Part shown: positions 1 to 64,000 of the stretch, in pieces | Layout: each line of letters starts with the position of its first letter | How positions within the stretch are numbered: position 1 is the first letter of the stretch | NCBI GenBank assembly: GCA_964449965.1 | Contig: CAYVEO010000006.1 | Span: 308 to 64,307, forward strand | Source of the DNA: an uncultured Planctomycetia bacterium | GTDB lineage: Bacteria > Omnitrophota > Gorgyraeia > CAYVEO01 | DNA: 64,000 bases | Direction of reading: 5' to 3' | The notes under the pieces: model-generated | Seen by the model: the letters and a program-made list of their open reading frames with translations, nothing else | Databases searched by the model: none | What the model was told of the DNA's origin: nothing | Translations under genes and position numbers: made by a program

Positions 1-197
1 GTACAGTCAGATGGATTGAAGGAGAAAACCAGTTTCACTGCCCCTGCCACGGCTCTTTCTTCACAAATGACGGCAAGGTAAAAGGAGGTCCTGCCCCAAG
101 ACCATTGGACTGTTTTGCAATGAGTCTAAGCCAGGATGGTGAACTGGTGGTTGATACGGCAAAGATTGTTGACAGGGAAACAAGGCTACAGGCATGA
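1..197 (+). CDS. Rieske [2Fe-2S] protein, C-terminal fragment (5' part lies outside the window)
   Basis: The frame-3 translation [38 protein letters not shown] contains Rieske box II (CPCHGS). The TGA at 195-197 overlaps the ATG of the next gene (ATGA), indicating translational coupling. Confidence 0.7.
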
Positions 198-913
198 AAA
201 ATTTATTTGGCTTGTTAATAAATTCGCGCATCGGCAAATCCATATTCAGGCGTGACTTCTCGGATACTGAGAAAGACCGCTCTGAACGGGTTTATAATAA
301 TTTCTTCTTCCATATCTATCCCGTAAAGGTAGGGAAACACGGCGTTAAGACATGTTACACCTTTTGCTTAGGAGGAATAAGTTTTCTGTTATTTATCATC
401 CTGACTATTACTGGATTTTTACTCATGTTCTATTATCACCCGTCTGTCCCCAGGGCATACGAGGATATGAAGGATATACAATATGTAGTGTCATCAGGGA
501 TTTTCTTGAGGAATATGCACAGGTGGTCTGCGCACCTCATGGTCCTGACAGTCTTTTTACATCTATGCCGTGTATTTTTTACCGCATCTTATCGTCCGCC
601 GAGAGAATTTAACTGGATAGTTGGCGTCTTGCTGCTCGTCCTGACGTTAGGCTTGAGTTTCACGGGATATTTACTACCATGGGACCAACTCTCTTACTGG
701 GCTATTACGGTTGGGACCACAATGGCAGGCTATGCACCGATGATAGGTAATAAGATGAGGTTCTTGCTCCTCGGAGGAAATGTGGTAAACGAGAATGCAT
801 TATTAAGATTTTATGTCTTACACTGTATCTTGCTTCCTGCCTTGATTGTTGTCCTCATGGGGATCCATTTCTGGAGGGTAAGGAAGGATGGAGGGATATC
901 TAAGCCGTTGTAA
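194..913 (+). CDS. cytochrome b6-type subunit (N-terminal b-heme domain) of a Rieske/cyt b complex
   Basis: 239 aa, four hydrophobic helices with conserved His pairs ([15 protein letters not shown] ... [16 protein letters not shown]) typical of cytochrome b/b6. Directly coupled to the Rieske gene. Confidence 0.85.
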
Positions 914-1629
914 TGGAAGATAAAACAAAAGAATCTAACGAAATATTTCCCAAAGACCCTGACAAGACCTATGGTCTTATGGAAGTGGTAAAGGGAACAA
1001 CGCCGCTCGTTGAAAAAGAGCCGGAAGATACAATCTTTACCTTCCCATGGCTTATCATAAAAGAGGTAATCTGCTGTTTTCTCGTAATAGCCGCTTTAGC
1101 AATTATCTCCATCTATTTTGACGCCCCTCTGGAAGAATTGGCAAATCCATCTAAGACGCCCAATCCTGCCAAGGCGCCATGGTATTTCCTGGGATTACAA
1201 GAGATGCTGCATTACTTCCCGCCTGTTGTGGCAGGTGTGTTATTGCCTACGTTAATCGTTATAGCACTTATAGTAATCCCATACTTTGAGATTAATATAA
1301 AGAGGGAAGGACTATGGAAAAAAAACAGGGAACCAACACTATTGCTCCTATTCTTGAGTGTCCTGGCAGTATCCATATTCTTATGGCGATTCCACGTCTG
1401 GCCTGTCATCATTCCCACGTGGCTTATTACAGTTCTTATGCTTATCCCTCTCTTTTTACATAAAGAGAAAGGCATAATAGGATGGTTCTCGAAAAGGAGT
1501 CTTGCTGAATGGATAATGGCATGGTTCATTCTTGTGGCGTTTACTTTGACTATTATAGGGATATTCTTCCGCGGACCTGGATGGGAATGGGTCTGGCCAT
1601 GGAAGGAAGGGCTATACTATAGTTTATGA
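913..1629 (+). CDS. cyt b C-terminal / subunit IV (PetD)-like polytopic membrane subunit
   Basis: 238 aa multi-TM protein. The APWYFLGLQEML segment resembles the PEWY region of the cyt b C-terminal half/PetD. Its start overlaps the cyt b stop (ATGA-type coupling at 910-915). Confidence 0.65.
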   Translation: MEDKTKESNEIFPKDPDKTYGLMEVVKGTTPLVEKEPEDTIFTFPWLIIKEVICCFLVIAALAIISIYFDAPLEELANPSKTPNPAKAPWYFLGLQEMLHYFPPVVAGVLLPTLIVIALIVIPYFEINIKREGLWKKNREPTLLLLFLSVLAVSIFLWRFHVWPVIIPTWLITVLMLIPLFLHKEKGIIGWFSKRSLAEWIMAWFILVAFTLTIIGIFFRGPGWEWVWPWKEGLYYSL

Positions 1630-2408
1630 ATAACGAGATTAAATTATGGACATGGTTTGGTATAACAGGGATAATCTGTCTTGTCACACTCGCAGTCTCA
1701 CCTGCCAAGGACTATTTTAAGGAGTGGAAAAGATACCAGAAGGTTTTTTATGAAAAGGTCCAAATGGGAAATAGCCATATCGCCGTAAAACAGATAGTCG
1801 TTGATGAATTAGGAAAGGTTGACAGGTGTGTAACATGCCATCTTGGCGTGGAAGACCCAAATCTCAAAACCGAAGAGAATCCTTATAAATATCATACTAA
1901 CCATGGACGGCATCCCTTTGAAAGGTTTGGGTGCACCATCTGTCATGAAGGGCAGGGCAGGGCAACTACTGTCAGGGATGCACATGGCTATAATAAACAT
2001 TGGGAAAAACCTATGCTGCCTTTATATTATATTCAAGCCTCATGCGGCAAGTGCCATTTTGAGACCGAATTAAAAGGAGCAACCCTTTTGACAGAGGGCA
2101 GAAGATTATATAAAGAAAAGTCCTGTGACCTCTGTCACAAGATTGGAGGGATTGGAGAAAGCGTTGGACCTGAGATTACTTACGAAGGTTCCAAAACGAT
2201 AGATGATTTTAACTTTGGGAATGACATGGATATTGAACGGACCCCGTGGGCATGGCACTTTGCCCATTTAAAGAACCCGCAGATTTTTGACCCAAACTCT
2301 CAGATGCCAAATCTTGAGTTATCAGATGAAGAGGCGAAGGCGCTGACTGTCTATATACTCAGTCTTACCAAAGAAAAGATTCCTTATGAATACAGGAGAG
2401 GACTATGA
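1626..2408 (+). CDS. membrane-anchored tetraheme c-type cytochrome
   Basis: N-terminal TM helix. Four CxxCH motifs (CVTCH, CTICH, CGKCH, CDLCH). Overlaps the upstream gene by 4 nt. Confidence 0.7.
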   Translation: MNNEIKLWTWFGITGIICLVTLAVSPAKDYFKEWKRYQKVFYEKVQMGNSHIAVKQIVVDELGKVDRCVTCHLGVEDPNLKTEENPYKYHTNHGRHPFERFGCTICHEGQGRATTVRDAHGYNKHWEKPMLPLYYIQASCGKCHFETELKGATLLTEGRRLYKEKSCDLCHKIGGIGESVGPEITYEGSKTIDDFNFGNDMDIERTPWAWHFAHLKNPQIFDPNSQMPNLELSDEEAKALTVYILSLTKEKIPYEYRRGL

Positions 2409-3550
2409 TGAAAAGTTTTGTATTTAGTATGGTCTTATATTTATTATTCGCTGCAAATAGTTATGTAATTGCAGCAGAAGATGTGGATTATAAAATAGAA
2501 GAATCTAACTATACATCAAGCCTTGTCTGCGGGAAGTGCCATGAGGCGATTTATAGTAAGTGGAAGAACTCTATGCATGCACAATCCATCCTTGACCCCA
2601 TTTTTAATCTGGCTTATATGCAGGCTGTCCAGGAGTCAGGTGAAGAGGCAAAAAAATTATGCCTGAGCTGTCATGCCCCGGCTGTCAGGGCAAATAATGA
2701 CTATGAATTAAATAAGGCGATTACTAACGAAGGCATCATGTGTGATTTCTGCCATACCGTTAAAGGGGTGGATTTGAATAATCAGGAGAACCCTTACATT
2801 ATAGATGTGGGTGAGGTTAAAAGGAGCACCATAAAGGATGCAGAGTCTCCTGTCCATAAAGTGGAACATTCAGAATTACATGCGAGGTCAGAATTTTGTG
2901 CCGGCTGCCACGAATTTAATAAGGATAAGGTTACCATAATAGGGACTTATAGCGAATGGAAGGAAGGACCGTATTCAAAAGAAGGCGTTCAATGTCAGGA
3001 TTGCCACATGCCGGCAATTAAGGGTTTGATAGTAAGGTCAGACATAAAGGAGGTTACGGGTGAGATTAATTTACACGATTTACAAGGGGGCCATTCAGTA
3101 GAACAACTTCGTAAGGCAATGAGGGTCAGGATAGTAGATACGGCACGGTCCGGCGACGGGGTCACGGTCAAGGTGGAGATAACAAATATTGGTTCAGGTC
3201 ATACGGTCCCTACAGGGCTGCCATCAAGGGAATTAGTTCTACAGATGATAGTCAAAGACTCAAAGGGAAGGATTATATCACGGGATGAGAAGATATACAA
3301 GAAGGTATTGGCAGATGAGAATGGAAATGAACTAAAGAAGGACCATGAGTTTTTCTTAAAAGGCAGGACCATACTTTCAGATAACAGGATTAAACCCCGC
3401 GAGACTAAGGAAACGGTATTTTATTTTTCCTATCCGAAACGTGAGGAATTGTCTGTTGAGACAAAACTTTTCTACCGCTATGAGCCAGAGGTTATTTCAA
3501 CACAGGAGATGTTCATTGAGATGGGGGGTGATAGCAGGGTAATTAGATAA
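2405..3550 (+). CDS. secreted pentaheme c-type cytochrome
   Basis: Signal peptide. Five CxxCH motifs (CGKCH, CLSCH, CDFCH, CAGCH, CQDCH). Overlaps the upstream gene by 4 nt. Confidence 0.7.
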   Translation: MMKSFVFSMVLYLLFAANSYVIAAEDVDYKIEESNYTSSLVCGKCHEAIYSKWKNSMHAQSILDPIFNLAYMQAVQESGEEAKKLCLSCHAPAVRANNDYELNKAITNEGIMCDFCHTVKGVDLNNQENPYIIDVGEVKRSTIKDAESPVHKVEHSELHARSEFCAGCHEFNKDKVTIIGTYSEWKEGPYSKEGVQCQDCHMPAIKGLIVRSDIKEVTGEINLHDLQGGHSVEQLRKAMRVRIVDTARSGDGVTVKVEITNIGSGHTVPTGLPSRELVLQMIVKDSKGRIISRDEKIYKKVLADENGNELKKDHEFFLKGRTILSDNRIKPRETKETVFYFSYPKREELSVETKLFYRYEPEVISTQEMFIEMGGDSRVIR

Positions 3551-3554
3551 AGAA

Positions 3555-3589
3555 GTTTACAGTTTACAGTTAACAGTTTACAGTATAAG
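3555..3589. promoter_or_regulatory. tandem heptamer array GTTTACA-GTTTACA-GTTAACA-GTTTACA immediately upstream of the RBS (AGAGGGGGAA) of the 3604 gene
   Basis: Read directly from the sequence. A related array containing the identical 19-mer ACAGTTAACAGTTTACAGT recurs at 33390-33408. Confidence 0.4.
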
Positions 3590-3603
3590 AAGAGGGGGAA
3601 AAT

Positions 3604-4104
3604 ATGAATAAGGTTTGGTTTGGTTTGGCTGTTGTTGGGGTAATTGGGGTATTTGTCACTCGTGGTAATGCAGAAGAGTCCCATAAGTATATAGGGGTAA
3701 AGAAGTGTAAGATGTGTCATATGCAGCAATATAAGATCTGGGAAGGGTTAAAGATGGCGAAGGCATTAGACCTGTTAAAGGCTGAGAATAATACGAGAAC
3801 CAAAAAAGATGAGACCCAGAACCCGGAATGTATCAAATGTCACGTAACAGGTTTTGGTAAAGGCGGCTATGAGATTGGTAAAGCTGACCCGGACCTTGCC
3901 AATGTCCAGTGCGAGGCATGCCATGGACCCGGCAGCGACTACGGGAAGATGGATGTTATGAAGGATAAGGAGAAATCAACCGCAACAGGACTTGTGATTC
4001 CAACTGAGGCTACCTGTAAGGAATGTCATACGCCCGAGTTTAGCCCGGACTTTGATTTTGCAAAGGCATACAAGGAGATAGACCACAAAAAGAAAACAGA
4101 ATAA
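3604..4104 (+). CDS. secreted tetraheme c-type cytochrome
   Basis: Signal peptide (LAVVGVIGVFVTRGNA). Four CxxCH motifs (CKMCH, CIKCH, CEACH, CKECH). Confidence 0.75.
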   Translation: MNKVWFGLAVVGVIGVFVTRGNAEESHKYIGVKKCKMCHMQQYKIWEGLKMAKALDLLKAENNTRTKKDETQNPECIKCHVTGFGKGGYEIGKADPDLANVQCEACHGPGSDYGKMDVMKDKEKSTATGLVIPTEATCKECHTPEFSPDFDFAKAYKEIDHKKKTE

Positions 4105-4140
4105 GTAATAAGGTGTACAGGAATTTCAAAATTGAGATTC

Positions 4141-4196
4141 TTCGGCTACGCCTCAGAATGACAATACAATAATGTCACTTTGAGCGTAGCGAAGAG
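4141..4196. repeat. imperfect inverted repeat (REP-like hairpin) CTTCGGCTACGCCTCAGAATGACA ... TGTCACTTTGAGCGTAGCGAAG
   Basis: About 20 of 24 positions pair. Lies between the tetraheme gene and ccsB; may act as a terminator or attenuator. Confidence 0.35.
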
Positions 4197-5298
4197 TCTA
4201 ATTAAAGGAATCAATTATTTGAAAAAATCCTCAAACTGGCTTACCAATAATCCCATCTGGAAGTTTTTCTCTTCTATAAATGCAGGGATAACGCTGCTTT
4301 CTATTATTGCAATCGCCTCCTGCATAGGAACTATTATCCCGCAGGATTTAACTAAGGATGAATATTTATCTAAATATAGCCGTGAAGCATACGATATTCT
4401 AAATGCGTTTAAACTTACAACATTGTTCCATTCATGGTGGTTCATCACATTATTAGTCCTCTTGATACTGAACCTCGCGGTAGCAACCATCAATAGGTTT
4501 TCCTTTAAACTGAAATCAATCGGTTTTTTAATCACGCATTCCAGTATAATAATTATCATAATTGGTGCTATCATAGGAAATGTTAATGGAGAGAGAGGCT
4601 TCTTATGGCTCAAAGAAGGGGAAACCAAATCCACGTTCTCTATAGGGGATGTTTCCAGGAAATTGAATTTTAACCTTCGCCTGAAAGACTTTATATTAGA
4701 GCACTATAACTCTGATTCCCAGAAAATTACAGTGAGCGTAGTCAAGGAAGGGAAGAGTTTTGAATACGTATATCCGGTAGAGATAGGAAAGGAATACAAC
4801 GTTCAGGGTACGGATTATAAAATCAAGATGCTTCGTTACGTACCGGATTTCGTAATAGATATTGAGACTAAGGAGGCCGTAACCAGAACAGATGAGCCTA
4901 ATAATCCCGCCTTACAGGTTGAAATTATTTCACCTGAAGGTAACGTCTCTAACAGATGGCTTTTTGCCAGATACCCTGGTATGCATGGTGATAAGGAAAA
5001 GGATATAGAAATTGTATATCACTGGGCACAAGAGAGAATAAAGGATTTCAAGAGTGAACTGGAAGTATTAGAAGGAGATAGGCTCGTCCAATCTAAAATG
5101 ATAGAGGTAAACCATCCCTTAGAGTATAAGGGCTATGTCTTCTATCAGGCAAGTTACAATCCTCAGGATTTGACTGTTACAGGACTTCAGGTAACAAAAG
5201 ACCCCGGCGTGCCTGTGGTTTATACGGGGTTTATTATGTTAGTGGGGGGATTAGTAGTTGTGTTCTATATAAATCCATTGCTGAGAATAAAAAAATGA
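4180..5298 (+). CDS. ccsB: cytochrome c biogenesis protein ResB/Ccs1 (system II), short form
   Basis: N-terminal IWKFFSS...LLSIIAIASCIGTIIPQ helix typical of ResB. Large periplasmic domain and a C-terminal TM. Immediately upstream of ccsA. Confidence 0.65.
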   Translation: MSVAKSLIKGINYLKKSSNWLTNNPIWKFFSSINAGITLLSIIAIASCIGTIIPQDLTKDEYLSKYSREAYDILNAFKLTTLFHSWWFITLLVLLILNLAVATINRFSFKLKSIGFLITHSSIIIIIIGAIIGNVNGERGFLWLKEGETKSTFSIGDVSRKLNFNLRLKDFILEHYNSDSQKITVSVVKEGKSFEYVYPVEIGKEYNVQGTDYKIKMLRYVPDFVIDIETKEAVTRTDEPNNPALQVEIISPEGNVSNRWLFARYPGMHGDKEKDIEIVYHWAQERIKDFKSELEVLEGDRLVQSKMIEVNHPLEYKGYVFYQASYNPQDLTVTGLQVTKDPGVPVVYTGFIMLVGGLVVVFYINPLLRIKK

Positions 5299-5320
5299 TA
5301 AAAAGGAGCGTGGCAATCTC

Positions 5321-6301
5321 ATGTTCATCAACCTAACGTTTGCAGGTTATTTTTTAGCACTCATAGTTTACAGTATAAGTTTATTCGTAAAGAAAAAGTT
5401 AGTATCTAACGGTGCAGTGGCATTATACATCCTTGGTTTTATTTTCAACACTATCGTTATTATAAGAAGATGGCAGGAAGGGGGACGTCCACCTTTTTCC
5501 AATATGTATGAGTCACTTCTTCTGCTCGCATGGGCAATAACATTGGTTTATCTGGTGTTTGATTTTATTTATAACCTGAAGGCGTTAGGAACATTTGCTG
5601 CATTATCTTCTTTGGTATTTCTTGGCTATACATCTCTATTAGATAGTTCTATAGAGCCGTTAGTGCCGGCCCTTCAGTCAAATTGGCTTACTATACACGT
5701 TGTAGCCCTCTTTATATCTTATGCAGCCTTTGCCGTATCGTACGTGGCAGCAGTTGTATATCTTATCAAGAGAAAAGGCATAGAGGCAGGACTGGCTATA
5801 TACTCAATGTGCCTGATGGCAGTTGGGCCAATCTTGATATTTGAACTTGCCAGAAGCGGACACTTAGGACAATGGACTCAAAACGTAGGATGGATTATAC
5901 TGTTGGGATTGATTGATGCGGCAATATCATTGATATTGTGGGCACCTCTTTATTTTATAATAAGGTTCCTGAAAATAGAAGACCATATACCAGAAGAGGG
6001 TCTATTGGACAATGCCGTATATAAATCTGTCGCCTTTGGTTTTCCATTCCTTGCCTTTGGAATTATTGCGGGTGCAGTATGGGCAAATAAGGCATGGGGA
6101 AGATACTGGGGATGGGACCCAAAGGAGACATGGTCGTTTATCACGCTCCTCGTCTATGCCATATACCTGCACCTCAGGTATGTAAGGGGATGGAAGGGAA
6201 GGAAGGCAAATTGGTTCAGCATCATAGGATTCCTGGTGGTGATAATTACGTTCATAGGGGTGAATTATATTATTTCAGGGTTACACAGTTATGCGGAATG
6301 A
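5321..6301 (+). CDS. ccsA: cytochrome c-type biogenesis protein CcsA (heme handling/lyase subunit)
   Basis: 326 aa polytopic protein. The WANKAWGRYWGWDPKETWSFITLLVYAIYLHLR segment is the Trp-rich WWD-type signature of CcsA/ResC. Confidence 0.85.
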   Translation: MFINLTFAGYFLALIVYSISLFVKKKLVSNGAVALYILGFIFNTIVIIRRWQEGGRPPFSNMYESLLLLAWAITLVYLVFDFIYNLKALGTFAALSSLVFLGYTSLLDSSIEPLVPALQSNWLTIHVVALFISYAAFAVSYVAAVVYLIKRKGIEAGLAIYSMCLMAVGPILIFELARSGHLGQWTQNVGWIILLGLIDAAISLILWAPLYFIIRFLKIEDHIPEEGLLDNAVYKSVAFGFPFLAFGIIAGAVWANKAWGRYWGWDPKETWSFITLLVYAIYLHLRYVRGWKGRKANWFSIIGFLVVIITFIGVNYIISGLHSYAE

Positions 6302-6326
6302 TAAAGTAAGCATATTTGCACAAAAG

Positions 6327-6752
6327 ATGCCTCTTCAAGACAAATATGCCTACTTTTTACATATAAATGTGATGTTCGTTGTCCTTTCTCTTTTAAATTT
6401 AACTGTCGCGGGCTGCGAAAAGGGTCCAGGGTCTATAAAACTTATCATCCGTCACATAGAAAACAAGGATTTTGCAGAGGAGCATGTTGTGAAATTCGGG
6501 GAAGATTTTTTTATCTCAGATACAGACTATTCTGCTAAGGTGATTAAATTCATTCCGGACTTCGTGATGAATGAAAAAACAAAAAAGGTGTCTTCTCGTT
6601 CTAAGAAACCGAATAACCCTGCGGTCATGGTGAGGGTGTATTATAAGGGCAAGTTTTTGTATGACTCATGGGTATTGCAAAAGGCTGATACTATCCACTA
6701 TGTCCGAAAACCAGGTTTCTATTTTGAGTTTATTGGATTGGAGACTAAATGA
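6327..6752 (+). CDS. lipoprotein carrying a ResB-like periplasmic segment (ORF-track start 6291; start 6327 MPLQDKYAYF preferred)
   Basis: Lipobox LTVAGC. The segment KFIPDFVMNEKTKKVSSRSKKPNNPAVMVRVY parallels RYVPDFVIDIETKEAVTRTDEPNNPALQVEII of the ResB at 4180. Confidence 0.45.
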   Translation: MPLQDKYAYFLHINVMFVVLSLLNLTVAGCEKGPGSIKLIIRHIENKDFAEEHVVKFGEDFFISDTDYSAKVIKFIPDFVMNEKTKKVSSRSKKPNNPAVMVRVYYKGKFLYDSWVLQKADTIHYVRKPGFYFEFIGLETK

Positions 6753-9700
6753 GTTGCAGAAAGACGTTACTAATAACGATTGCTTTTTCTCTTATTTTTG
6801 CAATATCTTCTGACGATGGATTTGCTGCCAGGCGTGCAAAAAAGAAAGAATGTCTGGAATGTCATGCCGAGAAAAAACCGCAGCTTAAGGAAAAGTTTGT
6901 TCACAAACCTTTCTCAAAGAAGGAATGCCTTAAGTGTCATGAAACCCATGGGTTTACCAATGCCCTTAAATTAAAGAAATGGGATGCAGAACTTTGTTTT
7001 GACTGCCATTCTGACAAAAAAGGAGAGTTTACCAAATCTCACGTCCACCCGGCAATTACCAAAGGCAGGTGCTGGGACTGCCATGACCCGCATGCCTCTT
7101 CCAATCCTAAATTGCTTGTCAAGACAGACAGTGACCTGTGCTACGCTTGCCATAGTAAAGAAAAGACGGAATTTGCAAAGGAGAATATTCACCCTCTGGT
7201 GAAGGACGGCAAATGTTTGACCTGCCATATGCCTCATTCTTCAGAGAATGAATCACAATTGAGGAATACCGGCAATGGAAATTGCACCTCATGTCATGAG
7301 ACAGCAAAGGAAGAATTTGTCTCAGCCCACGCAGGGTATGATGCGGGAAAAATCAACTGCACAGACTGCCACAACCCGCATTCATCCAGTCATAAGAAAC
7401 TTTTTAAGGAAAGTGTGCATGTGCCTGTATCAGAGAAGAAGTGTGATACCTGCCATGATGCTGTTAGTTCCGAAGAGCCTCTTCGCTTAAAGATTCCCGG
7501 AAACCGGTTATGCACTATATGCCATTTAGACAAAGAGAAGGATTTAGGGAAAAAGCACGTTCATGCGCCTTTTTCATCAGGTCCGTGTTTAGACTGCCAT
7601 ACGCCGCATGCCTCTGGTAATAAAGATTTGCTTATTAAAAAAGAAAAAGACGTATGTCTATCCTGCCACGATACAGAAAAATCCCAGATGAAGTTGGCAC
7701 ATACCCATACGCCTTTCAGGGACGGGGAGTGCAGTTCCTGTCATAATCCGCATGCAAGTAATGAAGAAAAACTTCTTTCCGATTCTGCGGATAAATTATG
7801 TTTCTCATGCCATAAGGCAGAAGAAGAAAGGTTAAAAAGTTCTCATACCCATAAGCCTTTCAAAGAAGGGGAGTGTCTTTCATGTCATAACCCTCATGCC
7901 TCAGAGAATAATTATCAGTTGATAAAGGTTGGAAAGGAACTATGTCTAAAGTGCCATACGGTAACAGAAGAGAAAAAGAAAAAATATACACATGACCCGT
8001 TTCAGATAGGCGATTGCAGCAGCTGCCATGACAGTCATGCGAGTGACTTTGATGGTCAGTTAAAGAAGGCAGATGGTGAAGTATGTTACACATGCCATAA
8101 AAATGAAATGGAGGAGCTATCAAAGAAACACCCTCATACACCTGCAAAAGAAGGTAAATGTCTGGGCTGCCATAAGCCGCATTCATCAGACGAAAGAAAT
8201 CTTCTAACTACTTCTCCTGATAACCTATGCTATACCTGTCACAGTGCCTTAGTCCAAAAATTTACCAAGAAGCACATCCATAAGCCGGTTCAGGAAAAAG
8301 ATTGCCTGAAATGCCATAACCCGCATTCAGGGGATAATAAGTTCCAGGTAAAGAAGGAGGGTGCTGACCTTTGCTTTTCATGCCATGCAGGAATAGAATC
8401 ACAATTCAAGAAAGAATCTGTCCATTTTCCTGTCAAACAGGGAAGGTGCAGTACCTGTCATAACTCTCATGCTTCAGAAGAGGCGCTCTTGCTGAATAAT
8501 CCTTTATCCAAATTATGCTCTACATGTCACGTCCAGGATAAAAAGTTTCAGGATGCACATTTAAACTTTGCGGTAGAAGCAGCAGATTGTTTAGGATGCC
8601 ATAATCCCCATGCCTCAGATGCTAAGAAGGGCCTTCCAAATGAGTATATCCATCCGCCTTATGAAAAGAAAGACTGTAAGACCTGCCATGAGGAAGAAAA
8701 TGGATTGGCTAAGACGGCGTTAAAAAAGGATATTGCCCGGGTATGCTTAAGTTGTCATACCAGCGAGAAAGAGATATTTACGAAAGACGTTGTCCACACG
8801 CCATTCAAGGAAGGCAAGTGCCCCACATGTCATAATCCACATACTTCCAAAAACAAATCCCTGATGAAGGATACAGGGAGCCAATTGTGTTTTAACTGCC
8901 ATAAAGATAAACTCAAGGAGTTTTCAAAGGGATATGCACATACGCCTGTCCAAGAGGGTAAATGCACAGGCTGTCACCAGGCTCATGGCTCTGGTGATAA
9001 AGCCTTGTTGACAAATACAGGGGCTAAATTATGTTATACCTGCCATAAAGACTTTGAAAACCGCCTTAATAAACCTGTAGTTCATAATCCCGTGAAGAAA
9101 GGTGAATGCCTTACGTGCCACAGCCCTCACGTCTCAGATAATCCTGGCGGTATCAGGAAACCTGAAACAGAATTATGCCTGTCCTGCCATGATAGTTCGT
9201 CAGGTCCATTCAAATCTGCACATGCTACCTATCCGGTTGAAAAAGCCAAGTGCGTCACATGTCATGACCCCCATTCCTCTGACTCTAAAGGACTATTTCG
9301 TTCCCATCTCCATGCGCCTGTGGGCGAGAAGAAATGTAATTTATGCCATGCACCGGCTCAAGGAGTAAAGCCGTTCAGTCTGGTAAAGCCTGAGGATGAA
9401 CTTTGCTATAGTTGCCATGGTGATAAGGTCCAGGCATTTAAAAAGGGACACGTCCATGCACCGGTAGCGTCCGGAGGATGCACGACATGCCATGCCCCGC
9501 ATGCCTCAGATTATAAATTCCTGCTGGAAGATACCGGTGGTATGCAGTGTTTTAAATGCCATACAGAGGCAAAGAAAAAATTTGACGCCAAATACGTCCA
9601 TACCCCTGTAGCAAAGGGTGAATGCACATCCTGCCATAACCCGCACAGCACTGATTTTCCAAATCTTACAATGAAAGAGAGTATAGAACTATGTAACTCA

Positions 9701-9877
9701 TGCCATCCTACCCAGGGAACATTTGTCCATCCTGTGGGTGAAAAATATATAGACCCGAGGACAGGTTCTATGCTCACATGCCTCTCATGCCACAACCCGC
9801 ACGGGACAGAGAATGAATATGTCCTGTATTACAAGAAAGATAGGGAGTTGTGTATACAATGTCACAAGGTAGAGTAA
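6749..9877 (+). CDS. giant multiheme c-type cytochrome (about 42 CxxCH motifs in 1042 aa)
   Basis: Signal peptide. I counted 42 CxxCH motifs, arranged in a repeating unit of about 25 aa (K..C..CH.PH.S....LL) reminiscent of polymerised c7-type domains. Confidence 0.85.
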   Translation: MSCRKTLLITIAFSLIFAISSDDGFAARRAKKKECLECHAEKKPQLKEKFVHKPFSKKECLKCHETHGFTNALKLKKWDAELCFDCHSDKKGEFTKSHVHPAITKGRCWDCHDPHASSNPKLLVKTDSDLCYACHSKEKTEFAKENIHPLVKDGKCLTCHMPHSSENESQLRNTGNGNCTSCHETAKEEFVSAHAGYDAGKINCTDCHNPHSSSHKKLFKESVHVPVSEKKCDTCHDAVSSEEPLRLKIPGNRLCTICHLDKEKDLGKKHVHAPFSSGPCLDCHTPHASGNKDLLIKKEKDVCLSCHDTEKSQMKLAHTHTPFRDGECSSCHNPHASNEEKLLSDSADKLCFSCHKAEEERLKSSHTHKPFKEGECLSCHNPHASENNYQLIKVGKELCLKCHTVTEEKKKKYTHDPFQIGDCSSCHDSHASDFDGQLKKADGEVCYTCHKNEMEELSKKHPHTPAKEGKCLGCHKPHSSDERNLLTTSPDNLCYTCHSALVQKFTKKHIHKPVQEKDCLKCHNPHSGDNKFQVKKEGADLCFSCHAGIESQFKKESVHFPVKQGRCSTCHNSHASEEALLLNNPLSKLCSTCHVQDKKFQDAHLNFAVEAADCLGCHNPHASDAKKGLPNEYIHPPYEKKDCKTCHEEENGLAKTALKKDIARVCLSCHTSEKEIFTKDVVHTPFKEGKCPTCHNPHTSKNKSLMKDTGSQLCFNCHKDKLKEFSKGYAHTPVQEGKCTGCHQAHGSGDKALLTNTGAKLCYTCHKDFENRLNKPVVHNPVKKGECLTCHSPHVSDNPGGIRKPETELCLSCHDSSSGPFKSAHATYPVEKAKCVTCHDPHSSDSKGLFRSHLHAPVGEKKCNLCHAPAQGVKPFSLVKPEDELCYSCHGDKVQAFKKGHVHAPVASGGCTTCHAPHASDYKFLLEDTGGMQCFKCHTEAKKKFDAKYVHTPVAKGECTSCHNPHSTDFPNLTMKESIELCNSCHPTQGTFVHPVGEKYIDPRTGSMLTCLSCHNPHGTENEYVLYYKKDRELCIQCHKVE

Positions 9878-11328
9878 TAAAAGGCGGGTTAAAACTAAAA
9901 TTAATATTGTCTGTATGTATTACTATTGCCTTCCTGATAGGTTTGCTCACATATCTTATAGTCCACATCCAGACTGATGCCATGCTGAAAAAAACCAGGA
10001 ATTCCAATCGTATGATGAGCCAGATGTTCTATCAGCATCTGGAACTTGCGATGCTCACAGGCAAAAGAGAAGAGATCCAAAGGTTATTGCAGGATGTTGG
10101 CAAATATGAAGGTATCAGAGCCATCAAGATATTTGATGAAACAGGCAGGATAGTATTTTGTTCAAATCCCCAGTTTATCGGACAGAAGATAGACTTTCAT
10201 CACATGGATATATTTAAAGAAGAAAATATACATAGGACACTTGATTTTACGGAAAGTCATGATGAGTTCCACCTCGTTACACCTATCAGGAACAAAAGGG
10301 AATGTCAGAGATGCCATGGTGTTGAAAAAGAATTCATGGGGGCATTGGACCTGGATATATCATTGGCATCTATGATAAAAGATGTTGCCACGAACAGAAA
10401 CGTTATGATTTCATTTGCAATACTGACAATACTTGTTGTATCATTAGTAATATCCCTCTTTACTATGAAATTCGTCAGCCGTCCCATAACGCATCTCATA
10501 GGCACAATGCAGGAGGTAGAAAAAGGTAATTTAAACAAACGGGTAAATCTGGCAACCAACGATGAATTGGGCATGTTAGGTGAAAGTTTTAATTCAATGA
10601 TATCTAAGTTAGATGAGGCAAAAAAAGAACTGCAAGTCCTGCACGAGAGCGAACTCGCGAGGGCAGACAGATTAGCTTCTATAGGAGAACTTGCCTCTGG
10701 TATAGCCCATGAGATAAAGAATCCATTAGCAGGAATAGGTGCTGCCATTCAAGTTCTATCTGAAGGTGTCGCAAAAGATGACCCCCAAAAAGAGGTGCTG
10801 GATGAGATAATAAAGCAGATAGAAAGACTGAACAAGACGATAAAGGATTTCTTGGCTTATGCCAGACCGACTGAGCCCCGTATGGCAATATACGACATAA
10901 CTGATGTTGCGAAAAAGGCGGCCTTCTTGATAAGGAAACAGGCAGAAAACCAGAAGGTTGCAATAGAAGAGAATTATAAATACAATATCCCGGGATTACT
11001 GATAGACCCGGAACAGGTCCAGCAGGTTATGGTAAATATCATGCTCAACGCGGTTCAGGCGATGCCTGAGGGGGGCAGGTTAATAATATCAGCGAAGGCT
11101 GAACCTAAATTCGCAGAACTCTCCATCACCGATACAGGCAAAGGTATTCCAAAAGATAATCTTGCTAAAATCTTTACACCATTTTATACTACAAAACATC
11201 AAGGGACCGGATTAGGGCTCTCTATCAGTAACAGGATTATAGAGAAGCATAATGGGAGTATAAGGGTGGAGAGTGAGGTAGGGAAAGGCACTACATTCAG
11301 GATTAGGCTGCCAATAAAAGATGTCTAA
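9850..11328 (+). CDS. sensor histidine kinase with periplasmic heme-c (CxxCH) sensor domain
   Basis: Two TM helices flank a periplasmic domain of about 165 aa containing CQRCH. HAMP region, HisKA H-box (ELASGIAHEIKNPL) and HATPase_c motifs (DTGKGI, GTGLGL). Confidence 0.8.
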   Translation: MYTMSQGRVIKGGLKLKLILSVCITIAFLIGLLTYLIVHIQTDAMLKKTRNSNRMMSQMFYQHLELAMLTGKREEIQRLLQDVGKYEGIRAIKIFDETGRIVFCSNPQFIGQKIDFHHMDIFKEENIHRTLDFTESHDEFHLVTPIRNKRECQRCHGVEKEFMGALDLDISLASMIKDVATNRNVMISFAILTILVVSLVISLFTMKFVSRPITHLIGTMQEVEKGNLNKRVNLATNDELGMLGESFNSMISKLDEAKKELQVLHESELARADRLASIGELASGIAHEIKNPLAGIGAAIQVLSEGVAKDDPQKEVLDEIIKQIERLNKTIKDFLAYARPTEPRMAIYDITDVAKKAAFLIRKQAENQKVAIEENYKYNIPGLLIDPEQVQQVMVNIMLNAVQAMPEGGRLIISAKAEPKFAELSITDTGKGIPKDNLAKIFTPFYTTKHQGTGLGLSISNRIIEKHNGSIRVESEVGKGTTFRIRLPIKDV

Positions 11329-12706
11329 ATTTAAAATCCTTGTCGTAGATGATGAAAAACTGGTAAGGTGGTCATTAGAACATGCCCTTACCATGGAGGG
11401 GTATGCCGTATCCACTGCTGAGACAGGTGAGGAGGCAATCCATAAGATTAAGGGTGAGTCTCCTGACCTCATCCTGCTTGATGTAAAACTTCCTGGTGGA
11501 ATTGACGGTATCGCAGTATTGGCAAAACTCAGGGAATTTGATAAAGAGGCGATAGCGATTATGCTCACAGCCCATGATACAGCAGAGGCTGCAGTCCGTG
11601 CATTGAAATTAGGGGCGTATGAATATATATGCAAACCTTTTAATCTTGATGAATTGAAGATTATTATCAAAAATGCCTTTGAAACGGTAAGCTTACGGCG
11701 GCAGGTGGCGATTATCCGCTCAAGACAGGAAGCAGAGTTTGGATTTGACAACATTATTGGAAAGAGCCCGGCAATGCATGAGGTATTCACTATGATTAAA
11801 AAGGTATCAGAGACTGATACTACGACAATCCTCCTCTTGGGTGAAAGCGGAACCGGGAAGGACCTGGTTGCAAGGACGATTCATTATTCTGGCTCAAGAA
11901 AAGACAGCCCTTTTCTTGAGGTAAATTGTGCCGCACTTCCGGAGAACCTTCTGGAGAGTGAGTTGTTAGGATACGAAAAAGGAGCCTTCACCGATGCCAA
12001 GTCACAGAAGAAGGGCATGTTTGAATTAGCAGACGGAGGTTCTATATTTCTTGACGAGATAGGCGATATGAAGTTATCAATGCAGGTAAAACTCTTGAAG
12101 GTGATTGAGGATAAAAGATTCAAAAGGATTGGTGGGACGAGCGATGTAGAGGTTGACGTCCGGATTATCGCTGCCAGTAACAGGGACTTAGCAAAGGCTG
12201 TTAAAGAAGAGAAGTTCAGGGAAGACCTTTACTACAGGTTGAATATAGTGCCCATTACCATTCCGCCGCTGCGGGAACGAAAAGAGGATATCCCTCTATT
12301 AATAAAATTCTTCATTGATAAATTTAATAGTGAGTTCAAAAAGGATGTTAAAGGTATATCAAAAAAAGCTGAGGAACTACTTCTCAACTACGCATGGCCC
12401 GGAAACGTGAGAGAGATAAAGAACGTCATAGAACGGGCAATGATTTTAGAGAACATTGGAATTATATCAGACAGTCATCTGCCTATAGAGATAGGGGGTT
12501 ACGAATCAGTTCCTGTTAAAGAAATAAAGGGTTTGTTTAAAATACCTCTTCAGGGAATTGATATGGAAGAGGTTGAAAAAGAATTAGTCCGGCAGGCATT
12601 GGACATGGCGGTCGGGAATCAGACCAGGGCAGCAAAACTTCTCAACATTAAAAGAGATGCGCTCAGATACAAGATGCAAAAATTCGGATTTCTTGCAGAA
12701 AAGTAG
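11321..12706 (+). CDS. sigma-54-dependent response regulator (NtrC family)
   Basis: REC domain (ILVVDDE...LLDVKLPG). AAA+ sigma-54 activator domain (GESGTGKD, GAFTDA, ESELFGYEKGAFT). C-terminal Fis-type HTH. Confidence 0.9.
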   Translation: MSKFKILVVDDEKLVRWSLEHALTMEGYAVSTAETGEEAIHKIKGESPDLILLDVKLPGGIDGIAVLAKLREFDKEAIAIMLTAHDTAEAAVRALKLGAYEYICKPFNLDELKIIIKNAFETVSLRRQVAIIRSRQEAEFGFDNIIGKSPAMHEVFTMIKKVSETDTTTILLLGESGTGKDLVARTIHYSGSRKDSPFLEVNCAALPENLLESELLGYEKGAFTDAKSQKKGMFELADGGSIFLDEIGDMKLSMQVKLLKVIEDKRFKRIGGTSDVEVDVRIIAASNRDLAKAVKEEKFREDLYYRLNIVPITIPPLRERKEDIPLLIKFFIDKFNSEFKKDVKGISKKAEELLLNYAWPGNVREIKNVIERAMILENIGIISDSHLPIEIGGYESVPVKEIKGLFKIPLQGIDMEEVEKELVRQALDMAVGNQTRAAKLLNIKRDALRYKMQKFGFLAEK

Positions 12707-12794
12707 GAGGCATATTTACCTCTCATCGGACGTTTGTTTGCCCCTGCGTGTCAAACTTCACTCATTTTTTGCGCTCGCTCGTCCGCCAAAAAGA

Positions 12795-12810
12795 TGGCGG
12801 ACACCGTGCC
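12795..12810 (+). promoter_or_regulatory. candidate sigma-54 promoter TGGCGGACACCGTGCC (GG/GC 12 nt apart)
   Basis: -24 TGGC and -12 TGC at the consensus spacing. The predicted start (about 12821) lies 4 nt before the ATG at 12825. Overlaps a GTCCGCC/GGCGGAC hairpin that may terminate the upstream regulator gene. Confidence 0.35.
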
Positions 12811-12824
12811 CGCTCGCACAAAAG

Positions 12825-13751
12825 ATGCCTCTTCAAGGCAAATATGCCTCCTACTTAATTATAATATTACTGTACGCTTTCCCTGGTTTTTGTGAAGAGG
12901 TTAACCCAGCCAAATTCATATTCAGTATTGAGAGAGAGGCAAGCGAGGCATTAGAGAAACCAAAAGAAATATTTATAGACGTAGAGCATAGAGAAATCTA
13001 CGTGATAGACAATAAGGGAAAGGTAAGGCTCCAGGTATTTAATCTGGAAGGCTCATTTCTATACGACTTAGATATAGGGACAAAATTTAGCCTTATATCC
13101 GGTATTGGGGTATCAAAATCCGGCAGGATTTACATATCAGTCCCCGCTGCAAAAGAGGTGACAATCCTTGATTTTCGCGGGAAATTTATCAATAAACTGG
13201 ATTTCTCCGATATTCCTGAAACAAAAGAACTTCTCCCCGGGAAACTAACCCTTGATGCGGATGGAAACCTGTATTGCATTGACCACAAGAATCAACAGGT
13301 TCTGGTATTTGATGATAGGGATGGTTTCAAATTTAAATTCGGGTCAAAGGGAAATGATGACGGTAAATTTCAAAATATTTCAGACATAACGGTTTCTCAC
13401 AGCAATATATTTGTCTTAGATGCTTATCTGGGACGCATCTCAGTCTTTGATAAGGAAGGGAAGTTCCTGTTAAAATTCGGGCAAAAGGGCAGCGGTGTAG
13501 GCAAGATGAGCCAGCCATCAGGAATTGCCGTAGATAAGGACGGGAATATTTTTATAGCAGATAGTTTCAGGCACAATGTTCTTGTATTTAATAAGGATTA
13601 TAACCTGTGGTTTGAATTTGGTGGATTAGGAACAGGAACTAACTGGTTTATAAATCCTTCTGAGATAGCCATTGACGAAACGGGACGTATCTATGTAGTT
13701 GACTGGGGCAATGGCCGTATACAGGTATTTGAAATTGAGAAACCAAAATAA
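12825..13751 (+). CDS. secreted NHL-repeat beta-propeller protein (ORF-track start 12657 rejected)
   Basis: Signal peptide YLIIILLYAFPGFC followed by six repeats of the Y.[VA]D..N.R[IV]..F type. It is the gene immediately downstream of the sigma-54 regulator. Confidence 0.75.
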   Translation: MPLQGKYASYLIIILLYAFPGFCEEVNPAKFIFSIEREASEALEKPKEIFIDVEHREIYVIDNKGKVRLQVFNLEGSFLYDLDIGTKFSLISGIGVSKSGRIYISVPAAKEVTILDFRGKFINKLDFSDIPETKELLPGKLTLDADGNLYCIDHKNQQVLVFDDRDGFKFKFGSKGNDDGKFQNISDITVSHSNIFVLDAYLGRISVFDKEGKFLLKFGQKGSGVGKMSQPSGIAVDKDGNIFIADSFRHNVLVFNKDYNLWFEFGGLGTGTNWFINPSEIAIDETGRIYVVDWGNGRIQVFEIEKPK

Positions 13752-13817
13752 ATCCAATAAAGTTTTTGAGGTGGAAATTTCTTGCTTTTAGAGGGGATTT
13801 CTGGTAAGATATAAATA

Positions 13818-14120
13818 ATGAAAAAACTTCCTGGGTTCCTAAAAAAATATTTTTGGGATGTAGAATTTAAAAAAATAGACCCGAATAAAACTAAGATATA
13901 CGTTCTGAGGCGAATTCTTGATTATGGAGATGAGAAAGCAGTTACCTGGATGTACAAGAATTTTAAAAAATCAGAGATAAAAAATGCCTTGTCTAATTTT
14001 CGTGGCTATTCTCAAAAAAGTGCTAATTACTGGGCTCTTATATTAGATATACCAAAGGAAGAGGTATTATGTTTGAAGAAACGCTCATTAAGGGAGCGAA
14101 GGATATTCTGGCCTTATTAG
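13818..14120 (+). CDS. small hypothetical protein, possible cognate partner (antitoxin-like) of the downstream nucleotidyltransferase
   Basis: 100 aa basic protein overlapping the start of the next gene. No recognisable motif. Confidence 0.3.
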   Translation: MKKLPGFLKKYFWDVEFKKIDPNKTKIYVLRRILDYGDEKAVTWMYKNFKKSEIKNALSNFRGYSQKSANYWALILDIPKEEVLCLKKRSLRERRIFWPY

Positions 14121-14692
14121 GTCGTTCAAATATCTTAAAAGATGCATATTTGGCAGGTGGTACGGCAGCAGCCCTCCAATTAGGACACCGTATTTCTGTA
14201 GATTTTGACTTTTTTACTTCTAAGGAATTTGTGCCCAGAGTTTTTTCTACTGAACTATCAAAATTGGGTTCCTTTGACGAGGAACAGGCAGACAAAGGGA
14301 CCGTCTTAGGGGAATTTAAGGGGATAAAATTCAGCCTTTTTATCTATAAATACCCCTTAATTTTTCCTCCTAAAAAATATTTGTCATTGAATATAGCCGA
14401 TATTAGAGACATTGCCGCAATGAAAATAGACGCTATAGCAACTCGTGGGGCAAAGAGGGATTTTATTGATTCGTATTTTATATGTAAAGATGGTTACGGA
14501 TTAGATGAAATATTGGGGTTTTACAATAAAAAATACGGGAAATTGGTTTCTAATCTTATTCATCTTCAGAAAAGTTTAGTATATTTTAATGATGCTGAAC
14601 CAGAGATAATGCCAAAGATGTTAAAGAAAGTGAAGTGGGAAGAAATAAAAAAATATTTTGAGAACGAAGTAAAGAGATTGACAAGAGAATAA
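14069..14692 (+). CDS. nucleotidyltransferase of the AbiEii/DUF1814 toxin-like family
   Basis: LAGGTAAALQLGHRISVDFDFF ... DIRDIAAMKIDAIATRGAKRDFIDSYFI matches the minimal nucleotidyltransferase fold of AbiEii-type type IV toxins. Confidence 0.55.
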   Translation: MFEETLIKGAKDILALLGRSNILKDAYLAGGTAAALQLGHRISVDFDFFTSKEFVPRVFSTELSKLGSFDEEQADKGTVLGEFKGIKFSLFIYKYPLIFPPKKYLSLNIADIRDIAAMKIDAIATRGAKRDFIDSYFICKDGYGLDEILGFYNKKYGKLVSNLIHLQKSLVYFNDAEPEIMPKMLKKVKWEEIKKYFENEVKRLTRE

Positions 14693-14912
14693 GAAAAATT
14701 ACGCAAGAGTGCGTGAAATGCCGCAAGACATATCTTTAATAATTACAAAGTATTACGCTATTTTCCATGAGTTTTTGGATTAAACTGTGAATAATTTCGC
14801 AACCTGCATGATTTAAAACCTTCCTTAATGGGACGTCTCCCAAAAATATTTCCATATATAACCATATAATCCACATTGGGTTACATAAACACATTCCTTA
14901 AAATTATAGATT

Positions 14913-14928
14913 TGGCACGGAAATTGCT
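14913..14928 (+). promoter_or_regulatory. sigma-54 promoter TGGCACGGAAATTGCT (perfect -24/-12 consensus)
   Basis: TGGCAC-N5-TTGC with GG and GC 12 nt apart. The predicted start (about 14939) lies 2 nt before the ATG at 14941, giving an essentially leaderless transcript. Confidence 0.6.
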
Positions 14929-14940
14929 AATAATATAGGT

Positions 14941-15318
14941 ATGGTTGAAAAATATAGAATCCTGATAGTAGATGATGACAAATTAGTCAGGTGGTCTTTG
15001 ATAGAGGTTTTAAATAAAAATGGCTACGAGGCTACTTCTACTGAAACAGGAGAAGAGGCTATTAATAAGATTGAAGATGTAAAGTTTGATTTGGTTATAA
15101 CTGATTTGAGACTACCCGGGATAGGCGGATTTGAGGTCTTAAACAGGGTAAAAGAAATCAATCCATCTACAAAGGTAATCATGATTACTGCTTATGGCAG
15201 TGAAGGTGTAGCAAATGAGGCAAGGGAAAAGGGAGCCGAACTATTCGTGAATAAGCCTTTTGAGATAAATAGGATTAGAGAAGAGGTAAAGGAGATATTA
15301 TTAAAGGGAGGGGATTAG
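14941..15318 (+). CDS. single-domain response regulator (CheY-like receiver)
   Basis: 125 aa with RILIVDDD and the phospho-acceptor region DLVITDLRLPG. No output domain. Confidence 0.85.
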   Translation: MVEKYRILIVDDDKLVRWSLIEVLNKNGYEATSTETGEEAINKIEDVKFDLVITDLRLPGIGGFEVLNRVKEINPSTKVIMITAYGSEGVANEAREKGAELFVNKPFEINRIREEVKEILLKGGD

Positions 15319-15376
15319 AATGTGTAAGACTAAAGATATAAGGATTAAAAAAATAAGAGAGAAAGGAGGGATAGAG

Positions 15377-16393
15377 ATGAAGGGGATAGCAAGATATATT
15401 CTGATAGTGATGGGTGTAATAGCACTGGCAATGATTCTACCAATGGATAGTGTCTATGCAGTTCATAAGGGGGCAGGCGGATTGGACTGTTCAGGATGCC
15501 ATACTATGCACAATAGCCAGCAGGGTTCAACAATGGGTGGCGGTCCAACAGGGAGACTTTTAAAGGCAGCCGATACAGAAGGGCTATGTCTCTCGTGTCA
15601 TGATACTGCAGGCTCTCAATATACCACATATCAGGCGACTGTTCCGGCAGTGAAAGGAACCCCGTCTGGTACACCTGCGGCAGGAAATTTCACGGATTTA
15701 GACGGGACGAATGATGCCGCAGGGCAGACAGCCAAGGGTAAAGGGCATAACTTAGGTGAGGGGGCAGCTACATTAACTCCTCCGGGTGGAGCATCAATGA
15801 CTGGCTTTACCTGCACAAATTGCCACGACCCGCATGGTGTATCTACCGACAGTACTTCAGTTTCTGCATTCAGAAATCTGAGATTTAATCCAACTGGCTC
15901 AGGTGGTGGTGGACCATCAGTAATCAATGCAGGTCCTGCTGAAGGGACATTGGCAAGTGCAGTATATCCTGAGACGACTTACTATTATGGAAAGGTAACT
16001 GGTGGAGCCGCACTGAGTAATATATCCCAGTGGTGCGGGACATGCCATGATTCATTCTATGGCGATTCCAATACTGGTACAGCATCGCCTTATACACGTC
16101 ATGCGACCGGGAATCCTACAACGGCTCATAATTTGAGCGCTGTTGACTATACAAATTACTCTGGTGTAACAGAGGCAAGCAGGTTCCCTGCTGAAGATAG
16201 TGCTACAAGTGCAACTGCCAATAGTAGTAATACTACCAATAAGGCGGCAGGAAATGAGTCTGCTGATGGAGTTTTATGCTTATCATGCCATAAGGCACAT
16301 GCTACGGCTAATACTGATAGCTTGAGGTGGAGTTATGCAGCTGCGGCACAGTCCTCACCAGGCAGCGCTTGCCAGCAGTGTCATAACAAGTAA
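15377..16393 (+). CDS. hexaheme c-type cytochrome, Gly/Thr/Ser-rich (start at 15377 with a GGAGG RBS preferred over 15320)
   Basis: Signal anchor. Six CxxCH motifs (CSGCH, CLSCH, CTNCH, CGTCH, CLSCH, CQQCH). Low-complexity G/T/S-rich linkers. Confidence 0.75.
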   Translation: MKGIARYILIVMGVIALAMILPMDSVYAVHKGAGGLDCSGCHTMHNSQQGSTMGGGPTGRLLKAADTEGLCLSCHDTAGSQYTTYQATVPAVKGTPSGTPAAGNFTDLDGTNDAAGQTAKGKGHNLGEGAATLTPPGGASMTGFTCTNCHDPHGVSTDSTSVSAFRNLRFNPTGSGGGGPSVINAGPAEGTLASAVYPETTYYYGKVTGGAALSNISQWCGTCHDSFYGDSNTGTASPYTRHATGNPTTAHNLSAVDYTNYSGVTEASRFPAEDSATSATANSSNTTNKAAGNESADGVLCLSCHKAHATANTDSLRWSYAAAAQSSPGSACQQCHNK

Positions 16394-16522
16394 GTGAGAC
16401 GCAGGAAGGTAGTGAATTACCTTCTGAAGGTAACAAAAGGGTGTCAGTAGGTTTTCTACCTTTGACACCCTTTTTTCTTGCTTGACTTTGGGAGCAGAAT
16501 ATGCTAATTTGTATATAACATT

Positions 16523-17431
16523 ATGATGCTGCCTATAGTTATATTGTTTATTCTGACCAGGCAATTAGTTGCAGTTGCAGATGATACGCCTAAATTAAAA
16601 TATCTATATTCTATAAGTGAGTTAACTAAAAGCGAGGGCATATCAGAACCCCAGTCAATATTTATTGATAAACTGCATGATGAGATATATATAAGTGATA
16701 CAGGGAATAACCGTATTCTTGTATTTAACAAGGATGGATTACTAATTCAGAAGATTGATGGAGCAAAAAATATAATCTCACCTCTGGGGATAGCTGTTGA
16801 CGTTAAATTAGGTAACATCTACGTTAGCGAAAGAGAAAGCGGAAAATTAAAAGTCTTAAATTTTAGGGGTGAAGGAATCTTAGATATAGATCTTTCTAAA
16901 TTAGGCAGAAGTAGTATATCAATTGGCAGGCTCACACTTGATAAGTCGGGGAATTTATACGCTATTGATGGTATGAATCAGGAAATTCTTTCTTTTGACA
17001 TGTCAGGAAATTTCAGATTTAGATTTGGCGGCATCGGAACTAAAGAAGGACAATTTGAGATGTTACAGGATATAGGGATAGATGAAGACGGCAGGGTCTA
17101 TGCAGTCAGTTCCTTGGGGACTTCTGTTCAGGTATTTGACCGTGACGGCAGATACCTATCTGGTTTTGGTAAACATGGGGCTGATGAAGCAAAACTATCA
17201 TTTCCAGCAGGTATAGGGATAGACAGAAATAATAGACTTTGGCTTACTGACAGTTTCCAGCATTCTTTAAAGGTATTTGACCATAACGGGAAGTTTCTCT
17301 TTAAATGGGGAAATATGGGGAGCGGGAATGGTGACTTTTTATTCCCGGTAGACATTGATTTTGATAGTAAGGGGAATATCTATGTCCTGGAAAAAGGGAA
17401 TAGTCGTGTTCAAGTATTTGAGGAACAATGA
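16523..17431 (+). CDS. secreted NHL-repeat beta-propeller protein
   Basis: Signal peptide. Six NHL-type repeats (YISDTGNNRILVFN, YVSERESGKLKVLNF, LYAIDGMNQEILSFD, VYAVSSLGTSVQVFD, LWLTDSFQHSLKVFD, IYVLEKGNSRVQVFE). Confidence 0.8.
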   Translation: MMLPIVILFILTRQLVAVADDTPKLKYLYSISELTKSEGISEPQSIFIDKLHDEIYISDTGNNRILVFNKDGLLIQKIDGAKNIISPLGIAVDVKLGNIYVSERESGKLKVLNFRGEGILDIDLSKLGRSSISIGRLTLDKSGNLYAIDGMNQEILSFDMSGNFRFRFGGIGTKEGQFEMLQDIGIDEDGRVYAVSSLGTSVQVFDRDGRYLSGFGKHGADEAKLSFPAGIGIDRNNRLWLTDSFQHSLKVFDHNGKFLFKWGNMGSGNGDFLFPVDIDFDSKGNIYVLEKGNSRVQVFEEQ

Positions 17432-18356
17432 AATTCTTCCTGCAATTCTTGCAATCATTGTGTGGTCTGTTGCTGTCCCTGTTTCAGCAGGAGACTATCA
17501 CACTGTAGGCACTTCAAGTCTTATATGTTCGGACTGCCACACTATTCACTACACCCAGTTAGGGACAAGATATGAGGCAGGTGGACCATGGCCAAGGTTA
17601 CTGTTATATTCTGCTATAACAGGATTATGTCTATCCTGCCATGATGGGCAGACATCCATCCCTGATGTCCTGCAGGCAGCGGGTGCAGGCCAGCCTGCTA
17701 ACAGGGCTGCAGGTGCATTTCAGGCATTGTCCGGAAACTCTACGCCTAACGGTCATAATTTAGGTGTGGCAGGGACGCCTCCCGGAGGGACAGGCTCAAT
17801 GACTCTTACATGCACATCCTGTCATGACCCGCATGGTACTACTAATTACAGGAATCTTAAAACAAGCGTTGGCAGTGGTGGGGCAGCAATTACGTATTCT
17901 GCAGGTGGTTCTAATGACCTTGCTAAATGGGTGTGGGAGATTGCAACGACGCCGATGGCAACACACTATGATGTGAGCAATATAAGGTATAATGAACCCG
18001 TTACAACTGACTCCACATTCAGCGGGTGGTGTGGAGGCTGCCATGGGGATTTTCATGGACTCGTAAACACAGGCGACCCTGAACCATGGACCAGACACCC
18101 TACGGCAAAGGCAAATGTCTCTGCAACTACAAAAACCGATTATACTAACTGGAGCGGGATTACAGGCTCACGTGTTCCTGTAATGAGTGCAAGCGGGACT
18201 GTCCCTGCAACTGATAACACACCCTCGTGTCCATCGTGCCATAAGGCACATGGGTCAGGAAACAAATACGGACTTATATTTGATAATCCGTCAACTGCGT
18301 CATTAGAGGATGGGACGAGCATATTACAGACATGCCAGCAGTGTCATAATCAATAA
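17355..18356 (+). CDS. hexaheme c-type cytochrome, paralog of the 15377 gene
   Basis: Six CxxCH motifs (CSDCH, CLSCH, CTSCH, CGGCH, CPSCH, CQQCH). Same architecture and G/T/S-rich linkers as 15377-16393. The true start may be M10 at 17382. Confidence 0.7.
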   Translation: MILIVRGISMSWKKGIVVFKYLRNNEILPAILAIIVWSVAVPVSAGDYHTVGTSSLICSDCHTIHYTQLGTRYEAGGPWPRLLLYSAITGLCLSCHDGQTSIPDVLQAAGAGQPANRAAGAFQALSGNSTPNGHNLGVAGTPPGGTGSMTLTCTSCHDPHGTTNYRNLKTSVGSGGAAITYSAGGSNDLAKWVWEIATTPMATHYDVSNIRYNEPVTTDSTFSGWCGGCHGDFHGLVNTGDPEPWTRHPTAKANVSATTKTDYTNWSGITGSRVPVMSASGTVPATDNTPSCPSCHKAHGSGNKYGLIFDNPSTASLEDGTSILQTCQQCHNQ

Positions 18357-18364
18357 GGGGTTAT

Positions 18365-20014
18365 ATGAAAAAAATACTAATATCCACAGGAATATTGGTG
18401 CTCGTAATATCCCTTGCATTCTATCTCAAGAATGTGCTTGGCAGCGGTGGGTCATTCACCAAGACTGAACATGGCGGGACCGATGTAAATAGTAATTCAA
18501 CTACAGGTGTATATCGTTCTTCAGTAGATAAAACTGCTACAGGACATCCTGCAGCGGCAGGCGAATGTGTCCACTGCCACGAGCAGCATGCCAGCGTAGA
18601 GGGGACAGAACCTGTTCCTACAGGCGGTCCGGATGATTATCTGTTAATGCGTGCCAATGATAATAATCTATGCTATGAGTGTCATACCGGCAGTCTGAAC
18701 AGAATCTGGCCGGGTTCAGGCGCGTTGAATTATGACGGGTCAGGACATGGAAGTACAACCGCATTGTATAACAGCAGGGATGTTAAATTGTGTGTCCAGT
18801 GCCATAACCCGCACGGGGCCATTGATACAGATTACAGTGCCACAAATCCATCCCCGAGAATGACGAGATACATTGAAGAGAAGACCTGCCTGTCTAATAG
18901 CGGTGTCGCAGGTTCAGGGTGCCATGGAAGTTCAGGTAACCCTACAGGCGCAAAAAATATATATTCACTTTTCTATTCCAAAACATACAGGCACCCGCTT
19001 TCTCCTGCATTGGACGCTGTAAAAGGCAAGACAGGCGTGCATAGTTCGTTAGAATCCCAGTCAGCATATCCTACAGGGACTGCCTTTTATGGCGCTAACC
19101 GGCACGTGGAATGTGTTGACTGCCATAATCCTCACATGGCGAGAAATAATGGGACTGCCGGCAATAGTACCCATACGGCGACAGGCGCCGCATATCCTGC
19201 CCCGACTAACATTGCATCAAGGGCACTCTTAGGCACATGGGGTGTAGCGCCGACATACGGAGGGACTGCATGGGTAGCGCCTACCAGTTGGACTGTGCGG
19301 AATTTTACAACCGTGGATGATACAGCCAACAAAGAACATCAACTTTGTTTTAAATGTCATTCATCTTTTGCCTACGGCGGGACGCCGCCGACAGGTTATA
19401 CAGACCAGTCCATTGAATTTAACCCGAATAACAAGTCCTTTCACCCGGTCTATCAGGCATTTAATGTAGCCCCTCTGCATACCAATTCCTATACTACGCC
19501 TTCTGCTAATAATGGAAACATACAAACGATGGCAGCCCCGTTTAATACAACCAGCCCAAAGACGATGTATTGCAGTGACTGCCATGGGAGCGAGACTGAT
19601 GCAGACCCCGAGGGTCCGCATGGGTCAAATAATCAGTATATCATAATACGTTCCACGTCTGCTACAGATAATACATTATGTCTGAAGTGTCATCTAAGTA
19701 CTGTTTATACCCCGGCAAGCGCCCCTGGGTCGGGAACTGAGACAGGGACTAGATTTGACCAGCAGACAACAGGTGATGGTAGTGCAAATCATTATAACCA
19801 TGCAGTAAGCCGTGGTAAGTTCTGCCGGGACTGCCATGCAGGGACACAAATAGCGGCAGTGGGTAACAACCCTGCGGCATTAGCACCAGGGTCTGTTCAT
19901 GGAACAAACCTGGCTACAGGTTTTATGAACGGTGTAAATATAAATGTTTATTCAGCAGGCAGTTGTGACCCAGCCTGCCATGCCACTAAGACATACACTG
20001 CAGGCGTAGAATGA
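18365..20014 (+). CDS. multiheme c-type cytochrome (8 CxxCH plus one CX3CH-type CDPACH)
   Basis: Signal anchor. Motifs CVHCH, CYECH, CVQCH, CVDCH, CFKCH, CSDCH, CLKCH, CRDCH and an atypical CDPACH near the C-terminus. Confidence 0.75.
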   Translation: MKKILISTGILVLVISLAFYLKNVLGSGGSFTKTEHGGTDVNSNSTTGVYRSSVDKTATGHPAAAGECVHCHEQHASVEGTEPVPTGGPDDYLLMRANDNNLCYECHTGSLNRIWPGSGALNYDGSGHGSTTALYNSRDVKLCVQCHNPHGAIDTDYSATNPSPRMTRYIEEKTCLSNSGVAGSGCHGSSGNPTGAKNIYSLFYSKTYRHPLSPALDAVKGKTGVHSSLESQSAYPTGTAFYGANRHVECVDCHNPHMARNNGTAGNSTHTATGAAYPAPTNIASRALLGTWGVAPTYGGTAWVAPTSWTVRNFTTVDDTANKEHQLCFKCHSSFAYGGTPPTGYTDQSIEFNPNNKSFHPVYQAFNVAPLHTNSYTTPSANNGNIQTMAAPFNTTSPKTMYCSDCHGSETDADPEGPHGSNNQYIIIRSTSATDNTLCLKCHLSTVYTPASAPGSGTETGTRFDQQTTGDGSANHYNHAVSRGKFCRDCHAGTQIAAVGNNPAALAPGSVHGTNLATGFMNGVNINVYSAGSCDPACHATKTYTAGVE

Positions 20015-20835
20015 GATGGCTGCTCACAGGTCTTATCTTTGCAGGATTAGTCTGGGGGACAGTCTTTTTGGTCTTTCGCCAGTTAAAGCATCCAAAGAGA
20101 CTGAGGGGTTGGCTGATTACAGGGTTTCATGTATCTCTGGCTTTAGGTTTTTTGTTTCTCATATTAAGTAAACTGTTCAGGTTTGATGGAGAAATTGTTC
20201 TGGCTGAAGGACAGACTTTAAGGGAGGTTCATTCCGATTATATTTTTACACATGAGGGTCCGCTTTTTAAAGAGAATCACAAGGGTTTTTCATTGAGGTT
20301 AGATAAATTAGAATTAAGGCGTCCTCAGGGCATAGAAGAATATGTGAGCCATGTTACCTTACAATCAGGAAACAATAGTCCCATAAAAGCAGACGTGAGA
20401 GTCAATCACCCGTATAAATTTGAAGGGTTTTATATATATCATTTCAGGCAGGGTTTTTCTCCGTCTCTACTCATTAAAGATGCAGAGGGCAAAATTTTAT
20501 TGAATTCATTTGTGAATCTAAGCATAGTGAAGGATGAAAAAAACAGGGAAATCTCTCAGGATGAGGTGCGGTTAAGTAGTGAACGTCTTAACTTAAACTT
20601 GAAGTATTTCCCGGATAAAAAGAATTTACATATAGCTATTAAAGAGCATGAAGAATCCTCAAGTGAAGAAGTTATGGCACTCGGGGAGACCAGAAAGATA
20701 GGCGATTATAATCTCACCTTTAAGGAACTCAGGCGATGGAGCGGTCTCCGCTTGGTAAAAGACCCGTATCTTAATATGGTGTACTTCGGCTTTGTCTTAG
20801 GGATTATCTTTTTAGCAGGGATTATACTGATATGA
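20011..20835 (+). CDS. ResB/Ccs1-like cytochrome c biogenesis protein, second short copy
   Basis: N-terminal TM pair, periplasmic domain and C-terminal TM. Positioned directly upstream of a second ccsA, mirroring the 4180-6301 arrangement. Confidence 0.55.
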   Translation: MRWLLTGLIFAGLVWGTVFLVFRQLKHPKRLRGWLITGFHVSLALGFLFLILSKLFRFDGEIVLAEGQTLREVHSDYIFTHEGPLFKENHKGFSLRLDKLELRRPQGIEEYVSHVTLQSGNNSPIKADVRVNHPYKFEGFYIYHFRQGFSPSLLIKDAEGKILLNSFVNLSIVKDEKNREISQDEVRLSSERLNLNLKYFPDKKNLHIAIKEHEESSSEEVMALGETRKIGDYNLTFKELRRWSGLRLVKDPYLNMVYFGFVLGIIFLAGIILI

Positions 20836-21605
20836 AGTTAGAGTTTTTACTTATCTGGCTCACCATTCTCTTATATGCAATTGCTGCATTCGGGTATTTA
20901 GTGAGCGTTGTATTTGATAAGAAAAAAAGAATGGATATTTTAACATGGTCAGGCTGGCTCATCCATACATTTGCGATTATATGGCGTTGGTTCCGTATTG
21001 GCCATCCGCCATTTTTAAGTTTATTTGAATTGGTATCCTTAGGTGCATGGTTGACAATCCTGATATTTTTACTATTCAGTATAAGGCAGAGTAAAGGACG
21101 GGTATTAGGAGCAATAGTCCTGCCCTGGACATTTATATCTTTGGGCGTAGTCCTAAATACCCCAACTGCACCGGTTCCGTTAAATCCGGCGTTAAAGAGT
21201 TTCTGGCTATATATCCATATCGGGTTTGCTTTATTTACATACGGCTCTTATATCCTTTCAGCATCAGCGGCTGTCCTGTATCTGACAAAAAGAATGGAAG
21301 AGATGGATAAACTAAGTTATCGCTTTATACTCTTAGGTTTTTTGACACACGCCATCATGATAGTATCCGGTGCTGTCTGGGCAAATTTGGCATGGGGCAG
21401 ATACTGGGCATGGGACCCTATTGAGACATGGTCACTTCTTACGTGGATTTTATACGGGGGGTATCTACACTTAAGGTTAATTAAAGGGTGGAGAGGGAAA
21501 AGGTGTGCATGGATTTCCATTATCTCTTTGATTTTAATCATAATCTGTTTCTGGGGTGTGCCGGTCTTTTCCAGGACAATCCATGCTTTTGGAAAATTTT
21601 TTTAA
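20832..21605 (+). CDS. ccsA: CcsA-type cytochrome c biogenesis protein, second copy
   Basis: The WANLAWGRYWAWDPIETWSLLTWILYGGYLHLR Trp-rich signature. Polytopic. Confidence 0.8.
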   Translation: MKLEFLLIWLTILLYAIAAFGYLVSVVFDKKKRMDILTWSGWLIHTFAIIWRWFRIGHPPFLSLFELVSLGAWLTILIFLLFSIRQSKGRVLGAIVLPWTFISLGVVLNTPTAPVPLNPALKSFWLYIHIGFALFTYGSYILSASAAVLYLTKRMEEMDKLSYRFILLGFLTHAIMIVSGAVWANLAWGRYWAWDPIETWSLLTWILYGGYLHLRLIKGWRGKRCAWISIISLILIIICFWGVPVFSRTIHAFGKFF

Positions 21606-21608
21606 ATT

Positions 21609-22607
21609 ATGTTAAACTTACTTAATAATTATCTCCATGATTTATCATCCGCCTGCTGGTTTGTTACAGTCATAGTGGTATGGTTTTTATATCAGGAAAT
21701 TTCAAAAGAAGGCAGTGAGACTGCCTATAAAATATGGCAAAGGTTTTTTGGCAAGGCAAATATTTTATTCTGGGTAAGTCTGGTTTTAGTGCTTGTGACA
21801 GGTGTCCTCCGTGCTTTAACCTACCAGAGATTAGAATGGGTAGATAGTTTAGGGACAAAACAGGTTTACCTCTTAATCATAAAGCATATTTTTTTCGCAA
21901 TCATGGTGTTTAGCGGTATCTTCATCTGGCATAGATTAGCAAGGAGAATGCAAATCAAATCCTCAGTTCTAATCTGGCTCGGTATAACACTGCTCCTTTT
22001 AATGGTATCCTTTAATATCGGCTGGAAGGTAACTGAAAATAATATGAAGACCCGCAGTAAATTAGTCCTTTTCCATGCCATGCCTTTGAGTTATTTCTAC
22101 CATGGAGAGACTGGTAAGAATCTGGAGGAATTAAGTTATAAGCGGACAGAAGGTAGATATGGGTGGAGTATCCCTTGCAATAATTGCCAGTTTGACGGGA
22201 AGAAGGGATTTGTTGAAGATTGTGAGGTAGGGAACTTCTGTTTAATACCTTTTGAAGGAATAGAGGTTTTGCTCTGGGTTGGTATGGATTTTTATGGTGA
22301 CCAGTATAAAGTGACAATAGACCCTGGCGGAAAAAATGAATTAGACGCAGGGTTGATTAATACCTGTGCAAATGCTGAATTAAAAGAGGTCTATCAATCA
22401 GGCAGAGAGCCGATGAAAAGAATTATTGACCCAAATAAACCGTTAGAGAGGTTTACTCAGGGAGAAAGATACATTCAGGCTTTTAAACTCTGCTCCGGTC
22501 TGAAGCCAGGCAAACACATACTCCGACTTGAACATATATGGAGAGAAGAACTTGATTCTGGAGGCCCTGATTTTAACCACCTTTATGCTGTGGAGATAAG
22601 AAGATGA
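21609..22607 (+). CDS. membrane protein of unknown function (about 4 N-terminal TM helices plus a Cys-containing periplasmic domain)
   Basis: Hydrophobic N-terminal 150 aa. C-terminal soluble domain with CNNCQ...C..C spacing. No family recognised. Confidence 0.4.
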   Translation: MLNLLNNYLHDLSSACWFVTVIVVWFLYQEISKEGSETAYKIWQRFFGKANILFWVSLVLVLVTGVLRALTYQRLEWVDSLGTKQVYLLIIKHIFFAIMVFSGIFIWHRLARRMQIKSSVLIWLGITLLLLMVSFNIGWKVTENNMKTRSKLVLFHAMPLSYFYHGETGKNLEELSYKRTEGRYGWSIPCNNCQFDGKKGFVEDCEVGNFCLIPFEGIEVLLWVGMDFYGDQYKVTIDPGGKNELDAGLINTCANAELKEVYQSGREPMKRIIDPNKPLERFTQGERYIQAFKLCSGLKPGKHILRLEHIWREELDSGGPDFNHLYAVEIRR

Positions 22608-23329
22608 AAAAAATCATAATCGGGTTTTCTCTGGTTGGGATGAGTATTTTATGGACATCTACATGGGGTGAGTCTGAAAAAGAGGCGTCAGCAAAACTGG
22701 AAGAGATGATTCATGTGCCGGCAGGTAAATTTATCATGGGTGCGAACGATGGTGAAGATGATGAAAAGCCCATGCACGATGTTTCTTTAAAAGGATTTTA
22801 CATAGATAAGTATGAGGTCACAAATGGCCAGTATAAGAAATTTAAACCGGACCATACCTTCCCTGCGGGGAGGGAAGATTTTCCTGTAGTGAACGTTTCG
22901 TGGTATGATGCAAATGAATATGCCAAATGGGCGGGTAAGCGTCTGCCTGCACAGGCGGAATGGGAAAAGGCTTCAAGAGGGACAGACGGCAGAAAATGGC
23001 CATGGGGAAATGTATGGGACAAGAATAAGTGTAATACCAGTGACAGTGAAATATGGGATTCTCTAAAAGTTGGAAGTTATCCGCAAGGGGTATCACCTTA
23101 TGGCTGCTATGATATGGCAGGCAATGTATGGGAATGGACATACGAAGACTATGAGCCATATCCAGGCAATACTATAAAAAATTCACATTATGGAGAAGGA
23201 CAAAAGGTAATGAAAGGCGGTTCATGGTTTGGATATGGCGACCATGGGGCACGGTGCAGCGACAGATACATAAGCATGCCTTATGTTAAGGATGAGATGA
23301 TAGGGTTCAGGTGCGCGAAAGATGAATAA
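22604..23329 (+). CDS. secreted FGE-sulfatase (SUMF1/formylglycine-generating-enzyme-like) domain protein
   Basis: Signal peptide. Segments KGFYIDKYEVTNGQYKKF, NVSWYDANEYAKWAGKRLP, YDMAGNVWEWT and MKGGSWFGYGDHGARCSDR are characteristic of the FGE-sulfatase fold. Confidence 0.7.
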   Translation: MKKIIIGFSLVGMSILWTSTWGESEKEASAKLEEMIHVPAGKFIMGANDGEDDEKPMHDVSLKGFYIDKYEVTNGQYKKFKPDHTFPAGREDFPVVNVSWYDANEYAKWAGKRLPAQAEWEKASRGTDGRKWPWGNVWDKNKCNTSDSEIWDSLKVGSYPQGVSPYGCYDMAGNVWEWTYEDYEPYPGNTIKNSHYGEGQKVMKGGSWFGYGDHGARCSDRYISMPYVKDEMIGFRCAKDE

Positions 23330-24794
23330 ACGGGTCCTTCTGATAACGCCGCCGTACCACTGCGGGGTTGTAGAATCTGCAGGAAGGTGGCCTAACTTAG
23401 CATTCATTTACATTGCAGGAGAGTTACGCAAGGCAGGTTTTGAGGTGGCTATATACGATGCCATGTCAAAGTTTACAGGATATGACGAGATTGAGACTGA
23501 GATATATGAGTTCAAGCCGGATTTTGTAGGGTCAACTGCTATTACTGCTACTCTCTATGCCGCCGTAGAGGTGCTGAAAAGGGCAAAGAGGATTAACAAT
23601 AAAATTATTACCCTTTTAGGAGGGGTCCACCCAACATTCATGTGGGAGGAGGTTCTTAGAGATTATCATGAGGATGTTGATTTCTGCATATTAGGTGAAG
23701 GTGAGAGGACAATCCCTGAGTTACTCGGCACTATTCTAAAAGAAGGAGATGTATCAAAGATAAAGGGGGTAGCTTACTGGGAAAAAGAAAGAGCAGTCAG
23801 TACCCAGCCGAGGGAATTTATTCAAGACCTTGATTCAATAGACGGGGCATGGGACATTGTGGACTGGAGTGATTATCCATTATATTTCATTGACAATTCT
23901 CACGTCTCCATTGTAAGTTCCTCAAGGGGGTGTATTCATGAGTGCGCCTTCTGTTCCCAGCATAAATTCTGGCAGGGAAGTTACAGGGAAAGAAATCCAT
24001 TTCAGTTTACAGATGAGATAGAATATATCCATAAAAGATTCGGCGTTAACGTATTCTTTATAGCAGATGAATATCCGACGAGAAACAGGGAACGCTGGCT
24101 AAAAATACTTGACACATTGATTGAAAGGAATCTGGGCATATACATCCTGTTAGAGACATGCGTTGAGGATATAATACGTGACAGTGATATCCTGTGGAAA
24201 TACAGGGCGGCAGGCGTTCTCTTCATATACGTCGGGGTGGAGGCTACGAGTCAGAAAAGGCTTGACCTGTTCAAAAAAGAGCTCAAGTTTGAACAGTCCA
24301 GGGAGGCAATAAGATTAATTAAAGATGCAGGAATGATATGCGAGAGTTCGCTTATACTTGGTATGCCTGATGAGACTAAGGAGACAATTGCCGAGACCTT
24401 ACAGCTTGCTAAGATATACGATTCTGACTATATGCACTTTTTAATGATAGCCCCGTGGCCCTATGCAAATATATACAAGGACCTTGAGCCTTTTATTGAG
24501 ATAAAGGATTATTCTAAGTATAACTTAGTATACCCCATAATAAAACCAAAGGGAATGGTCCGGGATGATGTCCTGAAAGAGGTCCTAACCTGTTATAAGA
24601 GTTATTATATGGATAAATTGCCGTCGTGGTATTGGATGACTGGCAATGACCTGAAACGCGATTGTTTGTTAAAGGGCATGAAGGCTATTGTGGAGAACTC
24701 ATTCCTGAAAGACCACATGAAAGGATTAGGCAGTATGCCGGAGGAATTGAGGAAATATATTATAACAGCAAAGACAGAAGAGGTGTACTTTTAA
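23322..24794 (+). CDS. B12-binding-domain radical SAM protein
   Basis: N-terminal Rossmann-like B12-binding region (LLITPP..., LLGGVHPT). CIHECAFC (CX3CX2C) radical SAM cluster motif. Confidence 0.8.
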   Translation: MNKRVLLITPPYHCGVVESAGRWPNLAFIYIAGELRKAGFEVAIYDAMSKFTGYDEIETEIYEFKPDFVGSTAITATLYAAVEVLKRAKRINNKIITLLGGVHPTFMWEEVLRDYHEDVDFCILGEGERTIPELLGTILKEGDVSKIKGVAYWEKERAVSTQPREFIQDLDSIDGAWDIVDWSDYPLYFIDNSHVSIVSSSRGCIHECAFCSQHKFWQGSYRERNPFQFTDEIEYIHKRFGVNVFFIADEYPTRNRERWLKILDTLIERNLGIYILLETCVEDIIRDSDILWKYRAAGVLFIYVGVEATSQKRLDLFKKELKFEQSREAIRLIKDAGMICESSLILGMPDETKETIAETLQLAKIYDSDYMHFLMIAPWPYANIYKDLEPFIEIKDYSKYNLVYPIIKPKGMVRDDVLKEVLTCYKSYYMDKLPSWYWMTGNDLKRDCLLKGMKAIVENSFLKDHMKGLGSMPEELRKYIITAKTEEVYF

Positions 24795-24796
24795 AG

Positions 24797-27259
24797 GTGC
24801 GGGAAATTATATCATGCGTGATTCTTACTGTAATATTGTTATTATGGACACATCCTGCATCAGGAGCAGATTTCAAAGGTTACACAAGCGTTACCTACGA
24901 AAATGTGGACCAGGACGTCCAGTCTTATTACCGGTGGCAGGAGAGTATGCACCTTAGTTTTAAGGACCAGTTTATGGGCAAAAACATATTGGGTATAGAT
25001 ACAGACACAATATTGGACCAGAGAAGTGACAGGTCTTACAGTGATTTTTTACCATCAGGGTATCTTACTTTACAGGGAGAGGATTACAATTTTTACACCA
25101 GATACAGTGAATTTGAAAACAAGGGCTATCAGCAAGGGGGAAGCCTTAAGACAGATACGATTGATACTACATTGAGATTAACTATGGATAAAATACCAGA
25201 GATGACATTAAGTTATAGCGAGAACAACTCTATAGATGGACTTGACCCTCACCTTTCAGATAATACGAGTCAGACAAAATCTATCATAACCAATTATCCT
25301 TTAGGCACAAGCAAGGTATTCCTCACCTATTCAGAGCAGGATTTTATTAACCGAGCCACAGGTGTAGTCAGTTCTACTCTTCTTAACCCTGCCGGTATAG
25401 CAGTTGATGGGGCAGGAAACATATATGCAGCAGACAGGGGTAATAACAGAATCGTAAAGTTCGATTCATCAGGCAACCTGCTTAATACCTATGGCAGTTT
25501 TGGCGGGGGTGACGGACAATTCAATGCCCCGGAGGGTATAGCCATTGACAGCGGCGGTAATATCTACGTAGCAGATACACAAAACAATAGAGTCCAGAAA
25601 TTAAGGTCTGATGGAACATTCTTATTATCATGGGGAAGGATAGGCTCAAACGATGGTGAGTTCCTCTATCCCGAAGGGATAGCGGTTGATTCAAGCGGCA
25701 ATGTATATGTGGCAGATACTGAGAACCACAGGATTCAAAAATTTGATTCAGATGGTAACCATATTTTGTCATGGGGAAGTCTTGGTTCAGGTAATCAACA
25801 GTTCTCTGACCCTGCAGGTATAGCAATTGATTCAAGCGGCAATGTATATGTGGCAGATACTGAGAATCACAGGGTGATTAAATTTGATTCATCAGGTAAT
25901 TTTATTACCAAATGGGGAAGTTTTGGCACTGATAACGGGTTCTTCTCATCGCCTGAGGGCATAGCAGTGGATGGTAGTTTTTTTGTCTATGTAGCTGACA
26001 CAAATAACCACAGGGTCCAGAAATTTGACTTGTTTGGCACTTTTATTACAAAATGGGGGGGATTTGGTTCAGGCGACGCACAATTTTCCGCGCCCCAGGG
26101 TATAACTGCTGACAGGTTCGGATTTGTCTATGCAGCAGATACGTTGAATAACAGGGTGCAAAAGTTCCAGGCAGACGGAACATTTGTTACCAAGTGGGGC
26201 GGTTTTGAGACAACTGCAATACCTGAGGAACGCCGGTCTACAAGCAGTTCTTTAGGATATAATTTTTCTCTGGAACCCTTTGAGGTAGTGAATATATCAG
26301 GTAATTATAGCATATACGAATACAGGAACATGATTCAGGACATTCTCCAGAGTGAAACACTGACCCAGAATATATCTATTCAGACCAATATTACCCCTAT
26401 GGATAAGGTTACGCTCTCTGCCAGGTTTTCAGGTAACCTGCTTGAATTTGAAGATACTAATAGCACGAGTGAGAGTTCTAATATAACTGAATCATATACG
26501 ATTGGGTTAGAGCCTTACAATAATACCTTCGTTTCCACAGGTTATACCACGTACCTGTCAAAGATTGAGGGGGGCAGCAAGAGTGAGAATAACTCAGTAT
26601 TTATCAATTTCTCAGGTAAACTATCTAATATAGCCGATATAAATACGAATTATTCCAATTCAAGAAATGAATTAGATTCCGTGCTTGTTTCTGAGACAGA
26701 TGCAGGAGGAATATCAACGAGTCTTGGGGTTAGAGAGGGGATAGACCTGAATTTAGCCTACAATATCACCTCAACAAAAAGTATCCAGTCAAATTCCAAA
26801 AGTTTGACTGATACATTGAGCACCAATCTCTATACAACACCCACTCGTAAATCCTCCAGTATATTGAGTTATAATATATCTGATACAAGGATTAAATCCG
26901 AGGATTCTTCATCCAAGGCAGGGCAGGAGAATCTCTCGTTTGACCTGACGTATAAATTTACTCCTGCATTATTCGCATCCAGCGGCATTGACTACTACCT
27001 GAACAAACCGGATAGCGGAGATAAAAGCGACGAGATAGTCTTGTCAGGCGGATTGAGCTGGAGATGGAAGGAATGGCTTGACCTGAATTTATCCTATTTA
27101 GACAGACAGGATACCAGTTCGAACCAGACCCTTAACGGGCAGATGGTATTCAGGCTCAAAAACCAGACCTATATAAACCTGAGCCATCAGATATATAGCC
27201 AGGAAGAATCTACCGGTAATAGACAGGTTACGTATATACAGGTAACGAAGAGTTTTTAA
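24797..27259 (+). CDS. large secreted protein: N-terminal NHL-repeat propeller fused to a C-terminal beta-rich outer-membrane-like domain (GTG start at 24797 preferred over 24662)
   Basis: Signal peptide CVILTVILLLWTHPASGA. About seven NHL repeats (IYAADRGNNRIVKFD, IYVADTQNNRVQKL, VYVADTENHRIQKFD and others). Ser/Thr/Asn-rich beta-strand-like C-terminal 450 aa ending in ...VTKSF (aromatic terminus typical of OM barrels). Confidence 0.6.
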   Translation: MREIISCVILTVILLLWTHPASGADFKGYTSVTYENVDQDVQSYYRWQESMHLSFKDQFMGKNILGIDTDTILDQRSDRSYSDFLPSGYLTLQGEDYNFYTRYSEFENKGYQQGGSLKTDTIDTTLRLTMDKIPEMTLSYSENNSIDGLDPHLSDNTSQTKSIITNYPLGTSKVFLTYSEQDFINRATGVVSSTLLNPAGIAVDGAGNIYAADRGNNRIVKFDSSGNLLNTYGSFGGGDGQFNAPEGIAIDSGGNIYVADTQNNRVQKLRSDGTFLLSWGRIGSNDGEFLYPEGIAVDSSGNVYVADTENHRIQKFDSDGNHILSWGSLGSGNQQFSDPAGIAIDSSGNVYVADTENHRVIKFDSSGNFITKWGSFGTDNGFFSSPEGIAVDGSFFVYVADTNNHRVQKFDLFGTFITKWGGFGSGDAQFSAPQGITADRFGFVYAADTLNNRVQKFQADGTFVTKWGGFETTAIPEERRSTSSSLGYNFSLEPFEVVNISGNYSIYEYRNMIQDILQSETLTQNISIQTNITPMDKVTLSARFSGNLLEFEDTNSTSESSNITESYTIGLEPYNNTFVSTGYTTYLSKIEGGSKSENNSVFINFSGKLSNIADINTNYSNSRNELDSVLVSETDAGGISTSLGVREGIDLNLAYNITSTKSIQSNSKSLTDTLSTNLYTTPTRKSSSILSYNISDTRIKSEDSSSKAGQENLSFDLTYKFTPALFASSGIDYYLNKPDSGDKSDEIVLSGGLSWRWKEWLDLNLSYLDRQDTSSNQTLNGQMVFRLKNQTYINLSHQIYSQEESTGNRQVTYIQVTKSF

Positions 27260-27260
27260 T

Positions 27261-27283
27261 GTAGGACGGGCGTCTCGCCTGTC
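27261..27283. repeat. GC-rich palindromic hairpin GTAGGACGGGCGTCTCGCCTGTC just after the stop codon (terminator-like); near-identical copy at 49018-49040
   Basis: The stem GACGGGCG/CGCCTGTC is read from the sequence. The second copy GTAGGACAGGCGTCCCGCCTGTC is a perfect palindrome. Confidence 0.5.
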
Positions 27284-27305
27284 AACCTAATTCACAGGAG
27301 GTATT

Positions 27306-27893
27306 ATGAAATTTATCAGATGTTATTTACTTATAATCGTTCTGATATTTTTATGTGGCTGCGGCTCGGCATTGAGGGTTTATCTCCATCCCCAGACTGA
27401 TATCGGAGGCATAAAAAAGGTTGCAGTGGTCCCATTTTCCAATCTCTCAGCTGACCATTTTGCAGGTGAGCGTGTAACTAATGCATTTATAACCGAACTC
27501 TTGATAAGGACAAACGTGGAGATAGTTGAGGAAGGAGAGTTGGTTAAGGGATTAAAAGAAATCGGAATAGACCATGGTTCCGGGGTTAATTTAGAAAAAT
27601 CTCTTGATGTGGCTAAACTTCAAAAATTGGGAAAATCACTCGGTGCCCAGGGAATAGTCCTGGGTTCAGTGGACCAGTATGATATGGTTAGGATAGGGGC
27701 AGAGTCATACCCGGTTATCACATTGACTGTCCGGCTTTTAGACGTAGAGACCGGTGGTATTATGTGGATGTCAAGCTTTTCAAAAAAAGGCGGACCTGGC
27801 AGTATCCCATTCATAAGTGCAGGAGAGGTCTATACGTTGAGTGAACTTACCCAGAAGGTAGCAAGACAGATTGTGTCGTCGCTGGGAGAATAA
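27306..27893 (+). CDS. lipoprotein of unknown function (VAVVPFSN motif family)
   Basis: Lipobox LCGCGS. The KKVAVVPFSNLS...GERV...EL...VEIVE pattern is shared with the next gene. Confidence 0.5.
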   Translation: MKFIRCYLLIIVLIFLCGCGSALRVYLHPQTDIGGIKKVAVVPFSNLSADHFAGERVTNAFITELLIRTNVEIVEEGELVKGLKEIGIDHGSGVNLEKSLDVAKLQKLGKSLGAQGIVLGSVDQYDMVRIGAESYPVITLTVRLLDVETGGIMWMSSFSKKGGPGSIPFISAGEVYTLSELTQKVARQIVSSLGE

Positions 27894-27906
27894 TAATGGA
27901 GGAATT

Positions 27907-28713
27907 ATGGGATTTAAAAATACTTTATTGATTATTATATGTCTCTTTGTAATATTGGCTGGCTGCGGCAGGACTACACGGGTCTATTTAAGAACCGATA
28001 CAAGAATCTCCCGTTTAGAACAAGTGGCAATCCTGCCTTTTGATAACATAAGCGGTGAGGCAGATGCAGGGGAAAAGGTCAGGAATGTTTTTCTAACGGG
28101 CTTATATAACTTAGGGGTTTTGGGTGTAGTTGAATCAGGAGAAGTGGAAAGGTTTCTTTTAGAAGAGAGGCTCAGGTCCACAGCCCAGCTAAATACCGAA
28201 ATCATTCAGAAGATGGGTAAAAAACTCAAGGTGGATGGAATTATATTAGGGGCTGTGCAAGAGTATAAATATACGAGGATAGGAAATGAAGACGTTCCTG
28301 TAGTATCAATCAGCATCAGGATTGTAGATACCGGGACCGGCAGTATCATTATGGCTGTTACCCATTCCAGGGCTGGAAATGACAGGGAAAAAGTATTCGG
28401 GCTCGGAAGAATCAGGACGTTAAGCCAGATGACGGATATCGTAATTGATGAATTGCTTAACTCATTGGCAGTAAAACTCCCGCCGAGGTATGCAATGAGA
28501 AAGAAGATAATCACGGAGACTACAATGCCCTCAAAACCTTCAGAAGAGACGGTAAAGATTCCTGAAGAACCAGGAAAGATTGAGGAGGAAAAGAAACAAG
28601 AAGAGGCTGTTCCTGTAGAAAAAAGTGCAGATGAATTAAAGGAAGAATCGCGAAAGTTGTCCAAGGAATATTTTGAAAAGATTAAAGAAGAGAGGGGTGT
28701 GACAGAAAAGTGA
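27907..28713 (+). CDS. lipoprotein paralog of the 27306 gene with a Lys/Glu-rich C-terminal tail (start at 27907 with GGAGG RBS preferred over 27871)
   Basis: Lipobox LAGCG. VAILPFDNISGEADAGEKV...VVESGEVERF parallels the upstream paralog. C-terminal EEKKQEEAVPVEKSADELKEE. Confidence 0.5.
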   Translation: MGFKNTLLIIICLFVILAGCGRTTRVYLRTDTRISRLEQVAILPFDNISGEADAGEKVRNVFLTGLYNLGVLGVVESGEVERFLLEERLRSTAQLNTEIIQKMGKKLKVDGIILGAVQEYKYTRIGNEDVPVVSISIRIVDTGTGSIIMAVTHSRAGNDREKVFGLGRIRTLSQMTDIVIDELLNSLAVKLPPRYAMRKKIITETTMPSKPSEETVKIPEEPGKIEEEKKQEEAVPVEKSADELKEESRKLSKEYFEKIKEERGVTEK

Positions 28714-29291
28714 AAACAAAGAAGGATTACAAGAGAAGAAAGTTTTTCATAAGAGAAGGTTCGCAGTTGAGAATAGTCTTTGGGATACAGTTGATATTTT
28801 TTATCATGATGGTAATATGCGGCGGAATATTTTACAAGATAGCCAACAAAGACCTGACAGAGAGCTATTTTTCAGCTCACTGGAAGATAAAGAAGACTAT
28901 GGAGCTGCTCCTGCCAAGTCTCCTTATTATAAATTTTGCAGGGCTTATCGTGGGAACAATTGTAAATATATTCTTTGTGCATAGAATCACAGGGCCTATT
29001 CACAGGTTATGCCGCATCTTGAAAGATACGGGTAACGGCAATCTATCTCACACCATTAAGTTCAGGGATTATGACGAATTAAAAGAACTTGCTTTTGCAT
29101 CTAATGAGATGATGGCTTTGCTTAAGGAAAGGATACAGAGACTAAAGGCAATATCAGTTTCACTGGAGAAGGATATAAAGGAGACGAATGCAATAGAAAA
29201 TAAATTGCCTTCAGATTTGAAACTAACAGTAGATAAATTAGTTAAGGATTCGCAGGATTTTGTTAAGGAGATGTCAAGATATAAGGTGTAA
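28710..29291 (+). CDS. membrane protein with HAMP-like linker domain and coiled-coil tail
   Basis: Two TM helices followed by HRITGPIHRLCRILKDTGNGNLSHTIKFRDYDELKELAFASNEMMALL (HAMP-like). No kinase domain. Confidence 0.45.
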   Translation: MKTKKDYKRRKFFIREGSQLRIVFGIQLIFFIMMVICGGIFYKIANKDLTESYFSAHWKIKKTMELLLPSLLIINFAGLIVGTIVNIFFVHRITGPIHRLCRILKDTGNGNLSHTIKFRDYDELKELAFASNEMMALLKERIQRLKAISVSLEKDIKETNAIENKLPSDLKLTVDKLVKDSQDFVKEMSRYKV

Positions 29292-29298
29292 ATTATAA

Positions 29299-29784
29299 AT
29301 GCAAAATGACAATGGAAAATTTAGATTTTTAGTTATCTTAATAATTACTTTAGTTTTTATCTTTAGCATGGTTTCTTTACATTCCCAGAATGAGGGAAAG
29401 GCTGAGCGCGGCAGTCTATGTTTTCCGTGCCACGCTGATTTTAAGGACAAAAATGTTGGATATGAACATAAGCCTTTTATACAGGAGGACTGCAGCAGGT
29501 GCCATAAGTTTCATGGTGACAATCCCAGGAAAGGTAACCTTAAAAAGAATTTTTCCCAGGCAGATATTGATTTGTGTTACTCATGCCACCCCAACGATAA
29601 ATTAGGGCTGTCCCATCCAGTAGGCGGTAATATGAGGGACCCTAACACAGGTTATCTGATGACGTGCACCTCTACGTGCCATGACCCGCATGGAAGTGAT
29701 TACAGGTTTATACTGCGACAGGAGGGTGGTAAAAATTTATGTATAAGTTGTCACAAAGAACTTATAGAAGGAAGGGGACGATGA
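29299..29784 (+). CDS. small c-type cytochrome (4 CxxCH plus one CX3CH, CTSTCH)
   Basis: Signal anchor. CFPCH, CSRCH, CYSCH, CISCH and an atypical CTSTCH. Confidence 0.7.
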   Translation: MQNDNGKFRFLVILIITLVFIFSMVSLHSQNEGKAERGSLCFPCHADFKDKNVGYEHKPFIQEDCSRCHKFHGDNPRKGNLKKNFSQADIDLCYSCHPNDKLGLSHPVGGNMRDPNTGYLMTCTSTCHDPHGSDYRFILRQEGGKNLCISCHKELIEGRGR

Positions 29785-29785
29785 G

Positions 29786-30529
29786 ATGAATAAGTTCATG
29801 GTGGTTATTACTATAGCAGCCATTTGTATCACACCATCTCTTGCATTCGGCTACAATACCATGTGGCAGGAGAGAGGGGAAAAGCCGTGTCTTCAATGTC
29901 ACGGTGAAAAGATGGAGGGATTGTTCAAGAAGAAGAACGTCCATTTTCCATTCGCTCAAAAAGAATGTGAATCATGCCATGACCCAAAGGCATTTTCATT
30001 AGTAGCCCAGGGTTCTGAACTATGTTTTGGCTGCCACAGTGATAAGGCTGATGAATTCAAAAAAGGGCATACCCATACCCCTGTCAAAAACGGTCAGTGT
30101 ATTAAGTGCCACAGCCCCCATGCCTCAGATAATAAATATCAATTAACCAATGATGTTCCAAAACTCTGTTTTTCCTGCCATAAAGAAGACAGATTTACAA
30201 AGGTTAAATTTACCCATTTCCCTGTAGAAGAGGGCAATTGCCTCTTATGCCACGGCCATCATAATGGGATAGATAGAAGTAACCTTAAAAGCGCTGTCTC
30301 AGACCTATGCACCACCTGCCATGATAAGGATAGCATGATAATCCCGCACCCCACAGATGTCATTCCAACTGATAAGATAGTAATCCCTAAGGATAGCCAG
30401 ATGAAGTTAGATGAGAAAGGTATGGTTACTTGTGTGACCTGCCATAACCAGCATGGCTCAAATCTTGCATTCTTTTTGAAAGAGAGTATGGAAGATGGGG
30501 CAATGTGTTATAAGTGCCACAAGAAATGA
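29786..30529 (+). CDS. nonaheme c-type cytochrome
   Basis: Signal peptide. Nine CxxCH motifs (CLQCH, CESCH, CFGCH, CIKCH, CFSCH, CLLCH, CTTCH, CVTCH, CYKCH). Confidence 0.75.
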   Translation: MNKFMVVITIAAICITPSLAFGYNTMWQERGEKPCLQCHGEKMEGLFKKKNVHFPFAQKECESCHDPKAFSLVAQGSELCFGCHSDKADEFKKGHTHTPVKNGQCIKCHSPHASDNKYQLTNDVPKLCFSCHKEDRFTKVKFTHFPVEEGNCLLCHGHHNGIDRSNLKSAVSDLCTTCHDKDSMIIPHPTDVIPTDKIVIPKDSQMKLDEKGMVTCVTCHNQHGSNLAFFLKESMEDGAMCYKCHKK

Positions 30530-30560
30530 TTACACAAATTAAAAATGTTTAGATGTCTTA

Positions 30561-30860
30561 ATGGGATACCAATGGCCTGGTAATATCAGGGAATTGAAAC
30601 ATTTGATAGAACGTCTTAGCCTGCTAAAAGTTGGAAAGAACATTAAACTAACAGACCTACCCCATGAGATGAGATTGCCTGTAGTTAACGGGAGAATATT
30701 AGAACCTGGTAAGTATTCTTTTCAGGAGGTAATTTCTTCTACCGAGAGAGAATTTATAACCTCTGCTCTCCAGATGGCAGGAGGCAACAAAAGCAAAGCA
30801 GCAGAGATATTGAAAATGAAACCCTCCACATTTCGGGATAAATTAAAAAAGATACGGTAA
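30561..30860 (+). pseudogene. C-terminal remnant of a sigma-54 activator (WPGNIREL plus Fis-type HTH only)
   Basis: The 99-aa ORF begins exactly at the YQWPGNIRELKHLIERL motif and ends with an HTH (AAEILKMKPSTFRDKLKKI). REC and AAA+ domains are absent. An intact paralog lies at 41368-42720 in the same relative position of the duplicated module. Confidence 0.55.
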
Positions 30861-30996
30861 CCCGTCATTCTCACGCAATTCCGTGAGATATTGTTATGAA
30901 GTCATTGCGAGGAACGTAGTGACGAAGCAATCTAATATTTATGTAACACATTTATAAACAACATGTTATATAAATCAGACATATCTGAATTTAACT

Positions 30997-31013
30997 TTGG
31001 CATGAAAATTGCT
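30997..31013 (+). promoter_or_regulatory. sigma-54 promoter TTGGCATGAAAATTGCT
   Basis: TGGCAT-N5-TTGCT with canonical GG/GC spacing. The predicted start (about 31024) lies 5 nt before the ATG at 31029. The ATGs at 30963 and 31002 fall inside or upstream of the promoter and are therefore rejected as starts. Confidence 0.55.
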
Positions 31014-31028
31014 ATAATTATGTATTAT

Positions 31029-32342
31029 ATGAAATACAGTTTGTGTTTAATATGGTTACTCATAATAATATGTGTCCTTGGTGTAGGATTAGAAGCAGCA
31101 ACTATGCCTGAGATACATGGTTATAGCCGTCAGGAATACCGGGTGCGCTGGAGTGAAACCCAGGAAGACCAGGATTTCTACCAGTATCTTTCGTTAAATT
31201 TGGGTAAGGAAGGAAAGGATAAAGTCACAGGCTCCTTCTTTAGCCGGCTCTCCGCTGATATTGACGGCCGCCAGTCAGGCAATAGTTTCTATCCCTTCGC
31301 TGATATTACCGATACTTATCAGGATAATATAAATGGGCGCATCTATCAGGCATACCTGGATTTTAATGATGTGAAGTATTTGTCAAAACTGCGGTTAGGC
31401 AGGCAATATGTCTATGAAGGCGAGACGGTCCAGTTTGATGGGGCGAGATTAGAACTAAAGCCCTACTGGGAGAATATTGATTTCTCTTTCTACGGGGGCG
31501 TGCCTACGCATCTTTACGAATCTTCTCTTTCAGGCGACTGGATTTTAGGAACCGGTATTGAAGGGCACCCATTAGATGGGACAAGACTGAGATTGGATTA
31601 TGTCTATGTAGAGGATGATAATGCCACCTGGGGTGACCACAACGATGACCTCTGGGTTTTAAGCGGATGGCAGAGGGTTATGGACAACTTAAACCTGAAT
31701 GGAAAATACTCTTTCTTGGATAAAAAAGAAAGGGACGCATCTTTACGCGCAAATCTGAACTATCCTGACAAAGACCTCTCTTTTCAGGCGTCTTATTTCA
31801 GGCAACTGGAGACCTTAAGGGATTTTTCCGTAGAATTTTCTCCATTTTATCCGGTGGCTGGCGAATATTTCCCGTTCCATCAGTATGATTTTTCCTGCCG
31901 TAAAGGGTTCGGGGAAAAATTGGGAATAGAGGCAGGGGTTAGCACACGGGATTTGGTAGAAGATACAACTGAGACTAATTTTAATCACGAATATGATAGG
32001 TATTTTATTACCATTTCTATTTATGAATTCTTGCTTGAAGATACAGAGTTCTCTCTCACTGCCGAGCAATGGAGTTCAAACGACGATATAAGGACTTTAG
32101 GTTTTGAGGCGGAGAAGAAATTTAATAAAAACGTAGAAGTCAAGGCAGGCTCATATTATTCTCTTTACAAATATGATTATTATACAAGCCAGGAGAGGGA
32201 TGATGTGCGGACTGCTTTTCTTGAATTGGAATTAAAGCCGTGGAAGAAAAAAGATGTAAAGTGGGAAATAAGATACGAAGCCGAAGACGATGATTTTGAT
32301 GTGTATCATACACTTAAAACAGGGATAAAATGTAATTTTTGA
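31029..32342 (+). CDS. predicted outer-membrane beta-barrel (porin-like) protein, paralog of the 42923 gene
   Basis: Signal peptide MKYSLCLIWLLIIICVLGVGLEAA. Alternating amphipathic beta-strand character and a C-terminal ...KCNF. Shares about 40% identity by eye with 42923-44233 (for example YRVRWSE, DIDGR, LYKYDYYT, IRYEAEDDDF). Confidence 0.5.
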   Translation: MKYSLCLIWLLIIICVLGVGLEAATMPEIHGYSRQEYRVRWSETQEDQDFYQYLSLNLGKEGKDKVTGSFFSRLSADIDGRQSGNSFYPFADITDTYQDNINGRIYQAYLDFNDVKYLSKLRLGRQYVYEGETVQFDGARLELKPYWENIDFSFYGGVPTHLYESSLSGDWILGTGIEGHPLDGTRLRLDYVYVEDDNATWGDHNDDLWVLSGWQRVMDNLNLNGKYSFLDKKERDASLRANLNYPDKDLSFQASYFRQLETLRDFSVEFSPFYPVAGEYFPFHQYDFSCRKGFGEKLGIEAGVSTRDLVEDTTETNFNHEYDRYFITISIYEFLLEDTEFSLTAEQWSSNDDIRTLGFEAEKKFNKNVEVKAGSYYSLYKYDYYTSQERDDVRTAFLELELKPWKKKDVKWEIRYEAEDDDFDVYHTLKTGIKCNF

Positions 32343-32354
32343 CAGGAGGCTGTC

Positions 32355-33380
32355 TTGAAAAGAAGGACAATAGTGATATTCTTAGGGGTGTTAATTCTGG
32401 GACTTTTATCCTCAGGCTGTAAAGAATGGCCAATAAAGTTCAGCCATAAGAACCACCTCAAGCAGAGAATAGAGTGTGAATCCTGCCATGCCATTAAGCC
32501 AGGATACGAACTCCCTGCAATACCTGATATGACAGTCTGTACCACATGCCATGATGTTGATAAAGAGGCAGGTTTAAAAGAAATCAAAGAACATAAGACT
32601 GCACCAGCCGAGTGTGGTAAATGCCATATAGGAATACCAGGTGAGAAGAAGATAGAGTGGGCAAAATGGTGTGAATTCCCGGACGTCAGATTCTCGCATG
32701 AAAATCACTATAAAGAACGTCATATAGACTGTAAAATCTGCCATGAGGGAATAGATAAAGTAGATAAGCCAACCATGCTACAGGTTCCCCGTATGGAAAC
32801 CTGTATGGGATGTCATGAAAAGAATAAGAAAGAAATTAACTGCCAGCAATGCCATAGCGAGAAGGCAAAAGAGACCCGTCCACAGGACCATCTGGTTGGT
32901 TGGCAGAAGAGACATGGTGATTTAATAAAAGAAGGGATTGACCCGCGCGGTGAGGCAAAATGTTACCGTTGTCACAGAAAAGATTCCTGCGTTGACTGCC
33001 ATCAGAATGAAGCACCGGCTGACCATACCAACCACTGGAGACAGCGCGGGCATGGGATTGCATCGGAGATTGACAGGGACAGGTGTGCAAAGTGTCATCA
33101 GATGGACGAGTGTGTGCGGTGCCACGAACAGACTGCACCGCGGAATCATACCGCAGGGTGGAGTGGAAGCAGTCAGAGGCATTGTTCAGTCTGCCACTGG
33201 CCCCTTAATGCTGTTGGTTGTTCTGCGTGTCATAAAGGAACGCCAGGACACGATGCTGCGCCGGACAGGCCGGGCGGGACTGCACACACATCGGGAAGCG
33301 ATTGCAGGGCATGTCATATGCCCGGTACCGGGTTACCACACCCGGATGACGGTGGGAGTTGTGAACGTTGCCATAGATGA
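32355..33380 (+). CDS. lipoprotein multiheme c-type cytochrome (14 CxxCH in 341 aa)
   Basis: Lipobox LLSSGC. I counted 14 CxxCH motifs. Paralogous to 44178-45050 in the N-terminal region (NHL.QRIECESCH versus NHLERGLECPTCH). Confidence 0.8.
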   Translation: MKRRTIVIFLGVLILGLLSSGCKEWPIKFSHKNHLKQRIECESCHAIKPGYELPAIPDMTVCTTCHDVDKEAGLKEIKEHKTAPAECGKCHIGIPGEKKIEWAKWCEFPDVRFSHENHYKERHIDCKICHEGIDKVDKPTMLQVPRMETCMGCHEKNKKEINCQQCHSEKAKETRPQDHLVGWQKRHGDLIKEGIDPRGEAKCYRCHRKDSCVDCHQNEAPADHTNHWRQRGHGIASEIDRDRCAKCHQMDECVRCHEQTAPRNHTAGWSGSSQRHCSVCHWPLNAVGCSACHKGTPGHDAAPDRPGGTAHTSGSDCRACHMPGTGLPHPDDGGSCERCHR

Positions 33381-33387
33381 AATAAAG

Positions 33388-33437
33388 TTGACAGTTAACA
33401 GTTTACAGTTGAAATGCCATAGTTGTTTACTGTAAAT
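33388..33437. promoter_or_regulatory. heptamer array GTTGACA-GTTAACA-GTTTACA-GTTGAAA plus inverted copy ACTGTAAA (TTTACAGT-N19-ACTGTAAA dyad)
   Basis: Shares the 19-mer ACAGTTAACAGTTTACAGT with 3565-3583. Sits between two cytochrome genes upstream of the 33480 RBS. Confidence 0.4.
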
Positions 33438-33479
33438 TAGAAAGTCATGGCTAAATTTATGTAAAAGGAGGTTTTTGAA

Positions 33480-36293
33480 ATGTTTAAAGATGAATTTAGA
33501 GAACGGTGTTTAATAATAATTGCATTGTTATTGGCCGTAGGATTAGCCCTGGCGTGCGGCGGTGGTGGAGGAGGTGACAAAGGAGAGGAGACCACGGGCA
33601 AGGTCTCAGGGACTGTTACAGGGAGTGGGGGACTGGCAAATGTAACAGTATCCACAGACAAAGGTGACCATACCACGACCACAGATAGCAGCGGTAATTA
33701 TACCCTCTCAGGCGTTGAACCCAATACATATACCCTGCGCGCCTCTTTGAATAATTATGAGACAACAACTGCTATTGATAAGGTAATAACTGCCGGCAAT
33801 ACCACGTCACAGAATTTTGAACTTTCTACTTTCAATGACAAACCATATGTAGGTTCTGTGCGCTGTAAGGTATGCCATAATGCCCTGTATCAATCATGGA
33901 AAGATACCCTGCATACCAAGAAACTGCGTTATCCAACAGACTCACCGGGAGTAGTGGCGGATAGCGATGCTGATGGGACAGATGATTTTAAAGAAGGGTT
34001 AGACCTTTCAACTGACAGCAGTTTCAGCGCCTACGGAACCAATGCCCCTGTTTTAGGTTATTCAGATGGAAACTATACTGTTAAGATTGGCCAGGTTACC
34101 TATACAGTCAATAAGACCATAGGTGGTAAGTGGAAACAGAGATACGTCACACAGCAGGGAAATAGCCACTATATCTTACCAGTCCACTATAATGTAGAAG
34201 CCAGGGACTGGACAACATATGATGCATCAAACTGGTATGACAGTTCTAACCTTCCTATATATGGTCCAGGTGATACATTTGTCTCCAAGGGAAATCAGAA
34301 TGATGCATATGAAAGGCGATGCGGCGGATGCCATGTTTCAGACTATGTGCCGAATTACATTGCTTCTACAGGGGAATGGCAGCACAGTTATCTTGAAATG
34401 CCTATCGGCTGCGAAATGTGTCATGGACCTGGTGGTAAGCATATCGTTACCCAGAGTCCGGAAGATATTATAGACCCCGGAAATTCAAGTGACCTTACCA
34501 CTGATCTGGCAAACCAGGTCTGCGGAATGTGCCATACCCGCGGGACAGGCGAAGCAGGCAGCGGGGCCCCCTCTAATTATGATTTCCCATTTGATACCAC
34601 ATTACAGAGGATTTTCAGACCAGGCGATACATTAACTAATTTCTATACTCATACAACAACATCCAGTGAGTATTGGGGACTAGATTTTCTTTCATCAACT
34701 TATCTGATTAATTCTACCAATGTCTTAGGTAAGAACTTTGTGACCTCTAAAGGTCATCATCAGCAGTATCTTGACCTGTATAACGGACCTCATGCCGCGG
34801 CTGGTCTTTCCTGTTTTGATTGCCATGACCCTCATGGTGCAACACAGGAAGGACAGATAATTACCAGCCGTAGTGACAATGACGGCGAGAATATTACAAT
34901 CCAAACCGGGACTGATAATAATACACTATGCCTTTCCTGTCATGCTGAGGATACTCCTTTTACAACAGTGACCAATGAAATGGTAAGAGATGTTTCGTCC
35001 GGTACAGTAAACGATACCTTGAAAAATGCTGTATTAGACCATATGGGTGAAGAGGCAGTGATGCGTGATGAGGATGAGATTACTTATGACCCTGAAGGGA
35101 CAGGCGTGGGCAGATGCACAAAATGTCATATGCCAAAGACTGCAAAGACTGCGGCCGATTGGTTAGATGATGAGGCCGGGTTTGATAAAGGGGACTTACA
35201 CTCCCATACATTCCGGGTTATATTTCCCAATGTGAACCGCGTCCTTGGTCTTACTATGACAAATTCATGCACAGAATGTCACGCCACAACAAGTGAACAT
35301 TTCAAAGAGGCGTGGCAGTGGTCAATCTCAGGACATGCAGATTTGAGTGCAAGTCATTATAAATATGCCACTGGGTCAACCCGTACGTCCTGTGTGAGAT
35401 GCCATTCCGGTGAAGGTTTTGTTGACAGCATCGCTGATGGTGTGGGCGGCAAATCTGACTCTACCGAGGAGGCTACTCTTAGAACAGACTATAAACTCCA
35501 TTCCTGCTACACCTGCCATGACCCGACAGCGAGTTCGCCCACAGCACGTCGTTCTATTCCTACAGTGAAATTCCCGTCTGACGTCACAAAAACACAGGCT
35601 GAGGTTGGGGATTCTGCTTTATGTATCTCCTGCCATCAGTATAGAACTGCAGGAGCTACAGCAGTTGCAGACGCGATAGCCAGCCGCGACAGCGGCGGTA
35701 GTTTCAGCACAGTCGCAGGAAAGGTTAATCCGCATTATCGCGGCGGAGCCGCCATGTTGTATGGTTCAGGCGTGGACGGCGGATATGAATATACAGGCAA
35801 GACCTATTCTAACGGTATAACCGCGCACCAGACCACGAACTGTGTTGGCTGTCACATGGCTGATGCCAGCAGCAATAATGTCGGCGGCCATACATGGGCT
35901 ATGCACACCGCGGATGAGAGCGAACTTAACAACGCTATCTGTGCCACATGCCATACAGGCGGCGTGTCGTCATTTGACACATTCCGTTCAGGCAGCACAG
36001 GAAAGGATTATGACGGTGACGGGAACAGTACAGAGGGCATTCAGGAAGAGATTGCAGGTTTAAAGACCGCCCTTTTAACCCAGTTGAGCACTCTGGGTAT
36101 AACCAGCACCACCATTTATCCTTACTGGAGCGGGACCGCCTGGGTTGATAAAGCAATAAAGGGCGCCTATACCTATAATTTTGTTGACCATGACCCCGGG
36201 GCAGGGATTCATAACTTTGCCTATGCAATTCAACTCTTACGTGATGCTATAGAAGATATTAGCGGGGCAGCTCCAGCAGGTGTTCGTCCCTAA
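33480..36293 (+). CDS. large lipoprotein multiheme c-type cytochrome (13 CxxCH) with N-terminal Gly linker and Ig/PEGA-like domain
   Basis: Lipobox LALACGGGGGG. N-terminal beta-sandwich-like segment (GKVSGTVTGSGGLANVTVSTDKGDHTTTTDSSGNYTLSGVEPNTYTLRAS). 13 CxxCH motifs spread over about 800 aa, consistent with an extracellular decaheme-type cytochrome. Confidence 0.75.
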   Translation: MFKDEFRERCLIIIALLLAVGLALACGGGGGGDKGEETTGKVSGTVTGSGGLANVTVSTDKGDHTTTTDSSGNYTLSGVEPNTYTLRASLNNYETTTAIDKVITAGNTTSQNFELSTFNDKPYVGSVRCKVCHNALYQSWKDTLHTKKLRYPTDSPGVVADSDADGTDDFKEGLDLSTDSSFSAYGTNAPVLGYSDGNYTVKIGQVTYTVNKTIGGKWKQRYVTQQGNSHYILPVHYNVEARDWTTYDASNWYDSSNLPIYGPGDTFVSKGNQNDAYERRCGGCHVSDYVPNYIASTGEWQHSYLEMPIGCEMCHGPGGKHIVTQSPEDIIDPGNSSDLTTDLANQVCGMCHTRGTGEAGSGAPSNYDFPFDTTLQRIFRPGDTLTNFYTHTTTSSEYWGLDFLSSTYLINSTNVLGKNFVTSKGHHQQYLDLYNGPHAAAGLSCFDCHDPHGATQEGQIITSRSDNDGENITIQTGTDNNTLCLSCHAEDTPFTTVTNEMVRDVSSGTVNDTLKNAVLDHMGEEAVMRDEDEITYDPEGTGVGRCTKCHMPKTAKTAADWLDDEAGFDKGDLHSHTFRVIFPNVNRVLGLTMTNSCTECHATTSEHFKEAWQWSISGHADLSASHYKYATGSTRTSCVRCHSGEGFVDSIADGVGGKSDSTEEATLRTDYKLHSCYTCHDPTASSPTARRSIPTVKFPSDVTKTQAEVGDSALCISCHQYRTAGATAVADAIASRDSGGSFSTVAGKVNPHYRGGAAMLYGSGVDGGYEYTGKTYSNGITAHQTTNCVGCHMADASSNNVGGHTWAMHTADESELNNAICATCHTGGVSSFDTFRSGSTGKDYDGDGNSTEGIQEEIAGLKTALLTQLSTLGITSTTIYPYWSGTAWVDKAIKGAYTYNFVDHDPGAGIHNFAYAIQLLRDAIEDISGAAPAGVRP

Positions 36294-36294
36294 G

Positions 36295-36414
36295 AAAAAA
36301 GGGGACGGTTCTATTTTTGGGAAAATTCTTAACTTTAAAACCTCATTGGTTACAGTCATAATAATTAAGTATTTCATCCCTTTCTCGCATTAAAAATAGA
36401 ACCGTCCCCTTTTT
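36295..36414. repeat. 120-bp element bounded by perfect 23-bp inverted repeats (AAAAAGGGGACGGTTCTATTTTT ... AAAAATAGAACCGTCCCCTTTTT)
   Basis: The arms at 36296-36318 and 36392-36414 are exact reverse complements, separated by 73 nt of AT-rich sequence. Lies directly after the cytochrome stop codon. Confidence 0.6.
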
Positions 36415-36455
36415 CCATTGACTTTTTTATTTTTACAAAGTAAAATACAGTCATC

Positions 36456-37086
36456 GTGGAGATACTACATTATTTTGCATCAGGGTTGTGCCACCAGATA
36501 CAGGACAGGAGTTTTCAGTTTGGCAGTTTTACCCTTCCATTCTGTGTTAGATGTACCGGGGTCTATTGGGGGGTGCTTTCTGGTTTCATCGGTGTCTGGT
36601 TAGCAGGTGGTGGAAAGAGAAGCGGGTTACCTGTCTCTACCATGAGATGGGTATCGCTTTTGTTGCTGTGCATATTTCCTGACAGAGAGGCTCTTGCCTT
36701 TCTCAGTCCCGCTTTTCGTTCGCACTTATATTGGCGTGGGATTTGGCATATCCTTCTCTATATATTTGATTCCACTCTTTAATTATTTTTTCTGGTATAA
36801 CAAAAGGGATAATAAACCAATACTTGATAAATTTACGGTATTTATCCTGATTTTATTTATGAGTCTAAGTATCTTTGAGTTTGGACGGTTTTCGGATTCT
36901 GTGGTCGCCGGATATATATTGGGAATTTTGTCTGTGGCTGGGGCAATGATTCTTTATCTTGTTCTTAATCTTACTATAATAAGTTCAATACCCTGGTTTC
37001 GCAGATTTCCCAGGAGTTATCTTGTCCGGATTCCTTTAAGTTTATTTTTAGCAATGGGAGAAATCACACTGATAAAAATATGGTAA
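36456..37086 (+). pseudogene. DUF2085-like small membrane protein, apparently split into two overlapping ORFs (36456-36782 and 36694-37086) by a frameshift
   Basis: The first ORF carries the CHQ...RSF...G..PFCVRCTGVYWG signature. Both ORFs are hydrophobic and overlap in different frames over 36694-36782. Confidence 0.35.
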
Positions 37087-38495
37087 AAGATACCATATCT
37101 TCATTATTTGGAAAAATCGGCATATATCTTCCTGCCCGGAAAGGAGAAGGTTTGAGAATCGGCAGGAGGTTCCTTACCTTTCTCGGGATATTATTTTTCC
37201 TGTCAATATTTGGCTTTATTGGACTTTTGGAATACAGCACAAGTCCAACATTCTGTAATTCCTGCCATGTGATGCACCCATATTACAACGCATGGAAGAC
37301 GTCAAGCCATAATTTTGTATCGTGCGTAGATTGTCACTATCCACCCGGACTTACAAAGGAATTCAAGGGTAAGATACAGGCAATCACGCAGGTGGCAAAA
37401 TTCGTGACACGGACATACAGCACCAAACCCTATGCTGAGATAGAGGATTCAAGCTGTCTCAGAAAAGGCTGTCATGAAAAAAGGCTGTTAGAAGGCAAGG
37501 TTACGTTCAAACGCGGTATCCAATTTGACCATAAGCCTCATCTTGTAGGTATGCGAAGAGGCAAGAAATTACGCTGTACCTCCTGCCATTCCCAGATAGT
37601 CCAGGGTCAGCATATTGCGGTTACTGAGGAGGTATGCTTCATCTGCCATTTCAAGGGTGAAAAGAACGGCAGGGAAATAACCCCTGTCGGTGGCTGCCCG
37701 CTCTGCCATGGTGCACCTGAGAAGGAAATAAAAGTTGCAGGGATGAGTTTTAATCACAAGGATTTCGTAGGTAGAGGAGTTGAATGCCAGAAGTGTCACC
37801 TTGATGCTGTCCAGGGAGAAGGCGAAGTTCCCAGGGAGATGTGTCTCACGTGCCATGGCGAACCTGAGAGACTATCTAAGTATGAAGACCATGAATTTAT
37901 CCACGAGAATCATGTAACAAAACATAAGGTGGAATGTTTCCAGTGCCATCTCACTATAAAACATGCTGTCCAGACTACTATCAAACCTCTGGAATATAGC
38001 TGTGATGTCTGTCACCTATCAAAACATGCAGGTGAAAAAGAGATGTATATGGGTAAAGGAGGCAGGGGAGTGGACGATATGCCAAGCCTTATGTTTCTGG
38101 CACAGGTAGACTGTGTGGCATGCCACATCAATCCTGGAGAGGAATTACCTGCTACGCACTTTGCAGGTAAAACCTATAAGGCTACCGGCGCTGCATGTTT
38201 TGGATGCCATGGCAAGGGCTACGCAGAGATGTTAGATAGTTGGAAAATTAGTATTCAGGAATCATTGGATGAGTTAGGACCTATTTTAGAAAAGGCAAGA
38301 GGATTGGTTCAATATTTAAATAAAGATGACTCTAAGTATAAAGAAGTATCCAGACTATTAGAGGATGCAGAATATAACTATAATTTTGTCAAGTTTGGAA
38401 AAGGTATCCATAACGTCTCTTATGCAGACTCATTGATAGAGGTATCTAAGAACAATGCCAGGAATATTATATCTATTATTTCTGAACAAAGGTGA
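37080..38495 (+). CDS. NapC/NirT-like membrane-anchored multiheme c-type cytochrome (11 CxxCH)
   Basis: An N-terminal TM followed immediately by CNSCHVMH and CVDCH, as in the NapC/NrfH/CymA family. I counted 11 CxxCH motifs. Confidence 0.75.
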   Translation: MVKDTISSLFGKIGIYLPARKGEGLRIGRRFLTFLGILFFLSIFGFIGLLEYSTSPTFCNSCHVMHPYYNAWKTSSHNFVSCVDCHYPPGLTKEFKGKIQAITQVAKFVTRTYSTKPYAEIEDSSCLRKGCHEKRLLEGKVTFKRGIQFDHKPHLVGMRRGKKLRCTSCHSQIVQGQHIAVTEEVCFICHFKGEKNGREITPVGGCPLCHGAPEKEIKVAGMSFNHKDFVGRGVECQKCHLDAVQGEGEVPREMCLTCHGEPERLSKYEDHEFIHENHVTKHKVECFQCHLTIKHAVQTTIKPLEYSCDVCHLSKHAGEKEMYMGKGGRGVDDMPSLMFLAQVDCVACHINPGEELPATHFAGKTYKATGAACFGCHGKGYAEMLDSWKISIQESLDELGPILEKARGLVQYLNKDDSKYKEVSRLLEDAEYNYNFVKFGKGIHNVSYADSLIEVSKNNARNIISIISEQR

Positions 38496-38899
38496 AAGAT
38501 ATGAATCGTCAATCCGAAAAAAGGTTATTAGTAGTAGATGATGAAGACCTACTAAGAAACTCTCTCGCCAAACTTCTTGCAATGAGAGGATATTCTGTCT
38601 TATCAGCTGCCGATGGCAACGAGGCGCTCAAATTAATTAAAGAAAATATGTTTCAATTGGTAATCACAGACCTTAAGATGCCTGGCATGAACGGTATGGA
38701 ACTTATCCATGAGGTTCGGAAATTGTCACCGGATACAAAGGTAGTGGTTATTACCGCCCATGGTGAGTGGAATACCTATCTTGAGGCTATGGAAAGAGGG
38801 GCGTTTGCATATCTTAATAAGCCTATCAATACGGGCGAGTTGTTTTCTACGATTAAAAGGGCATTGTTAGAAGGTGAAGGAAAAAATAAATTTACATAG
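38492..38899 (+). CDS. single-domain response regulator (CheY-like receiver)
   Basis: RLLVVDDE, the DLKMPGMNG phospho-acceptor region and a conserved Lys region. No output domain. Confidence 0.85.
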   Translation: MKDMNRQSEKRLLVVDDEDLLRNSLAKLLAMRGYSVLSAADGNEALKLIKENMFQLVITDLKMPGMNGMELIHEVRKLSPDTKVVVITAHGEWNTYLEAMERGAFAYLNKPINTGELFSTIKRALLEGEGKNKFT

Positions 38900-38948
38900 G
38901 GACAGAAAATAATAGACAGGGATGGTTTTTGGTGATAAAATATATATT

Positions 38949-39878
38949 ATGAATACAATAAAAAGAGTAATTGAAATATTACTGATATTCTTATTCGGAA
39001 CGGTTTTCTGTGGATGCGGAGAGCAGGAGAAGGCATTAAAAATAAAGTTTAAGGAAATAGACACATCCACCGGCCAGAAATCGTTAGATAGGGAACAGGG
39101 AGTTTTACGACTCGCCATCTCTTCTATGATATCACCGCGTGAAACAATTCACTGTTATCAGGATATATTTAATTATGTTGGCGAGAAACTAAACCGAAAG
39201 ATAAAAATAGTCCAGAAAGAGTCCTATGGAGAGACCAACGAACTTCTTCGTCAGGGAGAAGTTGACGTAGCGATGGTCTGCAGCGGCGCATATGTGGAGG
39301 CGCATGCCTCTTATGGCGCCGAACTCCTGTCGGCTCCCAAGCCACTCAGTGACAGGACATATTGTTCATACATCATCGTCCACAGAGACAGCCAGATAAA
39401 TTCAATTGAAGAGTTAAAGGGCAAGACATTTGCTTTCACTGACTCCCTGTCTAATACCGGGAGGCTTTATCCTGTATGGTTGCTTTCCCAGAAAGGATAT
39501 AAGCCTGAGACTTATTTTGCAAGATACATCTATTCAGGCAGTCATGATAATTCAATCCGTGCTGTCAGCGATGGTTTAATTGACGGGGCGGCAGTAGATT
39601 CTCTCGTATTTCTTTATATGAATACCAATCAGCCTGATGTTGTATCTCTCACCAGGGTAATAGCAGTATCACCTGTTTTTGGACTTCCTCCCTTAATTGT
39701 CCATCCCAGGATGGATGTTGAGTTAAAAAAGATTTTGCAGGAAATTCTGTTGAATATGCACAGCGATGAAAAAGGGAAGGTTCTACTTAGCAGGATAAAA
39801 ATAGAACGGTTTATTATTCCACAGGATATGGATTATGACCCTATAAGAGAAATGAAGAAGGCAGTGGGGTATGAATAA
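38949..39878 (+). CDS. periplasmic PhnD/SsuA-type (phosphonate-binding-like, AioX/ArxX-like) solute-binding lipoprotein (ORF-track start 38922)
   Basis: Lipobox FCGCG. LRLAISSMISP...ETNELLRQGEVDVAMVCSGAYVEA...GKTFAFTDSLSNTG...DGAAVDSLVF matches the PhnD-like type 2 periplasmic binding fold. Immediately upstream of the kinase and sigma-54 regulator. Confidence 0.65.
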   Translation: MNTIKRVIEILLIFLFGTVFCGCGEQEKALKIKFKEIDTSTGQKSLDREQGVLRLAISSMISPRETIHCYQDIFNYVGEKLNRKIKIVQKESYGETNELLRQGEVDVAMVCSGAYVEAHASYGAELLSAPKPLSDRTYCSYIIVHRDSQINSIEELKGKTFAFTDSLSNTGRLYPVWLLSQKGYKPETYFARYIYSGSHDNSIRAVSDGLIDGAAVDSLVFLYMNTNQPDVVSLTRVIAVSPVFGLPPLIVHPRMDVELKKILQEILLNMHSDEKGKVLLSRIKIERFIIPQDMDYDPIREMKKAVGYE

Positions 39879-41367
39879 AAAAAAGATAGAGAATGAATCA
39901 CTGAAGGTGCGGCCTATCTCCAGTTTGAAGTTCCGTATTCTGACAGGTGTCATAGGATTGGTTCTGCTTCCGGGAATAGTGGCGATTGTTATAGCACGGG
40001 GCAGACTCGGGTCCGCACTGGAAAAAGAATTGGTAGAACGCGGAGTAGCCATTACACGTACCGTGGCAGTCCGTAGTACAAAACCGGTTCTTACCACTGA
40101 TTTGTTTACATTGCATGAACTTATCAGAAATATTATTGACAGTAACAAAGACGTTAGATATGTGATAATCTACTACCCTGAAGAACAAATTTTAATCCAT
40201 TCATTTAAAAAAGGTATTCCTAAAGGATTATTGGAGGCTAATTATATACCAGAGGGGAAAGAATTTCACCATGTTTTGTTAGAGACAGAAGAGGGTAGTA
40301 TCCGGGATGTTATAGTTCCGCTCTGGGATAAGGGTAAGGGTGTAGTCAGGGTGGGTATGTCAGAACGGAGAATCAATCACCTCCTTTCCGGTGTTACCTA
40401 TCAAATGATTGGAGTCATAGGTCTGGTTTTATTGCTCGGTATAAGCGGGGCATACATTTTAACGACCATACTCACACGCCGGCTCTTCAACCTGGTAGAT
40501 ATGGCTGCAGCAGTTGGAAAAGGTGACCTTGATGCCAAAGCACCGCAAGAGAGCAATGATGAGGTAGGAAGTCTGACATCAGCGTTTAATTCTATGGTAG
40601 AAGACCTCAAACGCCACATTACCGAACAGAAGAAGATGCAGAGTCAGTTATTTCATTCAGGTAAATTAGCAGCGATGGGGGAATTAGCCAGTTGTGTTGC
40701 TCACGAGATTAACAACCCGCTTAGTTCTATAGCAGTTTGTGCTGAATCCCTTTTAGAACGGTTGTCTCAGGGTGCATTAAACTGCTGTCTTTCTGAGAGA
40801 GAAGAATGGACAGAGTATTTAAAGAGTATAGAGAAAGAAATTCATAGATGCAAGAAAATTACAACAGCCCTTCTCAGTCTATCAAATCTGAAAGAGCCGC
40901 AGATTGCACTAATTGACATAAACCAGTTACTTGAGAACATGCTACTTTTAGTAAAGTACCAGGCTGACCGCACAGGGAAGAAAATAATAATTAAACTCGG
41001 TTCAGAGTTGCCGCTTGTCCTGGCTGATGGTGACAGTCTCCAGCAGGTATTTTTAAATCTTATGATAAACGCATTAGACCATACAAACGGCGGAGGTAAG
41101 ATAGATATTTCCACACGTATCACCCGGAGAGAGGATAAACCCTGGGTTGAGGTTGTATTAGCAGACAATGGATGCGGAATTCCCAGGGAAAATCTGGATA
41201 AAATCTTTCAGCCATTTTTTACCACAAAGAAAGACGGTACTGGCAGCGGATTAGGATTGTCCATCTCTAAACGTATTGTTGAAGAACACAATGGGCAAAT
41301 TGTTGTGACGAGTCAACTGAATAAAGGTTCTGTTTTTTCTGTCTATTTACCACTGGAGAAAGATTAG
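39871..41367 (+). CDS. sensor histidine kinase (two TM helices, periplasmic domain of about 130 aa, HAMP, HisKA, HATPase_c)
   Basis: H-box ELASCVAHEINNPL. N/G boxes (LMINALDHT, DNGCGIP, GSGLGLSI). Confidence 0.85.
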   Translation: MNKKKIENESLKVRPISSLKFRILTGVIGLVLLPGIVAIVIARGRLGSALEKELVERGVAITRTVAVRSTKPVLTTDLFTLHELIRNIIDSNKDVRYVIIYYPEEQILIHSFKKGIPKGLLEANYIPEGKEFHHVLLETEEGSIRDVIVPLWDKGKGVVRVGMSERRINHLLSGVTYQMIGVIGLVLLLGISGAYILTTILTRRLFNLVDMAAAVGKGDLDAKAPQESNDEVGSLTSAFNSMVEDLKRHITEQKKMQSQLFHSGKLAAMGELASCVAHEINNPLSSIAVCAESLLERLSQGALNCCLSEREEWTEYLKSIEKEIHRCKKITTALLSLSNLKEPQIALIDINQLLENMLLLVKYQADRTGKKIIIKLGSELPLVLADGDSLQQVFLNLMINALDHTNGGGKIDISTRITRREDKPWVEVVLADNGCGIPRENLDKIFQPFFTTKKDGTGSGLGLSISKRIVEEHNGQIVVTSQLNKGSVFSVYLPLEKD

Positions 41368-42720
41368 ATGAATACTAAGATAAATCTGCTCATAGTTGAT
41401 GATGAAGAGACCCTTCGCCTGCATTTGAAAAAGGAGTTCCTGCGTAAGGACTACGAGGTCCATGAAGCAGGAGAAGGGCAGGCTGCTTTAAACATACTTA
41501 AAGAACATCATATAGATGTGGTTTTATTAGACCTCGTTATGCCAGGGTTAAGCGGTCTTGATGCATTAAAAGAGATTAAGGCAAATTATCCTCTCGTAGA
41601 GGTCATCGTCCTTACAGGAAATGCAACGATTGACACCGCTATCGCCTCTATGAAATTAGGCGCTTATGATTATCTGATGAAACCCTACAACATTGCGGAG
41701 TTATCCATGATTATAGAGCGGGCTCACAATCATGCCCTTCTTTCCAGAGATAGCCAGCGGTTACAGCACGAGTTGGCACGCCAGGCTAAGTTTGAAGACT
41801 TTATTCATGGAGATGAGAAAATGAAGTCAGTCTTTAAATTGATAGAAAAGGTGGCGCCGACTAATTCCACAGTCTTATTATACGGTGAGACAGGGACAGG
41901 AAAAGAACTCGCTGCCAAGTCTATTCACAAGAACAGTAATAGAAAAGAAAATTCTTTTATAGCAGTTGACTGCGGGGCTTTACAGGATACGTTGTTGGAA
42001 AGCGAGTTGTTCGGGCATGAACGCGGGGCGTTTACCGGAGCAATAAGGGATAAACAGGGGTTAATTGAAGTAGCAGACAGCGGAACACTTTTCCTGGATG
42101 AAATCGGCGATATCTCTCCTGCGATGCAGGTCAAACTCCTCCGATTCTTAGAATCAGGCGAGTACCGTATGGTGGGCAGTACCAGAGTTTTGAAAATAGA
42201 TGTGCGGATTATCGCCGCTACAAATCGGAATCTGGAAAGAATAGTGAAGGAGGGCAGATTCCGTGAAGACCTCTATTACCGGCTGAACGTTGTTAAGATA
42301 GAGATTCCGCCATTAAGAGAAAGAAAAGATGACATTATGCCTCTGGCAGAGCATTTTCTCAAAAAATATAATTCATCACTTGGAAGACATATTAAAGGTA
42401 TTTCTAAAGATGCGGAAGAGAAACTGTTAAGTTATGCCTGGCCAGGAAATGTTCGGGAACTTGAGAATGCCATTGAACGGGTCTCCATTCTTTGTGATAG
42501 TGACTGGATTACGATAGAAGACCTGCCTTTTCTTACCCCTAAAGGTACTCTGAATATAGAAAAAGGCAGTCTTGACTCTATGCCCCTTTCTGAATTGGAG
42601 AAAATGCACATTATTAATGTCCTTAAATCCTGTGATGGCAACAAGACCAGGGCTGCAGGTATCTTAGGTATTGAAGTCCGCACCCTTTACAATAAACTGA
42701 AAACTTACGATGTAACATAG
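41368..42720 (+). CDS. sigma-54-dependent response regulator (NtrC family)
   Basis: REC domain (LLIVDDEE, DVVLLDLVMPG). AAA+ domain with GETGTGKE, GAFTGA and ESELFGHERGAFTGA. C-terminal HTH. Confidence 0.9.
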   Translation: MNTKINLLIVDDEETLRLHLKKEFLRKDYEVHEAGEGQAALNILKEHHIDVVLLDLVMPGLSGLDALKEIKANYPLVEVIVLTGNATIDTAIASMKLGAYDYLMKPYNIAELSMIIERAHNHALLSRDSQRLQHELARQAKFEDFIHGDEKMKSVFKLIEKVAPTNSTVLLYGETGTGKELAAKSIHKNSNRKENSFIAVDCGALQDTLLESELFGHERGAFTGAIRDKQGLIEVADSGTLFLDEIGDISPAMQVKLLRFLESGEYRMVGSTRVLKIDVRIIAATNRNLERIVKEGRFREDLYYRLNVVKIEIPPLRERKDDIMPLAEHFLKKYNSSLGRHIKGISKDAEEKLLSYAWPGNVRELENAIERVSILCDSDWITIEDLPFLTPKGTLNIEKGSLDSMPLSELEKMHIINVLKSCDGNKTRAAGILGIEVRTLYNKLKTYDVT

Positions 42721-42868
42721 AGATGTTCTTAATACTGTGAAAAAAATTCCGTGTGTGTGAAAAAAATTCATGGTTTTGTTCCCACTGTTAATAACCTGCA
42801 TCCACATAAGACAATCTTAACATATTTAAATTTAATCAGTTACAAAAAATATAAGGTTTTTACGTTCT

Positions 42869-42886
42869 TTGGCATGAATTATGCTT
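42869..42886 (+). promoter_or_regulatory. sigma-54 promoter TTGGCATGAATTATGCTT
   Basis: TGGCAT-N5-ATGCT with GG/GC 12 nt apart. Predicted start about 42896, a 27-nt leader with a GAGGAG RBS before the ATG at 42923. Confidence 0.6.
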
Positions 42887-42922
42887 ATATATTGACTAAT
42901 AGTCATTGCGAGGAGTGCCAGA

Positions 42923-44233
42923 TTGATGAATATTAATTTTAAATTGTGGATTATTATTTTGACGATGCTTGTCCTGTGCACAGGCGGTTGGGCAGATGAT
43001 TTTAATATCCACGGTTATTTAGATACAAAATACCGGGTTAGGTGGAGCGAGAATGAAACTGACCAGGATATTTATGAATATCTCTCCATATATGCGGGAG
43101 ATGAAACAACTGATAAGGTAAGCGCCTCAATATATGGAAGGGTGTCAGGAGACATAGACGGAAGGCGTGAACCAGACGCATTCTCTGAATTCAGGGAAAT
43201 CACGGATACTTACAATGATAATATTAATGGCAGGTTGTATCATGCATATCTTACGATAAGGGAATTGGGAACTCTATCTAAGGTCCGGTTTGGCAGACAG
43301 GAAGTCTATAGCGGCGAGACGCTGTATTTTGACGGCGTAAAACTTGACAGTAAGGAAATGTGGGAATTCTTATCTGTCTCATTATACGGAGGTGTGCCTG
43401 TGCACCTGTATGAATCTCCTTCGTCAGGTGATTACCTCTGGGGAAGCGGTATAGAGGTCAAACCCATGGAGGGGACTTTATTGAGATTGGATTCCATATA
43501 CGTTGAAGATGATAGTGATGAATGGGGAGACCACAACGATGAACTCTTTATCTTAAGTCTCTGGCAGGATATTACAAAGAATGCTAAGATATACGGTAAA
43601 TATTCTTTCCTGGAAAAAAAGGAACGTGATGCCCAGTTAGGATGTTTTATTGATGTCCCTGAACACCGCCTGACAATAGATGGAAGTTACTTCAGGCAAT
43701 TAGAAGAGTTAAGGGATTTCAGTCTGGAATTTTCACCTTACTATCCAGTAGCAGGAAGTTATCTACCGTTTCACCAGTATGATGTGAACGTGAATAAGCG
43801 GCTCTGTGATAATTTCGGGGTTGGTGCAGGCGCCACAATCAGGGAATTGATAGAGGCTGCTCAGGAGACAACTTATAACCATGCATTTCAGAGATACTAT
43901 CTGAGCGGCTCAATATATGATTTGCCAATCAAAGGGCTTAATCTTACAATAACTCTGGATGACTGGGAGACCAGCACTGATGATATTAGAACCGCTGGAA
44001 TAGATGGGGAATACGTCTTAAAGAAAGGATGGAAACTTAAAGCAGGCAGTTACTATTCATTATACAAATATGATTATTATACCGGAGAGGAAAATGACGA
44101 TGTCCGGACAGCATACGGTGAAATTAGAATAAACCTTACTAAAAACGTAGATTGGAAACTTAGATACGAGGCTGAGGATGACGATTTTAACGTCTATCAC
44201 AAGGTGGAGACAAGTGTCAAATACAATTTTTAA
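42923..44233 (+). CDS. predicted outer-membrane beta-barrel (porin-like) protein, paralog of the 31029 gene
   Basis: Signal peptide LWIIILTMLVLCTGGWA. C-terminal ...KYNF. Paralogous to 31029-32342. Confidence 0.5.
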   Translation: MMNINFKLWIIILTMLVLCTGGWADDFNIHGYLDTKYRVRWSENETDQDIYEYLSIYAGDETTDKVSASIYGRVSGDIDGRREPDAFSEFREITDTYNDNINGRLYHAYLTIRELGTLSKVRFGRQEVYSGETLYFDGVKLDSKEMWEFLSVSLYGGVPVHLYESPSSGDYLWGSGIEVKPMEGTLLRLDSIYVEDDSDEWGDHNDELFILSLWQDITKNAKIYGKYSFLEKKERDAQLGCFIDVPEHRLTIDGSYFRQLEELRDFSLEFSPYYPVAGSYLPFHQYDVNVNKRLCDNFGVGAGATIRELIEAAQETTYNHAFQRYYLSGSIYDLPIKGLNLTITLDDWETSTDDIRTAGIDGEYVLKKGWKLKAGSYYSLYKYDYYTGEENDDVRTAYGEIRINLTKNVDWKLRYEAEDDDFNVYHKVETSVKYNF

Positions 44234-45050
44234 ACCTATTTTACCTATAATATTCTTAGCGTTACTCGTGGCAGGATGTAAAGAGGAAGGGCTGAATTTC
44301 ATCCATAACAACCATTTAGAACGCGGGTTAGAGTGTCCTACCTGTCATATACAAACTGAAGATTTACCGTCTCTGCCAGATGAAGACATATGTCGGACAT
44401 GCCATGAAATAGACAGGAACAATCCGTCTGACAAATGCAGATTGTGCCACCGGGGAAAAGAAGAGAAATCAAAACCGCGTGATAGGAAAAACTATGCAGA
44501 CTTGCAGTTCTCGCATAAGAACCATTTAGAAAGAGAAATTAAGTGTGAAGAGTGCCACGGGACAGCAAAAGACGGATATTCTATCCCTGTGATGGAAGAC
44601 TGCATAAGATGCCATTCACAGATAGAACAAAAGATAGACTGTTCTAAATGCCACATGAAACTTAAAAAGGATGAAAGACCCCAGAACCATGATTATGACT
44701 GGAAGACAAGGCATGGCAAGGAGATAACATTAGAAGGCGGTTCTCCGGAAAATCAAAGATGTTACATTTGCCATAACCAGGCGAGTTGCGATACATGCCA
44801 TAAGGACGAGAAGCCCCAGAACCATACAAACCAGTGGAGATTAAGAGGACATCAGGTGATGGGCAGGATTAACAGGTCTCAATGTGCAGCATGTCATCGG
44901 CAGGACTTCTGTGTTAGTTGTCACAGTGAGGCTCCTGCTATACCCAATAACAGTTCGCACCGCCCGGGCAGGTCATGCAGTTTGTGCCACGTCCGGCTCT
45001 CGCACAGCGTTACAGATGAAACAGGCTGCACACGGTGTCATGCGAATTAA
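44178..45050 (+). CDS. lipoprotein multiheme c-type cytochrome (12 CxxCH)
   Basis: Lipobox LLVAGC. I counted 12 CxxCH motifs. The true start is uncertain (the ORF overlaps the upstream gene by 56 nt). Confidence 0.75.
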   Translation: MTILTSITRWRQVSNTIFKPILPIIFLALLVAGCKEEGLNFIHNNHLERGLECPTCHIQTEDLPSLPDEDICRTCHEIDRNNPSDKCRLCHRGKEEKSKPRDRKNYADLQFSHKNHLEREIKCEECHGTAKDGYSIPVMEDCIRCHSQIEQKIDCSKCHMKLKKDERPQNHDYDWKTRHGKEITLEGGSPENQRCYICHNQASCDTCHKDEKPQNHTNQWRLRGHQVMGRINRSQCAACHRQDFCVSCHSEAPAIPNNSSHRPGRSCSLCHVRLSHSVTDETGCTRCHAN

Positions 45051-45065
45051 AAGGAGGAAGTGAAA

Positions 45066-45467
45066 ATGCGTGAGGATATTAAGTTAACGTTCCTGTCTAT
45101 AGCAGGTCTTATTATAATAGTATTCATGTCTATGGCGTGCGGCGGTGGCGGCGGCAGCGGCGGCGATAGTGAAGGAGAGTCCATTGAGGCAACTAATGAC
45201 AATGATGTAGCGATTCATTTAAATGCATCCCGATACGCCTCAAGTGAGTGTATAAAATGCCATGGAAATATGCAGGACCAGACAACATTAGATTCAAACG
45301 TAGAAGGGATACATCCTAAACATACACGTGTTACCACGCTTACATGCACTGACTGCCATAAGAGCGTAGATTTACTCCAGAAGTCAGGTGCGAACTTAAG
45401 AAGGCAGGTGGATGTTCAAAAGTGTGTTGATTGCCACGGAACTACATTTTATCAAGGGGCGTCATAA
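45066..45467 (+). CDS. small triheme lipoprotein c-type cytochrome with poly-Gly linker
   Basis: AAGGAGG RBS 8 nt upstream of the ATG at 45066. Lipobox SMACGGGGGSGGD. Motifs CIKCH, CTDCH, CVDCH. Confidence 0.6.
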   Translation: MREDIKLTFLSIAGLIIIVFMSMACGGGGGSGGDSEGESIEATNDNDVAIHLNASRYASSECIKCHGNMQDQTTLDSNVEGIHPKHTRVTTLTCTDCHKSVDLLQKSGANLRRQVDVQKCVDCHGTTFYQGAS

Positions 45468-45481
45468 TGGAGGGTAAGTTT

Positions 45482-48421
45482 ATGAAAACGATTGAAACCA
45501 AAGAGAAGAAAGAGTTATTGAACAAAGAGATTGACAGACGGACATTCATAAAGGTTGGAGGCGCCACTGCTGCAGGAATAACTGCCTTTTCTAAATTCTT
45601 TACGGTCCGGAATTCAGAGGCAGCAACAGGAGAAAACGCCCCTGATACAGTCTCAGGGAGTAACGTTAAATTCAGGTTAAGTGTATGCCAGAATTGCCAC
45701 TCCCGCTGCGGAATTATGGGTAAGGTGGTAGATGGAACGTTAGTCAAGATAGACGGGAATCCATATCACCCAAACAATATGGAAGAGGACGAACGTCTTA
45801 CATTTGCTACGGCTGTAGCGACTGCAGAGGCTACACCGGGGCGGCTATGCCCCAAAGGGCATTCCGGGGTTCAGGTGCTTTATGACCCCTACAGGATTAA
45901 ACATCCACTAAAACGTGTTGGTAACCGCGGCTCTGGCAGATGGGAGGTTATATCATGGGCAACCGCCTTCAGTGAAATTGCCAGCCAGATAAGTAGTCTG
46001 ATTCCAACATCCACGAGACTGACTACCTATATAAATTCAAGTGTTCCGGAACTTGGACCTATTGCCAACCAGTTGATGTTTGCGCCGGGGCGTTCTACAG
46101 ATGGTGAGATTATTGAACGCATATTCAAGAATACGTACGGGACAACGAACTATCGTTTAGACCACACGAGTATCTGTGAGGTGAGTCACCACGTAGCAAA
46201 CGAACTTATGACATGGAATGAATCTACAAACAGCGGAAGAAAGAACCACTTCAAACCCGATTTAATCAGTGCAGAGTTCATTATACTCTTCGGCGCCAAT
46301 TATGCTGAAGCGAATTTCCCTATGTTAGCATTAGGGCGTAAACTCGCCGAATTTATAAAAGGTGGTGGGAAGTTAGCAGTAGTTGACCCTCGGTTTTCAA
46401 ATTCTGCCGCGAAGGCAGACTGGTGGGTTGCTGCAAAACCCGGAACAGATGCCGCAGTGGCATTAGGCATGGCTCACTATATTATTTCAAATTCACTCTA
46501 TAATTCTACGTATTTGACAAATGCCAACTCAGCGGCTGCAACGGCAGATAGCGAAAAGACATGGACTGATGCCGTACGTCTGGTAATTACAGCCAAATCT
46601 TCTGGCGCTCCCTCAAGTATTACGGTAGGGAAGTATCTTAGATGGGGTGATATTTATCCTGTTACTGCGGCAGGAAATACAAATAAAGTTGCATGGTCAA
46701 GCAGCACACCTGTTGAGATTGGAACATCTGCTGTTGAAGGAACGCTATTGCCTGGAGAAAAAACAATCACAATTGAAGGGACAAGTGAGACTGTTACAGT
46801 CAAAACAGTCTTTGAACTTCTTAAGGAAAAGATAGTAACAGGTAAGACAGTCGCATACTACGCTAATATCGCAGGCGTCAGCGAAACCACGCTGACAACG
46901 CTGGCTACTGAATTTACCTCTCATGGAAAGAAGTCCGTCGCTAATGCTTACCGTGGGACAGTCCAGCATACCAACGGTGTGTATAGCCAGATGTCAGTTA
47001 TGTTATTAAATACACTCATTGGAAATTATGACTGGAAAGGTGGAAATGCGGTAGGCGGTGGAGGCTATTCGTATGATTCTGGAATGAAGGGAACAGGAAT
47101 GAGTGGTATCCCAACTGGTCCAAGGATTGACAGGACAAAGGTTTCAACTACATTTTATAACACGCTCGTTACTAACTATCCGACTATCTACTCTTATCCT
47201 GCACAGCGTCCATGGTTCCCTTATGGTACGCACGGTAACTTTCAAGAGGTAATTCCGAGTATTGCAGAAGGTTACCCATATCCATGTAAGGTTCTTATTA
47301 CCTACTGGAACGCATGGCCATATTCTACGCCTGCATTAAGACAGGTTTTTGAAGCGACAGTTGCGGATACTAATAAGGTTCCTCTCTTTGTTGCAATAAG
47401 TCCTGATATGGGTGAAGTTGCTTCATGGGCAGATTATATCCTGCCTGATACGACCTATCTTGAAAAGTGGTCATTTCCAGGCATGACTCCCACAATACTT
47501 ACAAAAGCAACGTCTTTCAGGCAGCCATTGGTTGGTACTTACGATGGAAATGCATGGGATGCAGATTTCAACCCGAGTGCAACAAATGCCTACACGCCTG
47601 TTTATCCTGATACAAAGATGTTTGAAGATATACTAATCGGATTGATGAATGCACTCAGTTTAACAACAGACCTCAGTGGTAGCGCACTTCCTACAAGGGC
47701 ATGGGCGCATGTGTCAACTGGCGTAAATAACCTTGCTACATCAAGCAGTAAGACTGCGGCAGATATCGTAGCCAAAGGCGGCGCATTTGAGGACCCTGGT
47801 AATTCATACAACGGAGATTACTTGAAATCTACCTATGGCAACGAAATCAAAATTTATATTGAACAACTCCTCACTCAAATAGACAGTATGGGAGACGGGA
47901 GTGCAAAGTTTGACCCTATGCCTCATTATGAGACTATAAAAGATATAGTGGGAAATGAAGTGAGCGTTAGTTCCAGTTATCCCTACCAACTTGTCACGTA
48001 TAAACCTGTTCTTCATGCCCAGGCACGTACCCAGGCATTGCCATGGCTCACAGTATGGCAGCCGGAGAATTTTATTGAAATCAATACTCAGGATGCAGCA
48101 ACGCTCGGGATAGAGACTTATGACCAGGTGCGTGTTTCTTCTCCAAGTTATACAAGTGGGGTAATTGGACGAGCCAAGGTAACAGAGGCACTAAGACCTG
48201 GAGTAGTTGCAATTTCACATTCATTCGGACATTGGCAGTTGGGTTCAAGTCCATGGTATGAAGACAGCGTTATTCAATCATCTGATTCCACCCGGACTCT
48301 CGGTGTCCAGCCAACTGTCCTCATGCAACTTGACCCGTATTTAGGGGATGTGACCCTTCAGGACAAGATTGGCTGCAGTGCATCGTTTTATGATACGTGG
48401 GTAAAGATAGAGAAGGTATAA
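45482..48421 (+). CDS. Tat-exported molybdopterin oxidoreductase catalytic subunit (DMSO reductase family, Cys-ligand Psr/Ttr/Arr-like type)
   Basis: GGAGGG RBS. Twin-arginine motif DRRTFIKVGGATAAG. N-terminal 4Fe-4S motif CQNCHSRCGIMGKV...CPKGH. Candidate Mo ligand in DHTSICEVSH. MopB-type segments (DWWVAAKPGTDAAVALGMAHYII). Confidence 0.85.
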   Translation: MKTIETKEKKELLNKEIDRRTFIKVGGATAAGITAFSKFFTVRNSEAATGENAPDTVSGSNVKFRLSVCQNCHSRCGIMGKVVDGTLVKIDGNPYHPNNMEEDERLTFATAVATAEATPGRLCPKGHSGVQVLYDPYRIKHPLKRVGNRGSGRWEVISWATAFSEIASQISSLIPTSTRLTTYINSSVPELGPIANQLMFAPGRSTDGEIIERIFKNTYGTTNYRLDHTSICEVSHHVANELMTWNESTNSGRKNHFKPDLISAEFIILFGANYAEANFPMLALGRKLAEFIKGGGKLAVVDPRFSNSAAKADWWVAAKPGTDAAVALGMAHYIISNSLYNSTYLTNANSAAATADSEKTWTDAVRLVITAKSSGAPSSITVGKYLRWGDIYPVTAAGNTNKVAWSSSTPVEIGTSAVEGTLLPGEKTITIEGTSETVTVKTVFELLKEKIVTGKTVAYYANIAGVSETTLTTLATEFTSHGKKSVANAYRGTVQHTNGVYSQMSVMLLNTLIGNYDWKGGNAVGGGGYSYDSGMKGTGMSGIPTGPRIDRTKVSTTFYNTLVTNYPTIYSYPAQRPWFPYGTHGNFQEVIPSIAEGYPYPCKVLITYWNAWPYSTPALRQVFEATVADTNKVPLFVAISPDMGEVASWADYILPDTTYLEKWSFPGMTPTILTKATSFRQPLVGTYDGNAWDADFNPSATNAYTPVYPDTKMFEDILIGLMNALSLTTDLSGSALPTRAWAHVSTGVNNLATSSSKTAADIVAKGGAFEDPGNSYNGDYLKSTYGNEIKIYIEQLLTQIDSMGDGSAKFDPMPHYETIKDIVGNEVSVSSSYPYQLVTYKPVLHAQARTQALPWLTVWQPENFIEINTQDAATLGIETYDQVRVSSPSYTSGVIGRAKVTEALRPGVVAISHSFGHWQLGSSPWYEDSVIQSSDSTRTLGVQPTVLMQLDPYLGDVTLQDKIGCSASFYDTWVKIEKV

Positions 48422-48437
48422 AAGGGAGGATTGAAAT

Positions 48438-49001
48438 ATGGCTCAACTCGGATGGAGTATAGATTTGAAAAAATGTATAGGCTGTCATGCTTGTGCTGTT
48501 GCTTGTAAGGCAGAGATGAATACTGCACCACAGACCTCGCCACTTGAGGTTGATGATGTTACTGCAGAGGCAGTAAACTACAGGCGGGTGTCATATTTAG
48601 AAAGCGGTTCTTACCCTGATGTAGCACGCACGTTCGTAACTATGTCATGCCAGCACTGTTATTATCCGTCTTGCATGAAGGCGTGTCCTGTGGGTGCAAT
48701 TACTAAACGCGCCTCTGACGGCATAGTGCTCATAGACTATGATAAATGTATAGGATGTAAGTATTGTATCTGGGCATGCCCTTATGGCGCTCCGCAGTTT
48801 AATGAGACAACTAAGAAGGTGGAAAAATGCACTTTCTGTTCCCACCGTATAGATGCAGGTTTAAAACCGGCGTGCGTTACGACATGTGCAGGGCGTGCAC
48901 TGAACTACGAGACATTTACCCAGTCAAACAGCGGGCAGAACGCACCTTCAGGATTCGCCGACCCGGACCTTACGACACCTGCGGTTCGTTTCAGCACATA
49001 A
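48438..49001 (+). CDS. four-cluster 4Fe-4S electron-transfer subunit (PsrB/DmsB/ArrB-like)
   Basis: CIGCHACAVAC, CQHCYYPSCMKACP, CIGCKYCIWACP and CTFCSHR...CVTTCAGRA ferredoxin motifs. Confidence 0.85.
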   Translation: MAQLGWSIDLKKCIGCHACAVACKAEMNTAPQTSPLEVDDVTAEAVNYRRVSYLESGSYPDVARTFVTMSCQHCYYPSCMKACPVGAITKRASDGIVLIDYDKCIGCKYCIWACPYGAPQFNETTKKVEKCTFCSHRIDAGLKPACVTTCAGRALNYETFTQSNSGQNAPSGFADPDLTTPAVRFST

Positions 49002-49017
49002 ATGAATTACGTATAAA

Positions 49018-49040
49018 GTAGGACAGGCGTCCCGCCTGTC
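49018..49040. repeat. perfect palindromic hairpin GTAGGACAGGCGTCCCGCCTGTC after the FeS-subunit stop (terminator-like); copy of the 27261-27283 element
   Basis: GACAGGCG/CGCCTGTC is an exact reverse complement. The same 23-nt motif (2 mismatches) occurs downstream of the 24797 gene. Confidence 0.5.
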
Positions 49041-49064
49041 TATTGAATAAAGTGAGCCTAATTT

Positions 49065-49718
49065 ATGAGAGTTGAGTCTGGAATATCTTCTAACGCAGTT
49101 GCAGTCTGGCGCAGGGATGTATATGGGATTTTATCTTTTCTTTACCACCGTCAGCCTACAGATGAAGACCTGGACAGAATTTTAAGTCTTTCAAAATTTC
49201 AGGACGGAACTCCGCGTGTTTGCAACTTGTTAGGATGCTGTGCCCAGTGGGCAAAAGAAGAAAATTCCCGGGATATACGCCAGGATTTTAATGACCTCTT
49301 TATGGTGCCTGCCAGCCATTATGTAACGCCTTATGAATCAGTCTATACTGACACCTCAGTAGATGCTAAAGGACGTCCGGCTCATCTGACATTTGGTCCC
49401 TCAACACGAAAAGTTCAGGAATTTTATAAGAAGATAGGTTTACAGATATCTACAGATTACACTGAATTACCTGACTATATCGGCCTGGAGTTAGCATGTA
49501 TGGAATACCTGTGTTCAAGAGAATCAGAATTAGACTCTGGCAGTAAGGAGATACATAATGTCCGTTGTTATCAAAAACAATTTTTAACTGAACACATGAT
49601 TTGCTGGGTTTCTCATCTTTGTAAGAGAATAAAAAATAACGCACAAACCAGGTTCTACCGGGACCTGGCAGAGGCTACTGAGGAGTTTGTCATACACGAT
49701 GAACATAGATTCGGTTGA
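49065..49718 (+). CDS. TorD/DmsD-family redox enzyme maturation chaperone
   Basis: LDRILSL...FNDLFMVP...PYESVYTD...ELPDYIGLELACMEYL matches the TorD-like chaperone family that accompanies MopB enzymes. Confidence 0.6.
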   Translation: MRVESGISSNAVAVWRRDVYGILSFLYHRQPTDEDLDRILSLSKFQDGTPRVCNLLGCCAQWAKEENSRDIRQDFNDLFMVPASHYVTPYESVYTDTSVDAKGRPAHLTFGPSTRKVQEFYKKIGLQISTDYTELPDYIGLELACMEYLCSRESELDSGSKEIHNVRCYQKQFLTEHMICWVSHLCKRIKNNAQTRFYRDLAEATEEFVIHDEHRFG

Positions 49719-50754
49719 TAAATATTTTAATAACCAGACACTTGCTTTTGAGCCGAGACTCTGCCCTTCAGTCCGCAGCCCTAAGTCTATCTGCTACCTA
49801 TGTGTTGATAACTGTCCCTCTAAATCATTGACTTTGAAAAACCATGAGTTAGTTATTGGTGAAACCTGTCAATCTTGCGGTATATGCACATCTCTATGCC
49901 CTACAGGTGCTCTGGAATTAAAGAAGGGAAAAGAGAGTAAGGTAATTAATAGAGTAAAGACCTATTTAGATGAACAACCGGCAAAAATCGTCCGTTTCAA
50001 ATGCCATAAAGATATTAAATATGAAGATGCTGTTATTTTACCCTGTGTATATAGCCTAACCGAGAATATATTTTTAGCAGCATTCTTATATGGTGCAAAA
50101 CATCTGGAACTTAAACTTTCAAATTGTTCTAATTGTCCATCAGGTCCATCGGATTTTTCACTGAGAAAAAGTATTGCAACTGCACAATCTATACTTAACT
50201 GGCTCGGCGTTCCTAACGTAGAAATAAAAACTGTAACTAATTTTAGCGTTTGTGAGTCTGTCACTGAAAAGGGTTTCTCACCCGGTCGCCGTAATTTTCT
50301 GGCGGACATTAGAGAAGAGATGGGACACGTGATAAGCGCTGTCTTACCTCAATCCAGTGATAATTTTCATCCTCCAGGACCAAAGAGAGAACGCCTGTTA
50401 AACATTTTAAGGAAGATAACGGAAAGAATTGGACAGGATAACCATACAATCAATTACGAAGAAAATTTACCATTCACTATGGTAGATATAGATGATAATT
50501 GTCTGGGATGCAATGTCTGTTCAACCTTATGTCCTACATCTGCCTTACAAAGGACTGTAGACAAGGGCTCAGTCAGCATTAAATTCCTTACTCGTTTTTG
50601 TGTTAAGTGCGGATTATGCCATGAGGTTTGTCTACCTAAGGCTATTAAACCGAGCAAGACCCTTCCTCCTCGGACATCGATGACGTCTGATTACCATGAA
50701 TTAATCAGACTGGAAAAAGAGAAAGAGTTTTCAGTTAGACCAAAAAATGTTTGA
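49687..50754 (+). CDS. multi-cluster ferredoxin-like FeS protein (additional FeS subunit)
   Basis: CYLCVDNCP, CQSCGICTSLCP, CLGCNVCSTLCP and CVKCGLCHEVC ferredoxin motifs. No TM helices detected. Confidence 0.6.
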   Translation: MSYTMNIDSVDKYFNNQTLAFEPRLCPSVRSPKSICYLCVDNCPSKSLTLKNHELVIGETCQSCGICTSLCPTGALELKKGKESKVINRVKTYLDEQPAKIVRFKCHKDIKYEDAVILPCVYSLTENIFLAAFLYGAKHLELKLSNCSNCPSGPSDFSLRKSIATAQSILNWLGVPNVEIKTVTNFSVCESVTEKGFSPGRRNFLADIREEMGHVISAVLPQSSDNFHPPGPKRERLLNILRKITERIGQDNHTINYEENLPFTMVDIDDNCLGCNVCSTLCPTSALQRTVDKGSVSIKFLTRFCVKCGLCHEVCLPKAIKPSKTLPPRTSMTSDYHELIRLEKEKEFSVRPKNV

Positions 50755-50780
50755 CAATGGTTATTGACCTATGATATAAT
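50751..50780 (+). promoter_or_regulatory. near-consensus sigma-70 promoter (TTGACA, 18 nt, TATAAT) upstream of the moaA leader
   Basis: TTGACA at 50751-50756 overlaps the stop codon of the upstream gene. TATAAT at 50775-50780. Confidence 0.5.
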
Positions 50781-50794
50781 TATTTTAACATAAT

Positions 50795-50955
50795 TAAGAA
50801 TTTCTCCGAGCTGTTGTGCCTACGGGGTGGTAACTATGGCACCTCAGCCGATTCGGGTAGAGGACGAAAGGACTCTGCCTCCTCGTGTTTGGAAAGGAGA
50901 CGACCAATATAAAGGCTTCCTTATGCACCGATACGAGGAAGCCTTTTTTATTATT
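50795..50955 (+). ncRNA. candidate molybdenum-cofactor (Moco) riboswitch with intrinsic-terminator expression platform
   Basis: Structured leader upstream of moaA containing CCGAGC, CCGATTCGGGTAGAGGACGAAAGGA and GCCUCC...GGAAAGGAG elements that I recall from the Moco RNA motif. It is followed by a GGCTTCCT-N13-AGGAAGCC hairpin plus a T-run (50913-50950). Confidence 0.4.
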
Positions 50956-51942
50956 ATGAGAGACCGTTATAATCGCCAGATAGATACGTTGAGGATTTCA
51001 GTAACTGACAGGTGTAACCTGAGGTGCACCTATTGTATGCCTGAAAAGGGTGTTATTGCAAAGGACCCTGATGAGATACTCAGTTTTGAAGAGATAGAAA
51101 AGGTAGTTCGAATAGTCGCTACACTCGGCATTACTAAAATAAAGATAACCGGCGGGGAGCCATTAGCAAGGAAGGGTATTGCTCATCTTATAGAAATGTT
51201 ATCAGGAGTTAAAGGAATTAATGACATATCCATGACCAGTAATGGTATTTCCCTTGCAAAATTTGTTAGGGATTTAAAGGATTCAGGACTCAACAGGGTT
51301 AATATTAGTTTAGATAGTCTGAATAAGGATAGATTTACCTCTATAACACGCGGGGGAGATATAAGGTATGTCTGGCAGGGTATTGAAGAGGCAATTAAGG
51401 CAGGGCTTGAGCCTGTTAAAATAAACGTGGTCATGATAAAGGGTTTTAACGATGATGAAATTGTAGATTTTGCAGGATTGACTTATAATATGCATATCCA
51501 TATAAGGTTCATAGAATTTATGCCAATGTTAAATGGTCTATTATGGGATGAGGAAAAGTTTATATCCAATGAGGACGTTAAAAAGCAGTGCGAGACATTA
51601 GGAGAACTTTTCCAGGCTGGTAAAATTCCTGGTAGCGGCCCTGCAGTCTATTATCGCCTGAAAGGTGCCAGGGGTAGCATCGGGTTTATCAGTCCTCTAT
51701 CTAATAGTTTCTGCACCAATTGTAATCGGTTGAGACTGACCTCAGATGGTAATTTGAGGTTATGCTTACACCATGAAGATAGTCTAAACTTAAAAGAGAT
51801 GTTTCGCAAAGGGTTTAGAGATGAGGAAATTAGTAAAGCAATAGAAGTGGCAATGAATACCAAGCCAAAAGGACACAATCTATGCAGTCCAACAGGTGCA
51901 TTCCATTATTCAAATGGTGCGATGTCATCCATAGGCGGGTAA
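50956..51942 (+). CDS. moaA: GTP 3',8-cyclase MoaA (molybdenum cofactor biosynthesis, radical SAM)
   Basis: LRISVTDRCNLRCTYCMPEKG (CX3CX2C) N-terminal cluster and the C-terminal second cluster region (CTNCNRLRLTSDGNLRLCL). The ORF track starts at 50827. M33 (50923) and M44 (50956) are the plausible starts. Confidence 0.85.
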   Translation: MRDRYNRQIDTLRISVTDRCNLRCTYCMPEKGVIAKDPDEILSFEEIEKVVRIVATLGITKIKITGGEPLARKGIAHLIEMLSGVKGINDISMTSNGISLAKFVRDLKDSGLNRVNISLDSLNKDRFTSITRGGDIRYVWQGIEEAIKAGLEPVKINVVMIKGFNDDEIVDFAGLTYNMHIHIRFIEFMPMLNGLLWDEEKFISNEDVKKQCETLGELFQAGKIPGSGPAVYYRLKGARGSIGFISPLSNSFCTNCNRLRLTSDGNLRLCLHHEDSLNLKEMFRKGFRDEEISKAIEVAMNTKPKGHNLCSPTGAFHYSNGAMSSIGG

Positions 51943-53117
51943 AATATTACAGATTTGATAGAACAGAACTCGCTGGTTCATTCGGGGACCTGGGGACTTT
52001 ACTGCCTCTTACGTTTGCCCTTGTTTCTATAAACGGGCTCAACCCTACTATCCTGTTTTTATTGGTAGGGATGTTTTATATATTTGCAGGGTTATATTAT
52101 CGGCTCCCCATATCTGTCCAGCCATTGAAATTGGTAGCCATCCTTGCTATATCACTGAAACTCATCCCTTCAGTAATTGCAGCATCCGGGATATTGATAG
52201 GTCTTATCCTCCTTTTCCTTGTATCTACTGGATTGATTGATAAACTCTCTAAATTATTCTGTAAATCCACTCTAAGAGGAGTCCAGTTAGGGGTAGGGCT
52301 TTTATTAATTGTAAAAGGTGCAACACTCGTTATGTCTCATGAATTGTTTTTTGATAAAACCAATTTTTCTACTGCGGCACAAGGCATGTCTGGATTCATA
52401 GGTTTAGGTATTGCATTTCTAACAATATCCCTAATTTTTCTGCTGAGAAAAAAAGACAGGTTTCCTGTTGCCTTAATAGCAGTATGTATGGGAATTATAT
52501 GTGGTCTTGTTTTGAAGGCAAAATACTCTCTGACTATCCCATCCCCATCTAATTTTAATCCTCTTCTCATCAGCCTTCCATCTCAGAAAGATTTCCTTGA
52601 TGCGTTGATACTCTTGGTAATTCCCCAGATTCCGATTACCCTTGGGAATGCAGGTTATGCAGCCAGTGACCTTGCAAAGAGATATTATGGTGAAAGGGCG
52701 TCCCGTGTTACTCCACGGAAACTTTCCGCCAGCATGGGGCTATTCAATATAATATCAGGACTCTGCGGCAGTATGCCTGTATGCCACGGTTCAGGAGGAA
52801 TTGCTGCCCATTACAGGTTCGGGGCACGGACAGGCGGGGCAAATATTATGTTAGGGGCAATATTTCTTGCAATAGCCCTGATATTCAAGGATTCGGTAAG
52901 TTACGTAATAACCCTGATTCCTGTGCCTGTGTTAGGGGTTCTGCTTTTCTTTGCAGGGATAGAGATGCTGAAATTAATCCTTGACCTTGATGGCAAGAAG
53001 GAATATTGCATAGCCATAAGTATAGCAGGCATTGCCCTCTTAACCAGTAATCTGACATTAGCCATAGCATGTGGAATCTTTACGAAGTTCATCTTGAACC
53101 GCATTTCATGGATGTAA
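51882..53117 (+). CDS. MOT1-type (SulP-related) molybdate transporter
   Basis: ELAGSFGDLGTLLPLTFALVSINGLNPTILFLLVGMFYIFAGLYYRLPISVQPLKLVAILAIS closely parallels the ELSGAVGDLGT...P.PVQPMK signature of MOT1 molybdate transporters. About 10 TM helices. Confidence 0.6.
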   Translation: MQSNRCIPLFKWCDVIHRRVKYYRFDRTELAGSFGDLGTLLPLTFALVSINGLNPTILFLLVGMFYIFAGLYYRLPISVQPLKLVAILAISLKLIPSVIAASGILIGLILLFLVSTGLIDKLSKLFCKSTLRGVQLGVGLLLIVKGATLVMSHELFFDKTNFSTAAQGMSGFIGLGIAFLTISLIFLLRKKDRFPVALIAVCMGIICGLVLKAKYSLTIPSPSNFNPLLISLPSQKDFLDALILLVIPQIPITLGNAGYAASDLAKRYYGERASRVTPRKLSASMGLFNIISGLCGSMPVCHGSGGIAAHYRFGARTGGANIMLGAIFLAIALIFKDSVSYVITLIPVPVLGVLLFFAGIEMLKLILDLDGKKEYCIAISIAGIALLTSNLTLAIACGIFTKFILNRISWM

Positions 53118-53119
53118 GT

Positions 53120-54160
53120 TCAAAAATACCTTTTTCTGAATTTTAATGCTACATTCACAAGACTTATTAAAACAGGCACCTCTACCAATGGTCCGATTAC
53201 CGCAGCAAATGCTGCCCTTGAGTTTATTCCAAAAACTGCGACTGCAACCGCAATCGCAAGTTCAAAATTGTTGCTGGCAGCTGTAAAAGAAAGCGTTGCT
53301 GTCTTTGCATAGTCCGCACCGAATTTCTTACCCATGAAAAACGAGAGCAGGAACATTACTACAAAATAAATTAAGAGAGGTATTGCTATTCTCGCTACAT
53401 CAAGAGGTATTTTTACAATGTATTCTCCTTTTAATGAAAACATGACAAGGATTGTGAATAAAAGTGCTATAAGTGTTATCGGGCTTATAGTTGGAATAAA
53501 TTTTTTATCGTACCACTCTTTGGTTTTTATTTTTACAAGCGTGAAACGGGTTATTATTCCCGCAAGAAAAGGAATGCCGAGATAAACAAATACGCTCATG
53601 GCAATTTGCCTGATAGTGATATCTACAACGGTACCTTTTAATCCGAACCAGCCCGGTAAAACTGTAATAAAAACCCATGCATACACAGAATAAAACAAAA
53701 CCTGAAAGATAGAATTAAAAGCGACCAGTCCGGCACAGTACTCTGTATCGCCGCCGGCGAGTTCGTTCCAGACAATCACCATTGCAATGCACCGTGCGAG
53801 TCCAATCATAATCAAACCAACCATATATTCAGGATAATTCACGAGGAAGATAATTGCTAAGAAAAACATCAAAACCGGACCTATTAGCCAGTTCTGGACA
53901 AGCGAAAGTACGAGGACTTTGACATCACGGAAAACGTCTCCGAGTTCCTCGTATTTCACTTTTGCGAGCGGGGGGTACATCATCAGAATCAGACCTATTG
54001 CTATGGGAATGTTTGTAGTTCCAACCTGAAATGTGTTCCAGAAACCAACAATCCCGGGATAGAAATATCCACCCAGGACGCCTGCTGCCATTGCCAGAAA
54101 AATCCACAAGGTTAAGAATCTGTCTAAAAAAGAGAGTCTTTTTACAATACCTTCTGCCAT
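53120..54160 (-). CDS. acr3: arsenite efflux permease, ACR3 family
   Basis: [25 protein letters not shown]...[30 protein letters not shown] is the conserved ACR3 N-terminal region. 10 TM helices. Confidence 0.9.
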
Positions 54161-54166
54161 TTTATA

Positions 54167-54523
54167 TTACTTTCCCGAACATAATTTTTCTAACGGCTGA
54201 GCAAGACACTTTTTCATACTGGTTAAGTCTTTTCTAAATAAATCGTACCTTTTTGTGAAGTATTCTCTCAAATATTTATGGATGGATTTTTCAAGTTCAT
54301 TCCTGGGTTTAGATAAGGAATAGAATATCCATAAGCCTTTTCGCCTGTCCTGCACAAGCCCTGCATTCTTCAGTACGGTCAGATGGCGCGATACCATTGC
54401 CTGCGAAAACCCTAAAACCCATTGAATCTGGCAGACACAAAGTTCTTTCCTTGATAATAAAACCGTTATGCGAAGCCGTGTTTCATCAGACAATGCCTTA
54501 AATAAATTCAATTCTTCTTTCAT
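54167..54523 (-). CDS. arsR: ArsR/SmtB-family metalloregulator
   Basis: FKALSDETRLRITVLLSRKELCVCQIQWVLGFSQAMVSRHLTVLKNAGLV contains the ELCVC metal-binding motif and the winged HTH of ArsR. Directly upstream of acr3 on the same strand. Confidence 0.85.
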   Translation of the reverse strand: MKEELNLFKALSDETRLRITVLLSRKELCVCQIQWVLGFSQAMVSRHLTVLKNAGLVQDRRKGLWIFYSLSKPRNELEKSIHKYLREYFTKRYDLFRKDLTSMKKCLAQPLEKLCSGK

Positions 54524-54682
54524 TAGCTGCCTCCAATATATAACTATAAGCGATTATACATATATAGTAACATATATTTAATTTTTGTCAAGGTTTTTTA
54601 ATTATACGATATTTCTTCTTGACTTATTATTTTATCATGTTATAATAACCTTACTAAAATTACATATAATAATGGTTGGAAT

Positions 54683-55987
54683 ATGAGAGAAGATAATAAT
54701 ATAAGAAAGAGACTGGAAAAGTCCGGGGCAAAACTACCGGAAAGAGTTGTCCAGAGAAAACTAAAGAGAGAAATACTCCCGTGGATGGGAAGAGAAGAAA
54801 TAATTGTGCTGACAGGCGCACGCCAGACAGGTAAAAGTGTCCTCATTTACCAGTTAATTTATGATTACCTTATCCCCAAGACAAAGAACATATATTATTT
54901 CAACCTTGATATTCCGCATCATCTTGATTTTATTTCTGATATAGACCATTTGATAAACTTAATAACCGGATCCCGGGGTAAGGTTTATCTGTTCATTGAT
55001 GAAATCCAGCGTTTGAAAGAACCTGGCCTTTTTCTAAAAGGACTTTACGACCTGCACTTGCCGTTAAAGATAGTAGTTTCAGGGTCAAGTTCATTGGAGA
55101 TAAAAAGTAAAATCCATGAGGCGCTCACAGGAAGAAAGATACTCTTTCATTTGAATCCCTTTGACTTTGAAGAACTTTCATGGGTACTGTTTCCAGGAAG
55201 AAACTTTACCGATGTAGCGAAAAATACAACTGATTTTCAGAAGGTTTTATACCATTACCTTACATACGGTAGTTATCCTGCTGTGGCTATGGAAAAAAAT
55301 GAAAGGAAGAAATTACGTCTCCTTGAGGAGATATTCCAGAGTTATTTAGATAAGGATATAAAAGCGTTCCTCAATGTAGAAAACGAAAATGCCTTCCGTA
55401 ATTTAATCAGACTTCTTTCTTCACAAATCGGCAGTTTAATAAATAAAGACGAATTATCCAATACTTTGGGTATCCATAAAAATACCCTGGATAATTATCT
55501 CTTTTTTTTAGAACAAACCTTTGTGCTGGATTTTGTAAGGCCCTTTTATAGGAATCCGAGAAAAGAACTTTTGAAGAATCCTAAGGTTTATTTCCGTGAC
55601 CTTGGAATGAGAAATTACACCATAGGAAGTTTTGGAGATTTTGAATTTCGTCCGGATAAAGGCAGCCTGTTTGAGAATTTTTCTTATCTCTGCCTGAGAG
55701 AAAAATTAAGCCCTTCGGTTCCAATTCATTTTTGGCGGACCAAGGCAGGGGCAGAGGTGGACTTTGTCATACTCCAGGGGCTTAAACCTATCCCCTTTGA
55801 AATTAAATCTACGAAATTGAAACAATTTAATATTACTAAATCACTCCGCAGTTTTTTAAAAATCTATCAATGTCAAAAGGCCTATTGTGTTAATCTATCT
55901 TTAAGTGGTTCTCGCAGACTTGGGAAAACAGAGGTAACTTTTCTTACACCGGCGGTTTTGACCAAAACAAAATTGCAACGTCAGTAA
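54683..55987 (+). CDS. AAA+ ATPase of the DUF4143 family
   Basis: Walker A GARQTGKS. Walker B LFIDEIQ. The C-terminal DUF4143-like region has no other domains. Confidence 0.75.
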   Translation: MREDNNIRKRLEKSGAKLPERVVQRKLKREILPWMGREEIIVLTGARQTGKSVLIYQLIYDYLIPKTKNIYYFNLDIPHHLDFISDIDHLINLITGSRGKVYLFIDEIQRLKEPGLFLKGLYDLHLPLKIVVSGSSSLEIKSKIHEALTGRKILFHLNPFDFEELSWVLFPGRNFTDVAKNTTDFQKVLYHYLTYGSYPAVAMEKNERKKLRLLEEIFQSYLDKDIKAFLNVENENAFRNLIRLLSSQIGSLINKDELSNTLGIHKNTLDNYLFFLEQTFVLDFVRPFYRNPRKELLKNPKVYFRDLGMRNYTIGSFGDFEFRPDKGSLFENFSYLCLREKLSPSVPIHFWRTKAGAEVDFVILQGLKPIPFEIKSTKLKQFNITKSLRSFLKIYQCQKAYCVNLSLSGSRRLGKTEVTFLTPAVLTKTKLQRQ

Positions 55988-56126
55988 ATAAATGATGCCG
56001 CTAAAATATTAGGCATAAGCAGAAAAACCTTGTGGGAAAAGATGAAGTTATATAGATTGGGCTGATAGTACAAACACCTCTTTAGAAAAAAATTTACGTC
56101 AGATTAATTCGCTAAAAATTTTTGGC

Positions 56127-56155
56127 TTGACTTTTGACTCCAAAAGTGGTAAACT
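56127..56155 (+). promoter_or_regulatory. putative sigma-70 promoter (TTGACT, 17 nt, TAAACT) giving a leaderless transcript for the 56162 gene
   Basis: The -10 element ends 6 nt before the ATG at 56162. No Shine-Dalgarno sequence is present. Confidence 0.35.
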
Positions 56156-56161
56156 TATACT

Positions 56162-56599
56162 ATGAGAGATGATATTATAGAGATTGATTTAGGGGGAATT
56201 TTAGGAGCTGTAGAATCGCCTTCGACACAACAGTTGACTTTATATATTTCCAATAAAGATAAGGATGGTAAAGAGATAAAGCACTTTCGTAGTTGGGTCA
56301 AGGAAGCGCAAAAAGTGCTCACAATTATCGGGAGAGGTTCAACTACGATGCCTCCTGCGGATGGCACTTGGTTAAGTCAAGAGAAAGACATTGATACCAT
56401 TGATGATTTAAATAATGAGGATATACTTTGGGAAAAGACTACATCAATATACACATATATTTATCCAGATAGATTTGAAAAGAATTTAAAATCGCTTAGG
56501 GAATTTCTACATAGATTTGGTCGGGAAACGAATCAAGGAGAAGTGGTATTTGAGTTTTCTGGTGAATTTTTCAGAATTCGTGAATACGATTCAAAATGA
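56162..56599 (+). CDS. hypothetical protein (145 aa), no recognisable domain
   Basis: Intact ORF with acceptable codon usage. Paired with the downstream 129-aa ORF. Confidence 0.4.
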   Translation: MRDDIIEIDLGGILGAVESPSTQQLTLYISNKDKDGKEIKHFRSWVKEAQKVLTIIGRGSTTMPPADGTWLSQEKDIDTIDDLNNEDILWEKTTSIYTYIYPDRFEKNLKSLREFLHRFGRETNQGEVVFEFSGEFFRIREYDSK

Positions 56600-56620
56600 A
56601 AATGAAACTTTGAGAAAGAG

Positions 56621-57010
56621 GTGAGTAAAATGGTAAAGGTAATTAAGAATATAGGACCAACTCAGAGACATATTAATCCTAAAGTTGTTGCTAAGACTTT
56701 GGGTGCAGATAGAATAGGAGTTAAGATAGATACGAGGCAAGGGCCGCTTTCTTTATTCTCTTTGCGGCAGTTTCTTGTAAACCGGTTGCGATCCAGTGGA
56801 GGTAGACCTGCATTGGTAGGGACTACAAAAAGGCGGAATAAAATACCTTTATTTGATGAAGATTGGATTAAACTTGAAATGATTGCTAAATATTACAAGG
56901 AAAAAGAAGGGATTAATGTAAGTCCTGGTCAAATAGCATCTGTTTTAGTTCATACAGATATATCAAAAATGGATACATCAAAGATGGCGTCTGTTTTAAA
57001 GGGTAGATAG
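56621..57010 (+). CDS. hypothetical basic protein (129 aa), no recognisable domain
   Basis: GAGGTGAG RBS 8 nt upstream of the ATG. Intact ORF. Confidence 0.4.
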   Translation: MSKMVKVIKNIGPTQRHINPKVVAKTLGADRIGVKIDTRQGPLSLFSLRQFLVNRLRSSGGRPALVGTTKRRNKIPLFDEDWIKLEMIAKYYKEKEGINVSPGQIASVLVHTDISKMDTSKMASVLKGR

Positions 57011-57076
57011 GTTTTAACAAAATCCTTATAATAAACTGTTGGGTAACATCTTCACAGATTTTGTCACGAAAAATAC

Positions 57077-57104
57077 TTGACAAAATTAAAGGATATGCTA
57101 TAAT
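57077..57104 (+). promoter_or_regulatory. consensus sigma-70 promoter with extended -10 (TTGACA, 16 nt, TGCTATAAT) overlapped by a TTGTCA-N10-TGACAA dyad
   Basis: Read from the sequence. Lies 34 nt upstream of the GTG start of the Rrf2 gene. Confidence 0.55.
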
Positions 57105-57137
57105 GTCCATAGAATTGATAGACATTGAGGGGAAAGA

Positions 57138-57590
57138 GTGAAGATATCAAAAAAGGGATTATATGCAATAGAGGCATTAATGTATTTGACAGATAATTTT
57201 GAAAAGGGTGTTGTCCCGATTCATGTAATTTCTGAAAACGAGCAAATACCCAAGAAATTTCTGGAACAGATTCTCTTGTTTTTAAAGAATGCGGACATAG
57301 TGGAAAGCGAGAAGGGAAAAGAAGGGGGATACCGTTTGAAAAATCACCCGAAAGAGATATCTTTAGGAAAAGTAATTCGTTTAATTGATGGACCTCTTGC
57401 TCCATTGAGCAATGCAAAATATTTGGAAGAGATGTCGGTAAAAGACGAAAGGCATTGCGGACTTTATCGGCTTTTGTTAGAAGTGAGAAACTGTGCAGCG
57501 AGACTATTGGACCAAACCAATTTTTATGATTTGTGCAGGTTGACAGAAGATATTAGAGAGAAGAGAAAAACAGCACAGCGTGCAAAGTAG
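57138..57590 (+). CDS. Rrf2-family transcriptional regulator
   Basis: MKISKKGLYAIEALMYLT...PIHVISENEQIPKKFLEQILLFLKNADIVESEKGKEGGYRL is the Rrf2 winged HTH. GTG start with a GAGGGGAAAGA RBS. Confidence 0.75.
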   Translation: MKISKKGLYAIEALMYLTDNFEKGVVPIHVISENEQIPKKFLEQILLFLKNADIVESEKGKEGGYRLKNHPKEISLGKVIRLIDGPLAPLSNAKYLEEMSVKDERHCGLYRLLLEVRNCAARLLDQTNFYDLCRLTEDIREKRKTAQRAK

Positions 57591-57651
57591 ATATTATTTT
57601 TTAAATAATAGTCTACTAATTAGATAGATATTATATAGATTTGGAGAATCA

Positions 57652-57897
57652 ATGGAAAATACACTTATAGATAAAGGCGAAGATAATCAAAAAGGGGAGA
57701 TAAATGTTTTTGATGATGTCCTAAAAAGAATCTCGCCAAAATTAAAAAGGATAACAAAAAAACTTGATGGATATTACTCGTTTATAGATGATGACGATTT
57801 ATTCCAGGAAGCATTGATTTATCTCTGGAATAATTTTAATGCTGGTAAATTAATAGACAAAACAGATGATCTTCCCCCGAAAAAGTGGACACAATGA
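57652..57897 (+). CDS. sigma-70 region-2-like N-terminal fragment, possibly truncated by the IS insertion
   Basis: DDDDLFQEALIYLWNNFNAGK resembles sigma region 2.1/2.2. The ORF stops at the left boundary of the IS3 element. Confidence 0.3.
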   Translation: MENTLIDKGEDNQKGEINVFDDVLKRISPKLKRITKKLDGYYSFIDDDDLFQEALIYLWNNFNAGKLIDKTDDLPPKKWTQ

Positions 57898-57944
57898 AGA
57901 GTTAGTGGTATGATAACTACTGGCTCTAAAAGAGGAGGTGTCCA

Positions 57945-58253
57945 ATGGAGGGAGAGAGGGGTAAGCATAAGCGTTTTGACAAAGATTTTAAGCTTTCGGC
58001 GGTAAAGATGATTACCGAAGGTGGCTATAAAGCGTCTGAGGTGGCAAGAAACCTTGATATTCATCCCAGCATGCTTTACAGCTGGAAGCGTAAATATGCC
58101 GATAACGGCGAGAAGGCCTTTCCGGGCAAAGGCCACTTAACAGAGATTGCCGCGCTCCGTAAGAGATTAAGAGAAGCCGAGATGGAGCGTGACATACTAA
58201 AAAAAGCAGTTGGCATATTTTCAAAAACAACGGAGAACGGTTCAGGTTCATAG
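57945..58253 (+). CDS. IS3-family transposase OrfA (HTH/leucine-zipper protein)
   Basis: FDKDFKLSAVKMITEGGYKASEVARNLDIHPSMLYSWKRKY is typical of IS3/IS911 OrfA. Confidence 0.85.
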   Translation: MEGERGKHKRFDKDFKLSAVKMITEGGYKASEVARNLDIHPSMLYSWKRKYADNGEKAFPGKGHLTEIAALRKRLREAEMERDILKKAVGIFSKTTENGSGS

Positions 58254-58267
58254 ATAGTCAGCGTTCT

Positions 58268-59113
58268 TTGTTTCCGCTCGGGAAGATGTGCCGGGTGCTG
58301 GAAGTATCGACGAGCGGTTATTACGCTTGGCGGAATAGGTCCAAGAGCCGCCGCGTGATAGATAACGAACGATTGCTCATTGAGATAAGACGTGTGTTTC
58401 TGGAACACAACCAGAATTACGGCAGTCCCAGGATATATCACGCTTTGCATAGGTCAGGCATACCATGTTCAGAGAACCGCATAGCCCGCCTCATGAGGGA
58501 GGATAATCTCGTGGCTGTGCAAAGGCGTAAGTTCCGCGCTACGACGGACTCTAAACATAACTGGCCGGTAGCGCCCAATATCCTGAATCGTGATTTCGTG
58601 ACGGATGCTCCCAGCAGGATATGGCTTACGGATATAACCTATGTCTGGACATGGGAAGGATGGCTGTATCTGGCGTTTGTGCTTGACTTGTATTATAGGG
58701 GCGTGATAGGATTATCAATGGCATCCAGAGTGACGGATGAGCTTACGCAGAAGGCGTTAAAACAGGCACTCTTGCGGCGTAATCCTCCTAATGGGCTAAT
58801 ACATCACTCAGACAGAGGCAGTCAGTATGCCAGCGGAGATTATCAGGAGCTTCTTAAGAAGCATGATATAATCCCGAGCATGAGTCGTAAGGGCGACTGC
58901 TGGGATAACGCCGTTGGAGAGAGTTTCGTGCATACGCTTAAGGTAGAGAAGATCAACCGGTGCCGGTTCAGGACAAGAGAACAGGCGAAGCAGGAGATAT
59001 TTGAATACATTGAGATGTATTATAACCGAAAAAGAGATCATTCGTCATTAGGTTATATGAGCCCTTTTGAGTTCGAAAAACGGCTCTTTACATCTCTACA
59101 AATAGTCCACTAA
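58268..59113 (+). CDS. IS3-family transposase OrfB (DDE integrase core); the reading frame actually opens at about 58199 via a -1 frameshift
   Basis: The -1 frame from 58199 reads KKSSWHIFKNNGERFRFIDSQRSLFPLGKMCRVLEVSTSGYYAW. IWLTDITYV...HSDRGSQYAS...GDCWDNAVGESF gives the D, D, E catalytic triad context. Confidence 0.9.
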   Translation: MFPLGKMCRVLEVSTSGYYAWRNRSKSRRVIDNERLLIEIRRVFLEHNQNYGSPRIYHALHRSGIPCSENRIARLMREDNLVAVQRRKFRATTDSKHNWPVAPNILNRDFVTDAPSRIWLTDITYVWTWEGWLYLAFVLDLYYRGVIGLSMASRVTDELTQKALKQALLRRNPPNGLIHHSDRGSQYASGDYQELLKKHDIIPSMSRKGDCWDNAVGESFVHTLKVEKINRCRFRTREQAKQEIFEYIEMYYNRKRDHSSLGYMSPFEFEKRLFTSLQIVH

Positions 59114-59173
59114 AAAGGGGAAGGTCAAGATAGTTATATTTTACAGGGGTGTTATTTCCATCTAAAGAACTAT

Positions 59174-59464
59174 TTGCGAAAGGTAAGAGACAAATTTGAG
59201 CGGGTGAGTCTTGATAATTTTATTGATGAAGATGGCAATTTATTTTTAGATGTTTTATCTAATAATAGGCTGGAAAATTTTGATAAGGAAGAAAATGAAA
59301 TATTACAAGATGATAACTTAACTGAAAGAGAGAAAGAGGTCTTGGCATTTTTGTTAGAAGGGTTGACATTAAGGGAGATTGGGGAAAAGATTGGCGTCTC
59401 ACATGTGATGGTCGTTAAAATAAAGAAAACCCTTCGCAGAAAACTTTCTGGTTACCAAAATTAA
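59174..59464 (+). CDS. small HTH protein with sigma-70 region-4/LuxR-type helix-turn-helix; possibly the C-terminal half of the IS-disrupted sigma-like gene
   Basis: LTEREKEVLAFLLEGLTLREIGEKIGVSHVMVVKIKKTLRRKL fits the region 4/GerE-type HTH. TTG start in the ORF track. Confidence 0.4.
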   Translation: MRKVRDKFERVSLDNFIDEDGNLFLDVLSNNRLENFDKEENEILQDDNLTEREKEVLAFLLEGLTLREIGEKIGVSHVMVVKIKKTLRRKLSGYQN

Positions 59465-59534
59465 GTTTTTTATACTTGTAATAGCATAATACCTTATTAC
59501 TTAACGAAGCAGGTATGGGGGATAGGTAGGTAAG

Positions 59535-59648
59535 ATGAAGAAACTAACAAACATAGAAAACCGTGAGTTTGAAGTCCATAACAGAGTTATGATGATGTGT
59601 TGCATGGCAATGTGTTGTCTTTGCGGTAGGGGAGGTCCGCCCATGTAG
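59535..59648 (+). CDS. 37-aa Cys/Met-rich micro-ORF (MKKLTNIENREFEVHNRVMMMCCMAMCCLCGRGGPPM)
   Basis: ATG at 59535 preceded by an AGGTAGGTAAG purine-rich RBS. Six Met and five Cys lie within 12 residues. Followed within 35 nt by an intrinsic terminator. Confidence 0.25.
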   Translation: MKKLTNIENREFEVHNRVMMMCCMAMCCLCGRGGPPM

Positions 59649-59680
59649 ACATAGTCAAATATAACTCATAGGGCGTGATA

Positions 59681-59730
59681 ACCCACTACCGAAAAAAGAA
59701 TAAAGCGGTAAGTGGGTTTTTTGTTTTTGT
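59681..59730 (+). terminator. intrinsic terminator / attenuator hairpin (ACCCACTACCG-loop-CGGTAAGTGGGT plus TTTTTTGTTTTTG)
   Basis: An 11-bp stem with one bulge followed by a T-run. It ends only 9 nt before the RBS of the porin gene, so no promoter can lie between it and that gene. Confidence 0.55.
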
Positions 59731-59745
59731 AGAAAGGAGAAAAAG

Positions 59746-60876
59746 ATGAAAGGTATTTCAGTTTTGACTTGGTTGTCAGTCAGTATTTTGGTCTTAACGA
59801 CTGCTTCCTGGGCAGCTGAATCTGACGTGGATAAGTTACTTGACCTTCTTGTAGAAAAGGGAGTGGTTAACAAAGATGATGCGGCAGGATTCAGGGCAGA
59901 TTTAGCAGTGAAAAAACAGGGGGAAAAGGAGACACAAAAAGAGTTTAATGTGATTTCAGGTAAGCCGATTAAGATAAGCGGCTATACCCAACTACGTTAC
60001 CAATTTCTTGAAGAGGATAAAAAGATAGATTCATTTGATATCAGAAGGGCAAGACTTGATATCAAGGGCGACGTAACGGAGAGGTTTGACTACCGTCTTC
60101 AGACAGACTTTGCGGGTTCTTCTGCTAAAGTACTTGATGCCACCATTGGCTATAAGTTTAATCCTTATCTGAAATTCACAGGGGGTCAATTTAAGATTCC
60201 ATTCAGCCAGGAGAACCTGATTTCAAGTCCGAAGTTAGAAACGATTAATCGTTCGCAAGTAGTAGAGGCATTGGTAGCACGAGGCAAGGATGTTATAGGT
60301 AACCAGAATGGACGGGATATTGGAATCCAGGTAGGCGGAAGTTCCCTGCAGTCAGGGGATAGATACCTTTTAGATTACGCATTAGGCGTATTTAATGGAG
60401 CAGGTATTAACACTTCAGATACCAATGAACAGAAGGACTTCGTGGGAAGACTGGTTTTTCATCCTTTAAAGGGGCTGGATATAGGTGGTTCTTACTATGA
60501 TGGAAAGGGTATTTGGGGGACGTCTTCAACAGGTCAAAACAGGGATAGAATTGGTGGTGAGTTTGCATATCAATATGAATCCCTGTCCTTGAAGAGTGAA
60601 TATATTACAGGGGAAGATGGAGCAACCGAAAAAGACGGCTGGTATCTGCAGGCTGGTTACTTCTTTATCCCAAAAAAATTACAGGGGGTATTGAAGTATG
60701 ACACCTATGACCCTGATACCAGTGTGGGTAGTGACGTAACTGATGTTTCTACCTTTGGCGTCAACTGGTATTTCAACAAGTGGGCATTCTTGCAGGTGAA
60801 CTATGAATTGAAAGATGAAGAAGGGAAAGAAAAAGACAACAATACCTTGGTTGGGCAGTTGACTTCACAATTCTGA
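59746..60876 (+). CDS. phosphate-selective porin (OprO/OprP family)
   Basis: Signal peptide. ISGYTQLRYQF...FDIRRARLDIKGDV...FKIPFSQENLISS and a C-terminal ...LTSQF match the Porin_O_P family. Directly upstream of pstS. Confidence 0.8.
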   Translation: MKGISVLTWLSVSILVLTTASWAAESDVDKLLDLLVEKGVVNKDDAAGFRADLAVKKQGEKETQKEFNVISGKPIKISGYTQLRYQFLEEDKKIDSFDIRRARLDIKGDVTERFDYRLQTDFAGSSAKVLDATIGYKFNPYLKFTGGQFKIPFSQENLISSPKLETINRSQVVEALVARGKDVIGNQNGRDIGIQVGGSSLQSGDRYLLDYALGVFNGAGINTSDTNEQKDFVGRLVFHPLKGLDIGGSYYDGKGIWGTSSTGQNRDRIGGEFAYQYESLSLKSEYITGEDGATEKDGWYLQAGYFFIPKKLQGVLKYDTYDPDTSVGSDVTDVSTFGVNWYFNKWAFLQVNYELKDEEGKEKDNNTLVGQLTSQF

Positions 60877-60880
60877 TAAC

Positions 60881-60916
60881 ACAGATTACACAGATGAAAG
60901 AACAGATTACACAGAT
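60881..60916. promoter_or_regulatory. four ACAGAT hexamers (as two copies of ACAGATTACACAGAT) between the porin gene and pstS, a possible PhoB-family regulator site
   Basis: Hexamers at 60881, 60890, 60902 and 60911 (spacing 9/12/9). Lie 18 nt upstream of the pstS RBS. Confidence 0.3.
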
Positions 60917-60933
60917 TAAAACTGGAGGATAAG

Positions 60934-61869
60934 ATGAGAAAAATAATCAGTGGTTTGTTGGTAATAAGTTTTTTACTTTTGTTGGTTAATGTAGGAAAAG
61001 CCGAGGAAAGACTTGAGGGCACAGTAACCCTATCAGGTGCATGGGCGATCTATCCTACTGCCGTTGCCTGGGCTGAAGGTTTCCAGAAATTGTATCCGAA
61101 GGTAAAGATTGATGTTTCTGCAGGCGGCGCAGGTAAGGGCGCTGCTGATGCCATTGCAGGATTGGTGGATATTGGGATGGTTTCACGAGACCCGGACCCG
61201 GCAGAGATTAAAAAAGGTATTCTGCCAGTTTACATCCTGCATGATGCAGTTTTTCCGGTAATAAGTGATAAAAATCCGGCTTTAGCCGATTTACTTAAAA
61301 GAGGTGTGAGAAGACAGGCTTGGATTGACGCTTATATTAGCGGCATAACCACTACCTGGGATGGGATAACCGGCGGTAAAGTAAATAAATCCCTTCATGT
61401 CTATACCCGCTCTGACTCTTGCGGTGCAGCAGCGAGTTGGGCGGCATATTTAGGTAAGAAACAAGAAGATTTACGTGGCGTGGGTGTTTATGGGGACCCG
61501 GGGCTACTTGAGGCAGCAAAAAGAGACCCTATAGGCATAGGTTATTCTAACTTTAGTTATGTATTTACTCGCGAAGGAACTGTGGTAAAAGGTGCAAAGT
61601 TAGTTCCTATTGACTCTAATGAAAACGGCATTGCTGACCCGGATGAAATTTACAATGACCGTGAAACAGCAATTAAAGCAATCCGTGCTGGCAGGTATCC
61701 TGCTACAAGAAAGAATTATTTCTTTGTCAAAGGCAAACCCAAAGATTTGGTGAAGGAATTCATTGAGTTTTCACTTTCTGACGAAGGCACTAAAATTGTT
61801 GATGAAGTAGGAACGAGTTTGTCTCTTCCCAAGACAGAAAGAGAAAAGATATTAAAGAGTCTGGAGTAA
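60934..61869 (+). CDS. pstS: phosphate ABC transporter substrate-binding protein PstS
   Basis: Signal peptide. TLSGAWAIYP...VSAGGAGKGAADAIAGLVDIGMVSRDP is the PstS family signature. Confidence 0.85.
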   Translation: MRKIISGLLVISFLLLLVNVGKAEERLEGTVTLSGAWAIYPTAVAWAEGFQKLYPKVKIDVSAGGAGKGAADAIAGLVDIGMVSRDPDPAEIKKGILPVYILHDAVFPVISDKNPALADLLKRGVRRQAWIDAYISGITTTWDGITGGKVNKSLHVYTRSDSCGAAASWAAYLGKKQEDLRGVGVYGDPGLLEAAKRDPIGIGYSNFSYVFTREGTVVKGAKLVPIDSNENGIADPDEIYNDRETAIKAIRAGRYPATRKNYFFVKGKPKDLVKEFIEFSLSDEGTKIVDEVGTSLSLPKTEREKILKSLE

Positions 61870-61879
61870 GAGGTGTAAT

Positions 61880-62803
61880 TTGGATAAGAGAAATTTCAAA
61901 GATGTTTTTGCAAGAAAGTTGATGTTTCTTCTTTGCGTGTTTGTTTTAAGTCTTGCTTTTCTTATGGCGTTTGGTTTATATCAAAAAGCCAAACCGATAT
62001 TAGCAATCAAATCAGTAAAAGAATTGCTCTTTTCAAGTACGTGGCATCCTACGCAAGGAGAATTTGGGCTGGCAAGTTTTATTACTGGCACACTCTGGGT
62101 TACTGGTATTGCTATGCTCATTGCTGTGCCACTGAGCATTTTGACAGCGCTCTTTCTTTCAGAATATGCGCCTAAGAGAATTCGTGATTTGGTTAAGCCA
62201 ATAATTGATTTACTTGCAGGAATTTCTCCGGTTGTCTATGGTGTCTGGGGAATAATTGCTATTGTGCCATTGGTCAGAGATTATCTTATGCCTTTCTTCA
62301 GTGAAAAGTTGCCATTCTTTCCTTTTGCCTCAGATAATTATACGGGCTTTACTGCTTTAACTGGAGGCATTGTTTTAGCCGTGATGACCTTTCCAATAAT
62401 CATTTCTGTTGTTGAAGAGGTGGTTAGGTCTGTACCTTTTGAGATAAGAGAGGCATCATTGGCTTTGGGTGCAACTAAGTGGCAGACCATAAAACATACA
62501 GTTTTACGAAAGGTTCGGCCAGGCATTATTGCAGCGATAATCCTGGGTTTATCCAGAGCATTCGGTGAAACTATGGCAGTTTTAATGGTTGCGGGTTGCG
62601 ATTTACACGGATTCCCTAAGTCAATCTTTGATACTGCCTACCCATTGCCAGCGCTTATTGCTAATACATATGGAGAGATGATGTCCATACCTTTATATGA
62701 TAGTGCAGTGCTTTTAGCTGCATTGTTCTTATTGATTGTAACAACTTTATTTAATATGCTTGGTTGGGGAATCTTACTTCGCATTGAAAGGGGAGAATCT
62801 TAA
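61880..62803 (+). CDS. pstC: phosphate ABC transporter permease PstC
   Basis: Six TM helices. EAA-like loop (EASLALGATKWQTIKHTVLRKVRPGI). Confidence 0.85.
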   Translation: MDKRNFKDVFARKLMFLLCVFVLSLAFLMAFGLYQKAKPILAIKSVKELLFSSTWHPTQGEFGLASFITGTLWVTGIAMLIAVPLSILTALFLSEYAPKRIRDLVKPIIDLLAGISPVVYGVWGIIAIVPLVRDYLMPFFSEKLPFFPFASDNYTGFTALTGGIVLAVMTFPIIISVVEEVVRSVPFEIREASLALGATKWQTIKHTVLRKVRPGIIAAIILGLSRAFGETMAVLMVAGCDLHGFPKSIFDTAYPLPALIANTYGEMMSIPLYDSAVLLAALFLLIVTTLFNMLGWGILLRIERGES

Positions 62804-62804
62804 T

Positions 62805-63656
62805 ATGGATAAGAGGAAGATAGAAGAAAATATTTTTAAAACTCTGATGATATTCTCTACATCTATAGTTGTAGGGAGTTTAATCCTTATTTTAGTAACC
62901 ATATTCTTAAAAGGCTTTCCCGCCTTAAATTTGGATATGCTTATTAAGACACCTAAAGGTGGTTATTATTTAGGTAAAGAAGGAGGGATACTCAATGCCA
63001 TTTTGGGTTCAATTGTGTTAGGAATAGGGGCTACTCTCTTAGCACTTATGGTTGGTCTTCCCCTGGTTTTTTATTTAAATCTATATTTAAAAAGAAATTC
63101 AAAGTTTGCTTTCTGGGTACGATTTTTTCTGGATGTCCTCTGGGGAATACCTTCTATTGTTTATGGCGCATTTGGTTTTATAGTGATGGTTTTCTTTGGT
63201 CTTAGAGCATCACTTTTAGCTGGAATAATTACAGTAGCATTACTAATACTTCCTCTTATAGCAAGAAGTATAGATGAAGTTTTAAAGATGATTTCACAAG
63301 AATTAAAAGAGGCATCTTATGCCTTAGGTGCAACGAAATTAGAAACTGCAGTCAAGGTAGTTTTTAAGCAGGCGTTACCTGGTATATTGACATCTATATT
63401 AATTGCTTTTGGCCGTGGTGTCGGTGATGCCGCCGCGGTCTTATTTACAGCAAGTTTTACTGATTCTCTGCCATATTCTTTATTTAAGCCAGTGGCGACT
63501 TTACCTTTAGCAATATTTTTTCAATTGGGCACACCATTTCCTGAGGTTCAAGCACGCGGTTATGCCTCAGCCCTGATATTAACAGCACTAATTTTATTTA
63601 TAAGCATATTATCAAGGATTTTGTCCAAAAAATTTACCAAGCATGTAATCAAATAG
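62805..63656 (+). CDS. pstA: phosphate ABC transporter permease PstA (start at 62805 with GGGGAG RBS preferred over 62760)
   Basis: Six TM helices. [26 protein letters not shown] permease signature. Paralogous to PstC. Confidence 0.85.
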
Positions 63657-63666
63657 GGGGGGCATT

Positions 63667-64000
63667 ATGGAATTTAAAACGCATATCAGCATTAAGAATC
63701 TAAGCGTAACTTATGGTCAACACCAGGCATTAAATAACATTACTATTGATATCCCCGATAAAAGGATAACTGCAATAATCGGCCCATCCGGCTGCGGTAA
63801 GACAACACTGCTTAAGTCTTTTAATCGTCTGATTGACCTGCAAGATGGAGTGAGGGTAAGCGGAAAAGTGTTAGTGGATGGCGAAGATATTTATGCTCCC
63901 AAAGTAGAAGTAACACATTTAAGAAAAAAGATGGGATATCTTTCACAAAGACCTCAGGTTCTGCCTATGTCTATTTACGATAACGTGGCTTATGGACCAA
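63667..64000 (+). CDS. pstB: phosphate ABC transporter ATP-binding protein PstB, N-terminal part (continues beyond the window)
   Basis: Walker [10 protein letters not shown]. The N-terminal part matches the PstB family ([15 protein letters not shown]...). Confidence 0.85.

Follow-up and report, generated by a model that had tools for sequence, protein, structure and literature searches.

GTTNACA heptamer arrays between cytochrome genes of an uncultured Omnitrophota bacterium: probable copies of a labile dispersed repeat

Described heptamer repeats and the two arrays of the window

Short tandemly repeated repetitive (STRR) heptanucleotide sequences are said to have been described from filamentous cyanobacteria by Mazel and coworkers in 1990. 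Mrazek's long simple sequence repeats, in the summary given in PMC4679880, are built from units of 5-11 nt. TAACTGA direct repeats, known from intergenic regions of Beggiatoaceae of marine origin as well as from certain Cyanobacteria and Bacteroidetes (MacGregor, 2015; PMC4679880), number 2-6 per locus, with "split" sets among them, and precede start codons by a few nt in forward orientation, usually in place of a ribosome-binding site. In some Bacteroidetes, close relatives lack them in the corresponding spacer; Cyanothece 8801 and 8802 keep theirs, and the function ascribed to the repeats is itself a hypothesis (PMC4679880). The GGGNATC heptamers of Xanthomonas and Nostoc (Rehm et al., 2015; PMC4692102) show a preference for about four units, are enriched between aligned ORFs and at 50 bp or less from stop codons, and are mostly transcribed. 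Finally, bioRxiv 10.1101/2021.05.14.444153 describes 3-8 copies of tandem, protein-bound TTTTGAT heptads at the ctxAB promoter of Vibrio cholerae.

The window, i.e., the entire 64-kb stretch of DNA analyzed here, contains two arrays of the unit GTTNACA, both on the + strand. Array 1 (site 1, positions 3555-3582) consists of four perfect units with N = T, T, A, and T (GTTTACA GTTTACA GTTAACA GTTTACA), continued in phase by a degenerate fifth unit read from the sequence, GTATAAG (3583-3589, + strand), which agrees with GTTTACA in 4 of 7 bases. It starts 4 nt behind the TAA stop codon (3548-3550) of a gene for a multiheme cytochrome of 381 amino acids with 5 CXXCH motifs (2405-3550, + strand) and is followed by the gene for a c554-like tetraheme cytochrome of 166 amino acids with 4 CXXCH motifs (3604-4104, + strand), whose identical NCBI entry carries the name Candidatus Omnitrophota. 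The Shine-Dalgarno sequence of the latter gene, GAGGGGG (3592-3598, + strand), lies 3' of the array without overlapping it, at a distance of 9 nt, and the ATG at 3604 is 21 nt away from the end of the array; this Shine-Dalgarno and start region is kept in relatives. The description of the site in the initial annotation, four tandem heptamers between the stop codon of the pentaheme gene and the ribosome-binding site of the tetraheme gene, is borne out by direct reading and by Tandem Repeats Finder, which reports a period of 7 with 4.4 copies and 91% matches at 3554-3584.

Array 2 (site 2, 33387-33407) contains three perfect units with N = G, A, and T (GTTGACA GTTAACA GTTTACA) and is adjoined by a degenerate fourth unit, GTTGAAA (33408-33414, + strand); Tandem Repeats Finder assigns it a period of 7 and 3.6 copies. 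Farther downstream follows an in-phase degenerate unit with an inverted segment (GTTGTTTACTGTAAATT, 33422-33438, + strand), in which the inverted ACTGTAAA occupies 33429-33436 and positions 33429-33438 can pair with 33400-33409 to form a weak 10-bp hairpin. The units and the inverted segment had been annotated correctly, except that the array begins at 33387 instead of 33388, and the reported identical 19-mer, ACAGTTAACAGTTTACAGT, is indeed exact at 3566-3584 and 33391-33409. As had also been stated, the second site is flanked by cytochrome genes on both sides: the array starts 6 nt behind the stop codon (33378-33380) of a gene for a c7/c3-like cytochrome of 341 amino acids with 14 CXXCH motifs (32355-33380, + strand) and lies 65 nt upstream of the ATG at 33480 of a gene for a multiheme cytochrome of 937 amino acids with 13 CXXCH motifs (33480-36293, + strand), which is preceded by the Shine-Dalgarno sequence AAGGAGG (33465-33471, + strand).

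The two arrays are confirmed as real copies that exceed chance expectation. A two-unit pattern with at most one mismatch matches six times in the 64-kb window, always inside the two sites, against an expected number of 0.21, and none of 100 shuffled sequences reached six matches. The arrays are not an assembly artefact: they are present unchanged in the independent assemblies GCA_016193245.1, SRR4343430, and SRR4343428; array 1 is unchanged in contigs L001 and L002, and array 2 in L123. Copy numbers do not differ between assemblies, either for the species of the window (3) or for the related species represented by L253 and L258 (2).

A comparison with the known repeat classes, including two further copies of the element found in this related species (L253-A and L253-B, see below), shows both agreement and divergence. 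With the STRR and long simple sequence repeats, the arrays share head-to-tail 7-nt units in few copies, mostly intergenic and probably dispersed loci, and variability between relatives. Tandem 7-nt units (three or more), an intergenic location, and lability between relatives are all observed, but the host is not a heterocystous or filamentous cyanobacterium, as NCBI names the proteins Candidatus Omnitrophica/Omnitrophota, and the arrays are therefore called STRR-like rather than STRR. They also differ in mixing unlike units in a fixed order common to the loci, whereas most arrays of cyanobacteria repeat a single unit, and in their frequency of two copies in the 64-kb window (a 15-kb contig of the relative L253/L258 likewise carries two loci). 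The TAACTGA repeats resemble the arrays in several respects: 2-6 heptamer copies with "split" related units (here 3-4 units with mixed N in predicted unstructured RNA, with the hairpin of L253-B as exception), intergenic position, absence from the matching spacers of relatives, and a similar taxonomic spread over Cyanobacteria, Bacteroidota, and a Chromatiales match (L024). At L253-A and L253-B, though not at sites 1 and 2, the start codon near the array is also devoid of a Shine-Dalgarno sequence, as is often the case with the TAACTGA repeats. Moreover, the reverse complement of the unit, in the register AACTGTN, has AACTG in common with AACTGAT. However, this core is all that is shared between the repeat units (GTTNACA, reverse complement TGTNAAC), its strand is antisense to the genes, sites 1 and 2 retain normal Shine-Dalgarno sequences, and the spacing between array and start codon varies. 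The GGGNATC repeats are likewise heptameric simple sequence repeats of about four units between co-directional ORFs and close to stop codons, but they are G-rich and form G-quadruplexes, which GTTNACA with its single G per unit cannot do. Directly tandem 7-bp units are also a feature of the ctxAB heptads; these precede a promoter, and their copy number differs from strain to strain, whereas the arrays of the lineage lie inside operons, at 3-21 nt from the start codon in three of four copies, and are invariant between assemblies. The same heptads qualify the earlier remark that a 7-bp periodicity does not suit a helix-face-matched dimeric operator: the remark is fair, yet protein-binding tandem heptads do exist. 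Rfam 15 yielded no match at either array (window at the gathering threshold, both sites at the E-value threshold); a single sub-threshold chance match lies upstream, within the coding sequence.

Orthologous junctions and further copies in the lineage

In the relatives, the flanking coding sequences are kept up to the stop codon and again from the ribosome-binding site, but the spacers diverge. The site 1 spacer of L124, whose tetraheme protein is 92% identical, is 40 nt long and T-rich and contains no array, while L128 and L253 (85%) carry a REP-like hairpin in its place. At site 2, L131 (87%) shows a REP-like palindrome, and L256 retains an empty site of only 23 nt (L256:11027-11049 versus window 33381-33479). 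Altogether, the presence or absence of an array varies at three orthologous junctions among close relatives. Copies at junctions between cistrons have come and gone within short evolutionary times, and the arrays represent members of the known heptanucleotide tandem-repeat class rather than regulatory sites conserved at the cytochrome genes. The conserved binding array or operator considered in the initial annotation is thus contradicted by the missing arrays in orthologous spacers with conserved flanking coding sequences; absence of the motif from orthologous intergenic regions of close relatives had been named there in advance as the finding that would speak against it. As a more distant comparison, the molybdopterin oxidoreductase led to a best non-self homologue (65% identical) on a Planctomycetota contig of 68% GC, which showed no such repeats and is uninformative here.

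The strong hairpins of the relatives occupy both junctions at which the window has arrays. Together with the location of the arrays as small dispersed intergenic elements in intercistronic spacers and the partial inverted arms at site 2 and L253-B, this recalls the REP/BIME/REPIN elements. Site 1 and L253-A differ from these in consisting of direct repeats alone and in lacking a significant hairpin. For the RNA of site 1, no structure is predicted (-2.2 kcal/mol, z +0.72 versus shuffles; 71% A+U), and the hairpin of site 2 (-10.3 kcal/mol, z -0.99) is not significant compared to shuffles, so that an identity with REP or REPIN elements, which are imperfect palindromes of 20-40 nt with a stable hairpin, was rejected. 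Furthermore, matches to GATTCTTCAGTC, representing the REP-like family of the relatives, occur in the window at chance level. L253 has one REP-like element that L258, 99.6-99.9% identical to it, lacks; such elements are therefore mobile in the lineage, and their sharing of positions with the arrays may only mark permissive sites. A MITE was likewise rejected, since neither terminal inverted repeats nor clear target-site duplications are visible in the comparisons of filled and empty sites (window 911-915 versus L253:7172-7242; L256:11027-11049 versus window 33381-33479).

In the relative L253/L258, with coding DNA about 80% identical to that of the window, members of this element family occupy different junctions. 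L253-A and L253-B sit between the genes for the N-terminal and C-terminal parts of cytochrome b in two bc-type operons, a junction formed by an overlapping TAATG in the window and by a 6-nt gap in L124. Clean filled and empty orthologous sites are available: two cytochrome b genes that used to overlap have been separated by one insertion, and the downstream cistron is left without a Shine-Dalgarno sequence. These sites, like the heterogeneous unit order common to two species, make the case useful for the question of how such repeats function or spread. The distance from the end of the array to the ATG is 15 nt for L253-A and 3 nt for L253-B, whose insert measures 69 nt, and no recognizable Shine-Dalgarno sequence is present at either; the element must at least be compatible with translation initiation there and may even promote it. 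Whereas L253-A is a pure direct repeat, a hairpin is predicted for the RNA of L253-B (-14.7 kcal/mol, z -2.7). In spite of its non-orthologous junction, L253-A (L253:2246-2276) is identical in 29 of 31 bases to the 31-mer at site 2 of the window (33384-33414, AAAGTTGACAGTTAACAGTTTACAGTTGAAA); given the divergence of the coding sequences, this implies either a recent spread from a conserved source or a constraint on the sequence.

Within the lineage, two species together have four intercistronic sites, none orthologous to another, at which this element family recurs with the same order of units, in accord with the small dispersed repeat that had been proposed as one option. All four copies are intergenic, on the sense strand, 4-6 nt past a stop codon, and flanked by cytochrome genes on both sides, and their distance to the next start codon spans 3-65 nt. 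The cytochrome placement (4/4) corresponds to a nominal p of 0.0012, which is post hoc and refers to a small sample of relatives' DNA that was itself fetched via cytochrome genes.

Explanations for the arrays

It is considered fairly probable that the arrays are copies of a small, labile dispersed element, i.e., tolerated, selfish, or near-neutral intercistronic insertions rather than a dedicated regulator site. This is suggested by the absence of arrays at orthologous junctions combined with the occurrence of the same family elsewhere in a relative (29/31 identity). The element comprises about 30 nt with the core order GT(T/G)GACA-GTTAACA-GTTTACA-GTT(G/C)AAA. A fixed order of unlike units in two species argues against simple, purely local slippage and for copy-and-paste spread or constraint; candidate routes would be copy-and-paste, or gene conversion with subsequent local slippage. 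The copies in the sampled DNA lie on the sense strand, directly past the upstream stop codon and ahead of the next start codon; they would be transcribed within polycistronic mRNAs. They may persist because they form a linker rich in A and U that has little structure at site 1, site 2, and L253-A and would keep the downstream ribosome-binding site or start codon accessible, with the hairpin-forming L253-B as an exception. Any effects on expression, e.g., looser translational coupling or added -35-like hexamers, would be by-products. Some observations count against this explanation, namely the 29/31 identity despite about 80% coding identity, which 31 nt of neutral sequence should not maintain, the uniform placement of all four copies on the sense strand, 4-6 nt past a stop codon and between cytochrome genes, and the lack of any identified terminal inverted repeats, target-site duplications, or transposase. 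If correct, it would add an uncultivated groundwater member of the Omnitrophota to the cyanobacteria, Beggiatoaceae, Bacteroidota, and Xanthomonas as carriers of heptanucleotide repeats, and would advise caution against taking heptamer arrays for operators.

A post-transcriptional cis-element is conceivable, although unlikely: the array would serve as an mRNA binding or stand-by platform that sets the translation of the downstream gene and perhaps co-ordinates respiratory operons. It could bind ribosomal protein S1 or another RNA-binding protein, for instance of the cold-shock type, or it could offer 70S ribosomes a track along which to re-initiate. Sense orientation within operons and cytochrome operons as hosts in 4/4 copies, the A+U-rich and predicted unstructured site 1, and a cross-species identity suggestive of constraint are consistent with this, as is the position of L253-A and L253-B at 15 and 3 nt before ATG codons without Shine-Dalgarno sequences, where array-less orthologues use the TAATG overlap or the 6-nt gap. 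Such a role has been suggested for the TAACTGA repeats of Beggiatoaceae, and precedents are proposed in PMC4679880 and bioRxiv 10.1101/2022.06.06.494920, but these are hypotheses themselves. Moreover, close relatives presumably express the same genes from orthologous sites without an array, the start codon follows at anything between 3 and 65 nt, strong Shine-Dalgarno sequences are present at sites 1 and 2, GTTNACA arrays elsewhere follow no orientation rule, and the hairpin of L253-B (z -2.7) shows that absence of structure is not general.

Alternatively, the element of about 31 nt (AAAGTKGACAGTTAACAGTTTACAGTTSAAA) may be kept by selection as a site for a trans-acting RNA- or DNA-binding factor, constituting a post-transcriptional cytochrome regulon made up of movable heptad cassettes. 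The putative factor would co-ordinate the expression of cytochrome cistrons or their re-initiation independent of Shine-Dalgarno sequences. The same 29/31 identity at non-orthologous junctions against about 80% coding identity, together with the invariable sense orientation 4-6 nt past stop codons and the so far exclusive occurrence in respiratory cytochrome/bc-complex operons of the sampled Omnitrophota lineage DNA, points in this direction, but the scenario appears distinctly unlikely. Should the association with cytochrome operons hold genome-wide, it would hint at a new way of wiring respiratory operons.

An element acting at the DNA level, either an operator for a repeat-recognizing regulator or a source of internal promoters, seems improbable. 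Each unit does hold a -35-like hexamer (TTGACA, TTTACA, or TTAACA), and promoter-like combinations overlap the arrays at 3556-3584 (TTTACA-17-TACAGT), 33395-33423 (TTAACA-17-CATAGT with an upstream TG), and 33409-33438 (TTGAAA-18-TAAATT). As the empty L256 site measures only 23 nt, site 2 could have gained a promoter through the insertion, and the ctxAB heptads give an example of regulator-binding tandem heptads. However, the promoter-like matches do not exceed those in shuffled sequences (3 versus 2.3 +/- 1.3 and 4 versus 1.5 +/- 1.1), and most are too near to start codons, so that a sigma-70 promoter was rejected and no convincing promoter can be predicted at the arrays. With 21, 15, and 3 nt between array and ATG at site 1, L253-A, and L253-B, transcripts would be leaderless or start inside the gene, leaving no room for a promoter or upstream operator in three of four copies. 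The array-free orthologous spacers and the lack of copy-number differences between assemblies of either species also speak against this type of element.

Even more doubtful is a role as RNA-processing site, in which single-stranded ACA or AG|UUU would be cleaved by a MazF-like or RNase E-like endonuclease to uncouple the stabilities of the cistrons; that the REP-like hairpins of relatives at the same junctions serve a related purpose is an equally remote idea. The ACA and AG|UUU motifs of the arrays may resemble known cleavage preferences, the arrays are intercistronic and directly past a stop codon, three of the four copies have weak or no predicted structure, and strong hairpins occupy the same two junctions in relatives. 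Nevertheless, the likeness of the motifs is a loose one, relatives do not keep the arrays, and the REP-like elements are mobile in the lineage, as seen from L253 versus L258. The transcription attenuator or terminator suggested in the initial annotation can practically be dismissed: a 10-bp hairpin is possible at site 2, but scans of the + strand near both arrays and RNA folds revealed no intrinsic terminator with a G+C-rich stem-loop and U-tract in the transcribed strand at either site, fold energies are no stronger than those of shuffles (z +0.72 and -0.99), and site 1 lacks a hairpin altogether.

GTTNACA arrays in other organisms

GTTNACA arrays were found in at least 120 genome contigs; among the matches listed, about 79 are cyanobacterial and about 20 belong to Bacteroidota, as counted by hand from the record titles, in addition to single matches from Omnitrophota, Acidobacteriota, and others. 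The cyanobacterial arrays, mostly GTTGACA or GTTAACA, abound in genera such as Microcoleus, Rivularia, Tychonema, and Nostoc. At least 120 metagenome contigs with GC contents of 0.30-0.68 and 47 viral contigs also carry arrays, the exact 20-mer being absent from the viral ones. Among the matches listed, 113 of 131 and 76 of 91 arrays of these wider sets (about 85%) are located outside of called ORFs. Based on crude ORF calling, arrays between co-directional genes are oriented 35 sense versus 17 antisense in the listed genome set, which is rich in cyanobacteria, and 12 versus 18 in the listed metagenome set; because of this disagreement, a general orientation rule was discarded.

None of the 240 listed array loci from other organisms has an ORF with multiple CXXCH motifs within 1.5 kb, and tblastn searches with the proteins of the window against these loci recovered no relatives of the lineage. 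The proposed specificity for cytochrome operons therefore fails for GTTNACA arrays in general and may at most apply within the sampled lineage (4/4, with the nominal p value given above). One peat metagenome contig (L232) shares 29 nt with site 1, but its array is antisense and located between genes for a PLP enzyme and folE, with no link to cytochromes; this likeness is treated as coincidence or class similarity.

A CAGT core is enriched among co-resident heptamer arrays (20% versus 5.7% expected), but it is far from universal and was not used as an argument. In three of five cases, PF05635 cassettes, which may be candidates for a mobilizing gene, adjoin arrays.

Heptamer arrays and their orthologous spacers

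The only two period-7 arrays detected by Tandem Repeats Finder in the 64-kb window consist of GTTNACA heptamers, and both lie between c-type cytochrome ORFs. Site 1 (3555-3582) reads GTTTACA GTTTACA GTTAACA GTTTACA, followed by a degenerate GTATAAG, and its neighbours contain 5 and 4 CXXCH motifs; site 2 (33387-33407) reads GTTGACA GTTAACA GTTTACA, followed by GTTGAAA and an inverted ACTGTAAA at 33429-33436, and its neighbours contain 14 and 13. The exact 19-mer ACAGTTAACAGTTTACAGT is common to both. Six matches to a two-unit GTTNACA pattern with at most one mismatch occur in the window, all within the two sites, versus 0.21 expected, and none of 100 shuffles yielded six. Both arrays are base-for-base the same in three other assemblies of the organism (GCA_016193245.1, SRR4343430, and SRR4343428) and therefore represent no assembly artefact. 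Proteins identical to those of the window are labelled Candidatus Omnitrophica/Omnitrophota at NCBI. The window (GC content 41.5%, nearly all genes on the + strand) is unusually rich in multihaem cytochromes, with 14 ORFs containing at least three CXXCH motifs, and encodes a 1042-aa protein with 42 CXXCH motifs and 22 Paired_CXXCH_1 stretches (6749-9877, + strand).

A view on close relatives shows that the arrays are missing from the orthologous spacers of both sites, which speaks against a regulatory reading and in particular against the conserved binding array considered in the initial annotation. At site 1, the orthologous spacer of a Hainich groundwater relative (L124; tetrahaem protein 92% identical) is 40 nt long, T-rich and without an array, the coding matches extending to the stop codon and resuming at the Shine-Dalgarno sequence. 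Another relative (L128 and L253, the same organism; 85% identical) has a 110-nt spacer with a strong REP-like palindrome (-38.9 kcal/mol, z -4.3). At site 2, the Hainich relative (L131; 87% identical, gene order kept) has 96 nt between the two genes, including a palindrome of this REP-like family, and in L256, a 21-kb locus of a close relative with conserved gene order, the gene pair is just 23 nt apart and no heptamer array was found in all 21 kb.

The junctions holding arrays in the window hold REP-like palindromes in relatives. This family, GAGATTCTTCA(G/C)TC...GAAGAATCT, occupies spacers at L128:3980-4055 (equal to L253:9985-10060), L131:2484-2530, and L256:13960-14025, and the window lacks it. 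L253:4073-4162 contains a REP-like palindromic element of 90 nt, GTAGGGGCGACATTTATGACGCCC...CCCCTACAA, which is missing at L258:3523 in the second assembly of the same organism (99.6-99.9% identical). This is an insertion polymorphism affecting another small repeat, of which more copies lie at L258:9947-10052 and L256:16481-16625. A second small repeat of the window, (A)CAGATTACACAGAT, has four matches versus 0.42 expected (60875-60916 and 30528-30539). It begins directly behind a porin O/P-like gene's stop codon and ends ahead of the Shine-Dalgarno sequence belonging to a PstS-like gene; it recurs at L253:7960-8004, where its 12-mer occurs twice between cytochrome b C-terminal and cytochrome c genes. 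Taken together, the REP-like palindromes, the L253/L258 polymorphism and the (A)CAGATTACACAGAT copies indicate that the spacers of this lineage are generally colonised by small repeats.

Probable spread of a heptad-built element

The organism represented by L253 and L258, two independent assemblies 99.6-99.9% identical to one another, shares about 80% identity with the window in coding DNA and carries two arrays at other junctions, each between cytochrome b N-terminal and C-terminal genes, one in each of two bc-type operons. L253-A reads TAA-GAAA-GTGGACA GTTAACA GTTTACA GTTCAAA, and L253-B reads TAG-AAGAA-GTGAACA GTTAAAA GTTTACA GTTAACA GTTCAC, followed by three GTAAACA units. The junction orthologous to L253-B is an overlapping TAATG in the window and a 6-nt gap in L124; L253-B is therefore a 69-nt insertion splitting formerly translationally coupled genes. 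L253-A contains the 19-mer ACAGTTAACAGTTTACAGT as well and matches site 2 at 29 of 31 positions (AAAGT[T/G]GACAGTTAACAGTTTACAGTT[G/C]AAA). That unlike units follow one another in a common order at non-orthologous sites favours the spread of a defined ~30-nt element over independent slippage; units would then have been duplicated locally, as at site 1. Comparing filled with empty sites, no terminal inverted repeats or target-site duplications were seen.

The arrays are rather likely to be copies of a small heptad-built dispersed element in permissive intercistronic positions. Such an element would land, or survive only, between the stop codon of one gene and the ribosome-binding site or start of the following one. 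The operon mRNA would presumably include it, and it would be tolerated as a linker rich in A and U, with weak structure in three of four copies; an influence on expression, if any, would be secondary. Among the interpretations proposed initially, the dispersed repeat is borne out by the common unit order in the window and L253, and those of a conserved operator and an attenuator are not. The main value of the arrays lies in their clean filled and empty sites and conserved unit order, which bear on how heptanucleotide repeats spread and also on whether they act on translation.

Functional alternatives

A post-transcriptional role involving S1, cold-shock proteins or 70S scanning, as hypothesised for TAACTGA repeats, appears unlikely, but would agree with several features. 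The non-orthologous copies are identical at 29 of 31 positions although the coding DNA of the two species is only about 80% identical, and all four are sense-strand copies located 4-6 nt 3' of a stop codon. Moreover, L253-A and L253-B precede cytochrome b C-terminal genes without a Shine-Dalgarno sequence, so that initiation or re-initiation must work across the array.

The stronger reading, that the arrays form a cytochrome-operon regulon, is more doubtful still. All four copies lie between cytochrome genes (p = 0.0012; window alone p = 0.0053). The calculation is post hoc: the window and L258 together have 25 co-directional spacers measuring 25 nt or more, six of them cytochrome/cytochrome, among which the four arrays were placed at random. 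It is further qualified in that L253-A and L253-B may go back to a single event, with copying from one paralogous operon to the other, that some spacers owe their existence solely to the insert and that the relatives' DNA was obtained via cytochrome genes. Specificity for cytochrome operons is unproven.

An attenuator is contradicted by the RNA predictions, since no terminator-like hairpin with a U-tract occurs on the + strand at either array of the window, site 1 RNA is predicted to lack structure (-2.2 kcal/mol, z +0.72), and the weak 10-bp hairpin of site 2 is no better than shuffles. L253-A RNA folds weakly (z -1.7), and L253-B forms a moderate hairpin (z -2.7) because of its inverted arm. 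Promoter-like hexamer pairs overlap the arrays because each unit resembles a -35 element, their count is within the shuffle range, and the distances to the ATG (21 nt at site 1, 15 nt at L253-A, 3 nt at L253-B) are too short to accommodate a functional promoter with its leader.

No Rfam family matches the arrays. Elsewhere in the window, a Moco (molybdenum cofactor) riboswitch (RF01055, 68.5 bits; 50792-50915, + strand) begins in the 72-nt spacer 5' of a radical-SAM MoaA-like gene and overlaps the GTG listed as the start of that gene (50827); a molybdopterin oxidoreductase cluster lies upstream of the riboswitch. The five-codon mini-ORF ATG GCT AAA TTT ATG TAA (33447-33464), which ends directly 5' of the Shine-Dalgarno sequence of the gene for the 937-aa cytochrome, has probably arisen by chance.

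Relation to other heptanucleotide repeats

The GTTNACA arrays belong to an already described kind of heptanucleotide repeat, exemplified by the STRR heptamers of cyanobacteria, and those reported here are an additional member. Heptamers predominate among Mrazek's long simple sequence repeats, and TAACTGA direct repeats occur in Beggiatoaceae, Cyanobacteria, and Bacteroidetes in 2-6 copies, "split" sets included, often just 5' of start codons without a ribosome-binding site, and are missing from spacers of close relatives in some Bacteroidetes (PMC4679880). GGGNATC heptamers occur preferentially as sets of four, between aligned ORFs and close to stop codons (PMC4692102). The functions proposed for heptamer repeats in the literature are hypothetical (see also bioRxiv 10.1101/2022.06.06.494920).

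At least 120 contigs of species-representative genomes match (GTTNACA)x3; those listed comprise, by hand count of record titles, about 79 filamentous cyanobacteria and about 20 Bacteroidota, the others being scattered among Acidobacteriota, Poribacteria, Chloroflexota, Firmicutes, a Chromatiales, and one Omnitrophota. Most of these arrays are single-unit runs of GTTGACA or GTTAACA, the variable base over all units being G 425, A 79, C 39, and T 21 times. At least 120 metagenome contigs match ACAGTTNACAGTTTACAGT, those listed ranging in GC from 0.30 to 0.68 and originating from many different samples, and 47 IMG/VR contigs match. With crude ORF calling, 85-86% of the listed arrays lie outside called ORFs, the arrays show no consistent orientation with respect to neighbouring genes (35 vs 17 in one set, 12 vs 18 in the other), and none of the 240 listed genome and metagenome loci has an ORF with at least two CXXCH motifs within 1.5 kb.

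Some metagenome matches are probably eukaryotic telomeric or satellite DNA, because in L250 (Ga0208413_1034033) repeats of TTTAGGG, the plant-type telomere repeat, grade into TTTACAG and TTTATAG units. About 10% of the GTTNACA arrays are paired with an inverted array at a distance of 5-100 nt, and about 95 nt are enclosed in several cases; these pairs (e.g., L152, L171, L180, L041, L251, L192, L065, and L247) resemble heptad-armed palindromic elements and occur mostly on high-GC contigs. In Candidatus Omnitrophota bacterium STD1_220 (L036:4377-4835, JAQUPI010000037.1), inverted heptamer arrays flank an ORF for a PF05635 "23S rRNA-intervening sequence protein" (4430-4765, E 1e-37), which lies between two apparent tRNA genes, as judged by eye. 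Across the 240 listed loci, tblastn gave five PF05635-like matches, three of which are preceded at less than 100 nt by a GTTNACA array of like orientation (L036, L069, and L055 noted), and heptamer arrays may thus be linked to small PF05635 cassettes.

Follow-up and report, generated by a model that had tools for sequence, protein, structure and literature searches.

The gene at positions 6749-9877 (+ strand) of the window, the 64,000-nucleotide stretch of uncultured Planctomycetia DNA analyzed here, encodes a c-type cytochrome with 42 heme-binding motifs, which is very probably a fused OscI-OscJ-type cytochrome. As judged by alignment, the protein is a collinear fusion of a 26-heme and a 16-heme protein that are encoded elsewhere by adjoining genes. 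The one-chain, 42-heme form occurs in many lineages. Its identity as the fused form of this pair is new here and was missed by the first-pass annotation of this DNA.

The open reading frame starts with ATG and specifies 1042 aa. A regex count on its product returned exactly 42 CxxCH motifs, in agreement with the number counted in the first-pass annotation, and no CxxxCH, CxxxxCH, or CxxCK variants. The protein contains 85 Cys, 92 His, and just 8 Met. In an alignment of 76 sequences, all 42 CxxCH motifs were invariant and in register, and 42 additional His columns showed conservation of at least 84%. This pattern fits all-bis-His ligation, and we found no His/Met heme pattern in the protein. 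A Sec-type signal peptide without a lipobox was read from the sequence at aa 1-26 (6749-6826, + strand), with a predicted cleavage after GFA that was placed by eye rather than by a program. Only 8 mature residues precede heme 1 and only 3 follow the final CxxCH, so that heme-binding units fill nearly the whole polypeptide from end to end; past the last motif, 26-heme and 42-heme proteins have a median of 5 residues and 16-heme proteins one of 4.5. The mature cytochrome has a mass of ≈113 kDa as the apoprotein and ≈139 kDa with 42 hemes. Its heme density of 24.8 aa per heme supports an earlier placement at the extreme of known cytochromes (≈33 aa per heme is quoted for MtrA; PMC5566968), but its heme number does not, as cytochrome surveys report up to 75 (PMC11492766) and up to 116 motifs (bioRxiv 10.64898/2026.05.27.727921).

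The motif spacing alternates between 25 and 23 aa, and the repeat unit is therefore a 48-aa di-heme unit, rather than the unit of about 25 aa first described. At the DNA level, the autocorrelation was found at 144 nt (z = 6.9) and 288 nt (z = 5.0), replacing the 75-80 bp periodicity proposed earlier; lags of 69 and 75 reached merely +1 sd. In a type A unit, CxxCH is followed by the distal His 10-13 residues on, while a type B unit reads CxxCHxxH. The resulting string, ABABABABA|ABABABABABABABABA|ABABABABA|ABABABA, divides the protein into four blocks of 9, 17, 9, and 7 hemes. Block 1 (hemes 1-9, nt 6851-7456) and block 2 (hemes 10-26, nt 7511-8689) are followed by block 3 (hemes 27-35, nt 8744-9349) and block 4 (hemes 36-42, nt 9404-9865), all on the + strand.

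The repeat copies within the gene are old, with mean identities of 36% in protein and 55% in DNA (DNA maximum 65%), and Tandem Repeats Finder reported no array within the gene. These values argue against a heme number inflated or deflated by mis-assembled tandem repeats, the artefact against which the first-pass annotation had cautioned. A public short-read MAG contig (JACPSO010000170.1) does end inside the 42-heme gene, and an independent Logan assembly breaks at 8224-8252. However, two Logan contigs (SRR4343428) match window positions 5892-8252 and 8224-11700 at 100% and jointly cover the whole gene, and the 42-motif A/B string is exactly that of 65 independent homologues among those listed. 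We therefore consider such an artefact excluded for practical purposes.

The protein belongs to the doubled CXXCH domain family, scoring 789.9 bits with Pfam PF09699 (Paired_CXXCH_1; 22 stretches, E 1.6e-244, curated cut-off 20.6 bits) and 754.7 bits with TIGR01905 (cut-off 25.2). An earlier likening to polymerised c7-type domains did not survive this comparison. Like GSU1996-type c7 polymers, the protein resembles a multi-domain periplasmic heme "nanowire" made from a repeated small heme module; unlike them, its module is the di-heme doubled-CXXCH unit rather than a triheme c7 domain. PF14522 (c7) yielded only 134.9 bits, and no c7 or GSU1996 structure appeared among the fold matches. We accordingly rejected a GSU1996-type polymer of triheme c7 domains.

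In fold matching with a structure model built without hemes, the heme-binding chain showed an MtrA-type fold, and the modelled local fold is that of a linear MtrA wire. The DmsE/MtrA family model TIGR03508 scored 459.6 bits (cut-off 192.2), a sum drawn from 9 partial stretches. The MtrA/DmsE decahemes themselves (TIGR03508; PDB 6r2q chain A) carry ten hemes in ≈300-350 aa beside an adjoining MtrB/DmsF-type porin gene, and the window protein, with 42 hemes, 1042 aa, and no adjoining porin, is not one of them.

A search for homologues and a comparison of their heme counts, as suggested in the first-pass annotation, showed that 75 of the 120 database homologues listed contain exactly 42 motifs, at an identity to the window protein of just 32-38%. 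Two shorter classes emerged. The 26-heme proteins, from 21 loci, align to window aa ≈4-650 (32-38% identity) and have exactly the first 26 positions of the 42-motif A/B pattern, which is identical in 20 free-standing members. In 18 of these 21 loci, the gene that follows specifies a 16-heme protein bearing a signal peptide of its own; 16-heme proteins encoded in this position align to aa ≈643-1042 (33-42% identity). An exhaustive search showed both classes, with many proteins of 410-435 aa matching aa ≈655-1040 only. In the window pattern, the 9+17 blocks of the 26-heme proteins come first and the 9+7 blocks of the 16-heme proteins second. Based on the alignments, and for the first half also on the motif pattern of the 26-heme proteins, we delimited an OscI-like half (hemes 1-26, aa 35-647; 6851-8689, + strand) and an OscJ-like half (hemes 27-42, aa 666-1042; 8744-9874, + strand).

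For Geobacter sulfurreducens, PMC12977616 and PMC13194489 give GSU2495 as oscI (26 hemes, ≈70 kDa) and GSU2494 as oscJ, and place both in the omcS-companion (osc) cluster, block GSU2500-GSU2493, with reference to Shen et al. (2025, Cell Chem Biol 32:239). We found a corresponding locus (L017) in Geobacter sp. AOG1. It begins with genes for a beta-propeller (514 aa), a 775-aa protein, a 203-aa LpoB/CsgG-like lipoprotein, and a 370-aa protein, continues with a SurA-like PPIase (590 aa), the 26-heme gene, the 16-heme gene, and an NHL gene, and has an OmcS-like hexaheme nearby; its gene order and domains match the osc block as published. The 26-heme protein of L017 aligns to window aa 4-647 (38% identity, E 4e-161) and its 16-heme protein to aa 643-1040 (38% identity, E 2e-97). 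The assignment to OscI/OscJ runs through this locus, with whose pair the window protein was compared, and through the statements in PMC12977616 and PMC13194489.

The window protein thus shares with OscI/OscJ the doubled-CXXCH architecture, the 26 + 16 hemes in the same order of motif types (9+17 and 9+7 heme blocks), and collinear homology to the L017 pair, and the window also holds NHL propellers, OmcS-like hexahemes, and OscF-like lipoprotein genes. It differs in forming one polypeptide instead of two, and the identity is only 33-42%. A tblastn search of the whole window with the OscD-, OscE-, and OscH-like (PPIase) proteins of L017 returned nothing at E ≤ 1e-3, so the osc-like set is either incomplete or divergent here. 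Of the 21 split-type loci, 19 include a PPIase gene, in 18 cases within two genes, whereas only 2 of the 11 fused-type loci do.

The genes around the cytochrome had been correctly described as a CcsBA pair, an extra ResB-fragment lipoprotein, and a heme-c sensor kinase. The pair comprises a ResB/CcsB-like gene for System II cytochrome c maturation (4180-5298, + strand; PF05140 E 1.2e-49) and a CcsA-type (CcsA/CcsB-type) heme lyase gene (5321-6301, + strand; PF01578 E 8.7e-53, TIGR03144 276 bits). The lipoprotein (6291-6752, + strand; likely real start 6327 or 6369) has 153 aa and a lipobox, LTVAG|C. It matched no Pfam family and was recognized by homology to the periplasmic ResB/CcsB domain, with 30% identity over 80 aa to aa 190-269, the periplasmic part, of the window ResB (E 5e-15). 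Seven of 11 fused loci have a homologue immediately before the fused gene, compared with 0 of 21 split loci. The lipoprotein is a conserved upstream partner of fused 42-heme genes, standing where osc has the OscH PPIase. Further upstream on the + strand, Pfam and NCBIfam identified genes for cytochrome b (194-913), a petD-like subunit (913-1629), a 4-heme c (1626-2408), a 5-heme ExtKL-like protein (2405-3550), and a 4-heme c554-like protein (3604-4104). They form a tight string with the 42-heme gene, with ends overlapping or closely spaced, and together are a candidate inner-membrane quinol:cytochrome c module that may serve as the electron donor.

Downstream on the + strand are genes for a sensor histidine kinase (9850 or 9859 to 11328), whose CQRCH at residue 152 lies inside a periplasmic heme-c sCache/Mcp40H-20-type sensor domain, and a sigma-54-dependent response regulator (11321-12706). 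Unlike in osc, this two-component system (9850-12706) separates the cytochrome gene from that of its NHL partner, an OscK-like NHL-repeat beta-propeller (12657-13751, + strand; PF01436 E 2e-20; likely real start 12825) to which the OscK-like protein of Geobacter sp. AOG1 also gave a tblastn match. NHL genes are present in 59-65 of 83 related loci, and in 20 of 21 split and 8 of 11 fused loci.

Two OmcS-like hexaheme cytochromes (15320-16393 and 17355-18356, + strand) were identified by PDB OmcS 6ef8_A (E 7.4e-9, residues 4-347 aligned), Pfam, and tblastn, with a second NHL propeller gene between them (16523-17431, + strand). Both keep the N-terminal CxxCHT(M/I)H motif, which in OmcS holds the inter-subunit ligand His16. 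A third NHL gene (24662-27259) precedes two OscF-like, PelC/LpoB/CsgG-like lipoprotein genes (27306-27893 and 27871-28713, + strand). In tblastn, the region 27306-28713 was matched by OscF-like/OscG-like queries from Geobacter sp. AOG1, at E 1e-12 to 4e-28, and by the corresponding Zixibacteria proteins, for which E fell as low as 4e-35. With a match to PDB PelC 9h80_C (E 2.4e-5) and weak Pfam matches to LpoB and CsgG, these lipoproteins are candidate parts of an outer-membrane secretion ring. The 64-kb window, with 14 multiheme genes, the OmcS-like genes, and two porin-cytochrome clusters, represents a dense extracellular-electron-transfer gene set.

We propose that the 42-heme cytochrome is a fixed-length periplasmic heme wire, in the form of a fused OscI-OscJ, that serves an OmcS-type nanowire module, a statement that as a whole has about an even chance of being correct; the conduit mechanism taken separately falls just short of that. 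The protein would be the Sec-exported, non-lipidated, all-bis-His, MtrA-like, single-chain form of OscI plus OscJ, loaded with its 42 hemes by the adjoining CcsBA pair. It may fold into a long rod with closely packed hemes, ≈30-38 nm in length if straight, as scaled from MtrA (about 80-100 Å per 10 hemes; PMC5566968 and general knowledge). Such a rod could act as an electron cable of fixed length in the periplasm. Its electrons would come from an inner-membrane quinol oxidoreductase, with the upstream cytochrome b/petD-like/multiheme genes as candidates, and would pass to OmcS-like cytochrome filaments at their base in the cell envelope. The filaments would be exported via a PelC/CsgG-like OscEFG-type channel, and the OscK-like NHL propeller and the ResB-fragment lipoprotein may be docking, chaperoning, or anchoring partners.

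That 42 hemes and their block order are strictly conserved speaks for a constraint on the length of the structure and not for storage in bulk. The idea that periplasmic cytochrome pools serve as capacitors is well established for Geobacter, and a soluble reservoir able to buffer as many as 42 electrons in the absence of external acceptors, with no directional conduit, would suit the very high heme density, the putative all-bis-His hemes, and the heme-c redox sensor kinase gene next door. A store, however, needs neither an exact heme number nor a fixed order of four distinct blocks, and 42 (or 26 + 16) hemes with their A/B pattern are kept across phyla at ≈35% identity. The linear MtrA-like fold of the model and the conserved partners (NHL propeller, chaperone-like proteins, and OmcS-like genes) suggest an assembled machine instead, and we regard the reservoir as improbable.

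The osc cluster has been tied to folding, secretion, and morphology of OmcS filaments. In line with this role in nanowire folding and secretion, the protein could be an assembly or maturation factor, namely a template, primer, or redox-poising partner for polymerisation of OmcS-like subunits during secretion. The sequence contains heme sites and nothing else pointing to chaperone activity, and a template has no obvious need for 42 ligated hemes. Moreover, the published functional assignments, as given in PMC13194489, concern OscD, OscEFG, and OscH, with OscI/J not among them. We give this role the same low probability as the reservoir.

A wire crossing the outer membrane or lying outside the cell, as an elongated MtrA/PCC3-type cytochrome that is porin-threaded or secreted and contacts minerals or partner cells directly, appears less probable still. 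The MtrA-type fold and the TIGR03508 match would agree with it, as would two porin-like paralogues in the window (30963-32342 and 42923-44233). PCC3 clusters of Fe(II) oxidisers also encode repeat-rich periplasmic and extracellular cytochromes of 21 to 63 hemes (medians 21 and 34), proposed as periplasm-spanning wires (He et al. 2017, PMC5566968), to which the window protein can be likened by description in its repeats, low sequence complexity, and very many hemes. However, the porin-like genes lie 21 and 33 kb downstream with their own 9- to 14-heme cytochrome partners, and no beta-barrel/porin gene adjoins the 42-heme gene in the window or recurs as a conserved neighbour in related loci. The 42-heme protein also lacks a lipobox and any extracellular-type domain. 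Membership in PCC3 itself was rejected, since this cluster type requires genes for a porin, an extracellular cytochrome, and a 5-TM di-heme-b inner-membrane protein to occur together, and 6749-9877 is flanked by none of these.

Returning to the periplasmic wire, the fusion of OscI and OscJ in one gene provides "Rosetta-stone" evidence that the Geobacter proteins act end to end, as one 42-heme chain. Against a conduit, the small triheme PpcA-E reduce OmcS directly in vitro in G. sulfurreducens (PMC10954620), and the window offers neither an adjoining porin nor detectable OscD, OscE, or OscH. In addition, the highly electroactive strain KN400 has a frameshift in oscJ (PMC13194489), so that extracellular electron transfer does not in general require OscIJ. 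According to PMC12307469, the anchoring of nanowires in the envelope and their electrical coupling to the cell still await an explanation. A single 42-heme chain in many lineages, with an invariant count and block order at ≈35% identity and an MtrA-like, bare-ended architecture, offers a testable candidate for the link from the inner membrane to the filament. More speculatively, and with perhaps one chance in several, the 42 hemes might be a molecular ruler, OscI-OscJ, fused or split, forming a periplasm-spanning hard wire of ≈30-38 nm from the inner-membrane quinol oxidoreductase to the base of an OmcS-type filament held in a PelC/CsgG-like outer-membrane ring. If so, the fused window gene would be natural proof that both Geobacter proteins form one chain.

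Multiheme cytochromes beside NHL beta-propellers also occur in the uet cluster of Tenderiales, which has PPIase and ccsAB genes as well, and in DFE_0448-0451/DFE_0461-0465 of Desulfovibrio ferrophilus (bioRxiv 10.1101/2022.05.06.490989; PMC5815863; PMC9769857). Those cytochromes have 11-14 hemes and architectures different from that of the 42-heme protein, and in D. ferrophilus their deletion had no phenotype in Fe(III) oxide reduction (PMC9769857).

A 34-nt element, GCACAAAAGATGCCTCTTCAAGRCAAATATGCCT, is present twice in the window, at 6318-6351 (+ strand) and 12816-12849. The copies differ solely at the degenerate R (A in one, G in the other), and none would be expected by chance. The first overlaps the probable start of the ResB-fragment gene and the second that of the NHL gene.

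The open reading frame at 6749–9877 on the forward strand starts with ATG and encodes a protein of 1042 aa with an export signal. A regular-expression count detected exactly 42 CxxCH sites and no variant motifs, in agreement with the count made in the first-pass annotation. The protein contains 85 Cys, 92 His, and 8 Met, with one heme site per 24.8 residues. The motif-to-motif distances alternate between 25 and 23 residues, so that the actual repeat is a di-heme unit of 48 aa, not the unit of about 25 aa proposed earlier. Each unit comprises a type-A site (CxxCH, with a distal His 10–13 residues on) and a type-B site (CxxCHxxH). The motif order, ABABABABA / ABABABABABABABABA / ABABABABA / ABABABA, corresponds to blocks of 9, 17, 9, and 7 hemes, and each boundary between blocks is marked by an additional type-A heme, preceded by a unit in which a further “HxP” histidine is conserved. 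At the DNA level, we found periodicities of 144 nt (z 6.9) and 288 nt instead of the suggested 75–80 bp. In the Pfam search, the doubled-CXXCH domain PF09699 matched 22 times (E 1.6e-244). The c7, c3, and NrfB-like families scored far below this domain, and the reading of the protein as polymerised c7-type domains was rejected on these scores and on the fold matches, which included no c7 structure. Among the NCBIfam models, TIGR01905 matched, and the decaheme models DmsE/MtrA and GSU2203 did so piecewise.

A word-indexed search with the 42-heme protein retrieved 996 proteins at E <= 1e-10, the best of which share only 32–38% identity with it and are nearly always 1014–1100 aa long. Among the 120 matches listed of these 996, exactly 42 CxxCH motifs were counted in 75 and 26 motifs in 26, while a few contain 38, 35, or other numbers. 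All 42 motifs are invariant and in register in an alignment of 76 sequences. A further 42 His columns are conserved at a level of at least 84%; every heme would thus have its distal ligand, the arrangement that all-bis-His ligation predicts. An exhaustive HMMER search of 1.84 billion representatives yielded 729 clusters at E <= 1e-30, none of them exceeding 50% identity with the window protein. Longer relatives belong to the same repeat family, namely the database matches P0132 (3592 aa), P0213 (3274 aa), P0208 (2281 aa), and P0049 (1629 aa, 52 CxxCH motifs).

The first-pass annotation allowed for an assembly artefact, in which tandem repeats had been collapsed or expanded. The 19 cleanly delimited units that we compared have a mean identity of 36% as protein and 55% as DNA (maximum 65%). 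Tandem Repeats Finder, applied to window 6000–10500, reported no array in the 42-heme gene, and a recent DNA-level repeat was ruled out for this reason. Two contigs of the independent Logan assembly of SRR4343428, 100% identical to window 5892–8252 and 8224–11700, jointly span the whole gene with an overlap of 29 nt. Furthermore, 65 independent homologues show precisely the same motif pattern, a match that repeat collapse or expansion would abolish. An artefact was rejected on the divergent units, the common A/B pattern, and the identical Logan contigs, and the heme count stands.

The public MAG contig JACPSO010000170.1 (L084), which is 99.5% identical, stops 699 nt inside the gene, indicating that short-read assemblers do break there. 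The breaks lie at window ~7447 in this contig and at 8224–8252 in the Logan assembly of SRR4343428 (L085 and L087). Because public short-read assemblies break inside the gene, giant doubled-CXXCH cytochromes are probably under-counted or truncated in MAG catalogues. An exact-sequence look-up found the ATG-start form of the neighbouring kinase on record, and no record for the 42-heme protein, the GTG-start kinase, or the response regulator.

The motif pattern of free-standing 26-heme proteins is exactly positions 1–26 of the 42-heme pattern. A scan of one genome per GTDB species gave 80 loci. ORFs were called in all of the collected loci, and a 26-heme gene was found in 21, with a 16-heme protein encoded by the next gene in 18 of the 21. 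Each 16-heme protein has a signal peptide of its own, and the site order is ABABABABA+ABABABA or close to it. In alignments to the window protein (32–42% identity), the 26-heme proteins cover residues ~4–650 and the 16-heme proteins residues ~643–1042. The pairs are collinear with the fused protein, and the total of 42 is thus kept in one gene or two. The fused junction, from heme 26 to heme 27, is 23 residues long and resembles the other two internal block boundaries; in all forms, 1–12 residues follow the last motif. The lineages include Geobacter sp. AOG1, other Desulfobacterota, Nitrospirota, Acidobacteriota, Myxococcota, Ignavibacteria, Zixibacteria, Eisenbacteria, Krumholzibacteriia, and Chloroflexota. 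In a rough neighbour-joining tree of the 26-heme portion, which is close to a star in shape, the fused forms mostly group together, that of locus L019 being the one exception.

The two forms differ in their upstream genes (fused loci L001, L009, L010, L012, L015, and L018; split loci L004–L046). A SurA-like, OscH-like PPIase lies within two genes upstream in 18 of the 21 split loci, none of which has the ResB fragment. By contrast, the ResB fragment (~155 aa) is directly upstream in 7 of the 11 fused loci, and a PPIase occurs anywhere in the locus in only 2 of them. The PPIase and the ResB fragment may be two alternative dedicated chaperones.

The locus of Geobacter sp. AOG1 (L017) contains, in order, an NHL-like gene, a 514-aa beta-propeller, a 775-aa protein, a 203-aa LpoB/CsgG/GNA1162-like lipoprotein, a 370-aa protein, a 590-aa SurA-like PPIase, the 26-heme gene, the 16-heme gene, and an NHL propeller, with an OmcS-like hexaheme nearby. 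In the literature on the omcS companion (osc) cluster, GSU2495 is described as a ~70-kDa, 26-heme, “peptide-minimized” cytochrome (Starwalt-Lee et al., PMC12977616), and oscC, oscI, and oscJ are given as GSU2501, GSU2495, and GSU2494, with proposed roles in folding for OscH, secretion for OscEFG, and morphology for OscD (PMC13194489). This description and the L017 gene order make it highly probable that the 42-heme protein is a fused OscI-OscJ homologue; the link is indirect, through the L017 pair and the published gene descriptions. Homologues of OscD, OscE, and OscH were not detected in the window. The OscI/OscJ family has been named already, with no function assigned in the accessible literature, and our literature search found no relevant report of a 42-heme cytochrome.

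The genes at 194–13751 all lie on the forward strand, with overlapping or near-abutting ends. They encode a cytochrome b, a petD-like subunit, and a 4-heme cytochrome (194–2408), 5-heme ExtKL-like and 4-heme c554-like cytochromes (2405–4104), ResB and CcsA (4180–6301), the ResB-fragment lipoprotein (6291–6752), the 42-heme protein, a heme-c sensor kinase with a sigma-54 response regulator (9850–12706), and an NHL propeller (12657–13751). The CcsBA pair, lipoprotein, and kinase are thus all present as the first-pass annotation described. Downstream are two OmcS-like hexahemes, both of which keep the CxxCHT(M/I)H motif with the inter-subunit ligand His16; one matches OmcS (6ef8) over nearly its full length (E 7.4e-9). 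A further NHL gene, an 8-heme cytochrome, an 865-aa NHL protein, and two OscF-like lipoproteins matching PelC are also found there. A second, shorter ResB-like/CcsA pair (20011–21605; 274 and 257 aa) lies 3' of the OmcS-like and 8-heme genes, and the region thus has two cytochrome-maturation pairs and a free-standing ResB fragment. A sequence search of the ResB-fragment protein against the PDB gave noise only.

Predicted sigma-70 promoters were no commoner than in shuffled sequences (40 sites versus 38.6 expected), while terminator-like sites were commoner (27 versus 11.5); no plus-strand terminator-like site was found at either end of the 42-heme gene. A 34-nt sequence, GCACAAAAGATGCCTCTTCAAGRCAAATATGCCT, occurs twice (6318–6351 and 12816–12849; 0 expected by chance); apart from the degenerate position R, the two copies are identical. 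Each runs across the probable start codon and the first eight codons (MPLQ[D/G]KYA) of one conserved partner gene of the cytochrome, the ResB-fragment lipoprotein gene for the first copy and the NHL propeller gene for the second. The 5' portion of the element is loosely similar to the -24/-12 element of sigma-54 promoters (TGCAC-N6-TGC), and the gene for a sigma-54 activator lies between the two copies.

An AlphaFold2 model of the 42-heme protein (76-sequence alignment) reached a mean pLDDT of 84.9 and a pTM of 0.61. The local fold is MtrA-like, and three methods ranked MtrA of the Mtr complex (6r2q chain A) first, among them Foldseek (E 3.5e-6) and a sequence search (E 8.7e-16). Scaling from MtrA, at about 80–100 Å per ten hemes, gives an estimated chain length of about 30–38 nm. 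That the number 42 does not vary points to a length constraint and speaks against a simple electron store. We propose that the protein would be a rigid, fixed-length periplasmic heme cable that receives its hemes from the adjacent CcsBA, with the ResB-fragment lipoprotein and the NHL propeller serving to handle or dock it. Electrons would pass through this cable between an inner-membrane quinol oxidoreductase and OmcS-like filaments, which might be exported through an OscEFG/PelC-like ring. In Geobacter, evidence against an essential conduit role comes from the direct reduction of OmcS by PpcA-E in vitro (PMC10954620) and from the frameshift in oscJ of strain KN400 (PMC13194489).

Heme-rich, repeat-built “wire” cytochromes are known already from surveys, with heme medians of 21 and 34 and up to 63 hemes in PCC3 clusters (PMC5566968), up to 75 motifs and “periplasmic wire” clusters in Desulfuromonadia (PMC11492766), and up to 116 motifs in peat metagenomes (bioRxiv 10.64898/2026.05.27.727921). 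As far as we could determine, the new elements are a widespread single-chain 42-heme form equal to OscI plus OscJ, the invariance of heme number and block order, and the replacement of the PPIase by the ResB-fragment lipoprotein in fused forms.

Across window 1–64000, 14 ORFs contain at least two CxxCH motifs (4, 5, 4, 42, 6, 6, 8, 4, 9, 14, 13, 11, 12, and 3 hemes). This extracellular-electron-transfer gene set is unusually dense for a genome attributed to Omnitrophota, an attribution that rests on the 99% identity of the ResB-fragment protein to HYY56_04330 of the MAG “Candidatus Omnitrophica bacterium” GCA_016193245.1 and that depends on binning. A porin-cytochrome-type cluster at 29299–36293 encodes a 4-heme cytochrome (29299–29784), a 9-heme doubled-CXXCH cytochrome (29786–30529), a porin-like protein (30963–32342), a 14-heme cytochrome (32355–33380), and a 937-aa 13-heme protein with a CarboxypepD_reg domain (33480–36293). 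The porin-like protein is a paralogue of another, ending ...YNF (42923–44233), that opens a DmsEFAB-like module at 42923–49718. This module further comprises a 12-heme cytochrome (44178–45050), a 3-heme cytochrome (45060–45467), a Tat-signal molybdopterin oxidoreductase (45431–48421), a 4Fe-4S subunit (48438–49001), and a NarJ/DmsD-type chaperone (49065–49718), and may serve molybdoenzyme respiration that is extracellular or linked to the outer membrane. Directly 3' of the molybdoenzyme cluster, the GTG start annotated for moaA (50827–51942) is overlapped by a molybdenum cofactor (Moco) riboswitch (50792–50915, 68.5 bits), and a MOT1-type molybdate transporter (51882–53117) follows. An AbiEii-type nucleotidyltransferase toxin homologue (14069–14692, E 2.8e-10), encoded after the NHL gene and before the next cytochrome block, may form an inserted toxin-antitoxin pair with a small ORF (13818–14120).

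Follow-up and report, generated by a model that had tools for sequence, protein, structure and literature searches.

The window, by which we mean the whole 64-kb stretch of DNA that was analysed, appears to be an island for extracellular electron transfer in the genome of a Candidatus Omnitrophota bacterium. Three clusters of porin and multiheme-cytochrome genes can be recognised, each apparently with a sigma-54 promoter at its head and originally, it would seem, with its own kinase and NtrC-type activator (Table 1). The ombB-omaB-omcB genes of Geobacter are a porin-cytochrome cluster for extracellular electron transfer. As in such clusters, an outer-membrane-type protein of about 435 aa comes first and multiheme cytochromes, of periplasmic size and large, come after it, in paralogous repeats. 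Two differences from Geobacter are seen: the porin-like protein of the window matches no Pfam family, and regulation would be exercised by three separate kinase/activator/sigma-54 modules.

Table 1 Coordinates of promoters, associated genes and candidate regulatory sites in the window
Feature	Position	Strand	Remarks
EBP1, NtrC-type activator	11321–12706	+	Complete; GAFTDA variant loop; sensor kinase at 9859–11328
S1 motif, TGGCGGACACCGTGCC	12795–12810	+	Part of hairpin GTCCGCC...GGCGGAC
Palindrome ACGCAAGAGTGCGT	14701–14714	+	About 200 nt upstream of S2
S2 sigma-54 -24/-12 promoter, TGGCACGGAAATTGCT	14913–14928	+	GG at 14914–15, GC at 14926–27
Predicted S2 start zone	14938–14941	+	C+11 to C+14; leader 0–3 nt
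Single-domain CheY-like response regulator, S2 operon gene 1	14941–15318	+	ATG
Multiheme cytochrome, S2 operon gene 2	15320–16393	+	Own SD, within the last codons of gene 1
TTGACT-17-TAATTT	16482–16510	+	Ends 12 nt before ATG 16523 (NHL-repeat protein)
S3 cognate activator remnant	30561–30860	+	99 aa; AAA lid and HTH only
Palindrome TCTCACGCAATTCCGTGAGA	30869–30888	+	About 120 nt upstream of S3; kept in L003, L004, L007 and L009
S3 sigma-54 promoter, TGGCATGAAAATTGCT	30998–31013	+	C of GC at 31012
TGcTATAAT, sigma-70 extended -10	31010–31018	+	Overlaps the S3 -12 element
Porin-like outer-membrane protein, S3 cluster gene 1	31029–32342	+	437 aa; no Pfam match; multiheme cytochromes follow
TTGACT-17-TAAAAT	36418–36446	+	Ends 9 nt before GTG 36456 (DUF2085)
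EBP2, NtrC-type sigma-54 activator	41368–42720	+	Complete; receiver, AAA+ with GAFTGA, HTH_8; kinase at 39871–41367
Two direct repeats TGAAAAAAATTC	42738–42769	+	20 nt apart; about 100–130 nt upstream of S4
S4 sigma-54 promoter, TGGCATGAATTATGCT	42870–42885	+	C of GC at 42884
SD GAGGAG of S4 porin gene	42910–42915	+	Start TTG 42923 or ATG 42926
TTGACT-17-TAAACT	56127–56155	+	Ends 6 nt before ATG 56162

Sigma-54 motifs and their context

Motifs were scored against the consensus TGGCAC-N5-TTGCW, which has 12 specified positions and exactly 10 nt between the GG and the GC doublet; chance expectation is given as matches per shuffled 64-kb window. The original prediction named four sigma-54 promoters, here S1 to S4, with S2 as a perfect match. 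All four motifs are present at their predicted positions, and S2 does agree with the consensus at 12/12 positions (about 0.01 expected by chance). S3 agrees at 11/12 (about 0.23 expected at that level or better). These two are the exact pattern matches. S4 agrees at 10/12, for which about 2.2 matches are expected and 8 were observed; S4 therefore needs the support of its context. It is located immediately 3′ of an activator gene and is kept in the orthologous locus L005, where the core CTTTGGCATGAATTATGC is identical. S2, S3 and S4 are all intergenic on the + strand and all three motifs are kept at orthologous loci. Judged from sequence, by how strong the motif is, where it lies and how well it is kept, S2, S3 and S4 are real sigma-54 promoters. 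The gene for sigma-54, rpoN, does not lie within the 64-kb window. The doublet spacing and the distance calculations of the original prediction were reproduced; between the -12 C and the start codon there are 14 nt (S2), 17 nt (S3), 39–42 nt (S4) and 16 nt (S1).

S1 was rejected as a promoter. Its match, with both doublets present, extends to 7/12 positions only, and about 42 chance matches are expected at 8/12 or better; this chance-level match sits inside a hairpin, within a strongly folded 156-nt element. No second copy of the element was found, either elsewhere in the window or among the fetched loci. EBP1 and the porins of S3 and S4 were looked up by exact sequence and returned no record, leaving the S1 region with no relative for comparison. 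Nor did the porin alignment pick up a relative among species-representative genomes. Each motif had further been placed downstream of or beside an activator gene, which is borne out in part. S1 and S4 both follow complete genes. S2 is 2.2 kb and three genes downstream of its nearest complete activator, EBP1 (whose loop reads GAFTDA and not GAFTGA), and S3 is preceded by a remnant.

S4 is a conventional sigma-54 promoter. EBP2, with its GAFTGA loop, is directly upstream and the TGAAAAAAATTC repeats, both invariant in L005, are a candidate binding site for this activator. The porin gene behind S4 has a normal leader with a Shine-Dalgarno (SD) sequence, as had been predicted, of 27 nt if translation begins at the TTG and 30 nt if it begins at the ATG.

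Canonical sigma-54 -24/-12 promoters activated by the NtrC family include glnAp2 and nifH. The promoters of the window resemble canonical sigma-54/SigL promoters in their TTGGCAY-N5-TTGCT core, in the exact GG-N10-GC spacing and in their intergenic position ahead of an operon. In Clostridioides difficile, 23/30 SigL promoters adjoin an activator gene (PMC7438776); in the window too there is an activator gene nearby, and candidate binding sites lie 100–200 nt upstream, a distance that suits activator sites (about 80–200 nt). Unlike canonical promoters, S2 and S3 are followed by a start codon 13–17 nt past the -12 C without an SD, and at S3 the activator is truncated. Promoters sharing this core could be evaluated in 52 cases from other bacteria; the smallest C-to-start distance is 24 nt and none (0/52) is at 20 nt or less, in a set whose starts were called only with an SD site and which is thus biased against leaderless cases and under-detects them. 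For two comparators (L149 and L157) the distance may be 18–24 nt.

The S3 promoter and its lost leader

The S3 19-mer TTGGCATGAAAATTGCTAT is identical in L004, L006, L007, L009 and L010; L003 reads CGGCAT.... The 17-nt spacing is found only in the window and in L007, the distance being 31–69 nt in other relatives, and is thus not maintained. L007 is an independent assembly whose upstream intergenic DNA differs; the sequence of S3 is identical in this separate MAG and an assembly artefact was rejected. A lineage-specific deletion removed most of a 31–69 nt leader, leaving a predicted 5 nt or so, in a lineage from which the cognate kinase and the greater part of its activator have gone as well. 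Comparison with L003 locates the junction of a deletion of about 2.5 kb, which took the sensor kinase together with the activator's receiver domain and AAA+ domain; the same truncation is seen in the window and L007. EBP1 and EBP2 are only 35–38% identical to the remnant in the C-terminal region compared (lid and HTH). The palindrome TCTCACGCAATTCCGTGAGA is a candidate binding site or terminator.

The ATG of the S3 porin has no SD, in agreement with the original prediction, and in-frame ATGs are present upstream. One annotation gives the protein as 459 aa. The NCBI annotation of GCA_016193245.1 uses the start that corresponds to 31029, and the length of the N-terminal signal peptide agrees with that of homologues; the 459-aa form was rejected, since homologues and signal-peptide logic favour 437 aa. 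The AUG would sit within a weak hairpin (-6.7 kcal/mol, z -0.4).

The junction that shortened the leader also made a perfect sigma-70 extended -10, TGcTATAAT. At the position of its TATAAT, relatives read TATACT, TATATA or TATTAA. Together with an upstream TTAACT at 16 nt, this element makes one of the strongest sigma-70-like sites of the 20 kb that were scanned. S3 may no longer be a sigma-54 promoter, the cluster being either transcribed with the housekeeping sigma factor through TGcTATAAT or silent and decaying. The reduction of the activator to lid and HTH in both assemblies is consistent with such a loss, as are the weaker -10 hexamers and long leaders of relatives that have an intact activator. 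On the other side, the GG-N10-GC core of S3 is still perfect, every downstream ORF is intact, with 99% identity from one assembly to the other, and a paralogous activator may exist elsewhere in the genome. We consider loss of sigma-54 dependence at S3 to be rather unlikely. With a sigma-70 start, too, transcription would begin 2–5 nt ahead of the ATG, and the mRNA would be near-leaderless all the same. It is plausible that S3 gives a near-leaderless mRNA; the case is weaker than that of S2 because of the lineage-specific deletion, the truncated cognate activator and the equally good sigma-70 extended -10 reading.

The S2 promoter and the CheY-like regulator

The start codon of the S2 regulator is fixed. 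ATG 14941 is the first start codon after an upstream in-frame stop, the Pfam domain Response_reg occupies residues 7–116, and no ATG, GTG or TTG codon occurs ahead of the acidic residues of the receiver. The original prediction had allowed for true starts further downstream; at S2 such alternatives were rejected for want of any candidate codon. Gene callers chose the same start in L001, L002, L011 and L205. No SD site precedes the ATG, again as predicted. L001 and L002, which are independent read assemblies, have an identical S2, and an assembly artefact was rejected.

The distance from the -12 C to the ATG is 14 nt in the window and in L011 and 13 nt in L205, the latter two being separate lineages. 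The cytochromes downstream are only 77–81% identical across these three loci and the spacing is nevertheless kept. The motif itself is unchanged in L011 and has a single C-to-T change in L205, but its conservation is weak evidence by itself, since the 240 nt upstream of S2 are 84% conserved overall. The palindrome ACGCAAGAGTGCGT is kept in L205 despite a different upstream gene and is a candidate activator binding site for S2.

We use leaderless or near-leaderless for a 5′ UTR of at most 5 nt, a definition taken as cited in PMC12754779. By standard -12 geometry, RNA polymerase-sigma-54 would initiate at S2 0–3 nt before the ATG. A C. jejuni dRNA-seq study places the sigma-54 motif 8–13 nt upstream of mapped start sites (PMC3847290), a range that permits a start at or beyond the ATG. 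Initiation at C+15 or C+16 would hit or pass the start codon and the regulator would be untranslatable from that transcript. The sigma-54 promoters could be real with their first gene untranslated from them: the transcript would mainly feed the SD-bearing cytochromes, and the S2 regulator would be made only from upstream read-through. The cytochrome gene at 15320 does have its own SD (GGAGG), and there is no T-run terminator between the upstream AbiEii gene and S2 on the + strand. Against this reading, no sigma-70-like promoter on the + strand of 14693–14940 reaches 9/12. The upstream gene also changes, from AbiEii in the window to ParE in L205, and the 240-nt regulatory block and the 13–14 nt spacing are constant across this change. 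The predicted 5′ 50 nt of the S2 transcript are, moreover, unusually unstructured (-0.7 kcal/mol against -4.3 ± 2.0 for shuffles, z +1.8; 199/200 shuffles fold at least as well), and the promoter-abutting layout recurs at other genes of the lineage. Supply of the regulator by read-through alone appears to us distinctly improbable. A sigma-70 reading of S2 was also rejected: the best -10 candidates, judged by eye, match at 3–4/6 and the start would fall inside the ORF.

A reading of all the motifs as coincidental matches in AT-rich DNA between genes, with no functional promoter, would suit the 7/12 of S1 and the S4-level scores that arise about twice per shuffled window, but is very improbable given that S2 and S3 are far above chance, that all three motifs are kept while the surrounding intergenic DNA diverges, that complete or remnant activator genes lie alongside, and that homologous cytochrome loci from many metagenomes have the same motif in the same orientation.

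Predicted short leaders in the lineage and their significance

Three matches to the sigma-70-type pattern TTGACT-N17-TANNNT occur in the window against 0.72 expected, and all three end 6–12 nt before SD-less starts. The layout at 16482 is kept, with 13 nt in L205 and 12 nt in L011, and that at 56127 is a classic leaderless one. A Moco riboswitch is preceded, 11 nt upstream, by the end of a canonical TTGACA-18-TATAAT, which shows that promoters of this genome can be called from consensus. With several SD-less starts so close to sigma-70-type promoters, short or absent leaders look like a habit of this Omnitrophota lineage, and those proposed for S2 and S3 would fit it.

Of the three leaderless or near-leaderless mRNAs in the original prediction, two candidates are left. 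S2, with its fixed ATG, lack of an SD and conserved spacing, is a solid near-leaderless case as a well-supported prediction; S3 is plausible; S1 falls away. Overall, it seems to us probable that three extracellular-electron-transfer clusters have sigma-54 promoters, with a leaderless or near-leaderless transcript at S2, a leader of about 5 nt arising by deletion at S3, a conventional leader at S4 and no promoter at S1. Motifs, spacings, conservation, start-codon constraints and deletions are direct observations here. From them we infer where transcription starts, that it depends on sigma-54, and that the first genes are translated from the resulting mRNAs. The S2 regulator would be translated without an SD, and the cytochrome genes behind it would use their own. 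More tentatively, the lineage may routinely abut promoters, sigma-54 promoters included, to starts, and its electron-transfer operons may begin with a leaderless mRNA for a CheY-like regulator; this broader reading is a possibility that we rather doubt.

Both sigma-54 promoters and leaderless mRNAs are familiar, but the bacterial groups in which they have been studied are largely separate. The phyla noted above all for leaderless mRNAs are not known to possess sigma-54. Leaderless mRNAs from a -10 element adjoining the ORF are described for Deinococcus-Thermus (PMC12340547) and Actinobacteria. As there, the promoters of the window abut the AUG, there is no SD and the S2 5′ end is unstructured, and sigma-70-type examples occur in the same window. 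The differences are the sigma-54 -24/-12 class, which needs an ATP-dependent activator, and the phylum. The partly checked literature on leaderless mRNA and sigma-54/rpoN names the two only apart from each other and describes no leaderless sigma-54 transcript, an absence that is unproven, and the portions consulted on Omnitrophota and leaderless mRNAs contain no paper describing that combination.

Gene-start annotation is affected: the S3 porin is called 22 residues too long in one assembly, and the NHL gene of L205 is called from within its own promoter. The practical value is otherwise modest, and the mechanism of neither process forbids the combination of sigma-54 with leaderless mRNA. If the broader, doubted reading were correct, leaderless sigma-54 transcripts would be documented as a class for the first time, and SD-independent translation would be indicated as a regulatory layer for these redox modules. 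The conserved sigma-54 promoter 13–14 nt from a fixed ATG would by itself show that activator-dependent transcription can lead directly into SD-independent translation, and would add the uncultured phylum Omnitrophota to the users of leaderless mRNA.

Promoter motifs in a redox-gene island

The window holds an island of redox genes, almost all on one strand, in which Pfam annotation places cytochrome b subunits, ResB/CcsA cytochrome c biogenesis genes and a molybdopterin oxidoreductase. The island also carries many multiheme cytochromes (one of 1042 residues with 19 paired-CXXCH stretches), two complete pairs of sensor kinase and NtrC-type activator, and two paralogous porin-like genes of 435-437 residues (52% mutual identity). 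The 357-residue cytochrome has an identical protein at NCBI, with a cluster mate annotated Candidatus Omnitrophica/Omnitrophota, and the porin behind promoter S3 shares 99% identity with one encoded by MAG GCA_016193245.1 (comparison locus L007). Close to the island end sits an IS3-type transposase pair (HTH_Tnp_1 and rve integrase). Two overlapping ORFs (108 and 130 residues) make up the DUF2085 gene, probably through a frameshift or sequencing error, since comparison locus L003 has a single 213-residue gene. The sigma-54 contact loop of activator EBP1 (11321-12706) reads GAFTDA at residue 221, unlike that of EBP2 (41368-42720) and of the L003 activator, which have the canonical GAFTGA.

All GG-N10-GC sites in the window were scored against TGGCACG-N4-TTGCW and the counts set against 200 shuffles. 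Motifs are indeed present at all four positions where sigma-54 promoters had been proposed. That observation is partly confirmed: S2, S3 and S4 are real and S1 is a chance match. Exact matches to TGGCAY-N5-TTGCW number two, S2 and S3, both intergenic and on the + strand. S1 was rejected for its poor match and for the position of its GG doublet, which lies within the stem GTCCGCC/GGCGGAC. This stem is inside a GC-rich 156-nt element with 21-nt inverted repeats at both ends (12701-12721 and 12836-12856) and a folding energy of -60.4 kcal/mol (z-score -6.0). The element covers the EBP1 stop codon and the ATG and first 11 codons of an NHL gene; no second copy of it was found. Such an element might control translation or be an inserted repeat.

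Features of the window, with motif scores (match; number expected by shuffling at that level or better; number observed)
Feature	Position	Strand	Detail
Kinase-activator pair	9859-12706		
156-nt element	12701-12856		
S1	12795-12810		7/12; expected >42 (42 being the expectation at 8/12, where 55 observed)
TTGCTT-17-TAAGAT, weaker example	13782-13818		ends 7 nt before ATG 13818
DUF6922/AbiEii pair	13818-14692		
S2	14913-14928	+	12/12; 0.01; 1
357-residue cytochrome	15320-16393		
TTGACT-17 promoter	16482-16523	+	ends 12 nt before ATG 16523; layout kept in L205 and L011
S3	30998-31013	+	11/12; 0.23; 2 (S2 and S3)
TTGACT-17 promoter	36418-36456	+	ends 9 nt before GTG 36456
DUF2085 gene	36456-37086		
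Kinase-activator pair	39871-42720		
S4	42870-42885		10/12; 2.2; 8
TTGACA-18-TATAAT promoter and riboswitch	50751-50915		Moco riboswitch 50792-50915
TTGACT-17 promoter	56127-56162	+	ends 6 nt before ATG 56162
IS3-type transposase pair	57945-59113		

The start of the S2 regulator gene

All start sites and modes of translation given here we infer from promoter geometry and comparison. The first S2 gene encodes a CheY-like regulator and begins at ATG 14941, after a 13-nt gap from the promoter. This start codon is immovable in both directions, because an in-frame TAA lies at 14899, no ATG, GTG or TTG occurs between that TAA and the ATG, and the receiver domain begins at residue 7. As originally noted, no Shine-Dalgarno (SD) site precedes it. 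The region is identical in two independent read assemblies. S2 is also kept in two diverged relatives, L011 (Hainich groundwater; cytochrome 81% identical) and L205 (JGI 3300027819; 77%), which share AGGTATGGTT around the start codon. The distance from the C of the promoter GC doublet (the -12 C) to the ATG is 14 nt in L011 and 13 nt in L205, the latter through a 1-nt deletion in the promoter-ATG gap. A 240-nt regulatory block including the palindrome ACGCAARAGTGCGT is kept in L205 despite a swap of the upstream neighbour (an AbiEii pair in the window, a ParE toxin pair in L205). The pair directly 5′ of the block in L205 is DUF6290/ParE (2837-3350), and from these sequences the site looks like an insertion hotspot for toxin-antitoxin pairs.

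Taking the C as -12 places the predicted start at G14939. In C. jejuni the sigma-54 motif is reported to lie 8-13 nt upstream of the start site (PMC3847290), which corresponds to roughly C+10 to C+16. On that range S2 would have a leader of 0-3 nt, or transcription might even begin just beyond the A. Set against 200 shuffles, the first 50 nt of the predicted transcript show less structure than 199 of them. S2 stands as a conserved and well-constrained candidate, whose sigma-54 transcript would be leaderless or carry a 2-3 nt leader.

Leader deletion and cassette exchange at the porin genes

Loci L004, L006, L007, L009 and L010 all carry the S3 19-mer TTGGCATGAAAATTGCTAT unchanged; L003 reads CGGCAT... 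at this position. The start codon lies 17 nt after the -12 C in the window and L007, 31 nt after it in L009 and L010 (where a regulator gene comes first, behind an AT-rich leader without SD), 60 nt in L006, 65 nt in L003 and 69 nt in L004. The spacing is 66 nt in L005, in which an orthologous porin follows an S4-type promoter. Because the intergenic DNA 5′ of the promoter in L007 is unlike that of the window, the 17-nt spacing is real and common to two strains. This short spacing is a derived state, produced by deletion within the leader.

The window and L007 also share a clean deletion, about 2.5 kb long (window 30530-30860 versus L003 5946-8742). It fused kinase codon 7 to the activator lid region, with loss of the sensor kinase and of the activator receiver and AAA+ domains. 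The remaining ORF encodes 99 residues, lid plus HTH, and could still allow DNA binding; its identity is 80% to the complete activator of L003 and only 35-38% to the two other activators in the window. A perfect extended -10, TGcTATAAT, was made at the leader-deletion junction, and sigma-54 control of S3 in this lineage is therefore uncertain. S3 is a recently formed deletion state of uncertain sigma-factor dependence. Under the sigma-54 and extended -10 readings alike, transcription is predicted to start 2-5 nt before ATG 31029, and the AUG is paired in a weak hairpin at the predicted 5′ end. This start, giving a porin of 437 residues, is backed both by PGAP, which calls it in L007, and by homologue signal peptides; another annotation gives 459 residues, starting 5′ of the promoter. 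The original interpretation, three near-leaderless cases, is partly supported: S2 is a strong candidate, S3 a plausible but weaker one, and S1 drops out.

As originally described, S4 has a conventional layout, with a 27-30 nt leader and a GAGGAG SD. Both its core CTTTGGCATGAATTATGC and the pair of TGAAAAAAATTC repeats upstream are fully conserved in L005. The L005 porin is 76% identical to the S3 porin and 51% to the S4 porin, making it the S3 orthologue. An S3-type porin is thus joined to an S4-type promoter and repeats (L005 190-412 versus window 42715-42935), so regulatory cassettes have been exchanged between paralogous porin-cytochrome clusters. Such movement may explain the variable leaders. 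Copies of a palindromic repeat, GTCATTGCGAGGAACGTAGTGACGAAGCAATC, form a family spread over intergenic DNA (window 30899-30932 and 42900-42919; L003, L004, L011); a half copy in the S4 leader is the source of the GAGGAG site.

Possible short leaders in the lineage and beyond

A strong AGGAGG-type SD precedes roughly one half of the operon-first genes, while the other half have none. TTGACT-N17-TANNNT occurs three times (0.72 expected), each copy intergenic, on the + strand and ending close before an SD-less start codon. With sigma-70-type promoters 6-12 nt before such starts, the lineage seems generally to use leaderless or very-short-leader mRNAs. The layout matches the Deinococcus-Thermus "-10 region adjacent to ORF" pattern (PMC12340547). 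As an internal control, the TTGACA-18-TATAAT promoter ends 11 nt ahead of a Moco (molybdenum cofactor) riboswitch (68.5 bits), so that promoters called from consensus sequences look reliable here. The riboswitch also puts the moaA start at 50923 at least, not at 50827 or 50836. In L205 (5166-5210) the automatic NHL gene call begins at a TTG within its own predicted promoter, a start-codon over-extension where an SD is absent.

When species-representative genomes were scanned for exact matches to TTGGCAYGRAAATTGCTAW, 80 loci were listed, from Bacillota, Poribacteria, Spirochaetes, Fibrobacter and other groups. An SD-supported start was located in 52 of these, with a minimum C-to-start distance of 24 nt; none of the 52 was at 20 nt or less, in a set that requires an SD and so is biased against leaderless genes. 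Distances at L149 and L157 could be 18-24 nt. A literature search found no description of leaderless sigma-54 transcripts; in the passages covered, the two terms occur separately. The phyla with the most leaderless mRNAs are not known to have sigma-54, a possible reason for this gap. At an unrelated metagenomic cytochrome locus (L032, 2990-3030), TGGCATGATAATTGCT is followed by an SD-less ATG at C+21, with a predicted leader of about 9 nt, suggesting that short leaders after sigma-54 promoters may extend beyond this lineage.
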